This document shows positions 1 to 64,000 of a DNA stretch of 64,000 nt, piece after piece (the stretch's first letter is position 1; each line of letters starts with the position of its first letter). This DNA comes from Callorhinchus milii. Taxonomy: Eukaryota. The notes under the pieces are model-generated. The model did not search any database. It saw nothing but the letters and a program-made list of their open reading frames with translations, and was not told the DNA's origin. Made by a program: the position numbers and the translations under genes. The DNA is taken from the NCBI RefSeq assembly GCF_018977255.1, contig NW_024704743.1:24802001-24866000 (forward strand), in the 5' to 3' direction.

Positions 1-15
1 GCTTGTGGAGGGAAA

Positions 16-1400
16 TGTTACGTGCTCAACAAACAATGTGTAGAACACGCTTATTTCAGCTCACCAGTTACAAAATCAAAAGTCCAACCAAAATTCCTCT
101 ATTCAGTTCTCCCTTCTTTGCTGCTTTTCTACCTCCTGATCACCTTCCATTGGTCCTAGTCAATTGGTACTTATTGTCTTAATGAGTATCCAACATCTTC
201 CCCTTTTTGGTCTCTTCTGTTTTTAATTTGTGTCTCAGTCTTGTTCAATTAATCTCCTTGTTGGTTTTACTACTCTGCCTGATCTGGTGGTTATTGATGT
301 TTCTGGCATCCTCGGATCTTCCTTCTGCTCTTCGTTTTCTTCCTCGGTCCTTCTTTGGCCAATTTCCCGTGATGTCCTGTATATTTTTCCTTTATCACTT
401 TTAAGCCAATATGATATTGGGTTTTTAGCCTTCTTTCAAATTTCCCCTTTTGTCCAACCTTCTGTATTTCAGTTTTTCTTGCTGAACCATATTCTCTCTC
501 CTCTTTAAATGGTTTCTCCTTTCCTGGTTGTGTTTTCCTTCCATTTCTATTGTGTTGTACCTGTGGTCTCAATATTTTCTCTTCCGAGATTAACAAATCT
601 CTTAACCTTTTTGACATCAGTATTTGTGTTGGTGAGTGTTTCTCATTGTCTTTCGACATGTCTCTATAGGTCACAATTGCCAGGTGCTTATCTGCCTTTG
701 CATTTTCTGACTTCTTTCACATTTTCTTGACAGCCGGTGTTTCTTGTTCCAACAGACCATTGCTTTGGGATATCCTGGTGAAGTTGTTTTGTCATTTTCC
801 ACTGCCTTGTGAATGTCTTGTGTTCCTTGCTTGAAAATTGGAGTCCGTTGTCACTAATTATCTCCTTTGGCATTCTATGTCGGGCAAAGATTTCCTTGTT
901 TTTTCCACTATAGTTTCAGATGTTCTGTCATTCAACTCTTTCATCAATCCCCTTTTCCCCCAAACTGGTTGATTTTTTCCAGTATTTCATCCATCTCCAT
1001 TTGTTTGTAGTCTTCTGTTTCCACACTCCAAATTTTTTTGAGCAATCCCATTTCAATGATATCTTGCAGTCCGAGCAGAGTATCAGCTTTTAATTTTACA
1101 ATGTGAAACTTTATCTTATATGCTTTATCTTTGTACTATCTCTCCTTTGTTATAGGCCAATAGTCTGCTGCTGCCTTTTTCTAATTTGTCTTTATTGGGT
1201 TCTCCCAGCTGGGTATACTCTTCTAATGACATTACACTGGTCTGAGCTCTTGTATCCACTTTGCACCTTAACTATTTTCTTTCTTCCGTGCACCATAGCG
1301 ATATCATCCACTCCTTTTTCTGTATGCACTCTCTTAGTAATTTTTATTGCATCAATATTATATATCAATTCGTCCTTATTGTCTTAATAAGTATCCAACA
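16..1400 (-). mobile_element. Internally deleted Gypsy-type LTR retrotransposon
   Basis: 3' LTR at 16-195 (TGTTGG...GTAACA) preceded by the polypurine tract AAAAAGGGGAAGA. 5' LTR start at 1375-1400 is 25/26 identical to 170-195. Integrase remnant PKEIISDNGLQFSSKE (688-873) and protease remnant CKVDTRAQ (about 1240-1265). Flanks are ggaaa/ggaag. Confidence 0.8.
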
Positions 1401-1429
1401 GGAAGAGTTGGTGTAGTCGAGCCAAGATT

Positions 1430-2340
1430 CGATCAATGCGTGGATGAGGCCTGAGTGGGGAGGCAGTGGCGGAGCCGGGCGATGTTCCGGAGGTAAGGAA
1501 AAACAGAGCGGGTCATGGCATGGATGTGGAGTAGAAAGGGCAGTTGAGGATCAAACAAGATGCAATGGATCCCGACTGGCTCAGTGAGGTGGGGTGTGCA
1601 TCCATGGATGATGATCCTGTCAGCACTTGAGGTGAGGAGGCACTGACGGGAGCCAATCAGGAGAGCCTCGGTCTTGTTGACGTTCAACTGTAGAAAGTTT
1701 GCTCTCATCCAGGACTTGATATCTGACAGACATTCTGTCAGGACAACAGTGGTCCTGCAGTCAAGGGTGGAGGCAAGGTGTCATCCGCATGCATGTAAAA
1801 GTTGAACCCTTGTCTGGGGATAATGTCACCAAGAGGGAGCATGTACAAGTTGAAGAGGAGGGGACCACGGACAGAGCCCTGAAAAACGCCACACGAAATG
1901 GTGTGGTTGCTGGAGGAGAAGCCATTGGTCGAGACGGTGTGAGAGGTAAGATCTGAACCACTTAAGGACAGAACTGTGAAGGTTGAGGTGAGAGGAGAGG
2001 CAGTGGAGGAGGATAGAGTGGTCAACAGTATCAATGGCAGCAGAGAGTTCAAGGAGGACGAGGAGACAGAGACAAGAACGTCAACAAGACCCTGGTCACA
2101 GATGGACAGAACGTCATTTGTCAATTTCACCACGGCTGCTTCTGTGCTGTGGGCGGCACGGAAACCCGATTTGAGGGATTCGTGTAGGGAGTGGCGAGGA
2201 GAGGAAGGAGCGAAGCTGGGAAGCAACGATTCATTCAAGGGCCTTCGAAAGGAAAGGTTGGAGATGGGGCGGTAATTCGAGAGCAGGGATGGGTCCGGGG
2301 AAGGTTTTTTTTGAGGATAGGGGTGATGATGGCTACTTTA
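1430..2340 (-). mobile_element. L2 LINE fragment (RT region, degenerate)
   Basis: [43 protein letters not shown]. Confidence 0.85.
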
Positions 2341-2611
2341 AGAAATGATTGTGGTACAGAAATGTTGAGCAGAAACAAAGATATAGGTCGGTATTTGACG
2401 AGAAATAAAATCTGTATGCTGGTTCAACAATGTTAAGCCCGGCTTGCTGGGGTTTTCCGCGGCAAGTCTAATATTGACACGGTATTAGCAGCAATCTTTG
2501 AAAACTCTTCAAATTAATCAGTAATAATGGTCTGTTGATGGTTATAGCCTGGGCCGATAGAAAAGTGCGCCCCGCCCCACCGTGACACACACAGCCTCCT
2601 CTGTATATCGC

Positions 2612-3090
2612 ACCTCCGCTACACACACACACCCCCCTCCGCTACACACACACACCCAACTCCGCTACACACACACACCCAACTCCGCTACACACACACA
2701 CCCAACTCCGCTACACACACACACCCAACTCCGCTACACACACACAACTCCGCTACACACACACAACTCCGCTACACACACACAACTCCGCTACACACAC
2801 ACACCCACCTCCGCTACACACCCCCGCCCCGTTATAAATATCCAACTCTGCCACACACACACCCTCCGCTACACACACCCAACTCCGCTACACACACCCA
2901 ACTCCGCTACACACACCCAACTCCGCTACACACACCCAACTCCGCTACACACACCCAACTCCGCTACACACACCCAACTCCGCTACACACACCCAACTCC
3001 GCTACACACACCCAACTCCGCTACATGCACCCCCTCTGCCACACACACCCAACTCCGCCACACGCACCCCCTCCGCTACACGCACACACA
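2612..3090 (+). repeat. Minisatellite of about 20-24 bp units, CAACTCCGCTA(CA)nCC
   Basis: About 20 visible tandem units with a variable CA run. Confidence 0.95.
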
Positions 3091-3192
3091 GCTTCTGCTA
3101 TACAAATCCCCCTTCACTGCACACACACCTATGCTACACGCCTGTCTCTCTCTGTCTGTCTGTGTGTGTGTTTGTGAATGCGTATCTCTATA

Positions 3193-4710
3193 TCTGTGAG
3201 GGCGCGCGTCTCGCTGCGTCTGTGAGGGCGCGCGTCTCGCTGCGTCTGTGAGGGCGCGCGTCTCGCTGCGTCTGTGAGGGCGCGCGTCTCGCTGCGTCTG
3301 TGAGGGCGCGCGTCTCGCTGCGTCTGTGAGGGCGCGCGTCTCGCTGCGTCTGTGAGGGCGCGCGTCTCGCTGCGTCTGTGAGGGCGCGCGTCTCGCTGCG
3401 TCTGTGAGGGCGCGCGTCTCGCTGCGTCTGTGAGGGCGCGCGTCTCGCTGCGTCTGTGAGGGCGCGCGTCTCGCTGCGTCTGTGAGGGCGCGCGTCTCGC
3501 TGCGTCTGTGAGGGCGCGCGTCTCGCTGCGTCTGTGAGGGCGCGCGTCTCGCTGCGTCTGTGAGGGCGCGCGTCTCGCTGCGTCTGTGAGGGCGCGCGTC
3601 TCGCTGCGTCTGTGAGGGCGCGCGTCTCGCTGCGTCTGTGAGGGCGCGCGTCTCGCTGCGTCTGTGAGGGCGCGCGTCTCGCTGCGTCTGTGAGGGCGCG
3701 CGTCTCGCTGCGTCTGTGAGGGCGCGCGTCTCGCTGCGTCTGTGAGGGCGCGCGTCTCGCTGCGTCTGTGAGGGCGCGCGTCTCGCTGCGTCTGTGAGGG
3801 CGCGCGTCTCGCTGCGTCTGTGAGGGCGCGCGTCTCGCTGCGTCTGTGAGGGCGCGCGTCTCGCTGCGTCTGTGAGGGCGCGCGTCTCGCTGCGTCTGTG
3901 AGGGCGCGCGTCTCGCTGCGTCTGTGAGGGCGCGCGTCTCGCTGCGTCTGTGAGGGCGCGCGTCTCGCTGCGTCTGTGAGGGCGCGCGTCTCGCTGCGTC
4001 TGTGAGGGCGCGCGTCTCGCTGCGTCTGTGAGGGCGCGCGTCTCGCTGCGTCTGTGAGGGCGCGCGTCTCGCTGCGTCTGTGAGGGCGCGCGTCTCGCTG
4101 CGTCTGTGAGGGCGCGCGTCTCGCTGCGTCTGTGAGGGCGCGCGTCTCGCTGCGTCTGTGAGGGCGCGCGTCTCGCTGCGTCTGTGAGGGCGCGCGTCTC
4201 GCTGCGTCTGTGAGGGCGCGCGTCTCGCTGCGTCTGTGAGGGCGCGCGTCTCGCTGCGTCTGTGAGGGCGCGCGTCTCGCTGCGTCTGTGAGGGCGCGCG
4301 TCTCGCTGCGTCTGTGAGGGCGCGCGTCTCGCTGCGTCTGTGAGGGCGCGCGTCTCGCTGCGTCTGTGAGGGCGCGCGTCTCGCTGCGTCTGTGAGGGCG
4401 CGCGTCTCGCTGCGTCTGTGAGGGCGCGCGTCTCGCTGCGTCTGTGAGGGCGCGCGTCTCGCTGCGTCTGTGAGGGCGCGCGTCTCGCTGCGTCTGTGAG
4501 GGCGCGCGTCTCGCTGCGTCTGTGAGGGCGCGCGTCTCGCTGCGTCTGTGAGGGCGCGCGTCTCGCTGTGTCTGTGAGGGTGCGCGTCTCGCTGTGTCTG
4601 TGAGGGTGCGCGTCTCGCTGTGTCTGTGAGGGTGCGCGTCTCGCTGTGTCTGTGAGTGTGCGCGTCTCTGTGTCTGTGAGTGTGTGCGTCTCTCTGTGTC
4701 TGTGAGCATA
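3193..4710 (+). repeat. 26-bp CpG-rich minisatellite TCTGTGAGGGCGCGCGTCTCGCTGCG, about 53 near-identical copies plus degenerate units
   Basis: Read directly from the sequence; 3193-4570 = 53 units; units decay from 4570 to 4710. Confidence 0.98.
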
Positions 4711-5402
4711 TGTGTCGCTCTCTCTTTCTGTGAGTCTGTGTGATTATGTGTGTGTGTATCTCTCTCTCACTGGGTGCGGTAACGGGCCCCAAGAAGCACG
4801 AGTGGGTGACCTCCTGGAGCCCGTCAGTCAGGGCTAATTTCCCCCCTCGCCCCAAGTGGGCCACCCAGTTTTTGTTAAAGTAAACATTAATTTTTTTGCA
4901 ACAATCTAATATGTGTTATTTCTTCATGTTTAGTTTCTATCAATAAAGTGAAAAAATGTTGGTTGGCAGTAAGATATGCCTCACAAAAGCTTACAATTTT
5001 CTCCCATATTTGTCAAATTTCCCTGCTATTTTTGGCAAATATTTCCAGTTTCTGTTGGATCAGGTTGTAGCTCAAAAACATGACAGCTCTGCATTTTCAA
5101 CAGATTTACAGTACTCGGTCAGTCAGAAATAGCAGCCAAACGACTTAACATTTGCAAACAGACAGTGATTATTTCACCATCAGAATGAGTATTTTTATCT
5201 TGCTGAAAAGCTTACAAACATACATATCACTTGTCTAAGCAACAGGCCTTTTCTCTTATACTTGTGTACTGCTAACAAACATTTTGGATCCACTATAATA
5301 GGGGGAGGTGCACTGTAAGGAGCAATACAGTATAGCCTGTCACAAACTGTGCAACAGAGATTAATTTACCTCATACAATCGGAATAACAAAGAAAATATT
5401 AC

Positions 5403-5447
5403 CTGCTCCCCTGTGATTCCATTAAATTCGTTTACCCCTTCTTCACC
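5403..5447 (-). CDS. col6 triple-helix exon, [15 protein letters not shown]
   Basis: 45 bp; acceptor ctccacag, donor CAG|gtaat. Confidence 0.85.
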
Positions 5448-8400
5448 CTGTGGAGAGAAAAACAATGTTGAGGTTAAATTGATAAGAAAGTTTCTTTGCA
5501 AGTGCTGTCCCATGAAGACGAAAGTATCGTATCACAACAATCAGGGCTGGGTCCCAGCTTTTTACCCAATATATTAATGAACTGGACATAGGGAGAGAGG
5601 GATAATGGTAACTAAGAAAGTAAAATACTGCAAAAGGATGTAGACAAATTATGGGAAAGGGCAGAACAATGGTAGATGAAGAAGGCCTTTTTGCCCATCT
5701 TATCTCATCCTTCCAGAATACCTACCCTACCATCCGCCCATCACAGCATCAAGCATTTTTTTTAAAAATTAGTCAAATCACCTGGTTTCAACCATCTTTC
5801 CTGTTAAGCTATTCCAGTCGTTACTTATTCTCTGGGTAAACAAACACATAATGTCTGTCCTGAAATTATCCTTTGCAAGTCTCAACTTCTCTCCCTTCGT
5901 TCTGATGTCTAAGTATATCCAATATACTGACTGAGCTTCCTTTCTCAATGACATTTAAAATGTTATACATCTCTGTACGGTCCCACCCGAGTCTCCTCTT
6001 TTCAAGTGTTAAGAGGCTTAGCGTGTTTAATTGCTAAACAGAGCTCATTCCTCTATCATTAGAGATCATCCTCATTGTTCTCTCCGGCACTTTTTATGGA
6101 CTCATGGAGTCCTGTAGCTCAGTGGTTAGAGCACTTGCCTCGCAAGCGAGAGACCTGATTTTGATTCCCAGCAAGTTTCTTTACTCCACACGTTTACCTA
6201 GCATTAAGTAGGAACCCAGTTCTTAATTGATTGTTTTTCCAGGAGTAATAATTCTTTCAAAAAAAATAATAATTTGGTCACTCAATCCCTGCAATCTCCG
6301 ACTGTTTCTGGACACTGCTGTGCGCAATTGTCTGCCGCATTTCGCCCACAAAATATAGAGTCAATTCACTTTACAGTATGTTCTGTGAAGCGCTTTGAGA
6401 CATCTCAAAGACGTGATAAGGCGCTATATCAAATGCAAGGATTATTATTATTGTTGTTATAAGGCTTGGGTATCCCCATCTGGTCACAGGGAGCAGAACT
6501 GGACATTGGTAGGACATCTCATGTAGAAGGCAATATAAGAAAAAACTGGTACACGTTTAAGACAAACACCTTTAAGGTTTCATTCAACTTCAAAACCAAC
6601 GTATTTACCTTTTCTCCTTGATACCCTCTTGCTCCCTGAAAGAGAAGATTTGTTTGGTTAATAACAACAACAAGGTTACATTTGTATAGTGCATTTCACA
6701 TCGGGAGGACGCCAAGGTGCTGGACAGTGTACAGCATTTCAGACCCGAGCTGGGGTCAGGGAGGGAGAAGGGAGGGGAGGGGAAGGGGGGTGAACCCCTT
6801 TCCACTCCCATGGGTTGTCGAAGTGGAAGGTCTTGAGGTGGGACTTGAAGGAGACTAAGGAGGGGACGAGGCGGAGTGAATGGGGGATGAAATTACAGAG
6901 GTTGGGGGCAGAGTGGCTGAAGGCTGTCCCGCCAATGGTGGGGCGGGTGGGTCGGAGGACGTGGAGCAGACCAGAGCCAGCTGAGTGGAGGAAACGGGCG
7001 GCTTGGTAGGGGGTTAGGAGGCCGCAGAGGTAGGGTGGGCGAGACCATTGAGGGCTTTGTAGGTGAGGACCAGGATTTTGAACTGGTTCCTCTGAAGGAT
7101 AGGGAGCCAGTGGAGTCAGGCGAAAATGGGGGAGATGGGGTCACGGAGTTTGATGCGGGAGAGGACACGGGCTGCAGAGTTCTGGATTATCTGCAGCCTG
7201 TGGAGGGAGAATTTGGGAAGACAACAAGCAGGGCGTTTGCATAGTCGAGCCTGGAGGTGATGAAGGCATGAACAAGAGTTTCAGCGGCTTGAGGGGTGAG
7301 GTAGTGGCAGAGTCGGGCGCTGTTACGGAGGTGAGTGAAGGCAGAGCGGGTCATGGCTTGGATGTGGGGAAGAAAGACAGTTGAGGGTCGAACAAGACAC
7401 CTAGGCTCCTGATGGCTTGGTGAGTTATAGTGTGCAACCATGGAGGTTGATGCTGCCAGAGCCTGAGGTGCAGAGGCTCTGGTGTGAGCCAATCAGGAGG
7501 GCCTCGGTCTTGTTCACATTCAACTGTAGGAAATTTGCCCTCATCCAGGACTTGATGTCCGACAGACAGTCTGTCAGGACAGCAGTGGTCCTGGAGTTGA
7601 GGGTGGAGGCAGAAAGATAGAGTTGGATGTCATCCGCATACAGATGGAAGTTGACCCCATGTCTGCGGATGATGTCACCAAGGGGGAGCATGTAGATATT
7701 AAAGAGGCGAGGGCCAAGGACAGAGCCCTGGGGGACGCCAGATGTGACAGTGCGGGGCTGGAGGAGAAACTGTTAGAGGCAACAAAGTGGAGACGGTAAG
7801 AGAGATAGGATTCGATCCAGGCAAGGGCACGCCCGTGAAGGTTAAGGCAAATATTCAGTCAAAACATGACTACTGTAATGTATTAGTTCAATTGATACAT
7901 ATTTATCTAAGCCCTTGCCTTAGGGCCTCTAGGACCTTGACATCCTTCAGTTCCTTCAGTTCCATTAATACCTGGAAAACCTCTGTCACCCTAAAAAAAA
8001 AAAAAAATTTTATTTACATTAAAGAGGGTACTACATCATTTTCCTGCAATCATCATAACTTTAACAAACATTTGATTGCCAATGAGGCTGGAGGTTCCAG
8101 TGATAGGTATAGACTGAGTTGATTAAATACACTATGCAATGCACAAAACACTTTGACTCCATGCTCCCAGGTAGTGGAAATGTGGCCTTGGGAGGACAGA
8201 GGCAATGGTTGAATAATGGAGACTATCACTATAAAAATGTAATGAAAAGATCACTTGTCTTAGCAATTGACCTGTTCAACTCCGATAATTTAGAGCTTCC
8301 ATTTTATATTTCACAAACTTTAAAATTTATCAACTTACGGTGTCTCCTTCTTCCACTGGATAACCAGGAACTCCCTTTGGACCTTCAATTCCCTGCAATA

Positions 8401-11400
8401 AGATCAATATATAAGCATTTGAGCTCCAATTAGAGAGAGTGTTTCTAATTGTCGCTTTCCTGTTTTTCTTAAATTGAATAAACAGCCTTAACACAAGAAA
8501 TTGGAAGTGCTTTAAGTTCACAATAGAAATTCCTGTCAGGAGGAGGGGGTGGGGTAATTCACTAAGTTGGCAATAAGTTTAACCAACCTACAATGGCAAA
8601 ATCTCATTATAAATTCACACCACCAAATTGGATAGGATCTTTACCAACCATCAGCTTACTTACCAATGTTGGTAGATTTTCTAGCAACTGGAGAAATATC
8701 CCAGAGTTAATATGTTTAAACATTTTTATATTTTTCAAGTACATTCTAACAAGGCCCATTCTGTACTATGTCTTACCTTAAATCCTTGACCTCCCTGAAG
8801 ACCACGTGCACCTGGTTGTCCTATACACTTGCAAAACACATTGCAACATTTTCTTTCTGCAACTGTGTCCTGGAGAAAGAAAACATTCAAGGGCAATTTA
8901 AACGGAGCTTTTCAGATTCTCCTGAATTTGGCAAATTCTTTAATTCTTTAACGCTGTCTTCATTTTGAAGCCAGTTTTCTGTAGGTTCTTTTAAGAAATG
9001 CAGAAAACTGACATTAAACTTAATGTCTTAATTGAACATTCCAAAATGCTACATAAATAGAGTATGTCAGCCTGGCTCAGTTAGTAGCAATGGTTGTGGG
9101 TTTAGGCTCCACATTGAGACTTGGAATCCATATAATCCAGGCTGACACTACATTACACAACATTTTGGAAGTGCCATCCTTCAGATGAGACATTACATTG
9201 AAGTGGCCATTAAAGTTACCATGACACTATTTGAAAATAGAATGGAATTTCTCCCGGTCTCCTGGTCAACAATACCTACATAAAATTAAACAAAAGGCAA
9301 AGTTGCAATGCCACAAATAAAAGGCAATGCCTCAAATAAAATTGGTCACTCACTCCATGGCTGCTTTGGGACATTGCTGAACGCAAAATTACGAAGTATA
9401 CAATCGGTATATTTTACAGTATAACTTGTGAAGCACTTTGAGACGTCCTTACAACATGAAAGAAGCTATATCAAATGTATGGATTATTATTATTTTAATA
9501 ATAGTAAATTTAGACCTAGGTTGAATTTGTTCTCACATATCATTTTATATGTAATGGATGAGCAACAAATAATTCGACATGATGCACCAACCAAAGAATT
9601 TTTTACTAAACTTGATATTCAGCAAAACTGGATGATAACCAACGAGAAATGGGAAAGGACTTCAGATAGATGGAGCAATGTATTAACATTTCCCAGGAAG
9701 TCTTTAAAAATATATATTTTTTTAGAAAATAATAATATGTTGGTGTTTCTTAAATTGAAAGTCAACCAGCCATCCGGGGGAGAGCTTAGAACAAAAGGAA
9801 AACAAGCCTTTAGTAAACCAAATGGTTAACCAGGTATACTTTGTTTGTTATTTAATTTTTTTTGCTAAATTATGTTGATTCAAATTAAATTACAGATTTT
9901 AAAAAGAAATTACTAAAAATGAAAAACCTGTTTTAATGTCGCCCTAAATAGTCACTTACAATTTCTGTGAGCAAAGCACTTCCTATATCACGCATCCCAA
10001 TTGTCAATCGCCGTCTATATCCAAATCCTCGTCCAAACTCTATGTTTAGAATGTCATCAAGGCTTGGTGTATTTTCCAGAGCAACAGTGATTAGCATATT
10101 CACACCTAGCACAGAGTAAAGCAAGTCCCACATGTTACTGAAATTATTTGCATTACCAATGGATAGCACAACAGTCCTATTTTTATTACTAGTATCATCA
10201 CTGCCAGTTAACCTGTTATGTCATTCACCAGGACTGAATTGTCTTTCATGTTTCATTCATTCTTTCACAATGAGGTGGATGATGACCGAGTCATGTCACC
10301 AAACTGACAAAGGTATTCATTCTTTCAGATTAACCGCAGTTTGATAATTTATAAATTATGAACTATAAAAAATGTAATTGCAATTTGGACATTCTAAAAT
10401 GCTACATAAATAGACCTGGGTAGAATTTCTCCCCAATTTTGTTTTAGAGCTACATTTTTTCCCAAGAGTCTTTCTCTGTTTTTCGAAACGTCCACAATTA
10501 TATTATTATGACCACTGATAGGCTTGAGCTCTCAACTTTATATTGGCCAGTAGTGGCAAGAGAGGAGAAGGAAGTTCTCTTGTGCAAACTGCTATTTCCA
10601 TACTGCAGACCTTTCAATGTCATGGAATAGAAGGCACAATTAAAAGGAAGATTATTTGGAAAATTCTGGATACCTGCACATTCCTCCAATAAATTATACA
10701 ATAATTGTAGGAATTAACCTTAAATTTCCCATTAACATTTCCATTATTTATTCTAGTGGGGAGGACATTTCTTTGTTTCAAATCTGCTGACTTCTTTGAA
10801 CTAAAAGAGAATTCATCTCTGTTTAATAAGAGCGGTACTGCCCCACAGTGGAGGCTTGCTTAAACTTCTTCAGCAGTAACACGTGTTAAAATCCAAAATA
10901 AAAAAACAAAATCTTTTATTTTTAAATCACTGATTAGTTACTTGTTACGTATAGTTCTACTTGAGCTCTGTCTCCTTTCAGGACTCTTCTTAATTGCTGT
11001 CTTAAAGTGATCCCTAAAATAGTAAGTTTTTCCCCATTGTAAAGATGTAACAAAAAGGCTGCTATTTCAAGCTATGATTGTAAGAAAAAAACATTAAAGA
11101 TTTAAACGCAGAACTAATTACCATCAAGCTTGAGTCTGTCTGATGTTTCCTTGAGTCTGTCCATGCTGTCATCTGCTCCATCTGTAAAAATCACAATCAC
11201 CTGCAAAGAGATTTTTTTTATTTAAAGAAACTCTTGGAAAAAGTTGTCTATAAAATTATAACCTTGAATATAGCTAGAGTACCACCCCATAGGTTCCAGC
11301 ACTCACTGATGCTTTACCTAAATAGTCGTTTGTAACCTGGATAACATAATTTGACCACAAGGCACCATTGCCTTCTGCCAAATCTACTGATCTCACTCCA

Positions 11401-14400
11401 TTCCCCACCAACTCTACCCTACCCTGAACATGGGCTGATTAGAAGAAAAATCAGATGGACTTCCTCTTCTTTATGGCTTTATGACTATTCCCTGCTGGAA
11501 TTGCATGTTTATGAAGTGCACAGTTATGAACATTAGGTGAACATATGAGCATTTTGTGAAGACAGATTTTGACGCAACTCGATGGTCATAATAGTCAAAT
11601 ATCATGCAGACACTAACTTTGTGAATTCAAAAATGAAGAATGACCACTTAGGCAAACGTCCCTCCTCCCTCCAGCCTGAAGGAGAGGGGGAAGATAAACA
11701 GCGTTTTAAAAAAAAAAGGATTCTTAGGATAATATTTCTTACCTTTACATTTGTTCCTGATTCCCGCTCAAATTTGCTTGAAAATGATTGTAAATAGGTG
11801 GCAGTCAAATCAATTTGATCCGTTCTTGACAACTGAATTTCTTTCAATTTCTTCACGATATCTTCATTGTATTTTTCAAAGGCTGATTCGAAGACTGTCC
11901 CTCCAGCTTCGTTCTTTATGTGAAATCCCACTCTGATGTTCAGATACGAGCTGCAGCTGACATTCTGTAAGCTCACCATTCTCTGTAAGATATCATTCAG
12001 ATGTGTCTGGAGTCTCTGTGCTCCGCTAAAGATATTGGAAAACCGTTTCTGCCTGGGAACGTCAAATCCCACAGCAACATCTACTGTGCAATCTGGAAGA
12101 GACAAGAATTTACCTAATTTATTATCACAGCGAAATTACCAGGCTACACTCTAAGTCCAGCAAATGTTGCGCTCGTGAGGATGAGGTTAAGGCTGAAGTA
12201 TAGCATTGGGGGACAAGAAGAGGTAGCTTTACTTTATATCTAACCAGAACTGGAGTGTTTGTTGGTCAGACAATCTGCTCATTAGATGCAGGAATATTGC
12301 ATTTTCCTCTATTTAATGAGCAGAAAATGCAAGATTTTCCTTTAATTTATTTTATTTTGTTTAAATACAACTGTAAATTGCAAACAGCAACAACAAATTA
12401 CATTTTTATAGTGCCTTTCATGTCAGGAGAACGTCCCAAGGCGTTGGGCAGTCAGGGATCTGCACCCAAGCTGGTAGTTGAGATCAGGGTGCGCGGCGAT
12501 TTGGGGTAGGAGGGTGAGCGAAGCCACGATCGAAGAGAAGGGTCTTGAGATGAAGCAAGGGAGGGGGCGAGGCATCTTGAAGCAGGCAAGGGAGGGGACG
12601 AGGCAGAGGGACTGTGGAATGGAGTTCCAAAGGGTGGCAGCAAGAGAGGCTGAAGGCCCACCCACCCATGCTGTGAGTTCAAAGGTTATTACAGCATTTA
12701 GCCATAATAACTGATGTACTATAAAACTGTCACATACAGCAACAGCAATGTGCATTCGCATAGCGCCTTTTATGAAGGACAATGTCACATAGTGTTTGAC
12801 ACATACCTTTACTTGGCATGTCCTTGCAGATTTTCCTGACAATTCTCGGCGTAATCTTTTCTATATTTTTACTAGTTTCAACAAAATATTTTGTATCCTG
12901 CGAGGCTGTGATTTGTAACAGCTGATTTATATCTGCCTTTCCTATGCCCAGTGCGAAAATATTTATGTTCTCATCTCTCAGAGCATTAGCGGGTGCAACC
13001 ACCTCATCATTGGATCGGCCATCTGTTATTAGCAATAGGAATTGGGGCACTCCATCAGCCTTCCGGCTACCAGCTTCTCTCGTGAAGAGACTGTTCACAT
13101 TTGTTAACGCAAATCCAATGTTAGATCCCTGATTCATTTGGACGATTCCCTCGATTTCGGCAATTAATGAAGTTCTTTCTGAAAAATCCTTCAGGAAGAA
13201 TTCTTTACGGAAAAGCGTGCTAAATTGAGCCAGTCCGATCTGGACCTTGTTCGGGGCAATCTCAAAAGCGTTCACAATTTTTTTCATGAAAGCCTTCATC
13301 TGCCTGAAGTCTTCTGCCTCAATGCTTTCGGATCCATCAACGAGGAAAACAATATCTGCTTGCTGAAGTTTACACTCTGTCAAGAGATATTAATAAACAC
13401 TGATGTAAAATTATATATGACACTACAATTTATTGATATATTTCTAGACATAATCAGACTACATAACATGCTGTAAAGTATCAGTCATCTCATTTAATGT
13501 TGTCATAATTAACTTAACAACATACGAATTGCTGGACGAAAAAAGACCAAGGTCCATCCAGTTGGCCTTCCACCACCTGGCAGTGGTGTGCACCTGTCAT
13601 GTCTCAAACTATATACTATATCTCACAATATTATTTCCTAAAAGAGATCTATGTTATTTTCTTTTGAAAGAATCAAGACTTTCTGCTTCCACCGTCTCCT
13701 TAGGGATCCTGTTCCATACATTTACTACTCGCTCACTGAAATAGTGTTTCCTCAGATTTACTTTGAATTTATCTCGCTTCAATCGCAAGCCATGTCCTCT
13801 GGTTCTGGACCAAATAAAACAGCTTATCATGGTCTATACGATCCATTCCTCTTAGAATCTTAAAAAAAATGCTGTCATATCGCCTGTCAACCTTCTCTTT
13901 TCCAGCGTGTACATGCCCAGTTTACACAAAATTTGATAATTTTTTGATAAAACACAGTCAGTGTTTCAATTTACAAATGGCACAGTAAATTGAAAGGTCC
14001 GAGCTGGCCGAGGAAAAAGGGATGGGCAGAGTAGTGGAGTGTGAGCAGGTTGGAAAGGGATGGAAATGCTGGGACACGAAGTGACCATTCAGTGACAGGG
14101 AAGCAATGGAGCCTGGGCAAGGACTGGGGTGATGAGGGTACAGAGTTTGGTATGGATGAGGATGTGTGCAACAGAGCATAACTAAATTAGCATAAAGGCA
14201 TTTAATTAATATATGAAGGTGCCACATCCACTACAACATTTGACACTACATGTAAACAGAGAAAGGCATATTGCCTGGAATTCCACCTCGTCTTGCCTAT
14301 AAGACTATTTATCTTAAAATGCAAAAATATGCAGAATTGTGAATAATTCACAAATGTAATCTTGATTTAGAAGCTGGTCTTTTGAGATTTGCAGAAAATC

Positions 14401-17400
14401 ACATTCTAAATCATTCATTCCTGAATGAAACTGGATTCAGGAATTGTCCAGAATTCTGCAATTATTTTAAATTTTAAGATGAAATAGTCTTGCGGGTATT
14501 TTAGTCCTATTGAGGAGAAATGTTTTAACTCTGGCCACCCAGTTGCGGCACATAACTGACCCTCCAGTTTCCATTATTATATCCTGCTTCATGGTCTATA
14601 ACTACATTGCAGTAGCCCAGAATCATACCCTGTATACCTGGAACCACCATCCCGTGTTCAGAGATTCCTCTGAATATTGTGAGAAACTTACAATAGCTGG
14701 TTGCTATTGGCTTTTTAACACCCATAAATGTCTGTGTGTTCCTGTACTCTTATATAATGCCCAACTAGGGGCTTGAAAGACAGTGAGAACTGTATGCAAA
14801 TATTATCCTTAAAAAAGAAATGGCTAACAGTACTCCAAAATTAGGTTAACCTAATTTCAATCAGTTTACCCCAAATCCACCTGTTCTTTTTTTCATAATC
14901 AATCATTTACCTGGGTTGGTGTTGGCGCAAATCACCTTTGAAATATCTCCAGTTATGCTTTTCAACGTTTCAAAGTTCTGAACATAAAAGTAGTTTCCTG
15001 TTGGACCAACAATTGTCTGGAGCTCTTCTTCGTTGGCTTCAGCTACTCCCACAGCAAAGATGTTGATGCCTTCATCTCTAATATCTTTAGATGTGTCTGG
15101 TACATTAACCGAATCTGTGGCTTTACCATCAGTAATAACTATGAGGAACTGTGCAACCCTGTCTGATCTCCGACCACCTTCCTCGGTAGTTAAGAGCCCC
15201 TTTGCCTCCTTAAGGGCAAGTGCTGTGAATGTCGATCCCCCTTCCCTTTGCATCCCATAAATGGCTTCTCGGACATCACTTTTGGTCTTGTACTGGTTCA
15301 GCTGGAATTGGACTACAGGTGTGGTACCATACACTACAGCCCCAAACCGAACCTTGTCAGGGGCAACATCTGAGTTGTTCACCAATGCTACCATGAACCT
15401 TTTCATGCTCTCAAAGTCACGTTGTTGTATGCTGCCTGATCCATCTATTACAAAGACAATATCTCCCACATCTGTTCTTGCACAATCTGGAGGAGAAAAA
15501 TAGCAATAACATTATCAGTAATTTTATTGGTTAACTGGAGCCTTACGCATGCAGAAACCCATCACCATGCATAAAAGTGTCCAAACCAGTCTGAGTTCTA
15601 CATATGCCACTTACACATGGAAACTTCTGTGTTTGGAATGGAATGTGCGCTCTCCCCCTGGAACGACATACCCTGCTTACCTAATTCTGAAGAGTACTAA
15701 GCACAGTTTGGCAAGAGCCAAGGCTCTGGGACCCCAGAGTGTATGCTGGGATCCTCCTGAAATTTAACCAGTTAAAAACCAAGTAACTTGCCATTGAGAT
15801 TCATTATTAAGGAACTGTTAGAAAAAACCGTAAACAAAATCCCTCAACTGTTCACTTTTAGCTTTAAGTTATTCTGTATAGTATTAATGGTACATTATAC
15901 TAACCATTCGGTACACTGCAGATCTCCCAGAAGATTTGTTTCTCTGGATCATCCAAGTCATCAAAGTTTTCAACATAATGGACTTTATCTGGGGATCCTC
16001 CAATCTCCAGAAGCTGAGTATTGTTAGCGTTGAAGACACCAATGGCAAAAACAGTGATTCCTTTATCTCTTAAAGCTTTAGCAGGTGCAAGGACCTCATC
16101 CTGTGCCTCTCCATCTGTAATCACTATGAGGTACTGTGCAATATTAGGTCGACCTCCTCTTGCTCCATCAAAGTAATCTGCAGTAAATGTCAGTGCACGA
16201 CCTGTTTGAGTTCCCCCTCCCAACTGCTGAATGTTATATATTGCCTGCTGTAAGTCAGGTTTTGTAGAATGAGTATTAAGTTGGAATTCTGGCCGTGGAT
16301 ATGAACCAAACTGTATTGCACCGACTTGAACCTTATCCGCTCCGATACTAGTTTTGTTTACAATAGAATTCATGAACATTTTCATTTTTGCAAAATCCTC
16401 AACGTTTATGCTTCCTGAACCATCTATTAAGAAGATGATGTCAACTGTGTCCAATTTACTGCAAGCTGAAAGAAATAAATTGCAGATGATATTGCCATCA
16501 TTGTCATCAGCTATGAGTTTCATCATCAAGTCACATTGTTAAAAAAAAATCATAAACTGCTCACTATACAAAAAAATCACAATCTTAGTGAAGGTGTGAA
16601 GGCTCCCATTATAGTTGATGGATAGTGCAGTAGGTTAAAGAACTGTCCCTTAGGTCCTGGTTTGAATCCAGACCACATTGATGTATGAAGTCTCCACTCT
16701 CTTTGCCAGCTATAAGTTTATTTTGTGAAATAAGTTTGCCCAACCCAATTCTAAATGGGTGCAAGTCCACACACAAACTTTCCAATTATTTGGCACAAAT
16801 TACAATAAATTGGTAAACTCACTCGGGAAGGCCATGAGATCAGGTGGTGAAGAATATGGAAATAAAACACCTTTGTGCAATAGTCCGTATTCTAACAGGG
16901 TTGATATTAATGCAATTTGCTGAAGAAGAGCAGAGGGAGTTAGCCCCTGAATGCTTTACAAGAGTGGGAATATTTCACGGTGTTATAAAAAAGTGAGAAA
17001 GTGTTGTATTTTCAAAATGATATCCCTAAACTTAGTGAGTACAGCAGTTAGTCCTGTTTGAAAAATATATTCAAATGATTAATAATTCAGAAACTCAGAA
17101 AATTTACTGAGAAAATATGAAAGCAAATCTATATTAAGGCATTTTGGGATGTGTGGGGCAAAATTCCAGCTGGGTCTAGTTTTAGTCTATTATCTAGTCT
17201 CAAATTCCTAAATCCAGTCTTTCATTTTGAAGCCATTTGTTCTGCAAGTTATTTTAAGAACTACATTAAGAACAACTTTGTGAGCCCTCTTGTTATATTC
17301 AATCAGAATATTCATTTGTAGTTAGATAATTCTCTATATACACTTATTATTCCCACTTGTGGGGAAATTAAATTATTTTGTTTTCATTTCTGTTCATTTT

Positions 17401-20400
17401 CCTTTTGAAAAAGTAACAGTGGAACAGGATACAAAGAAGAACCAGTGATCTAATAGCAATAATGAAATAATGCAATAATGAAGGTAAAAATGTTTATCAA
17501 AGGGGCAAATTGTTTCACCTCTCAGTGCCAAAGCAATTACTGACATGGTGAAATCCACAATACTGTATAAGGGTTGTTCATTATGGCATAGCTGCTGCAG
17601 ATACTAATTTATAAAGCACATTGAAGAATACCTCTTACCTTCTACTGAACAGATTTCCCGCACAATGCTGTTCTTCAAATCTATTAAAAAATCCAAGCTG
17701 GTGACATAAAATACTTTTTCTTGAAATCCTCCAATCAGCAGAAGTTCAGCTGGATCTGCTTCGCCCGCACCTATAGCATAATTGACTATTCCCTCTTGTC
17801 TTAGTTCCTCAGCAGGAATTTCCACACTATCCTCTGATTGACCATCTGTGATGATAATTAGAAAACGCCGCACTCCATAGCTACGAGTTTTTGCCGCTTC
17901 ACTGAAAAGAGTCTTCATGTAAGTGAGTGCACGGCCCGTCTCAGTGCCTCCTCCAATCTGAACAATTTGATTCATTGCCATCTCCAATTCTGTGTTGGTG
18001 GAATACTGAGTCATGTCAAATTCTGTTTGTGGAGCTGATCCAAATTGGACAACGCCAATGCGAACCTTGTTTGCTCCAATACGGAAGGTCTTCGCTACTT
18101 CTTTCATGAACATTTTCATGTCTTGGAAGTTGTCAGGTTGTATACTGCCTGATCCATCAATCAGGAAAAAGATATCAGCTTCTTCAGTCTCAATACACCC
18201 TGAAAAAAGATGAGTAACACAGTTTAAATTATTGAAACCAACTGAATGACATGCAAGATATTCACTTTGCTGTATTTCCACAATTCTCTCTTTCAGAATT
18301 TGTAGATTTGTCTAAATGTATAACATGTTCTTAAGTGTACCAAGCTACAAATTCTTAGAATCATAGAATCATACAGCACAGAAAGAGGCCATTCGACACA
18401 TCGCGTCTGTGCCAGCTCCTAAAAGAGCAATCCAACTCAATCCCACTGGCTCGCTTTCTCTCCATAGCCCTGCAATCCTGCCCTCCCCAAATACCCATCT
18501 ACTTCTCTCTTAAAAGTTGTTATTGAATCGGCTTCCACTATCCTTTCAGATAATGCATTCCAGATCCAAACAACTCACTGGGTGAAAAAAAAATTCCTAA
18601 CCTCCCCTCTGTTTCTTTTAACAACTATCTTAAATCAGTGTCCTCAGGTTAGTGAGCCTCATGCCAGTGGAAACAGTTTTTCCCGGTTCAACCTATCAAA
18701 TTCTCTCACGATCTTGAAAACCTCGATTAAATCCCCTCTTAATCTTCACTGCTCTAGGGAAAATAATCCTAGTTTCGCTAACCTCTCCTCATAACTAAGG
18801 TCCTTCATTCCTGGTACCATCCTGGTAAACCTCCTTTGCCCTCTCTTCAATGCCCTAACATCTTTCCTAAAGTGCGGTGCCCAGAACTGAACGCAGTACT
18901 CCAACTGATGCCTAACCGGCATTTTATAAATATTCAACGTAACCTCCTGACTTTTGAATTCTATGCCCCTATTTATAAAACCAGTATCCCGTATGCTTTT
19001 TTAACAGCTTTATCTACCTGTCCTACCACCTTCAGAGATTTGCGTATGTGGACTCCCAGGTCTCTCTGTTCATTTGCCCCTTTAAGATTTTACCATCTAG
19101 CTTATACTGCCTCTCCTTATTCTTCCTACCAAAATACAACACTTCGCATTTCTCCACATTAAACCTCATCTGCCATGTTTCTGCCCATTTTACCAATCTG
19201 TCTAAGTTCTCTTAGAGACTGGTGCTATCCTCCTCACCATTAACTACTTTTCCTAGCTTAGCATCGTCTGCAAATTTGAAAATTGTGCTCCCTATATCCA
19301 GGTCCAGATCATTAATATAGATCAGAAAGAGCAGTAGTCCCATTACCGACCACTGAGGGTCACCACTACACACCTTTCTCCAGTCAGAAAAGCAACCGCT
19401 TACTACCACTCTCAGTTTTCTGTCTCCGAGCCAGTTCTGGATCCATGTTGCCAAGTCCCTTTAATACCATGGGCTTTTATATTGTTTATAAGTCTTGTTA
19501 GAATATACACTTTTTGTATACTGTTAGAATCACAATAGATGTTGTGAATGGGTTAAATTTTAAGTTAAGTGTGGGGGACAACTGGACTGACAGTCATGGG
19601 ATAGGACACATCTGGTTTTCTCTGTTTTTGAAAGAATAACAGACAGGGGCAGGGGGTCACCTCTTATCAGTAAATGACAACAAGCCACAGAGGTAACGGT
19701 CCAAGGTACCAGTCGACACAGGATCTCGACTGAGCAATAAGTAGCTAGATTCTGACAGGGCCTGCCAACCGAAAAAAGGCAACCCTCAAGAATAGCAATT
19801 AATGAGCAAGTTGCTTAAACTTGGACCTGACATTTGTCATAAGCCTCCTTTTTCTGTTTTATTTTAATCCCAATTTCCTTAGTCATCCAGCGAGGTTTGA
19901 CTGTCCTACCTTTCCCCTTTGTGGGAATGTATTTGCTCTGGCCCTGAACTATCTCCTCTTTGAAGGCTTCCCATTGTTTGTTTGCTGTCTTACCTGCCAA
20001 TTTATCTTGGCCAGGTCCCTTTTTAGCTCACTGAAATTAGTACACTTCCAGTTGAGGGTCTTTACCTTTGATTGATTGTTGTCCTTTTCTATAACTATTT
20101 TAAGCCTAATGATATTGTGATCACTGTTATCCAATACTCTCCTCCTGAAACCTGCTCCACTTGCCCCACTTCATTTCCCAGAACTAAATCCAGCAAAGCT
20201 TTTTTCCTCGTTGGGCTGGAAACACGCTGATCCAGAAAGTTCTCCTGCACACATTTCAGGAATTCCTCCCCTTCCTTGCCCTTTACACTGTGTGTTCCCC
20301 AGTACGAAATTAAATGGTGTAATTTCATTCTTATTGATTTGTACATAGCACGGAGTGGCGTTCAGGCAGTCATCCAAAGCGAGAAAAGGTAAATTACCCA

Positions 20401-23400
20401 GGCCATGCACATGCTCCTTCCTCCTGATTATAAGATCACAAGATTGTTTCGGAAGAAGGGCCTTTAGCTCATTTCACCTCAACCTTCCAGAATAACTGCC
20501 CACCCGTCTTCCCATTACAGCACCAAGTTTTTTTTAAAAACATAACATCCTGACCTCAACTGCCCTTTTCGCAATCTGTTCCAGTTATTAATTTACCCTC
20601 TGGATAAAGAAAAGCTTTCTGGTGTCTTTCCTAACGTTTGCAACCTATGCCCTCTTATTCCACTGTCTTGGTGCATCCAAAAGTAATGGACAGCTGAAAG
20701 AAAAATTATCAGATATCAGGAAGTATATTTAATGACAGATGGAAGAACTAATAATTTGTGGGTAAAAATGAATAAAAAAATGGAAAAGCAGGTATTCTTT
20801 TATAAATTTGTTTTAAAATAAAACAGGAGCTCTTTTTTGGAAAGGTGATGTTTGCTCCAAATCCCAATCAATCACGAACCTCTCTCCTGCAAGGAAACAC
20901 ACTCTTTTTTTTATTGAGAAACTCAGGTGTAGAGCTGACATTGGCCCATGAAGAGCCGAAAAGAGTAGCAGAGAAAATTAGATAAATCAAGAGAGGTTAA
21001 TGGAGACTATTATTATATTACTATTATTAGTAACTACAGATATTTTGAAGAGTTTGCCCTCTGAACTAAGTCTGAAATACATATTGAGTTTAGGAACAAT
21101 TTTCGACACTGATTCCCGAACCTCACCTTGTTCGAGAATTGCTGTTCGTTCGGACACTACCGCTGTTTGTTTACCAATCTCACTGCAAACCTTCTTCTGG
21201 AAGTTTCTCTCAATGGCTGAGAGCTGTATGTAATCATCTATTTTGGAAATGTAACTTCTCGATGGATACGAGGCAATGTGTCGAAGTTCAGTCTCATTAG
21301 CATTCTGGATCCCTAAAGCAAACATGATGACACCTGACCGTCGGAGAGTGGCGGCTGCTTTACCCATTTTATCCTCGGATTCTCCACTAGTGATCACAAT
21401 CAGTAACTGGGGGATCCCAATTCTTGCCCGACTGCCAGAACGGTCTGTAAAGTAAGTTTGTCGCACAAAATTGAGAGCAGTCTCAGTGTTTCTGCCTCCT
21501 CCCCTGTACGTCATTGATTGGATGTGGTCCAGGACGTCGCTCTTGTTTTGATAACGGTTTAGATAAAATTCAGCCACCGGGCTATTGCTGTACTGTGCCA
21601 AGCCGATGTGCACGTAATCAGGGCTCACCTCCAAGATGTCGATAAAATTATACAGAAAAGATCGGATCAGCTGAAAGTTTACTGTCCCAATGCTGCCCGA
21701 TTCATCCACCAGGAAAACAATATCAGCAACTGAAGCAGACTGGCACACTAGAAATGAAGAGCACAAAAGTGTTCAGTTATAATATGTACAAAATGCTCCC
21801 TGAAATACTTTATGAAAATACCAAAGTAATGTTACAGGTATGACGAGCGAGAGCACCAATAAAATGATGATATAACTTGAGGCACAGGGTTGGTAATTAT
21901 TTGTTCATCCCCACAATCTCCCTATTGGTGCAGTGGAGATCCAACACCACAGAGATAGGTGACAGAGAAAATACACGGGCTGCCAAACCCTGTCAGTGTC
22001 CTATCTGAGTCACTACAGCAACAACAACTTGGATTTATATAGTGCCCTCCACGCCGGACGGTGTCTCAGAGCGCTTTACAGTTTAGGATCCCGGGGCTGA
22101 GCCAGGGAGAGGAAGGTGACCAAAGCCGCGGTCGAACAGAAAGGTCTTCAGCAGAGACCTGAAAATGGGGAGGGAGCGAGACGAAAGGAGTGAGGAAGGC
22201 AGTTCCAGAGCCTCGGGGCATAGTGGCTGAAGGCACGGCCGCCGAGGGTGGAGCGGAGGACTCGGGGGACGAGGAGGAGGCCAGACACAAAGGAACGAAG
22301 GCAACGGGTACTGTGCTGAGAAGAGGAGGTCAGAGAGGTAGGGCGTTGCAGAGGAGTGCAGGGATTTGAATACGAGGGTGAAGATCTTGAAAGCGATCCT
22401 CTCTGGGACAGGCAGCCAGTGTAGTCTGGCAAGGACTGGGGTGATCGGGGAGCGGAGTTTCGTACGGGTGAGAATGCGGGCGGCAGAGTTTTGAAAGAAT
22501 TGGATTTTATGGATGGTAGTGGAGGGGAGACCAGTGAGGCGGGCATTTGAATAGTCCAGCCGAGAGGTGACAAAGGCATGGACCAGAGTTTCAGCGGCTA
22601 TTGGGGCGAGGTATTGGCGGAGACGGGCGATGTGTCAGAGGTGGAAGAAGGCGGTGCTGGTGAGGGACCAGATGGGGGGGAGGAAGGATAATTGGGGGTC
22701 GAACCTGACGCCGAGGTTGCGTACGGGTTCGGAGAGTTTTAGGGGGAGGTCAGGTAGGTGGAGGAGGTGAGAACCGTGAGATTTTAGACGTTGACGAGAG
22801 CCGAAGAGTATGGCTTCCATCTTGTCAACGTTCAGCTGAAGGAAGTTTGCGCTCATCCAGCCCCTGAGGTCTGACAGGCAGGCTGACACAACATCAGGGG
22901 ACTGGGGGTCGCAAAGAGAGGTGGAAAAATAGAGCTGGGTGTCATCTGCATACATGTGGAAATGTATCCCATGTCTGCGGATGACATCCCCAAGAAAGAG
23001 CATGTAGATCAGAAAGAGGAGGGGGCCAAGGATGGATCCTTGGGGTACCCCGCAGGTGACCGTGTGAGAGCGGGAGGAGAAGCCGTTTTGCAGATGTACT
23101 GCTGGCGGTTTGTGAGGTAGGACTCGAACCCGGCGAGTGCGGTCCCACTGAGGTGGATGACGGAGGAAAGGCGGTGGAAGAGGATGGCGTGATCCACTGT
23201 GTCCCATGCAGCGGAGAGGTCCAGGAGGACAAGGAGGCAGAGGGAGCCCTGGTCACAGATAGAGAGGATGTCATTTGTGACTTTCATAAGCACAGTCTCT
23301 GTACTGTGGGCAGCGCGGAAACCGGACTGGAGGGGTTCGAAGAGGGATTGGGAGCAGAGGTGTACGCGAAGTTGGTTGGCAACAATGCGTTCCAGAACTT

Positions 23401-26400
23401 TTGAGAGGAAGGGCAGGTTAGAAATAGGACGGTAATGGCTGGGGTTTGAGGGATCTAGTGAGGGTTTTTTCAGGAGTGGGGTGATGACAGCAGTTTTGAG
23501 GGAGGCAGGGACTGATCCGGAGGAGAGGGACTGGTTGATAATGTCAGCCAGTAGTGGGCAGAGGAGGGGGAGCTGGGTGACCAGTAAGTTGGTGGGGAGG
23601 GGGTCGAGGCAGCAGGTGGTGAGTTTCATGGAGGTGATGGTGGGTGAGAGGGAGGAGGGAGAGATGGGGAGGAAAGAGTGTAGAAAGGGGGTGGTGGTAG
23701 GAGCAGATGATGAGGAAGGTAAGGAGGGCAGAGAGGGTGTGGCGGTGGGTGACAAGGGGCAGGTGGATGAGGCTGCCTGGCGGATGTTCAGTATTTTTGT
23801 TGAAAAGAAGTCCATGACCTCCTCGCACTTGGCATTTGATACGAAGATTGAGGAGGCCTGAGGGGGGCACGGAGGAGGTAGTGGGTGGTGGAAAAAAGGA
23901 TTTTGGGGTTGTGTTTAGCCTCCAAGATGATGTTGGAGTAGAAGGCCGTTTTTGCGTGTGTCACAGAACGGCGGTAGCTGTGAGATGCTCGAGCCACAGT
24001 TGGCGGTGAACTGTCAGGCCAATTTTCTGCCATCTGCACTCGAGCAGACGGGTTTGAGTTTTTTGGCGGCAGAGATGGTTGTTGTACCAGGGGAATCGGG
24101 TGGGTTTGGAGATGGTCCTGGATTTTAGGGGTACAAGGGAGTTGAAAGTGGAGGAGAGACGATCATGGAGCAGCTGGACGGCTGCTTTAGGATCTCCGCG
24201 GGTGGAAGGCCAGACGGATAGGATGTTTGAAGATGAGAGGGCCTTTGTGAGGGACTCAGGGGGTAGCCTTTTCCAAGGGCAGTTGAGAAAGGTTGAGGGC
24301 TTGGTGGACGAAAGAGGGATGTGAGAAGAGAAGGAGATGAAAAAGTGGTCCGAGATGGCCTTGTCCACTATGCTGAGGTTGGAAATGTCAAGGCCATGGG
24401 TGATGATGAGGTCAAGTGCATGACCACGGTTATGGATGGGTGAGTTTATATGACACTTATAACAACATTAATGTCGTTCGTTGCCAGTGCACCAGTAATA
24501 ATATTTTTCTCTGAAGATACAGAAAGAGTATTTGTACAAATAACAAATGGTCTTAATTTCCTTTCTCTTTGACTGCTTTAATACAGATGATTTGAGAATA
24601 AAACTGGAATTGAAATCCAGGCGTCACCATAAGATTCAGTGTGATGGCCCCAGGGATCCTGACTAAGGGAACAATGAGCAAAAGATGTCTGTTTTGTATG
24701 AACAACAAGATTGGAATACAAAATAAGTGGCTGATGAAATTTTCCAAGTTGTTGCTGATTTGGTCAACTATTTTAACAAATTCGGTGGATTAAGCAAGCA
24801 AGATCAATTATGAAAGGCCATAAATATAAAATAGTCACCAATAAATCAAATAGGGAAGTCCGAAGGTTCTTTACCCAGAGAGTGGTGGAATGTGGAACTT
24901 GCTACCAAAAGGAGTAGTTGAGGTGAATAGCATAAATATATTTAAGGGGAAGCTAGATAAGTACATGAGGGAGAAAGAATAGGAAGTTATGCTGATAGGC
25001 TTAGTTGATAAATGGCAGGAGGAGGCTCATGTGAAGCATAAATGCCGGCATAAACCAGTTGGGCTGAATGGCCTGTTTCTGTGCTATATAATCTATGTAA
25101 TACCTCATAAATAAAGTTGAGAATGGTGAACTCAGCTCCGAGGCCAAGATTCCTCAGCTCATATCTTAAAACAGCTGTCTTAAAATTTAAGATCATGCAA
25201 AATTTTAGCAAATTGTTAAATTTAGCCTTAATTTGGAAACCAGTTTTCTGAAAGAGGTGGAAACCAACTGATAAGTTAAGACCAAATTTAAGAGTTCTAC
25301 AAATCGTTCTAAATCTGTGTTTTACTGTGCTGACAATGTATTTATTGGTTCATGGAGAATTGTGGGCTGGATCATTCGTTCAAATCCACTGACAGACACT
25401 TTCTGAGGAGCAGATGGGAATGGAGAAAATTATAAAATTTTTACAAATATTTAAGTATCTACAAAGCAACAAAATATAAATATGTGTTTATTTGCACTTT
25501 TGCATCTGTCGGTTTAACTTTCCTTTCATTCTAAATAATATGCAAAATTACAGAAGCGTGCTACACTTCGTGAATTAAATACACTTCATAAAATGACTGA
25601 ATAAAAGTTGTTATCGAGAGAAAGGACTTAAAGTGGTTACCTTCTGGGGCTTTGAGCTCTCTGTGCAGAAACTCGTTTCTCACTATCGTTTTCATTGCAG
25701 TGGATATACGGTCAGATAGTTGAACAAGAGCACTAAAAGCACTGATCTGGAAAACAAATGGAAAATTTGGAAGGAAAGCTATCTTTTTCATCTCAGTTAA
25801 TTCTGAATTCCTGACACCGATGGAGATGACTTTCACACCATGGTTTCTTAAAGCTCTGGCAGGCACTATAACATCATCCTGTGATGATGCAGAGGTGATT
25901 ATTATAGCAATCTGTGGAACACCTTCTTTCTTCCGGCTTCCAGCAGACTCTGTGAAAAAGATCCTGAGGAGGTAATCAATTGCACTCCCTGTTCTTAATG
26001 CCTGTCCTCCTCTAAATGCAAAACTGCGACCGCTCCTTATGTAGTTTATCATCTCTGGTATGTTTTGATATGTGTTCAGTAGGAATTCAGTTCGTGCTTT
26101 AGCACCAAACTGACCAAGCCCAATACGGAATTTGTCCACGCTAACATCCAGCTGAGAAACGATTCTGAAAATAAAGTTTCGTATCTGTTGAAATCCTGAT
26201 GCTCCCATGTTCTGAGATCCATCGACAAGAAAAACAACATCAGCGTAGCGTACAGCAAAGGCTGTGAATCAGAAAATAAAAATATTGCATTAGTACCTGA
26301 GACGACATGCTTATCAGACTGTTTGATATGTTAGGGTTTTAGGTCACCTTGACTCAAGATAAACAATGTTAGCAATCCTGGTCAACAATTCTCCAGTGAA

Positions 26401-29400
26401 ATTGACCAATCATCTCCTGGCTGTTTGTGAAATATTCTGCAGGCAAATTGGTTGCTCCATTTTCCCACACAATAACTACACCTTTCCAGAAAAAAAAGTG
26501 AAGTACTTTGAGACATTCCTACATGATCAGGCACTGTATCAAATGTAAAACTTATTATTATTATAAGATTATTATTATTAACCAACAATTAACAGCCATA
26601 TGTTCAGTGCATAAGGTCCACCTTTCATCAAAGGCATTATTGCATTTTTCATAGCAGGCACTTTGCCGAAATCTACAAAAAGAAGTGGGAGAAGTGGCTA
26701 TTTTTTAATGAACAAAGAACTGTTGACCACCATTGTAGTTGTGTATTTTACATGGTAAATTTGAATTCTTACTAACAAATAATTAGTTAATATAATTCAC
26801 TGATGCTTGGCATTTTTTGGCCAAGATGTAGGTTGATACACGTCCGATGTCCCTATGAAGGTATTTGTTTGAATAAAAGATTTTTGTAGTATAAGATTTA
26901 AAAGAATTATTAATAATAAAAGAAAATACCGAGGCCACAAACCTTGATTATGGGCTTCAATAGTCATGCACACTGACTCTAGAACATTAGCTGCAAGGGC
27001 TTTCAGCATATTAAAACTCGGAACATCATAGATGTATTTCTCGGTAGGTTTGCTGGAAATGTCTTGAAGTTCCTTTTGGTCTTGAACATTAATTCCAACA
27101 ACGTAAGTTGTGACACTGCCCTGTTTGAGCTGGCGAGCTGCGTGCACAACTTCAGTAGTGGATCCTCCATCCGTGATCAACACAGCGAACTGCTGGACAT
27201 TTTCTGTCTTTCGACTCCCTGCTGATGGGATAAAATGTTGGGTTTGGAGAAATTCCAGGGCCGTTCTTGTGTTGGTTCCACCTCTTTTCTGTGTCAGTCT
27301 TTGCAGATAATTCAAGATGTCTTGCTTTGATGAAAATCTCTTCAGGAGAAACTCTGTATTTGGATTATCGCTGTACTGAACCAGCCCAATTCTTATTTTG
27401 TCACGACCAATATCAAGACCACTGACAAAGGTGCTTAGAAATGCCTTGACGTCTTCAAAGTTCTCATCGTTTATGCTTGTTGAACCATCCACCATGAAAA
27501 CAATGTCGGCAACTGTGGCTCTCCTACACGCTAAAGACAAAACAATAACACTTAAAAGTACTTGCAAAGCAAATAGGTGGAAAAAGATTTTGAACTGCGA
27601 TGCACGTTGGTAAAAAATATAACTTCTTCATCCATCCATACCAGTTTTACAAGGAAAAGAAAAGAAAGAAATGTGTCCAAATTACACATAGCAAAGCTAT
27701 AGGAAAAGCTGAAGTGGCGAGGCAAAGCATTTTACCAGCTGTTCCAAGTGTGATACTTCATTAAGGCTACCAAATGGGAAAAAAACTGGAACAGTTTGAT
27801 ATAATTATCAAAAGACATCAATTGGGAAAGCAATCACAGCTCGAGCAGAGAATAAAAGTATCAGGGGTCAGTTCAGAAGTATTTTTTGAAGGCTATCACA
27901 CTAAACGTATCTGGGTGTGAACAAAGTGGAATCCCACATATATCAGTAGGTATGTCTGAGACGCTAGATTTAATAAATCCCCCCAAAATGTTTCCTACTA
28001 GCCAGCAATCAACAGTGATGATCCAAAGCCTGAAGTTTAATACAATATTTGATGTGATAAATATCAAATTTACCGCTGAATTCACCCAAATGTGAAAGGA
28101 AAATTATCCTATCGAAGCAAATAGACTGAACGTGATTAGCCATCCAACTGAGTATGTAAACCCCAGTCTGAATCATTCCTTGGAATCGTACCTGGTGACA
28201 TCTCAAACTCCTGTAACACCTGTGTTACTTGGCTTGCGCCTTCCTCCACTGTGCTACAAAGTAGCTGTATTATCACCTGAGATATTCCTCTCAATGCAGC
28301 AAAGTCCGGCATGTTGTACACATACGTTTCAGGTGGGTCGCTCGCTATATCATATAGTTCTTTTTCAACAGCATCTCTGATGCCAATGGCAATAACAATA
28401 ATTCCTTTGTTTTTCAATGCTTGAGCTGGTAGTCCAACCCTGTCCTGAGATTTCCCATCTGTTAGGACAATGGCCACCTGTGGTATTCCACGCGCAGCTC
28501 TGCTTCCTGCAGACTCTGTAAAGTGGTTGTTCAATATGAAATTGAGACCCAAGCCAGTTCTCGTGCCTCCTCCTTTGTACGGCAGCTGCTGCAGGTACTG
28601 TAGAATCTCAGTTTTGCTGCTGTAGCTGTTGAGCAGGAATTCAGTCCGAGGGGTGCTGCTGTACTGGACCAGGCCTACTCGGACTTTATCTTCTCCGATA
28701 TCAAATGCATTTACTAGAGTATAGAGAAACTCTCGAACCCTTCTGAAGTTTTGGGATCCTATACTCCATGATCCATCCACTAGGAACACAATATCTGCTA
28801 CAGAGGACTCCTTGCAGACTTCAAAAACAAAAGTATTACATTGTTACTATTATACATCAAAATAAGTTAATAATCACAAATGTCGACTCCAGTCATCAGT
28901 ACTGATTATTAGCCTGTAAAATTACTTTAATCCTAGTTAATATTACTAACATTAATATTCTATACAAATACTGTCACTATTGTTGATCAGCAGATAAATA
29001 GGTAAAATGGCAGTTAACACTGTCAATAATTATAAATTAATAATTGTATAAATACTGTTCTCAATCAATGTAAGGTAATAATTATCATAAATACTGGGGC
29101 CAGCACATGGCCATTAGTAAAAATCATGATCTTTTCATAACATCTATAAAAATGAGATGAAAATTAAGGGCCAGAATAGAATTAATTTAGTCTGCTGTGT
29201 TGCCGACTCAAGTCTGCTGGGTACTGAGTTGAGGCTAACCACTTTCAAGTAAATAATATTGACAGTTTTTAAATGGACCTGTACAAATAAATGCAAAAAT
29301 GAGGGAAATATTATCATACACACAATTTACGAACACAGTCTGCCTCTACCACCTTCCTTGTTAGGTTGTTGCACACATTCACCATTTTGTGATTCTTTAA

Positions 29401-30034
29401 GTGTACTTCGATTTTCTGTTCTAAGCTTGAGACACTACCCTGCATGGAGGGCACTACATAAGTGCAAGATGTTGTTGTGAGTCTGTGCCTCATTGTTCTA
29501 TATTTGTTGTTCATGGCAAATATATTATAAGGATCTTGAAATGTCTGCCGAGTGCCATGAAATGATTATCATTATTTATATTATATTATCCAGTGTGATC
29601 ATTTCCAGTTATGTGCGGTTTCCTGGTAATTCAAGTATCTAATTCTCATTACCAATTTAGCTACCTTGTACTGTTCCTTCTCCAATGCCAAAATGCTACT
29701 CCTGTAATATGAAGACTGTAATACAAAACTTCCCTCAGTAAGATCTGCACCTGGTGAATGGTATACATAAGCAAAGTTGAGAAAGGCAGAGCGGTTGAAT
29801 GTGGGATGCTTGCACTGACGGCCAATAAATATCAATTGGTTTGGATTACAATGTTCAGTGATGTGATACTTATATTTACGCCATCTTTACATTTACATCT
29901 TTTTGAGGTTTCATTCTATTAAGTAAATCACTGCTGTATTTGAACAAAGTAGAAAGAGTACCAATCTGCTGAGACTCAGTGAAGCACAGATTTGCTGTGA
30001 TCAGGAAGGCAATGAGCACTTCAAACACACCCAT
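5403..30034 (-). CDS. COL6A6: Long-chain collagen VI gene (COL6A6-like, COL6A4/5/6 clade), 3'-partial. 17 coding exons: 29962-30034, 28192-28818, 26943-27530, 25641-26261, 21127-21747, 17639-18199, 15905-16465, 14911-15486, 12807-13376, 11743-12092, 11122-11200, 9960-10105, 8777-8869, 8339-8392, 7919-7990, 6609-6635, 5403-5447
   Basis: Signal peptide, eight single-exon VWA domains (DxxFLxDGSxS type), a split N1 domain ([12 protein letters not shown]), a [10 protein letters not shown] linker, then Gly-X-Y exons of 54/72/27/45 bp. All junctions are AG/GT (one GC) with compatible phases, giving 1888 codons. Exact orthology (A4, A5 or A6) is not resolved. Confidence 0.9.
6106..6459 (+). mobile_element. 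tRNA-Ala-derived SINE (long form)
   Basis: GGAGTCCTGTAGCTCAGTGGTTAGAGC head (A box), L2-like 3' tail, (ATT)n end. Confidence 0.85.
6609..6635 (-). CDS. col6 triple-helix micro-exon, GARGYQGEK
   Basis: 27 bp; acceptor ctttcag, donor gtaaat. Confidence 0.85.
6662..7837 (-). mobile_element. 5'-truncated L2 LINE
   Basis: [38 protein letters not shown], (GTT)n tail. Confidence 0.9.
7919..7990 (-). CDS. col6 triple-helix exon, [24 protein letters not shown] (contains the helix Cys)
   Basis: 72 bp of Gly-X-Y; poly-T acceptor; donor is AAG|gcaagg (GC). Confidence 0.88.
8339..8392 (-). CDS. col6 triple-helix exon, [18 protein letters not shown]
   Basis: 54 bp; acceptor ttgcag, donor gtaagt. Confidence 0.9.
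8777..8869 (-). CDS. col6 junction exon, [31 protein letters not shown]
   Basis: Manual translation; Cys-rich linker running into Gly-X-Y; 93 bp, phase 0-0. Confidence 0.92.
9065..9495 (+). mobile_element. Old Deu-domain-like SINE remnant followed by the 3' part of the tRNA-SINE
   Basis: GGCTCAGTTAGTAGC head, ATAATCCAGGCTGACAC core (antisense copy near 49700-49930), SINE tail 9340-9495. Confidence 0.45.
9960..10105 (-). CDS. col6 N1 domain exon c, [11 protein letters not shown]...[13 protein letters not shown]...LLTEI
   Basis: ORF 9933..10169; EFGRGF motif typical of long col6 chains; 146 bp, donor gtaagt. Confidence 0.9.
11122..11200 (-). CDS. col6 N1 domain exon b, [26 protein letters not shown]
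   Basis: Manual translation; VWA hallmark VIFTDG; 79 bp, phase 0-1. Confidence 0.88.
11743..12092 (-). CDS. col6 N1 domain exon a, [12 protein letters not shown]...ESGTNVK
   Basis: ORF 11602..12105; 350 bp, phase 1-0, donor AAG|gtaaga. Confidence 0.9.
12385..12672 (-). mobile_element. L2 3' fragment
   Basis: GGWAFS...LWNSIPQSL...[14 protein letters not shown] tail. Confidence 0.8.
12807..13376 (-). CDS. col6 VWA exon 8 (N2), [19 protein letters not shown]...
   Basis: ORF 12730..13383; 570 bp, phase 1-1, donor G|gtatgt. Confidence 0.92.
14911..15486 (-). CDS. col6 VWA exon 7 (N3), [20 protein letters not shown]...
   Basis: ORF 14903..15469; 576 bp, phase 1-1. Confidence 0.92.
15905..16465 (-). 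CDS. col6 VWA exon 6 (N4), [20 protein letters not shown]...
   Basis: ORF 15900..16529; 561 bp, phase 1-1. Confidence 0.92.
17639..18199 (-). CDS. col6 VWA exon 5 (N5), [20 protein letters not shown]...
   Basis: ORF 17604..18281; 561 bp, phase 1-1, donor G|gtaaga. Confidence 0.92.
18357..20300 (-). mobile_element. CR1 LINE, rearranged and degenerate
   Basis: [27 protein letters not shown], endonuclease [15 protein letters not shown]; (CTATGATT)n tail at 18357-18372. Confidence 0.88.
21127..21747 (-). CDS. col6 VWA exon 4 (N6), [21 protein letters not shown]...
   Basis: ORF 20987..21766; 621 bp, phase 1-1, donor G|gtgagg. Confidence 0.92.
22016..24452 (-). mobile_element. L2 LINE, about 2.4 kb, from the endonuclease C-terminus through RT to the 3' tail, frameshifted
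   Basis: [46 protein letters not shown]. Confidence 0.92.
24825..25100 (+). mobile_element. CR1 3' end fragment
   Basis: TTCTTTACCCAGAGAGTGGTGGAATGTGGAAC...GGGCTGAATGGCCTGTTTCTGTGCT. Confidence 0.7.
25641..26261 (-). CDS. col6 VWA exon 3 (N7), [20 protein letters not shown]...
   Basis: ORF 25561..26208 extended to the acceptor ttcacag; 621 bp, phase 1-1. Confidence 0.9.
26943..27530 (-). CDS. col6 VWA exon 2 (N8), [20 protein letters not shown]...
   Basis: ORF 26797..27567; 588 bp, phase 1-1, ag/gt boundaries. Confidence 0.9.
28192..28818 (-). CDS. col6 VWA exon 1 (N9), [21 protein letters not shown]...
   Basis: ORF 28136..28789; acceptor ttttgaag, donor CCAG|gtacga; 627 bp, phase 1-1. 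Confidence 0.9.
29962..30034 (-). CDS. Long-chain col6 first coding exon, signal peptide [24 protein letters not shown]
   Basis: ATG at 30034 in the context gtcaaaATGG. Hydrophobic core. Phase-1 donor G|gtactc matches the next exon. Acceptor ttcatctacag at 30060-30061 shows that untranslated exon(s) lie upstream. Confidence 0.85.
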
Positions 30035-30188
30035 TTTGACAGAACCTTGGGTTGTCTTCCTGTAGATGAATACAAATAAAAATCAGTTACAGACATGGGT
30101 CCAGATTTGACATTATTCTACAGTTTTAAATCCGTTTCTCATCCTTTATTGATGTAAATATAATCATCGCTCAATGATTCAAAGCATA

Positions 30189-31987
30189 AGAGGGGATTCA
30201 GATATGAAGAAAGACTTGAGAATTTTTTTTCAATATAGGGGAAATCTTATTGTGGAGGCAGAGGGCATGGCTGATGTGTTGAATGAGTACTTTGCATCTG
30301 TCTTCACAAAAGAAGTGGATGCACCAAATGCCACAGTATCGGAGGAGAAGGTAGAGGAAATGGATAGGATAAGTATAAACAGAGAGGAAGTACTGAAAAG
30401 GTTGACTGCGCTGAAGATAGATAAGTCGCCCGGTCTGGACGGATGGCAACCAAGATTACTATGGGAGGCACGGGTCAAATAGCGGAGGCTTTGGCTACAA
30501 TTTTTCAATCTTCGTTGGACACAGGAGTGGTGCCAGAGGACTGGAGAGTGGCCAATGTGACTCCCCTGTACAAAAAGGGACAGAAGGACAAACCTGGGAA
30601 CTACAGGCCAGTCAGCCTAACATCAGTAGTGGGGAAACTCCTGGAGACTATAATCCGGGACAGAATAAATCTTCACTTAGAAGAATATGGGTTAATTAGG
30701 GACAGCCAACATGGATTTGTTAAAGGCAAATCTTGTCTAACAAATCTAATAGAATTTTTCGATGAGGTAACGGAGAGGGTGGATAAAGGTAGTGCAGTTG
30801 ATGTAGTTTATATGGACTTTCAAAAGGCATTTGACAAAGTGCCACATGAAAGACTTGTAAGAAAGATAGAAGCCCATGGTATAAAAGGGACAGTGGCAGC
30901 ATGGATCCAGAACTGGCTGGGAGACAGAAAGCAGAGAGTTGTGGTGAACGGCTGCTTTTCTGACTGGAGGGAAGAGTACAGTGGCGTCCCCAGGGATCGG
31001 TATTAGGACCACTGCTCTTCTTAATATACATAAATGATCTGGACTTGGGTATAGCAAGCACCATTTCCAAGTTTGCGGATGACACAAAGTTAGGTAGGGT
31101 AGTAAACAGTGAGAAGGATAGAAGCCAACTGCAGGAAGACATAGACAGAATGGTAAAATGGGCAGACACATGGCAGATGAGTTTCAATATGGAGAAATGC
31201 GAGGTAATGCACTTTGGTAGAAAGAATGAGGGAAGGTAATATAGACTAGGTAATACAATCTTAAGGGGGGTAAAAGAACAGAGAGATGTAGGGGTGCAGG
31301 TAAATGAATCCTTGAAGGTGGCAGGACAGGTAAAGCTGTAAAAAGGGCATATGGGATACTAGGCTTTATAAATCGGGGCAGAGTACAAGAGTCAGGAGGT
31401 TATGATTAACCTATATAAAACACTGGTTAGGCCTCAGTTAGAATACTGCGCCCAGTTCTGGGCACCACACTATAGGAAGGATGTTAAGGCATTGGAAAGG
31501 GTGCAGAGGAGATTTACGAGGATGGTACCAGGAATGAGGGACCTTGATTATGAGGAAAGGCTAGAGAGGCTGGGATTATTCTCATTGGAGCAGAGAAGGT
31601 TACGAGGAGACCTAATAGAGGTTTTCAAAGTCATGAGGGGACTTGATAGGTTAGAAAGGGAAAAATTGTTTCCACTAGTGGGTGTGTCGGTGACTCGAGG
31701 TCACAGATTCAAAATAGTTTCTAAAAGAAGTAGAGGGGAGGTGAGAAGAATATTTTTCACGCAGCGAGTTGTTCGAATCTGGAATGCATTGCCTGAAAGG
31801 GTGGTCGAGGCCGAATCGATAACAACTTTTAAAAACGCGGTGGACGGGTATTTGAGGAGGACGGGTTTGTAGGGTTATGGGGAAAGGGCTGGGGAGTGGG
31901 ATTGACATTAATTTCTCTATTCAAAGAGCCGGCACAAACTCAATGGGCCGAATGGCCTCTTTTTGTGCTGTATGAGTCTATGATTCA
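30189..31987 (+). mobile_element. 5'-truncated CR1 LINE (RT plus 3' UTR), frameshifted
   Basis: ORFs 30443..31006 (PGNYRPVSLTS, YMDFQKAFDKVPH), 31045 (KFADDTKLG), 31402 (RPQLEYCAQFWAP); 15-bp target-site duplication. Confidence 0.95.
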
Positions 31988-32811
31988 CAGCATATACCAA
32001 AATGCATACTATATTTACAGTATTTTATGCATCTTCTATTGTTTAATATCAGTATCCATCATTGGAATATATATAACAGGTCTATACTAGATAGTTTCCT
32101 CTTATGCAATGTTGTAGCTGGCTCAGTAATAACAGAATGATCTAATTTCTATTAATTTATAGAATATACCAATGACCTGAAGGTGAACTGTGGGTCAGAT
32201 TGGATGAACTCTTAGATGGTTCTCGCAGAAGAAGAAAAACAGCTTGTTTTTACATTATTCATGTAACAATTGGAGCAGTGTACATTAAAATGTAGAGGAG
32301 ATTGAAGGGGCTCGATTTAAGTCAAAGGAGACTAACAGTAGGAACATAATTGAAAAGGTGAAGTAAATTTGGAAGAGAGTTTCACAGGAGTGAGCATGGT
32401 TGCTGAAGACTCAGCTTTCAATAGAACCTTAGAAAGGCCAGAAGTAGGCCATTCAGCCCAATAGTGGAGCAAAGAGATACAACTAGCAGAGGTCAAAGCA
32501 CAGAATGCAGGCTAGAAGATAAGGCTGTTGAAAATTTGATACAGAGTGGAGCAATGCCATGGAGGGATTTAAAAATAAATATGGAAGTACTGAAATTAAG
32601 CGTGGGACAAGGAGCCATTGGAATGTGACAAGAACAGAGGTGCACAAGTGCAGAATTTTGTATAAATCATGGGTTTAGTGTCCATATGTACATCATTGAC
32701 AATTAACTATTGCCCATTTTCAAGCTGAGCAGGACAAGACTTGAGTTTTGGATGAGTTGAAGTTTGTGAAGGGTGGAGCCAACTTAGCAGCCCAATAGGG
32801 AGAATATCTGA

Positions 32812-33005
32812 AATAATAATATTCATAATCCTTGCATTTGATATAGCGCCTTATCACGTCTTTGAGACGTCTCAAAGCGCTTCACAGAATATACTGTAAA
32901 GTGAACTGACTGTATATTTTGTAGGCAAAACCTGGTAGCCATTTGCGCACAGCAGTGTCCCACAAACAGTTGTGGATTGAGTGACCAATTTATTATTATT
33001 ATTTT
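32812..33005 (-). mobile_element. tRNA-SINE 3' half
   Basis: Reverse complement of the SINE tail. Confidence 0.8.
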
Positions 33006-33266
33006 TTCCCTAGATATGATTAAGGTATGGATAACAACAACATTGAATGGAGAATTTGATAAACATCTGGAGGGAAAAGGCTCAGAGAAAGAATAGGTAA
33101 TTGAGATATAGTTCTCTTCATGGAAGAGTTGATACCAGGCCAGACTTCTGGAGGATATCCCAAAGCATTTCACAAGATGAATAGCCTCTTTTCCAATGTG
33201 CTGAATGGCTTCATTCTGTATTTTGATTTTGTAAGCTTTCTATAAAGATTTCACCAGTGATGATAA

Positions 33267-33595
33267 AGTGTCCTGTAGCTCAGTGGTTAGAGCACTCGCT
33301 TTGCAAGCGAGAGACCTGAGTTCAATTCCAGGCAGAGGGCGAAACCTTGGGCAAGTTTCCTTACTCCACACAGAGCCTAATAATAATCCCTCCAAAACCA
33401 AAAACAATAATAAATTGGTCATTTTCAATCCATTACTGTTTGTGGGACATTGCTGTGCGCAATTGGCTGCCGCGTTTCGCCCACAAATATACAGTCAATT
33501 CACTTTACAGTATATTCTGTGAAGCGCTTTGGGACGTCCTCCCGACGTGAAAAGCGCTATATCAAATGCAAGGATTATTATTATTATTATTATTA
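33267..33595 (+). mobile_element. tRNA-SINE (short form)
   Basis: A/B box head and (ATT)n tail. Confidence 0.88.
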
Positions 33596-34489
33596 TGGCT
33601 CAAAGTTGCTAATATTACAGAGCTGTCTGGGCAACAAAGTAGATGTGTAGTTGAAGCTTAACTTAGGATCAAACAGAAACCTTCCCTAACTCCAACTTCA
33701 GCACAGTTAAAGAGGTTAATTAAATTTGAGTCAGAAGCACACTGGTGCTGGCAAGAATACTTAATGTCTGGCAACTTTCTATCCTCCTTCCATCAGCAAA
33801 ATATGCTAAAAAAAGAAATACACAGATTTCTTCATTAACTTACAGCAGAAAGCTCGATATCCACACTATTTGGGAACAGTTTTACTGCATATATTAAAAT
33901 AGTGTGGATTATTGTGCAGCCTCTCTTCATTATTCCTTTCTCAGATTCTGATAGCCTGAAGTTTAATTATTTCAGATTTAATATCATTTGGATGAATCTT
34001 CCTGAATCCACAGCAAAGTTTCAAAATCATCCTTTAAAAGATTACATCTAACAAGCGAGCTATGTGGAACAAATTTGTTTATCAATTAAACCAATTGCAA
34101 ATTCCCAAATTAATATAGGTCAATCACTGTCTGACAAAACCCCTTTAAGGGAGAAAAACTATTCTACAAAATTGGAAAGAGTGGGATCATAATAGTTCTA
34201 TAAGCCATGCTATAAGCCATCCAGGAAATTGTCCCACACAAACAAATTTCCTTGGATTCAGATGCCAGGAGAACAAATATTCAGCAATATGGAACTAACT
34301 GCAAGCTACATGTTCAAATGAATAATATCTGACTTTTCTAACCTTTTCTGTATCATCAAATCCTGCCAAAATAAGATTATTAGATTTACTTCATTAAGTA
34401 CAGTACTCAGCCCTTAATACCTGCACTATATGGGATCAGCCCAGTGTAGATATAAAAACTCTCCACATAAAATACAATGTGTAGTACAA

Positions 34490-34660
34490 TAATAATAATC
34501 CTAGCATTTGAAATAGCGCCATCGAGACGTTTCAAAACACTTCACAGAATATACTGTAAAGTGAATTGACTGCATATTTTGTAGGCGAAACCCGGCAGCC
34601 AATTGCACACAGCAGTGTCCTACAAACAGCCATGGCCTGAATGACCAAATTATTATTAGT
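34490..34660 (-). mobile_element. tRNA-SINE 3' half
   Basis: Reverse complement of the SINE tail. Confidence 0.8.
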
Positions 34661-34842
34661 ATTTATGAATGCATCTTTTAGTTAATACATAATGAATCCT
34701 ATTTATTTACTGTCCAAAAATACAAATTATATTGTCACTCTACAGTGCTGTTTTCTTTCTTTCTCTCAGATCCCCATCAGAGCACCACCTCTTCCCTAAT
34801 TACAGCAGTAGCCCTTCTTGCTCCATATATTCTTATATATTA

Positions 34843-35097
34843 AGTGAGACACCTGGGTTCAATTCCAGGCAGGGCGAAACCTTGGGCAAGTTTCCTTACT
34901 CCACACGTCTAATAATAATCCCTCCAAAGAAACAAAAAACAATAATAAATCGGTCATTAGCAATCCACAACTGTTGCTGTGCGCAATTGGCTGCTACGTT
35001 TTGCCCACAAATATACGGTCAATTCACTTTAGAGTCTATTCTGTGAAGCGCTTTGAGACGTCGAGAAGACGTGAAAAGCATTATATCAAATGCAAGG

Positions 35098-35128
<31 letters not shown>
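34843..35128 (+). mobile_element. tRNA-SINE (short form, 5'-truncated)
   Basis: B box GGTTCAATTCC and (ATT)n tail. Confidence 0.85.
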
Positions 35129-35130
<2 letters not shown>

Positions 35131-35959
35131 TGACTTTTTTTCTGTATTTTCTGTATTCTGAGATCACTTTGAATGGGCAAACTAAAAAATTTCACCTGAC
35201 AGGTAAAATACACCAATATACACGTGCAATAAATATTCTCAGGGGTGATGACAGTTTTGAAAGGGAGGGGTACCATTGTCGGGTTATGCATAAGACAAGA
35301 CAGATTTGAACCTCGGCTGAACGTCTCGTCCCGCGGTAGCATTGCTTTGTTGTAATCTCTCCATGGTGTAACTTTATAGTACTAATAAAGCTTGACTTAA
35401 CAGATTTTACCTAAAAGGAATGCTGGGTGACCTTGTTTGATATCTAACATCGTGCTGGAGGAAAGAGGAGGTTGACAATGTTACCTAGGCAGGGTGACAA
35501 GGGGCAGCTGGGTGGACAGCAACTACATCGGAATGGAATCAAGGGAGTAGGTGTCAAATTTCATGCAAGAGATGAGGAGATGAATGAGGGGGAGATGGGT
35601 TTGCAAGGTGTGAACAACAACAAAATACAACAAAATTGCATTTATAGAGTGCCTTTCACGTCGGCAGGATGTCCGAAAAGCGCCGAGGGTGTGCGAGTAG
35701 GAGAGGAAGGGAGAGGAAATGGAGGTAGCCAAGGCGATTTTATTAATTTTGGTTACCAGGAAGTCCAGGATATCCTCAAACTAGACGTTCCAGCATGAAG
35801 AATTGAAGCACTCCTCTGTACAACTCAACTTAGGAAAATTGAATTTCTTATCTGTCTTAGACAATCTATATTAATAACAACGTAATGTCTGTATGTCTGT
35901 CGGAGTTGGGCTGGTGGTGGGTGATGGTTGGCTTGGTAAGACCATGGGGTTTCCGGGAT

Positions 35960-37640
35960 CCAATATACACTAGGACAAAGGTTCCTGAATTGAGGACGAT
36001 ACTCTGGACCTCCCTCCACACCTTCAAACCTGTCTCCCCCTCCTCTCTCATCACCACTATAACCCACATGAAATCAACCACCAGTTCCCCTTGACCCCAT
36101 CCCTACCCCTCTCCTTATCTCCCAGCTCCACCTCCTTGCCCCTCTACACACTGACATCATAAACCTCTCTCTGTCCACTGGTGCTGTTCCCACTCCAGTA
36201 AAAACCGCCGTCATCACTCCTATCCTTAAAAAATCCTCCCTGAACTCATCTCTACTCCCAAACTACCGCCCCATCTCCAACCTCCCTTTCCTCTCCGTGG
36301 ACCTGGAATGAGTTGTTTCTTCCCAAATTCGCTCCTTCCTCTCCCGGCACTCCATTCACAAACCCCTCCAATCGGGTTTCCATGCCGCCCACAGGACAGA
36401 AATAGCCCTGGTCAAAGTGACAAATGACATTCTGTTCATCTGCGACCAGGGCTCCCTCAGCCTCCTCGTTCTCCTTGAACTCTCTGCTGCCTGCGACGTC
36501 GTCGACCACTCTATCCTCATCCACCATCTCTCCTCTCACCTCAACCTCCACGGCTCTGTCTTTGCTCCCCTCCTCTTGAATACCTATATGCTCCCTCTTG
36601 GTGACATCATCCGCAGACATGGGGTCAACTTCCACATGTATGCAGATGACACCCAACTGTACCTCTGTGCCTCAACAGTTCACTCCAGGACCACTGCTGT
36701 CCTGACAGAATGTTTGTCGGACATCAAGTCCTTGATGAGAGCTAATTTTCTTCAGTCAACAAAAACTACAAAATTACATTTATATAGCGCCTTTCATGTC
36801 AACAAGATCGAGGCTCTCCTGATTGGCTCCCGTCAGCGCCTCCTCACCTCAGGCGCTGACAGCATCACCATCCATGATTGCACACTCCACCTTACTAAGC
36901 CAGTCCAGAAGCTTGGGGTCTTGTTTGACCCTCAACTATCCTTTCTACACCACATCTGGGCCATGTCCCGCTCTGCCTTCCCCCACCTCTGCAATGTCGC
37001 CCGGCTCCGCCACTGTCTCACACCGTAGGCCGGCAAAACCCTCATCAAGCTTTCATTTCATTGAGGTTTGACTATGCAAGCTCATTGCTTGTCGGCCTCC
37101 ACAACTTCTCCCTCCACAGGCTGAAGATCATCCAGAACTCTGCAGTCCGCGTCCTCTCCCTCAGCAGGTTCTGTGACCATCCTCGTCCGACTCCACTGGA
37201 TTCCCATCACACAGAGGATACAGTTCAAGATCCTGGTCCTCACCTTCAAAGCTCTCCATGGTCTTGCTCCCACCTACCTCTACGACCTGCTAACCCCCTA
37301 CCATCCTGCTCGCTCCATCTAATCAGTGGGCTCCAGCCTGCTTCACGTCCCCCGCCTCGCTCACCCAACTATTGGCGGCTGGGCCTTCTGCCACTCTGCC
37401 CCCACCCTTTGGAACTCCATCCCGAGTCCCTCCACCTCATCCCCTCCCTTACCTCCTTCAAGACCCACCTCAAGACCCTCCTCTTTGACCGTGCTTTCAA
37501 TCTCCCTGCTTCCCCCATTGCCCTCCACCCTCCCCGATCCCTGACCCCCCAGCTCATGTCCGAAACTCTGTCTGTCCAGCGCCTTGGGACGTCCTCCTAA
37601 CGTTAAAGATGCTTTCCAAATATAATTTTGTTGTTGTTGT
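35960..37640 (+). mobile_element. L2 LINE, degenerate with internal deletions
   Basis: ORF 36417..37028 ([16 protein letters not shown]); 3' tail ...TTGTTGTTG. Confidence 0.9.
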
Positions 37641-38193
37641 TGGATCTGGCCAATGCAACCATTTTTGCAGACCACACAGAATATTTTATTATAGTCTGCA
37701 TTTTTCCTTTCAGTGGGTGTTTTCATTTATGCGTGGACCTCAGTTGTGATAATTGGTGTAAATCTACACTCTAAATTATTGCCCTCCTCTTCGTAAAAGT
37801 GGCATTTTTTCACAAAACAGATTGCAAATTGACAGGTGTCTGTTTGGTTTGGCTGAAGAGTTTCCCAAGGGCTGAGACTGGAAGGGCAGGTGTTAGCTCA
37901 GGGTAAGTTGAGTTGGATCAGTCAATGCGGCAAAATGTCTCCAGCAAAGAAGAACCAGCTCAAACCACAGCAATTTAGTGGATGAACTGTGAATGTAAGG
38001 TCTGGGACACTACCCTGTGTGAGGGACACTGTATAAACGCAAGGTGTTGTTGTTCTTGTTAAATATCGAGATAAGAGCAGGAGACTGTGGTTGCTCCAAG
38101 AAGGGAGAGCAAACAGATATAGAGGGGAGGAGAGTGAGTCATGGATGGAGATAAGTCTGAGGCAAGGTTGGAATGAGGAAATACAACATGAGT

Positions 38194-38582
38194 GGAGTCT
38201 TGTAGCTCAGTGGTTACAGCACTCGTCTTGCAAGCAAGAGACCTGGGTTTGATTCCCAGCAGGACGAAACGTTGGGCAAGTTTCCTTACTCCACACGCCT
38301 CTGTTTACCTAGCAGTAAGTAGGAACCCAGGTTGTTAGTTGATTGGCAGAATGTTTTTCTGGGGTTAATCATTCCTTCAAAAAAGAAATAAATCATAAAT
38401 TGGTCACCCAATCCACGACTGTTTGTGAGACACTGTTGTGCGCAATTGGTTGCCGTGTTTTACCCACAAAATATACAGTCAATTAATTTTACAGTATATT
38501 CTGTGAAGCACTTTGAGACAGCTCGAAGACATGACAAGGCACTATATCAAATGCAAGGATTAATATTATCATTATTATCATT
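38194..38582 (+). mobile_element. tRNA-SINE (long form)
   Basis: Full head-to-tail copy. Confidence 0.88.
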
Positions 38583-39019
38583 GCGAGCAAAATTGACAGG
38601 CATAACAAGAAAAGGGAAGTGGAGGATATTATTATGTACAAGGGAAACATGTCTAGAGGGGTCAAATAAAGAAAGCCCTCAGCAAGTATATTTAAAGTGA
38701 ATAGCAATGGTCAAAGAGAATGTTATACTACTGTGAATAAAATGAAGTAGGTGAAAGCAACAATACTCTGAATTAATAGTAATAGTAATGATTAACAATA
38801 GCTGGTGAACACGATGAAAATTAACCACAGTGATGAGCACAGTGATTACTCAAAATTTTGTTTTAGGGAATCGAAAATCTTTAAGACTATTATATTCTTA
38901 TTATTAATTTACTGAGATAGAATTGTAGATTATGTGAAACATTCCTGATAGCACATTAGGTAAGTGCACACAGAAAGACCCATGCAGTAAACATACATCC
39001 ATACATCTGTCCCTCCGAC

Positions 39020-39330
39020 CTCCTCACTCCCCATTCCACCACCTGGCAGCTCCGCTTGACTGGCACCGGCCTCCTGTTTGTCCCTCGCATCCTCCGTGGA
39101 GGTCAGTGGAGGTCGCACTTTCAGCCACTTCATCCGGAAGATATGGAACACTTTCTTTCAATCCCTCCGCTTTGCCCCCCCCTCTCCCGTTTTTCAAGTC
39201 CTGCCTGAAAACCTTCCTTTTCGACCGTGCTTACTGTCACCTCCCAACACCCATGTCGGAGTCACTGTTAAGCACTCTAAGACGCTACCCTGCATGGAGA
39301 CACCATATAAGTGCAAGTTTGTGTGGTGGT
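39020..39330 (+). mobile_element. Old L2 3' fragment
   Basis: GGRTFS...IWN...[13 protein letters not shown]. Confidence 0.65.
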
Positions 39331-39933
39331 ATGGAGAAATTAACTTCAATTTGCCCTTCCATTGCAAAGATGTCTTGACTGTAATATGATGCCCACATTT
39401 GCACATTGTGGGTAGTGCCAGAGCTGTGTAAATGTTCAGTATGACTTCTTGTGACTTATGTCCTTGCCCTGAAGCTGTACGTTCAAACATCATATTTTGT
39501 GAAAGTTAAAAGAACATGGAAATTACTTTTCCTTGACTTCAGGCTATTTTAAATCAATTTCCGAAAAGCCCCAGTGGTACTGAAAGCTGTAATGGTTTGT
39601 ATGACACATGATAGAAGAATGATACAAATGGTACAAGTTAATCCAATTTTATTAAACATTTCAAGCCCTACTTCTGCGAGCAGTAACATTTCATATACTC
39701 ACCAAATTATAAAATCAACCATATCAACCAAATTTGGTTGGTTCCAAATACATTCCTAGTGTACCCTTTCATTAAAAAAATCTGTGGGTTTCTCATTTTC
39801 TCCTTATTCTCCAGCTTCATTATGCTGTGGTCCACCATCTCTGGTTCCCTACCCACGTGGGCATTGTTTATGTGTTAGCCTTGACAATGAGCATCTGCTT
39901 CCCTGCCCCAAGTAAGCATTGTTCATGTGTGAC

Positions 39934-40297
39934 AATAATAATAATAAATTTCTTGCATTCGATAGGCACCTTAACACATCTTCGAGATGTCTTAAAGCGC
40001 TTCACAGAATATACTGCAAATTAAATTGACTGTATATTTTGTGGGAAAAACGCGGCAACCAATTGCACACAGCAGTGTCCCACAAACAGTCATGAATTGA
40101 GTGACCAATTTATTATTATTATTTTTTTTGAAGAAATTATTAACCCCCGGAAAAGCAATCCGCCAATCGACTAACAACCAGGTTCCTACTTACTGATAGG
40201 TGAACAGAGGCGTGTGGAGTAACGAAACGTGCCCAACGTTATCACCCTGCCAGGAGTCTACTTGTGAGGCGAGTGCTCTAACCACTGAGCTACAAGA
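39934..40297 (-). mobile_element. tRNA-SINE (long form)
   Basis: Reverse-complement full copy. Confidence 0.85.
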
Positions 40298-40655
40298 CAA
40301 TGATCATCAGAGGCAAATCAACTGTAGAGGGTACCATAACCATATGTATCTCTCCTTCAACCTCACGTACACTCTCTGAGTAGGGATCCACCAGAAAATG
40401 TGATTGATTTTACCTTCCCAGACCTTGGGAAATCCATGGACAATTTAGTCTCCCTCATCCCTGACTAAGCCCAGCAAACTCAGTACAGATCAGGATTTGA
40501 ACCATTGAACATTTGGTCCTTAGGTTATAACTCTATTCACTCACCAATTAAGCTGCACTTTCTAATGGTCCTCTTGAAATACATGCCACTGTCTTCAATT
40601 TGGGGATTTGGAGTTAGTAAGCATACTGCTCTTTCATTCCTCTGACATGCATCTG

Positions 40656-40972
40656 GAGTCCTGTAGCTCAGTGGTTAGAGCACTCACCTTGCAAGTGAGA
40701 CACCTGGGTTCAATTCCAGGCAGAGCAAAACCTTGGGCAAGTTTCCCTCCTCTACATGCTTAATAATAATCCCTCCAAAAACAAAACAATAATAAATTGG
40801 TCATTTTCAATCCACGATTGTTTGCGGGACACTGCTGTGTGCAATTGGCTGCTGCATTTCGCCCACAAATATACGGTCAATTCATTTTACAGCATATTCT
40901 GTGAAGAGCTTTGAGACATCTAGAAGACGTGAAAAGCGCTATATCAAATCCAAGGATTATTATTATTATTAT
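40656..40972 (+). mobile_element. tRNA-SINE (short form)
   Basis: Full copy. Confidence 0.88.
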
Positions 40973-42784
40973 TTGAATCAGACTGGTGGGACAATAATAA
41001 TCCTTGCATTTGAAAGTTTCTTCTCTCTGTGTTAAGTACAGCTAAGAATCCTAAGCAAAACAAATTAGATCACAAAAACAAACATCTTTAAGAACAGGTA
41101 AAGCCCCATCTTACAATATCCTTCAATTCCTTCACTATCGAGAAATTGAAGGAATCCATTCACATTGCTTTCGTCAGTTTCCTCCTTCTTATTTATTACA
41201 TTAGCCTAATATAATTTGTATAACACATTTGGGTCTAAATCCCATGCAATTCTCTATAAACAAAATAAAACATGTTTTATTAAAATATATATCAAATTCT
41301 GTAGGCATTTTTTTGTTATGCAAATTGTCTTATGATATTGTAATAAAAACTCTAACTTAATAAGTAGGGTTTGAAATAGTGTTGTTTTCCTGTTCAAATT
41401 CAATATTTTCTGAAATTTAATACCATTTAATATCAGTGTTAATATATGAATACTTGGACTTGGCATTAATAAGCTATAGGCTACGGTTCAAGAAACCATC
41501 AAGGTGGATTAGACAGCAGGGAGGACTGTGAATCTGTTACTTTACATAAAACATTCTTTCATTTCAGCTATTGCTGCTTTCACACATAACTATATGTCTC
41601 TGGACAGATGGACAGTGTAGCTGGAAGCAGCTCTTTTTATCAAAGTTTTTTTAAAATCAATTTAGCACTCTTTATTCCCAGGGAGTTGTGACTTTGAGAT
41701 GTTTTTGCAATTAAGGGAGTACAACTTTGAATCCAAGCTGTGGTTGGTTAGTAATACAGTCTCTCTGTGTAGTTTTAAAATATTTGACAGGTACAGTATA
41801 CCAGTTCACAATTTTCTAGACATTCTTGGAAGAAGGGACAGAGAATTTGTTGATTATTGGACTTTTTTGTAGGATTTAAGTTAAATGTCTTCAATTTTCC
41901 TATTTTCTAGTATTTGTGCTCTTGCACATTTATATATTTCTAGAGTGGCTTTAATGCTTCTGAACTCGTTCTTGGTTCAATTTGCTGAAGATTCGGGCAA
42001 ATCATAACACTTGTAGCTTCTAATACAGATTGGGAGATTAGCTTGATAGCGTAGTAATTATCAAGGATTATGTTTGATTCAGTAAAAGGCGTGCTACTGG
42101 AAAAGGTATATGCTACTCAAAAAGTTGCAGTTCCAATTCATAAGATTTATTCTGCTGATGTGAACAGCATGCATAACTCAATACAATAAAAGTTCCAGAA
42201 TAGTCCTTAAAATACAACTGGAATAAAAAAAACAGCAACACAAACATGTATTACTACATGTCATACTTTTTGTAGTTAGGTTGACTGGACAACTTTTTCA
42301 AATTCTCTAAGCATTCACCCAAGTTCACACAAAAAACTCAAATTCCATTTTCTGCATTAGCAAATTACTATCCGCACATCATTCTTGAAATCATTTTATA
42401 ATCTAATAATAATCCTGACATTTAATATACAGCCTTTCCACATCAGGAGGACATCTCAAAGTGATTCACAGGATTTACAGTAAAGTCTAGTGACTGTATT
42501 TTGCAGGTGAATTTTAATACTACAGCCAACATTTTTCCTGGAGCACAGGTACTTTTTAAAGTTAACTTTTTCAGTAAATATATTCTGTGATAGATTTTCA
42601 TCCTGAAGATTATTGTTATCCCTGCTTTGGAACAATAGATCTCTTTGCAGTTTGGAAATGATATGGTTTCCAAAGCCTTTTGATACAACCTACTCAGGTG
42701 CTGCAGAGTGTTAGAACAGAATTATAAAAGATCGGTGTGAACATTTAAAACGTTATTAAAACCACAGAACACCTAAGAATAATA

Positions 42785-43136
42785 AAGGTAATAATCTTTG
42801 CATTTGATATAGCACCTTATCTCATCATCAAGATGTCCCAAAGCCCTTCAAAGAATATATTGTAAAGTGAATTGAGTGTATACATTGTGGGCAAAACGGA
42901 ACAGCCAATTGCACCCAGCAGTGTCCCACGAATGGTTGTGGTTTGAGTAATCAAATTATTACTTTTTTTCAAGGGCTTATTAACCCCCGGATAGCCTTCC
43001 GCCAATCGACTAAAACAGGGTTCCTACTTACTGCTACGAAAAAAAACTTGCTTAAGGTTTTGCCCTGCCCAGGAATCGAACCCAGGTCCTCTCGCTTGCG
43101 AGGCGAGTGCTCTAACCAATACGACACAAGACTCCA
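42785..43136 (-). mobile_element. tRNA-SINE (long form)
   Basis: Reverse-complement full copy. Confidence 0.85.
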
Positions 43137-44676
43137 CAACATGGCTATACAAAGGCACGAATATTCACAATTTACAAGCAAAATGACACAAATAGCATTT
43201 ACCCCCACAAGTTTAAATCTTATTGGGATAATTATACACACCCTGAACTGTAAAGTCAGTTCAAGGAGATTCCAATGATTCTCTTTGGCTTGTGCATTTT
43301 AATAATGTGCACAAAGCCACTGAAATGTTCAGCACTTTTGCAGCACTTACCTGGAATTGAAGCCCCAGGTAAGGAAGTAGATGATCTTTCAGCACTTCAT
43401 TCTCCAATCACTCCTACAATTGAGAAGACACGAGTTACATTCAACCCTTCAAACACGTCCACTATGTCCTGACCGCATCCAGAGCTATTTCATTCCATGC
43501 CAATGATGCAGATGATTCATAAAAGCTGACAGACAGACAGACAAACAGACAGCATTGCAAAATGTTTTCATTGTATTTTACGTCGGACTTTTAATCGTAA
43601 AAATCCTTAGACTGTGGTCTGTACTAAAGCACACCTGGAAAGCAGATTTTTTTAAAAAAAACACTGTCGGATTTTAATCCCTCAGTAAAAGGGGAAGACA
43701 AGGAGAGAATTGGAACAAAAAAAGGCATCTTGATAAAAATATCTTTTTTTAAAAATGTTTTTTGGTGCATTTTAATAATGTGCACAAAATTATTATTTTG
43801 GGATGCATTTTAATAATGTAGGCACTGAAAAATTCAGGAGTGTTCCAGTATGCACCTGCTGGAAATAATAATAAATATATATATATTAAAAGTCACACGT
43901 GCAACATCTCTTTCACAGGAGTTTATCCTTGTTATTTGACAGAAATGCTCTACCTACATTTGTTAATTCACATAACAGTTCACTATCCCTAAAATACGCA
44001 AAAATGGGATGAAAAATACTTACTCCATGGACCCTCGAACGTGGTTGGCAAGCAGATCTGATGGATGCAGTTTATGGATACATATTTAAAAACCTGCCAA
44101 CTAAACATCTAAAAGTCTGATGAAACCACGCCTCTAACTTCAATTGAGTTCCTGGGGCAGAGATCCGCCCTGTAGATCAGGAACACACATGACCCGAGGC
44201 TCTGTCTATCAACAGTTTGGTCTCTAAACCTTAACTGGAGATGGAGTTGTTCCTGCACTGCCCTCATCCTGTGATTCTTCCACCCCCTTTTTTAACACCT
44301 GTGGCCTTTGCATGGGACAATCTGACCTCATTGTCTTCATGTCACTTGGATCATATGCATTACAAATATGGCATAGACATGCTCATTGTGTCCACCAAAA
44401 CATTGGAAGGCAAAACACTTTTTTCAAAAACATGTTATTTTAAATGAATTTGTTAGTGAAATAATAATAATCCTTGCATTTGATATAGTGGTTTTCACGT
44501 CTTCAAGACGTCTCAAAGCGCTTCACAGAATAGACTGTAAAGTGAACTGACTGTATATTTGTGGGCGAAATGCCCATTTCAGAAGTTGGACTTAGTGCAG
44601 CAACTTCTGATTGACAGGCGAGCATTTTAATAGATTTGCAGTTTAACATCTCCATCAGTGCAACACGTTTACCACT

Positions 44677-45020
44677 AGTCCTGTAGCTCATTGGTTAGAG
44701 TGAGAGACCTGGGTTCGATTCCCAGCAGGGTGAAACCTTGGGCAAGTTTCCTTACTCCACACACCTCTGTCCAACTAGCAGTAAGTAGGAACCCGGTTGT
44801 TAATCAATTGGTGGATTGCTTTTCCGTGGGTAATAATCCCTTTAAAATTTTTTTAAAAATTTGGTCAATCAATCCACAATTGTTTATGGGACACTGCTGT
44901 ATGCAATTAGCTGCTGAGTTTCGCCCATGAAATATACAGTCAATTCACTTCTGTGAAGTGCTTTGAGACGGTTCAAAGACGTGATAAGGCACTATATCAA
45001 ATGCAAGGATTATTATTATT
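44677..45020 (+). mobile_element. tRNA-SINE (long form); an antisense 3' fragment lies at 44461-44570
   Basis: Head and tail match the other copies. Confidence 0.85.
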
Positions 45021-45239
45021 ACACTGGAATATCTCTCTGGACTGTGAAATAAAAGTACTGACATTGGGCTTGAACCCACACTCTTATGACCCAGAGCCAA
45101 AAAAATTCCAAGCTAAGCTGAGACTTGAAGCAGTCTTGCATCATAAGAATGGTTTTGTATTCCTATAACAGGAAGCTCAAACATTTCAGTTAAACACTAA
45201 TTTCCTGCTTTTCTACCAGCAGTTATACTGTTTCTACAA

Positions 45240-45880
45240 TAAAAAAATTACATTCATATAGCATCTTTCACATCAGGAGGCTATCCCAAAGCATTTAACA
45301 GGACTGGATGGGCACCCAAGCTAGAGGTGGGAGCCAATGTGGGTAGGGAGGAGAAAACACAGACAAAGAGGTAGGGATGTTGAATGAGGGAGTCAGTCAG
45401 AACAACTCCATGATGGAGTTCCAGAGAACTTGGGCAAAAGGGCAGATAGCCTGCTTGCCAATGGTTGGGCGGATACAGCAGGGGACATTGCAAGCCAGTG
45501 CTCACTGAGTGTAGGATTTCAGCAGTGGTCGCATTGGGTGAGACTGCAAACGTTTTAAGGGTGAGAATGACGATCTTGAACTCGATCTACTGGGGTTGGG
45601 GAGCCAAAGGAACCAAGCAAGGATGGCTCATGAGGATGACTGGTGCTGGAGAGGTCATGAGCTGCTGAGTTCTAAATACTTGGAAGTCAAGTAAGACACC
45701 AAGACTGATGCTATCAATGCCTGAGGTGAGAAGATGCTAATGGAAACCAAGCAAGAGGGCCTCTGTCTTGTCGACGTTCAGATGAACAAAGTTAGCTCTC
45801 ATCCAGGACTGATGTTCGTCAGAACAGCAGTGATCCTAGAGTTGTTGGTGGAGGCAGAGAGATAGAATTGGGTGTACCAC
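45240..45880 (-). mobile_element. Old L2 fragment
   Basis: Reverse complement of the L2 RT end and 3' tail. Confidence 0.7.
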
Positions 45881-46214
45881 GCACAATGTCAATGAACCAT
45901 ATTTTATTATTGTTAGCAGGATTTTCAGGCACTGCTGTACTGGTGTTGTTTCTTTGCTGCTGTCTTTGGACACCATTCTTCCTATTACTAAGGTGTAAGA
46001 ACCACTCTAGAGCTGGTTTCATGGATTTTCTAGACTTTGAATTCGACAATATTCCTTTTGTAGTTCTGATTTGTTAATGATTCCAAGCAATCAGAACTAA
46101 ATAGGAGACAAAAACAGAAGCCGCTGGGAATACTCAGCAGGTCAGGTAGTATCTATGGAGAAAAGAAAATGAGTCAACATTTCAGGTACAAGACCCTTCG
46201 TCAGAACTAAATAG

Positions 46215-46545
46215 GGGTCCTGTAGCTCAATGGTTAGAGCACTCGCCTCATAAGCGAGAGACCTGGGTTTGATTCCCAGCAGGGTGAAACCTTGGGCAAG
46301 TTTCCTTAATACACATGCCTGATAATAATCCCTCAAGAAAAAAAAGAAAAAATAATAATAATAATTTGGTCACTCAATCCACGACTGTTTGTGGGACACT
46401 GCTGTGTGGAATTGGCTGCAGTGTTTCGCCCAGAAAAATATACAGTGATTCATTTTACAGTATATTCTGTGATGCGCTTTGAGATGTCTCGAAGACGTGA
46501 AAAGCACTATATCAGATGCAAGGATGATTATTATTATTATTAATA
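46215..46545 (+). mobile_element. tRNA-SINE (short form)
   Basis: Full copy. Confidence 0.85.
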
Positions 46546-48159
46546 AATAAATAAACAAACAAACAACATCTCCCTTTGTATCTTGGACAGATTCCTGCAA
46601 ACATGTATTTGCAATTGTACTGCTCTGTACAAGTTTGTGTACTAAATACCAGTTATTACACTCTATAGGAAATCCTGTGAAGCACGTTTGAGACATTGTG
46701 ACAATATGATAAGGCACCATATCAAATGCAAGTATTATTATTCAAGTTAAACTAAATTTATATATCAATTGACATTGAGTAAAAAAATTCTGAAGTATGG
46801 TATTTATCGTCAAATGTAGGTTTACAATGTGTTGAAACAAATGTTCACATTCAGAACTATTGCGGAAACCGATTATTTTTTGCATGTGAACAGTCAAATT
46901 AATTGCACTCTTGGGCTCCTTTTTGATCTAAATAAATAAATTTGTGCTGATATATTTGCTGATTCTGCAGAAGAAGAACAACTGATAAGACACTCAGCAG
47001 ATCTGGTGGCCTGATCTTAAAGTTGGAAGTAATTCAAGGTAGCTTCAGTATGCCAACTACACTTAGTGTCAAGTTACTTACAAAAATAATTACATATTTT
47101 TAAAAATATATAATAAACTATATCAGGGCAAATAAAGTCAGACAGGTTGCATTAGCGTGGAAGTCCAGTTGGTCTGATACTTAATTTAGTGATCGTACAT
47201 GTAAGGGCGGATTTTTAAATGTAGATTATAAGATTGTATTTGCTGCACAAATTATGCTTGTCCACACAAGCATAAGTACAAATCTGTAGAAAGCTAATTC
47301 ATTTTTAATGCTTGCAGTTTAGCTGAAGAAATGGTTTGCAAGAAGGTTACAAATCCTACTATAGCCGTAATTCAGACGCAAGCATTTCAGCATTAATTAC
47401 CAATTATAATTTATATCTTAACTACTATCCATATGTTGTCTGTGTACCTTTGTTTTCAGATCATCAGTTTGTTAAACACCTATTGCACAACTGAGAAGTT
47501 GCTCAGATTTGCTGATTTCCTGATACTTGCAGAAAATGGGTCACCATTAGCGCCTTACACTCCCAAGCAAACCTCATCCACATTACAGATACGCACATGT
47601 TTGCTCCGTGCATCCAATGCTCTTACTCCATATGTTCTCATTTACACCCAGTCTATTTTTTTCTGTTTTCCTTGCTGCCATTTATCTTTGTTTCCTCACC
47701 ATCGATCATAGTTTTATCTTCTTTTCTTCATGCTCTTGTTTTCCTTCTGTGCTTGTCTGATTTCTATTTTAGCCGAGATTTTGTTTCCTTCTGTCAACGA
47801 TAGTTTTAAATGCAAAGCTAGAGTTTTTATCCTTTTCTATCCAAAAACATCTTTTAGCCACAAATTAGGGGATCACACAACAATAGATTGATACAACTAA
47901 TCAAAGATTACAAAATTTGTCACTGAGCATGCCTGCGGCTCATATATAGATGAGTCAATACATCGACAATGGGCAAAAAGATGCAAAAAAAGTGGTCTAT
48001 GAATCACTTTTCTTCCAATTTTCCCACCGTGCATTATATTTCTCACTTTTTCATTGTTGGCCGATAAAATATACAGTCACTATATTCCGCAGTAATTCCT
48101 GTAAAACGTCAACCTGACATGAAAGTCGCTAAATCAAATGTAAGGATTACTATTAATCT

Positions 48160-49428
48160 GTCCAACTGCGACCAGGGCTCCCTCTGCCTCCTCGTCCTCC
48201 TTGACCTCTCTGCAGCTTTCGACACCGTCGACCACTTTATCCTCATCCACCGCCTTTCCTCTCACCTCAATCTCCACGTCGCTGTCCTTGATTGGCTCAG
48301 ATCATACCTCTCACACCGCCTGCACTTCATCTCTTCAAAGGGCTTCTCCTCTAGCCCCCAGACCATCTCGTGCGGCGTTCCTCAGGGCTCCCCTCCTCTT
48401 CAATATCTATATGCTCCCTCTTGGTGACATCATCCGCAGACATGGGGTCAACTTTCACATGTATGAGGATGACACACAACTCTACCTGTCTGCCTCCACC
48501 CTTGACTCCAGGACCACTGCTGTCCTGACAGAATGTCTGTCAGACATCAAGTCCTGGATGAGAGCTAACTTTCTTCAGTTGAACATCAATAAGACCGAGG
48601 CTCTCCTGATTGTCTCCCATCAGCACCTCCTCACCTCAGGCGCTGACACCATCACCATCCATGGTTGCACACTCCACCTTACTAAGCCAGTCCGGAGCCT
48701 TGGCGTCTTGTTTGACCCTCAACTATCCTTTCTACCCCACATCTGTGCCATGACCCGCTCTGCCTTCCCCCACCTCCGCAACGTCGCCCGGCTCCTTCAC
48801 CGTTTCATACCGCAGGCCGCCGAAACCCTCAAACACGCCTTCATTACATCGAGGCTCGACTATGCAAACTCACTGCTTGTCGGCCTCCCCAACTTCTCCC
48901 TCCACAGGCTGCAGATCATCCAGAACTCTGCAGCCCGTGTCCTCTCCGTGACCCTATCACCTCCATCCTTGCCCAACTCCACTGGCAACTCCATTATGCA
49001 GAGGATACAGTTCAAGATCCTGGTCCTCACCTTCAAAGCCCTCAATTGTCGTGCTTCCCCCTACCTCTCCGACCTCCTAACCCCCTACTACCCTGTTCGC
49101 TCCCTCCGCTCAGTGGGCTCCGGTCTGCTTCAAGTCCCCCGCCTTGCTTGCCCCACTATAAGAGGGCGGGCCTTCTGCCACTCTGCACCAACTCTCTGGA
49201 ACTCCATCCTGCAGTCCTTACATCTTGCCCCCCTCCCTCGCCACCTTCAAGACCCATCTCAAGACCCTCCTCTTCGACCGTGCTTTCAATCTCCCTGCTT
49301 CCCCCACACCCTTCCTCCTCCCCGACCCCAACCCTCAGCTCGAGTTTGTAACTCTGTTCAGTCCCTTGGGACATCTTCCCAATGTGAAAGGCGCTATACA
49401 AATGTAATTTTGTTGTGTTGTTGTTGTA
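48160..49428 (+). mobile_element. 5'-truncated L2 LINE
   Basis: ORFs 48119..48427 and 48201..49466; RT motif degenerate (YEDD); GTT tail. Confidence 0.92.
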
Positions 49429-50019
49429 ATATTATTCTCCCACCACGTTTTGGTCAACACAGTTGAATTTCCTTTCCGTTTCTCCCAGCTCAAGATCCCC
49501 ATGGTCTTTTTGAAGCATTCTGAGATGCTAATCCTAAGTGAAAGCCACTGTTGTAAGTGCTATATTGCTACACTGAAATTATTAAAATATTTTTGTCTCT
49601 TCATCTTAAATATGTTTTTAAAAATAACACCATTAAAATCAGCAATCCTAAAATGAGTATGTGCTAGTTGTTTCTGATTACTCTGAATTCTGAAAACTTG
49701 TTTCTCCTTTCAAATAGTTTGATAGGATCTTTAGCAGTCATCTGAATCAGCAGACAGCACCTCCGTTTAAACATCTTATCCAAAGGCCGGAACTAACAAT
49801 TCAATGTTCCCCAGCACGGCGTTAGAGTGTCAACATAGACTCTGAATAAACAGACCCGATGTGGAGCTCGAACCTACAACTTTCTGACTCAGGTGAAAGT
49901 TCTATCAACTGAGCTAGGCTGACACTATTATCAGCACTAATATTAAATTCATATAAAATCATAGTTTCAGCCTAGAAGGGCATCTGACATACCGCTCCAG
50001 TGGCACAGATTGATCTTAT

Positions 50020-50397
50020 AGAAACATATAAGTTTCTTATGGGGCTTGACAGAGTAGACAGTGTGTGACGGTTTCCCCTGGTACGAGAATCTATAACTAG
50101 GAGTGACAGTCTTAAGATTAAGGGTCAGCCCTTTCGAACAGAGTTGAGGAAACACTTCTTCACTCAGAGGGTAGTGAATTTATGGAATTCTCTATCCCAG
50201 AAGGCTGTAGATGCTCAGTCCTTGAACATATTCAAGACTGAGAATGATAGATTTCTAAAGAATAGAGGGATTAAGGGATATGGGGATAAGGCGGGAAGAT
50301 GGAGTTAGGTTAGAAGATCAGCCATTATCTTATTGAATGGCGGGACAGGCTCGAGAGGCCGAATGGGCTACTCCTGCTTCTAATTCCTATGTTCCTA
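50020..50397 (+). mobile_element. CR1 3' fragment
   Basis: TTCTTCACTCAGAGGGTAGTGAATTTATGGAATTC...GGCCGAATGGGCTACTCCTGC, (CCTATGTT) tail. Confidence 0.8.
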
Positions 50398-50984
50398 GAT
50401 TGTAATGCCAAAATGAAGGGATTTTTGTCATTTGCACTAAATCCACAAGTTTTACATTGCCTCAGCAATTTGAGAGGGAGCACAATGCAGTTAGATGTCT
50501 TCATACTTGCACAAATCAGCAGAAATGTATTTATCTTTGCTACCCAATAAAAGGCAAAAAAGCCACGAGATGCAAGAGAATATCGAAGACCTTTTTCCTG
50601 ATCTTTCTACCAATTCTGGCATCATTATTTGGGTAACGGATTTCACATAAATTAATTGATAATAATATTTGCGGATGCATCATTGAATAACTTACAATTA
50701 TTAAGTACAATGTTATGCACAGATTTTGAAATGTAAAAAAATGCCAAATCCATGTCACTCTAAACCATATATACAAAACTTTCAGATATTGCTAACCAGT
50801 CAACCATTTCAATGGGCAAAACGTCTGAACATGTATTATCGCTCCCTTCATACACAATCATCTGCTAATTTAGCCTCGAGGCAGGGTGCTGAAAGTGGAC
50901 AGCATGGCGTAATTGCTACAGGAAGCCTAGAAGCACGGTGAATATTTCATAATAAAAATCCAATCTAATTTTAAGTGAGGATAT

Positions 50985-52438
50985 AATAATATAATAATCC
51001 TTGCATTTGAAAAAGTGCCTTATCACATCCTTTAGATGTCTCAAAGCGCTTCACAGAATATACCGTAAAATGAATTGACTGTATATTTTGTGGGTGATAT
51101 GCGACAGCAAATTGTCATGGATTGAGTGACAAAATTATTATATTTTAACAACAACAACAACAAGATTCCATTTATAAAGCGCCTTTCACGTCAGGAGGAC
51201 GTCCCAAGCCGCTGCACAGTTGGGTCATGACCCGAGCAGGGGGGAAATGGTCAGGGTGTGGGGAGGGGAGGGAGCGAGGAGGGGGGAAATGGTCAGGGTG
51301 AGGGGAGGGATGGGAGGGAGCGAGAAGGGGGAAGAGAGTCGAGAGGGGAGCTGAAGGCTCGGTCAAAGGGAAAACAGATTATTATCCACGGAAAAGCGAT
51401 TACCCCCACCAATCGATTAACAACCGGTTCCTGCACATCAAGTCTGGATGAGAGCTAACTTTGTTCAGTTGAACATCACCAAGACCGAGGCCATCCTGAT
51501 TGGCTCCATACCTCATGTGCTGACAGCATCACCATCCACGGATGCACACTCCACCTCACTGAGCCAGTCCAGAACCTTGGCGTCTTGTTTGACCCTCAAC
51601 TATCCTTTCTACCCCACATCCATGCCATGACCCGCTCTGCCTTCCCCCACCTCAGCAACATCACCCAGTTCCACCTCTGTCTTACACCGCAGGCTGCCGA
51701 GACCCTCATATACGCATTCATAACATCCAGGCTTGACTGTCCAAACTCCTTGCTTGTCGCCTCCCCAACTCCTCCCTCCAAAGGCTGCAGATCATCCAGA
51801 ACTCTGCAGCCCATGTTATCTCCCGCACCAGGCTCCATGATCCGATCACCCCCATCCTCACCCGACTCCACTGGATTCCCATCACACAAAGGATACAGTT
51901 CAAGATCCTGGTCTTCACCTTCAAAGCCCTCCATGGCCTTGCTCCCCCCTACCTCTGCAACCTCCTAACCCTCTAACATCCTACTCGCTCCCTCCACTCT
52001 GCTTCACGTCCCCCGCCTCGTCTGCCCCATCATTGGCAGGCGGGCCTTCTGCCACTCTGCCCTCACCCTCTGGAACACCATCCCACAGTCCTTCTGCCTT
52101 GCCCCCTTCCTTACCTCCTTCAAGACAAATCTCAAGACCCTTCTCTTCAACCATGCTTTCGATGACCCCACTTCCCCCTCCCTGTCGTCCATCCTCCCTA
52201 ATCCCAATCCCCAGCTCGGATCCAAAACACTGACTGTCCAGCACCTTGGGACATCCTCCTGACGTGAAAGGCGCTATATAAATGTAATTTTGTTGTTGGT
52301 GTTGTTCCTACTTACTGCTAGGTAAATATAGGCGTATGGAGTAAGGAAATTTACCTAACTTATCACCCTGCCCGGGAATCAAACTCAAGTCCTCTCGCTT
52401 GCGAGGTGAGTGCTCTAACTAATACTCTACAGGACTCC
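50985..52438 (-). mobile_element. tRNA-SINE split into three pieces by two L2 insertions
   Basis: SINE tail 50985-51146, middle 51378-51432, head 52304-52438. Confidence 0.8.
51433..52303 (+). mobile_element. 5'-truncated L2 nested in the SINE
   Basis: [26 protein letters not shown]; flanked by GTTCCT on both sides. Confidence 0.88.
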
Positions 52439-52659
52439 ACAATCTGAAATGTAATTTGTAACCTGCATGTTTGCTAACCACCGGAGTTCAACTACGTGGT
52501 CTTTGAGTGTGCCCACATGTCACTACTATGAATTTGTTTTCTAGTCCATGTTTGCCTTATAATCACCTACAGTTTTATCACTTTGAACAACCTGCTATTA
52601 CATTTGCATTTGTGGTGACAAGCATTGAATATTTTGGGAACTTTATACTTTAATCAGTG

Positions 52660-53280
52660 TGGAGCCAGTGTGGAACCTTGTTGCCTGTTCAACTCTCAAC
52701 TGTCCTTTAAACCTCACATCCATGCTCAGACCCACTAACTTTCTACGCCAACTCTCTGCTCAATGGATTATCCAAATCTTACCTCCACAAGCTGCAGAAT
52801 ATCCAGAACTCTGCAGATCATGTTCCTTCCCACCTTAACTCTAACCCCGATCGATCCTCGCTCAAAACCACTGGCTCCCAATCCCCAGCAGATTAAGTTC
52901 AAGATCATCGTCCTCGCTTTTAAATTCTTCCATGGTCTAGCCCAACCTATGACCTTCTCAAGCCCTTCATTTGGTGGGCGCCAGCCTGCTGTGTCCCGCC
53001 CTACCCATCCCACCAATGGTAGTCGGGCTTTCAGCCTATCTGCCCCCACTTTCTGGAACTCCATCCTAGAGTCCCTACTAATTGACCCATCCCTTGCCTC
53101 CTTCAAGGCCTATCTCAATACATTCCTCTTTGACTGCACCTTTGGTCATCTTTCCTCCATCTGTTCCCTTGTCCCCCACCCCGCTTAGCTCCCACTCCCA
53201 GTTTGGGTGGAAATCCTGGACTGTGCAGTGCCTTAGGATGTCCTTCTCATTTGAAAGATGCTGAACAAATGTGTTGTTAT
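52660..53280 (+). mobile_element. Old L2 3' fragment
   Basis: IKFKIIVLAFK...SRAFSLSAPTFWNS...FKAYLNTFLF. Confidence 0.75.
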
Positions 53281-55339
53281 ATCAATAAAATTAGTTTATA
53301 AGTGCATTTTGGACCTTACTGCAAACATCTACAGTAGTACATCAATTGGATTGAATGGATCGCTGTTTCAAAGACTCAGTGGACTGAATGGGCTTCTTCT
53401 GTGCTGTTCTGCAGTTCTGTAGGATCCATAAATAAGACATGTTTGCTTGCTTCTTAAAATAAATGGAAAGAAAACATTTGCACTAAAACAGATTACCAGC
53501 AATGGGTTGTGCTGCTCAAATAATTCAGAGATGTTAACATTATTCAGTTGACAAGGGATGTGCATTTATTCATCACGAATTAGTTTGATTAATCTAGACA
53601 TGAAGCAAAAAACTCAAGCTAATGTGAATTGACTTTTTTTTGGAAGGAGAGGGAAAAGACCAACTTCTCCCTCAGAGGAAATAACTAACACATTGGATTA
53701 ATGCTGAACATGGAGGAAACAGGAAATTAAGTGAAGCAGCATAAAATGTTAATTTTTTAGCTTTCAGTGATTATTAAGGTTATTTAGATTTATATGTTTC
53801 TAACGCCTAGTCATATCTTCCTGTATGGGTTTAATTAAAAAAGTTCTGCCAGTGGGCTAAATGCACCATTTGAAATAATTATTAAGGAGTGGATCCAATC
53901 AATTTAGATAAGGCTGCAAATTCCAAGATTATTAATCTTTTGAACCACATCCGTTTTAAATCAGGCCTGGATCAAGATTTAATATAGTAGCTCAGTACAT
54001 TCTTGACTGTTGCTTTCGCAATTAAACAAAATTCTTTATGTGAAATGGTTGAGACTGTATTATCTTTTAAAAGGGAATTAAGTAAATATCTAAAAAGGAT
54101 TAATTATAATAATCCCTGCATTTGATATAGTGCCTTATCACATCATTGAGATGTCTCAAAGCTCTTCACAGGATATACTGTAAAGTGGATTGACTGTAGA
54201 CTTTGTAGGTAAAAAGCGACAGCCAGTTGTGCACAGCAATGTCCCACAAACAGCCATGGAAGGAGTGATCAATTGTATTTGAGGGATTGTTGGCCAGGAC
54301 ACTAGGAGAAACTCCTTTCTATTTTAGGATAGTGCAATGGGAAATATGAAAAGAAATGGCGAAAAGGCAAGAACATGGAACTAAATGCTTAGCTCTTTCG
54401 GAAAACCAGCACAAAGGACCAAATAGTGGTGTATCTCCATAAATCTCTACGATTCTTTATATCTTACTGATAATTGATAATGTGAATCATCTATATTAAC
54501 ATTTTTGACTGATCAGAGTTATCCAGGGAATATTCTACAATGTATGTGTGTGTGAAAATGTAACATAACTGATGTATGAAATGTATTGAATGAATCTGAA
54601 GTTGTTTTCAATCTAAGTGTCGGATTCTGGTGGTATGCAAATATTAATAATGTTAGCCACCTGTTTGCCATCTGTAACATGGCCAATACAGATAGCGATG
54701 AGACAAAATATTATGATTTGACCATTACAACAAGCAGAATCTATAACTTATATTATTATTCAAATTCAAATTATTAATTGAAAAAGAAGAATAATGGTTA
54801 TGAAAAATCTACAGGAGATTGGGATTAGATTAAGTGGCTCATGTGGAGAAAAACCCTAATGGAGACTTGATGGGCCAAATGGCCTGGTTTGGTAATGTAA
54901 CATGATGATTCCATCATGTAATGCAGAGTGATTGATGTCGATTTTGAAAATCTACATGCTGCTAGCCTAATTTGTAGATATGTATGTTATTTAGATGAAT
55001 TTTGGGTAAACAATCATCATTCATTTTATCTATAGTTTTTGCCTATGCCTCTTTCAATAGATAACCCTAGTCTTTTGGGGTCCTGTACATTCTTACGTTT
55101 TATATTCTAGAAAGAAATGATTTGACGCAGTGTTAAGAACATCTGGGTAAACGGAGTTGAGGTACAGATCACACATGATAACAATAATCCTTGCATTTGA
55201 TATAATTAAATCGTCGAGACGTCAAAGCGCGATGATCTAATGGAATAGTGTAACTAGCTCAAGGGGCTGAATGGCCTACACCTGTTCCTATGTTCCTACC
55301 TAAAGTAACATTATTGACTTTCCCAGAAGTGTAACCTGT

Positions 55340-56200
55340 ATCAACAACAACAAAAACAAAATTACATTTGTATCATTTGTATAGCAGCTTTCAGGTCGGG
55401 AGGACATCCCAGGGCGCTGGACAGACAGAGTTTCGGACCCAAGCTGGGGGTCAGTGTCAAGGGGTGTGGAGTGCAGTGGGGGAAGCAGGGAGATTGAAAA
55501 CACGGTCGAAGAGGAGGATCTTGAGATGGGGCTTGAAGGAGGCAAGGGAGGGGGCGAGGCAGATGGATTTCCAGAGGGTGGGGGCAGTGTAGCAGAAGGC
55601 CTGGCCACCAAGAGTGGGGTGAGCAAGGTGGGGGGGGACATGAAGCAGGCAGGAACCCGCTGAGCAGAGGGAGCAAGCAGAATGTTAGGGGGTTAGGAGG
55701 TTGCGGAGGTAGGGGGAGCAAGACCATGGAGGGCTTTGAAGATGAGGACCAGGATCTTGAACTGTATCCTCTGTGTGATGGGAAGCCAGTGGAGTCGGGC
55801 GAGGATGGGAGTGGTAGGGTCACAGAACCTGGTGCGGGAAAGGACGCGGGGTTCAGAGTTCTGGATGATCTGCAGCCTATGGAGGGAAGAGTTGGGGAGG
55901 CCGACAAGCAGTAAGTTTGCGTAATCAAACCTCAATGTAATGATGGCGTATATGAGGGCTTTGGCGGCCTGCGGTGTGAGACAGTGTCGGAGCCGGGCGA
56001 CATTGCAGAGGTGAAGGAATGCAGAGCGGGTCATGGCGCAGATGTGGGGTAGAAAGGATAGTTGAGGATCAAACAAGACCCCAGGGTTCTGGACTGGCTT
56101 AGCAAGGTGGAGTGTGCAACCATGGATGGTGATGTTGTCAGCGCCTGAGGTGAGAAGGCGCTGACGGGAGCCAATCAGGAGAGCCTTGGTCTTGTTGACG
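55340..56200 (-). mobile_element. 5'-truncated L2 LINE
   Basis: ORF 55693..56076 [11 protein letters not shown]...LHWLPITQRIQFKIL. Confidence 0.9.
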
Positions 56201-57807
56201 TGAATCAGGAACTAAAGAGTACTCAAGGCATCACTGTCACTTACTTATCCCAAGTTCTCCCATTCCAGCCCGCAAATAGATTGCATTTTAAATGATGCGC
56301 CCAATTACTGCAACCGCTCCGTCTATTTGTGCAAAATAAACCACCTAATTGAAAAATACTTTCAAACGGGAATTGCACAGAAGATATGCATAATGGCAAA
56401 CACACAGCAAGGAGTGAGTGTTTGTCATGCTAGTGTACACTGAAGGCTAGTTTAATTCCATTTATTGTCGTGTAGTTTCACCCCATGCTGGTTTAAACAA
56501 CATGAAGGAAAAAATACATACTTTGTCATTCTTCCATTTAGAGCTGGTTAAGAATTTCCATTGGGACATCCATGTCCATACCTGTATGATTCCGTAGACC
56601 CTTGGAAAGATCAAGAATCACATACATTAATTGCTCTGTCATGTGAAATAGATTTCATTACATGGAACAATTATTCTGTCATATGGAATATCTGACGTCA
56701 AGCCTAGAATTATTAAAGATACTTTATTATTTAGATATGTCAATGAAAATTATCGAATTACCTAGTAATTAACTAATTTGCAAATTTGCAATATATAAAA
56801 ATTGTAACATCTACTTTATTCTATTATAACATGTTTTTTTCTCTAGAGGATAAAACACTGAACTTGAAAATGTGCTTTTATACATAGAGGTGTATAAAAA
56901 CTTAAATGGGATTGAAATACTTTAGAATACAGCAAAACAATGAAACAAGAGAACATAGATTTAAGGGAAATGTAAAGGGAAATTTCAGGACAGATACCAG
57001 GTAATTTTGTTTACACAGAAGGTAATTAATACCTTGCCATGAAAGGTGATAGAAGACAGAATACTGGATTAATTTAAAACATAGCTTGATGCTGTGATAG
57101 GGAAATGGTAGGGTAGGTGTTCTAGGCAGATGAGATGTGTTGGGAGAAAGGTGAGTGTTTGGTGTTTGCCCTACTTGCAAAACCTGCAAAAACTTACATT
57201 CCTCATTCCTGCAAAAAAGACACATAGAAAGCATAACAAACAAGATGTCTGCTGTTTCAGGTTAAAAAGGGGGAAATCTATGTGCCTACTTCCACCTTTA
57301 AACTATATCACTGTTGATGTTCCTACAATTTCAATCCTTCAAACTGGCAAAAGCTAAACTACTTTGATTACCTATTTATAGCTTTACAGTTTTCCATGAG
57401 CATCACTGTCAAACAAAACAAACGTTGGAGGCAGTTAGAATAATTGAAAATCTGCAATTTATTTTTGAATGTTAATAAATAAAAAGGAATAAATATTCCG
57501 AAGTATTACTGGGTCAAAGGAGAAAAGAGAGAGAGGGAGTTAATTTCATATCACTATTCAACCCAACAAAAAACCCAACCCAACAAGAAACTTTACCACA
57601 AGCAAGTCATACTCAACTCTCCACAAATAAAAGTTTAAGAATCAAGCCAGCATCCTCTCCACCATATTGCTAAGTGTTGTGGTTGAGTGTTGCTTTTGTT
57701 GTAAGTGTTTTTGTTGTCGTTAGAGTAGTGAGTGTTGTTAGTATTGTTAATATTGTTATAGACGTAAGTGTTGCTGTTGTAAGTGTTGTTATTGGTGTAA
57801 GTTGTTT

Positions 57808-58175
57808 GGAGTCCTGTAGCTCAGTGGTTAGAACACTCGTCTTGCAAGCGAGAGACTAGGTTCAATTCCCGGCGAGGCAAAATGTTGGGCATATTTCCTT
57901 ACTCCACGTACCTCTGTTTACAAAGCAGTAAATAGGAACTCGGCTGTTAGTCTATTGGCAGCTCACTTTTCCAGGGGTAATAATTCCTTCAAAAGATTAA
58001 CAATAATAAATTGGTCACTTCGATCCACGACTGTTTGTGGGACACTGCTGTATACTGCTGCAGCATTTCGCCCACAAAAAATACAGTCAATTCACTTTAC
58101 AGTATGTTCTGTGAAGCGCTGTGAGACAGCTTGAAGATGTGATAAGGCGTTATATCAAATCCAAGGATTATTTAT
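57808..58175 (+). mobile_element. tRNA-SINE (long form)
   Basis: Full copy inside the GTT tract. Confidence 0.88.
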
Positions 58176-58701
58176 TATATTTATTATATGTGTTGTTATT
58201 GTTACAGTTGTAAATGTTGTGGTTGTAAGTGTTGTAAGAGTTGTTATTGTTGTAAGAGTAGTGGTTGTAAAGTATTATTGTTCTAAGTGTTATTGATATA
58301 AGTGTTGTGGTTGTAAAATATTGTTGTAAGTGTTGGAATAGTTGTTATTGTAAGTGTTGCAAGAGATATTATTGTTGGAAGTGTTGTGGTTGTAAAGTAT
58401 TATTGTTGTAAAGTGTTATTGTTGGAAGTGTTGTGGTTATATGTGTTGTTCAGTTGTATTATTGTAAGTGTTGTTGAGAAATATAATCGTAAGTGTTGCT
58501 GTTGTAAGTGATATAATTGTAAGTATATAGTTGTAAGTGTTATAAATGATATAGTTGTGAGTGTTACTGCTGTAAGTGATATAGTTGTGCGTTGTTATTC
58601 TTGTAAGTGATCTAGTTGTGAATGTTGTTGTTATAGTTGTAAGTGTTATAGTTGTAAGTGTTACAGTTGTAAGTGCTGTAAATGTTATTGTTGTCAGTGA
58701 T

Positions 58702-58995
58702 ATAATAATAATAATCCTTGCATTTGATATAGAGCTTTTCACGTCTTCTCGACGTCTCAAAGCACTTCACAGAATAGACTGTAAAGTGAATTGACCGTAT
58801 ATTTGTGGGCAAAACACAGCAGCCAATTGCGCACAGCAGTGTCCCACAAACAGTCTTGGATTGAAAATGACCAATTTATTATTGTTTTGTTTTTTGGAGG
58901 GATTATTATTCGGCGTGAGGATTAGGAAACTTGCCCAAGGTTTCGCCCTGTCTGGAATTGTACCCAGGTGTCTCGCTTGTAAGGCGAATGCTCTA
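58702..58995 (-). mobile_element. tRNA-SINE (short form)
   Basis: Reverse-complement full copy inside the GTT tract. Confidence 0.88.
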
Positions 58996-60439
58996 ACCAC
59001 TGAGCTACAGGTCTCCAGGTGTATATAGGTGTAAGTGTTATTGTTGTAAGTGATACAGTTGTTGTAAGTAATATAGTTGTGAGTGACATAGTTGTAAGTG
59101 ATATGGTTGTGAGTGCTGTTGTTGTTGTAAGTGATATAGATGTGAGTGTTATTGTCATTGAAATAGATGTGATTGCTATTGTTCTTGTTGTAGGTGATAT
59201 AGTTGTGAGTGTTATTGGTATTGTTGTAAGTGATATAGTTGTGTGTTGTTATGATATAGTTGTGTGTAAGTGATATACTTGTGAATGTTGTTGTTATTGG
59301 TATAAGCGTTATATTTGTAAATGTTATAGTTGTAGGTGTTGTTGTAAGTGTTATTGTTGTCAGTGATAAAGGTGTAAGTGTTATTGTTGTGATATAATTG
59401 TTGTTGTGAGTGACATAGTTGTAAGTGATACAGTTGTGAGTGCTGTTGTTGTTGTAAGTGATATAGATGTGAGTGCATTTTTGTTGTTGTTAGTGATATA
59501 GATGTGAATGTTGTTATTGTTAGTGATATGGCTGTGAGTGTTGTTGTTGTTAGTGCTGTGGCTGTTGTTGTTGTTAGTGCTGTGGCTGTTGTTAGTGCTG
59601 TGGCTGTTGTTGTTAGTGCTGTGGCTGTTGTTGTTAGTGCTGTGGCTGTTGTTGTTGTTAGTGCTGTGGCTGTTGTTAGTGCTGTTGTTGTTGTTAGTGC
59701 TGTGGCTGTTGTTAGTGCTGTGGCTGTTGTTAGTGCTGTGGTTGTTGTTAGTGCTGTGGCTGTTGTTAGTGCTGTGGCTGTTGTTAGTGCTGTGGCTGTT
59801 GTTAGTGCTGTGGCTGTTGTTAGTGATGTGGCTGCTGTTGGTGGTGGTGCTGTGGCTGTGGGTGTTGTTAGTGCTGTGGTTGTTGCTGGGCTGTGGCTCC
59901 GGGTGTTGTTAGTGCTGTGGCTGTTGCTGGGCTGTGGCTGTGGGTGTTGTTAGTGCTGTGGCTGGGCTATGGCTGGTGTTGGGCTGTGGCTGTGGCGCTG
60001 GCTCAGGAGGTGGGTGTGTTGTTGTGGCTGTGTGTTGGGCTGTGGCTGGTGTTGGGCTATGGCCGTGTGTGTTGTTGTGGCTGTGGCTGGTGTGTGGCTA
60101 TGGCCGTGTGTGTGTTGTTGTGGCTGTGGCTGGTGTGTGGCTATGGCTGTGTGTGGGGCTGTGGCTGGTGTTGGGCTGTGGCTGGTGTGGCGCCATGGCT
60201 GTGTGTGGGGCTGTGACTGGTGTTGGGCTGTGACTGTGTGTGTGGGGCTGTGGCTGGTGTTGGGCTGTGGCTGTGTGTGTGGCTGTGGCTGTGTGTGGGG
60301 CTGTGTGTGTGGCTGTGACTGGTGTGGGGCTGTGGCTGGTGTGGGGCTGTGGCTGTGTGTGGGGCTGTGGCTGTGTGTTGGGCTGTGGCTGTGTGTTGGG
60401 CTGTGTGTGGGGCTGTGGCTCAGGAGGTGGGTGTGCTGA

Positions 60440-60804
60440 GCTGGAGCCCCGCCTCGCAGTGTCGGGGCGGCAGGTGAGCGCTGGGCTCCTGAGCAGCTCC
60501 AGCATCGCGGAGCCAGGTAGATGTCGGGCGGCGGCTGGTAGAAACCGGTGAGAAACTGCACCGATCTTTAATTAATTTTGCGCATGAACTTCTTTAACGC
60601 CCGAAAGAAAACAACGCAGGGTATATCCTGTCGAGGCACATGAGCAATTACTTTTTTTTGTGTGTGTGCAAATAACTTTGCAGGTTTAATTCTTTATGCA
60701 ATGTCCCGAGGACAACTAATAATAATGATTTGTTTCTTTCTGGGACCTAGGCAACATATTGACCTTCGGGGGTGAAAATACAAACTCTTGGGAAATGTAT
60801 AAAA
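60440..60804 (+). promoter_or_regulatory. Candidate COL6A1-like promoter: CpG-rich patch with GC boxes, plus TATAAAA
   Basis: CCCCGCC 60447-60453, GGGGCGG 60464-60470, GGGCGG 60526-60531, TATAAAA 60798-60804; about 200-560 bp upstream of the ATG. Confidence 0.45.
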
Positions 60805-61007
60805 GTTGCTGCTTTACAGAAAATACCACTTAACATGTATATGTTTGATACAGAACATTTCTTCTTCTGCAAAGTCTCCCAGCGGTGTACTGACCTGACC
60901 GCATGTTCTGTTTTTTCTTTAATGTTTAAGTCATTGTCGGTCTGAGTGGTCACAAAAATAAAGATCTCGCATTTGGAAGCAACACGCAGAAAAAAAACAC
61001 CTTGAAG

Positions 61008-63166
<2,159 letters not shown>

Positions 63167-64000
63167 TGAAAACTGTTAAAAATATATAACCATTTTAATT
63201 CTGTATTGCATGCACTGTGGTATGTTTTCGACATAAAATATGATAATAAAAGATTCCATTCAACTTTAATAGTCTAATAGTAGACCCAGTTGCTACACCA
63301 CTAATGTCTGTAATTCCTCCCTTTACCTCTCCATGGCCCACCCCCACCCCCATCTATCTTTAAATCATGCCTAAAAACATATCTCTTTAACAACATTTGC
63401 AGTCATCTCCCCGTGCCCTGTACTCCTCCACTTTTCCCTTGTTCTGTGGAATTACTTCAGTCATTCACTTTATAGTTGTTTGTGATACATTGGTGGTGCA
63501 AATTGCTGCTGTGTGCCTTCAAAAACAGTCCCATTGCTTGACTGAGAAGCACCTTGAGGCGCCCCAACATAATAAGGTGCACTGAAAACATCAGGGCCAT
63601 TACATGAAACAATACGTTACCTTTATATGCAGAAAGTAATAGGCAAACTTAATATATTTCTAAAACAACCATTTGCCTGCAAAATTTGTGGCTTATTCAT
63701 AGGATGCCTTGATTCATTTTTCAGGTTATTTGTGCTTCCAGAAACCAAAAGGGTTGAATTTGGATATTTCATATCCTAACAACTCTCTGTGCAAAAACAA
63801 ATCCCCAGTCACTTTGGTTCCTTATTAATTGTCTTAAATTGTAATTTATATATGAGAATAAACTGTATACGATTTCTAGTAGTTTATGTTGCTGATGGCC
63901 ACCTACTTAAGATTATCATCCTGTAATAATTATAGTCTGTAACTATTCTCTATCAATATAAACAAAATACTTTATAATAAGTTATCAAATAGAACATTTA

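Follow-up and report, generated by a model that had tools for sequence, protein, structure and literature searches.

Callorhinchus milii carries two a1-type collagen VI genes, one of which begins in the window analysed here, a 64,000-nt stretch of scaffold C2. We regard this gene, a1L (COL6A1-like), as an ancient and intact second COL6A1, and predict that it prefers a likewise duplicated COL6A2 product (a2L) and the neighbouring alpha4/5/6-type long chains in a second collagen VI; to this reading as a whole we assign a probability of roughly 0.6. The window contains the following features:

5403..8827, minus strand: triple-helix exons 1-5 of the long chain (51, 54, 72, 27 and 45 nt); the rest lies left of the window
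9936..28843, minus strand: N-terminal vWA region of the long chain, in nine exons of which the final one is split over two; the best-matching representatives bear the name 'alpha-6(VI)-like'
29962..30060, minus strand: first coding exon of the long chain (alpha4/5/6-type), signal-peptide-like; ATG at 30034, acceptor-like site at 30060
30061..60439, no strand: intergenic stretch with LINE and SINE remnants, and with low-complexity arrays near 58.2-60.4 kb
60440..61007, plus strand: possible 5' non-coding exon of a1L, suggested by a donor-like site at 60474 and an acceptor-like site at 60930
61008..61095, plus strand: a1L coding exon 1, signal peptide, with a GT donor; aligns with residues 1-29 of the sturgeon-group a1L P0005
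61199..61328, plus strand: a1L exon 2, start of the N1 vWA domain
61935..62135, plus strand: a1L exon 3, N1 vWA; 53% identity to the canonical a1 exon on scaffold C6
62974..63133, plus strand: a1L exon 4, N1 vWA

What kind of gene is a1L? From the ATG at 61008 runs an open frame of 1012 aa, spread over 35 coding exons without stop or frameshift and with GT-AG borders at all 34 introns. The four exons in the window, 579 nt or 193 aa in total, encode the motifs DVYILLD and [15 protein letters not shown] singled out in an earlier note on this DNA; another 31, encoding helix, coiled coil, C1 and C2, follow beyond the window and end at C2:24890647. One N-terminal vWA domain, a triple helix and two C-terminal vWA domains make up the layout of a collagen VI alpha1-type short chain, a class whose triple helix measures 335-336 aa (PMC3950771). 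The helix exons of a1L have the sizes of those in the canonical a1 gene on C6, two 27-nt exons included. Cysteine is present at helix position 89 (human Cys345, the sole helix cysteine, which serves dimer bonding), and in the register set by this residue every third position from 1 to 120 is glycine with the sole exception of position 37. Ile596 and Ile600 of the trimerisation coiled coil (PMC12354898) are found in the window gene as in all 14 usable a1L rows (16 rows in all), the contiguous part of the MIDAS motif, DxSxS, reads DGSTS at residue 823 in the C2 domain, and the last exon has collagen VI alpha1 as its best solved-structure match (PDB 9GTU_A, 9HAN_A; E 1.7e-47). COL6A1 thus shares with a1L the N1-helix-C1-C2 layout, the 35 coding exons, Cys89, Ile596/Ile600 and the DxSxS of C2. 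It differs in context, lying upstream of COL6A2, whereas a1L faces a long-chain gene head-to-head and is followed by CAPN7, and in two details of the chimaera protein: Gly37-to-Ser in the helix (a codon one base from glycine in the assembly sequence), and, after the coiled coil, a CXCC motif that reads CSSC, with two of three cysteines kept, in place of the CSCC of 12 of the 14 usable ortholog rows.

The minus-strand gene has multiple N-terminal vWA domains (28139-28843 matches Pfam VWA with 202 bits, 11605-12135 matches nothing in Pfam), a helix with Cys50 and with Gly28-to-Val and Gly73-to-Glu changes, and a CXCC coiled coil (the motif is CPCC in the long-chain cluster beside PIK3R4), and its best matches are alpha-6-like rows. 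By contrast, the best named matches of the long chain on C6 are alpha-3 rows. These features point to a collagen VI long chain nearer to alpha4-6 than to alpha3, albeit with nine N-terminal vWA exons where mammalian alpha4-6 have seven.

That the two start codons diverge some 31 kb apart, as noted earlier, is borne out by the ATGs at 30034 (minus) and 61008 (plus). This figure is an ATG-to-ATG distance, and since acceptor-like sites lie upstream of both ATG exons (30060 and 60930), which on the long-chain side implies a non-coding exon further up, the true start sites may be closer together. The companion claim that no other protein-coding gene was found in between is confirmed as well: all we saw were reverse-transcriptase remnants, with RVT_1 in two of the six intergenic ORFs compared with Pfam and no match in the other four, though small unrelated genes or non-coding exons may remain. 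No match was obtained with tblastn for any of 408 fetched proteins, which rules out relatives of those proteins only. Repeats abound, as 49% of intergenic bases are repeated two or more times in the DNA compared, six tRNA-like Rfam matches are read as SINE heads, and the low-complexity arrays at about 57.7-60.4 kb are real. A bidirectional CpG-island promoter was considered and dropped, because all four windows passing GC > 0.5 and CpG o/e > 0.6 are repeats.

How old is the duplication? At 48% identity to the genome's own canonical a1 (44-48% to that of shark, sturgeon, chicken and echidna), a1L is closer to its sturgeon counterpart (63.5%). In a careful C1-C2 tree of 32 rows, a1L (99/99), a1 (96/99), a2L (100/99) and a2 (100/98) each form a clade, and a quick tree of 58 rows returned the same four groups. 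The C6 gene falls with canonical a1 and the window gene into the separate a1L clade, in agreement with the earlier proposal of a second COL6A1 paralog. Since each of the four clades includes chimaera and bony vertebrates, both duplications predate the radiation of jawed vertebrates; they likely represent ohnolog pairs from whole-genome duplication. Four cyclostome rows form a clade of their own at a three-way fork, and as the tree, built without invertebrate short chains, leaves their joining point unsettled, it cannot date the event to 1R or 2R. The same results make it most improbable that a1L owes its place to an assembly mis-join or arose as a recent, chimaera-specific COL6A1 duplicate. 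A 2.7-kb low-complexity array just upstream of a1L might mark a mis-join; however, many bony vertebrates possess an ortholog of a1L, which forms its own clade, and a recent duplicate is thereby largely refuted, calpain-7 adjoins a1L in sturgeon too (it is fused to the a1L end in one sturgeon gene model), the locus is flanked by CAPN7/SH3BP5 and PIK3R4, and neither the window nor the 264 kb around it contains an N.

The neighbourhoods of the two sets are informative in their own right. C6 carries the canonical, adjacent COL6A1-COL6A2 pair (a1 at 18.05 Mb) and COL6A3. On C2 the order is PIK3R4, three long chains, a1L, CAPN7 and SH3BP5, so that the PIK3R4 side on which the earlier note had proposed to check synteny is indeed present; we take CAPN7/SH3BP5 and PIK3R4 to be the genes that flank either half of COL6A4 in human, where this locus is split. 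The head-to-tail pair of C6 has no equivalent here: a1L is followed by CAPN7 instead of COL6A2, with no a2-like match or remnant in the intervening 12.8 kb, and a2L lies 8 Mb from the window, adjoining SDHA, as it also does in a fused bichir model. No PCBP3-like match turned up beside the C6 a1-a2 pair when KH domains were searched for, the nearest matches on C6 being at 14.95-14.98 Mb. Of the four HOX9 loci in the genome, one is on C2 and one on C6, although comparison with PDB homeodomains did not tell HOXA from HOXD for the two. Within the families compared, C2 and C6 are hence paralogous by content, each with a1, a2, long chain(s) and a HOX9 locus. The earlier note had offered a relic of an ancestral cluster or a retained ohnolog as alternatives; the paralog stands, and the two options are not exclusive, for the presence of all three chain classes on both HOX9-bearing scaffolds suggests that short and long chains were linked on one chromosome even before it was duplicated. 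Remnants of a broken cluster were sought without success, with no trace of collagen VI in the 47.8 kb that precede a1 on C6 or in the 89 kb that precede a2L. In all likelihood a chromosome with a1, a2 and one long chain would have duplicated to give a1-a2-a3 on C6 and a1L-a2L-a4/5/6 on C2.

Is a1L expressed? Spliced contigs of the gene come from two studies. One contig of run X1, 2554 nt long, fits a1L exon 5 exactly, and depth in this run equals the exon-only expectation in six repeat-free bins (for example 2.63 vs 2.63, 2.30 vs 2.31); in run X2, from another study, depth fits that expectation in five bins. Runs X1-X3 are presumed to be RNA on the strength of their exon-restricted, spliced contigs only, none being recorded as such. 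Contigs of a1L and a2L occur together in X3 alone among the three; in X1 and X2 the four a2L exons checked are not covered by any contig, an absence from contigs that is not an absence of expression.

Extra short chains are present in frogs and coelacanth and, among ray-finned fishes, in polypterids, sturgeons, holosteans and several teleosts, with sturgeons, gars, coelacanth and frogs among the carriers of a1L. Full-length sturgeon-group a1L is found on 3.5-kb contigs in Logan, while frog a1L models mostly span 404-433 aa and are devoid of the helix. Equal contig sizes were noted for a1L and a2L in five of six frogs having both rows (Ascaphus has them on contigs of differing size) and for a1L and an alpha-6-like chain in sterlet. 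Models that databases call 'collagen alpha-1(VI) chain-like' or 'alpha-2(VI) chain-like' (for example XP_007887970.1, XP_058878704.1, XP_005994625.1) are these genes or their orthologs; the labels are automatic, state neither orthology nor pairing, and the chimaera entries comprise a 214-aa fragment for a1L and 426 aa for a2L. We found no paper describing these genes, though the col6a4 synteny figure in the supplement of PMC6934817 may show some neighbours, and the ohnolog database of PMC13450315, one supplement file of which has no COL6A term, may list the pairs.

Do a1L and a2L belong together? Given its Ile596/Ile600 coiled coil, a1L would very probably trimerise as a1 does and be secreted as disulphide-linked tetramers. 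The very identity of these isoleucines and of Cys89 with those of a1, however, also fits a functional, ancient, yet interchangeable paralog that replaces a1 alongside either alpha2 and any long chain and was kept for other tissues or stages. We hold this to be possible, if distinctly less probable than a dedicated set. It accords with a1L contigs without a2L in two of three RNA-type runs and, among the matches listed (for a2 the best 120 of 402), with a single paralog in four of ten lineages, namely a1L alone in acipenseriforms, holosteans and herring and a2L alone in tarpon and eels. Against it, both paralogs are found in at least six of the ten lineages having either, and neither is seen among the amniote (mammal, bird, reptile), elasmobranch and percomorph rows of those matches, while zebrafish has single col6a1 and col6a2 genes (PMC6934817); joint loss is what mutual dependence of a1L and a2L would lead one to expect. 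It is also at odds with position 594 of the coiled coil, where all 18 usable a2L rows have Ile and 79 of 81 usable a2 rows Val, human alpha2 having small valines in this region (PMC12354898). From this co-retention and the fixed Val594-to-Ile change in a2L we infer a dedicated second heterotrimer, an idea already voiced in the earlier note and strengthened by the second COL6A2, which had escaped it. Chain choice would, by a modest margin over even odds, favour a1L with a2L. Mammalian alpha5 and alpha6 assemble with ordinary a1 and a2 (PMC12354898), so such long chains do not need a1L or a2L. With high probability, both short paralogs would have been lost in amniotes, so that a1 and a2 became the partners of alpha4-6.

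The chimaera set shows signs of wear. Besides its own Gly37-to-Ser, a1L is accompanied by an a2L with exon skipping and two glycine losses: Gly37His, in an exon whose donor reads GC-AAAA, is confirmed by run X5 (DNA), and one transcript contig skips the 33 helix residues 13-45, in frame and with Cys89 kept. Decay of the second set in this lineage, with chains still transcribed but no more able to form normal microfibrils, and on the way to the loss apparently complete in sharks and rays, could account for these a2L changes, for a1L lesions (Gly37Ser and two lost junction cysteines) unique to the chimaera at residues kept in orthologs, and for the lack of a1L among the rows of nine elasmobranch species that yielded canonical a1. 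We nevertheless consider it unlikely, since the 35 exons of a1L have neither stop nor frameshift and only canonical splice sites, its branch length of 0.38 lies within the 0.08-0.51 of other a1L rows, and the a2L skip is in frame and retains Cys89. In people, in-frame deletions and glycine changes within helix stretch 13-45 cause dominant Ullrich muscular dystrophy. A bolder version of the dedicated set, which we put forward tentatively and judge rather doubtful, is that non-amniote jawed vertebrates mostly make a self-selecting a1L-a2L-alpha4/5/6 collagen VI inherited from the early genome duplication, of which the chimaera would have a short-helix form, with a2L lacking residues 13-45 and partners tolerating glycine loss in the same stretch. 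Matching glycine loss was rejected as proof of co-assembly and is kept as a weak hint: the one extra a1L interruption would fall within the 33 skipped residues by chance about once in ten, the helices of a2L and the long chain are interrupted beyond the stretch as well, and another alpha6-like row has interruptions at 10 and 22 (18 rows examined).

What does a second set mean for collagen VI biology? The mammalian system comprises six chains, with alpha1 and alpha2 obligatory and joined by one of a3-a6 (PMC12354898, PMC3189202). The chimaera has the same three chain classes and a long-chain cluster beside PIK3R4; it differs in having two a1-type and two a2-type genes, a full set per scaffold, to the one each of mammals. 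Zebrafish col6a4a and col6a4b, a carp-specific long-chain duplication (PMC6934817), are likewise extra fish collagen VI chains, whereas here the short chains were duplicated, in a far older event. Our results suggest that the ancestor of jawed vertebrates had eight types of collagen VI chain. The origin of the alpha4-6 cluster would be explained too, as the one third that survives of an a1-a2-long set produced by duplication. Coiled-coil chain selection, an open point in the 2025 structure, can be tested directly with the naturally occurring a1L and a2L; a2L fixes the residue, Ile594, whose human counterpart V594I is listed as possibly pathogenic (PMC12354898). Lastly, frogs, salmonids and cavefish may buffer col6a1 or col6a2 knock-outs, where zebrafish would not.

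What does the COL6A1-like gene in the window represent? The window maps to G000:C2:24802001-24866000 (scaffold C2 of the 992-Mb genome of the elephant shark Callorhinchus milii, a chimaera), and the 193-aa alpha1-like peptide read by an earlier note was recovered from four in-window exons, with its start at 61008 on the plus strand. Spliced alignment guided by a sturgeon-group ortholog placed 32 exons of this gene, here called a1L, and direct search located the remainder (two 27-nt helix exons and a 9-nt micro-exon). The gene is whole: it has 35 coding exons, GT-AG at 34/34 introns and an open frame of 1012 aa, and, among PDB entries, human and bovine-type alpha1(VI) match its last exon best (E 1.7e-47; alpha2, 1e-16). 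As a transcript check, contigs from runs guessed to be RNA were aligned on exons 5–16. Run X1 gave a 2554-nt contig aligning exactly on exon 5, and its depth followed the exon-only expectation in three repeat-free bins (4.46 vs 4.52, 1.64 vs 1.61, 2.63 vs 2.63) and in three further ones (1.97 vs 2.05, 2.30 vs 2.31, 1.31 vs 1.35), with zero depth in six intron-only bins and repeats dominating the rest; X2, from a different study, agreed in five bins. Provided that the runs are RNA, as guessed, a1L is thus transcribed and spliced as predicted.

The head-to-head arrangement described earlier holds as well. A long-chain gene of alpha4/5/6 type starts at 30034 on the minus strand, with nine vWA and five helix exons in the window. 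In the 31 kb separating the divergent start codons, just retroelement remnants and tRNA-like SINE heads were detected, along with low-complexity arrays at 57.7–60.4 kb. At 2500–4900, a long GC-rich tandem array in an intron of the long-chain gene yields spurious 500-aa open frames.

Searching the genome with a1L exon 3 returned four strong loci, a1L itself included, and with them a second alpha1-type gene, on scaffold C6:

C6:18.05 Mb, canonical COL6A1 (a1), 53% match to a1L exon 3
C2:16.71 Mb, second COL6A2-type gene (a2L), 47% match to a1L exon 3
C6:18.13 Mb, canonical COL6A2 (a2), 44% match to a1L exon 3

On C6, a1 and a2 lie in tandem, and the C. milii COL6A1 database entry agrees with this a1 gene exon by exon; a UniProt C. 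milii protein is 100% identical to one exon elsewhere on C2. A search with a long-chain C1 exon found three genes at C2:24.64–24.78 Mb and one at C6:13.13 Mb, the latter matching proteins named alpha3. The genome therefore carries two full collagen VI chain sets, on C2 and C6. Of its four HOX9 loci, one lies on each of these scaffolds, which may be HOXA-type (C2) and HOXD-type (C6), a PDB comparison not being decisive. HOX-bearing chromosomes are copies of one proto-vertebrate chromosome, according to PMC8302630.

Several features of these loci deserve mention. Compared with the UniProt C. milii protein, the last exon of canonical COL6A1 (C6:18100540-18100580) carries a 1-base frameshift in an A run that probably reflects an error of the assembly. 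Exons directly beyond C6 COL6A2 (L035:8420-8668 and L037:4209-4478, in fetched-stretch coordinates) presumably resemble SF3B1; Pfam gave no match for them. COL6A3 (C6:13094000-13104500) has six near-identical tandem vWA exons, which either expanded recently within the gene or are an assembly repeat. In the second C2 long-chain gene (C2:24725000-24755000), the vWA array is extended and apparently repeated, with 10 or more exons, and Glu replaces Gly at helix position 19. The third (C2:24585000-24640000, plus strand) follows PIK3R4 head-to-tail, meets the second tail-to-tail and is inverted with respect to both other long-chain genes.

Is the linkage of a1L to a long chain genuine? Gene order on C2 is as follows:

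PIK3R4, three long chains (+, -, -), a1L (+), CAPN7 (+), SH3BP5 (-)

Flanks and order argue against a mis-join, and a sturgeon gene model that joins the end of a1L to calpain-7 likewise supports the linkage. A bichir model joins a2L to SDHA, which also adjoins chimaera a2L. In sterlet, a1L and an alpha6-like chain sit on contigs of equal size, and contig sizes are equal in five of six frogs with both a1L and a2L rows (different in Ascaphus). In human, the 5′ part of COL6A4 presumably adjoins CAPN7, and PIK3R4, we assume, comes after COL6A6. PMC3189202 places the 5′ portion of split COL6A4 at 3p24 and COL6A5/A6 at 3q22, and PMC5423597 just lists SH3BP5, CAPN7 and COL6A4P1 together. The neighbour of a1 on C6 is a2, whereas that of a1L on C2 is a long chain; the simplest origin for both would be an ancestral long-a1-a2 cluster, broken in different ways in the two copies. 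A search near the C2 and C6 genes detected no cluster remnants.

The extra chains are both ancient and widespread. Among the matches listed, a1L relatives occur in sterlet, other sturgeons, paddlefish, bowfin, alligator gar, reedfish, herring, Astyanax, Prochilodus, chum salmon, coelacanth and nine frog genera, and a2L relatives in bichir, tarpon, two eels, Prochilodus, lake trout, coelacanth and twelve frog genera. Word searches gave 244 proteins, of which 15 were assigned to a1L and 19 to a2L, with zero named rows from amniotes, sharks or rays among the matches listed; by contrast, canonical a1 rows came from nine elasmobranch species and dozens of amniotes. Absence from amniotes, sharks and rays is provisional, as it derives from the matches listed (120 of 402 for a2; 150 of 1198 representatives). 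In the main tree (C1–C2 regions, 32 rows picked for spread), a1L (99/99) forms a clade separate from a1 (96/99), the other two clades being a2L (100/99) and a2 (100/98), and a 58-row quick tree gave the same four groups. The four cyclostome rows group in a clade of their own, which meets a1 and a1L at an open fork, and the tree accordingly makes no choice between 1R and 2R; within the cyclostome clade, lampreys seem to possess two or more divergent alpha1-type chains on long branches (P0264 vs P0259/P0398). Seven frog a1L models (P0011-P0013, P0015, P0016, P0120, P0124) span 404–433 aa, C1–C2 only, reflecting either truncated annotation or genuine helix loss; the Hyla model has 1003 aa, and a2L is full length in the frogs with short models.

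The chimaera genes show some wear. Across helix residues 1–120, all glycines are kept in five other full-length a1L and 14 other a2L rows; chimaera position 37 is Ser in a1L and His in a2L, whose His37 exon has a GC-AAAA donor confirmed, like the Gly-to-His change itself, in a DNA run (X5). A single 223-nt a2L contig from a single run (X3) splices a 66-nt exon straight onto the first 27-nt exon and so leaves out 99 nt (54 + 45 nt exons, the second being the His37 exon; helix residues 13–45):

G000:C2:16704640-16705580 (L051:4640-5580), minus strand, a2L skipped-exon region, X3 contig

In the neighbouring long chain, Val replaces Gly28. Such changes in the three genes may represent matched relaxation in co-assembling chains, or may be early decay.

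Databases list these genes as unexplained 'chain-like' models, and our literature search, covering papers outside subscription, found none describing a second collagen VI short chain. With two alpha1-type genes, a separate clade and an intact spliced gene, the paralog proposed in the earlier note is real, and a1L and a2L are real, newly recognised chains of the known collagen VI family.

Which partners might they choose? Collagen VI trimerises via a coiled coil rich in cysteine, in which alpha1 has Ile596/Ile600 and alpha2 the small valines 594/598 (PMC12354898). Because a1L keeps both isoleucines (14/14 usable rows of 16), helix Cys89 and the DxSxS motif of the C2 domain, it should behave as an alpha1 chain. 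Position 594 is Ile in all 18 usable a2L rows (of 24) and Val in 79 of the 81 usable canonical a2 rows (of 101); V594I appears among possibly pathogenic human variants (PMC12354898). Both paralogs were found in six of ten lineages with either, among the matches listed, and neither among listed amniote, elasmobranch or percomorph rows; zebrafish has one col6a1 and one col6a2 (PMC6934817). Against a preferred pairing count the four lineages with one paralog only, among the matches listed, and the lack of a2L contigs in two of three runs holding a1L. On balance, Ile594 and the joint retention and absence favour a preferred trimer of a1L, a2L and an alpha4/5/6 chain, to which we assign a probability of about 55–60%, and a second collagen VI heterotrimer is plausible.
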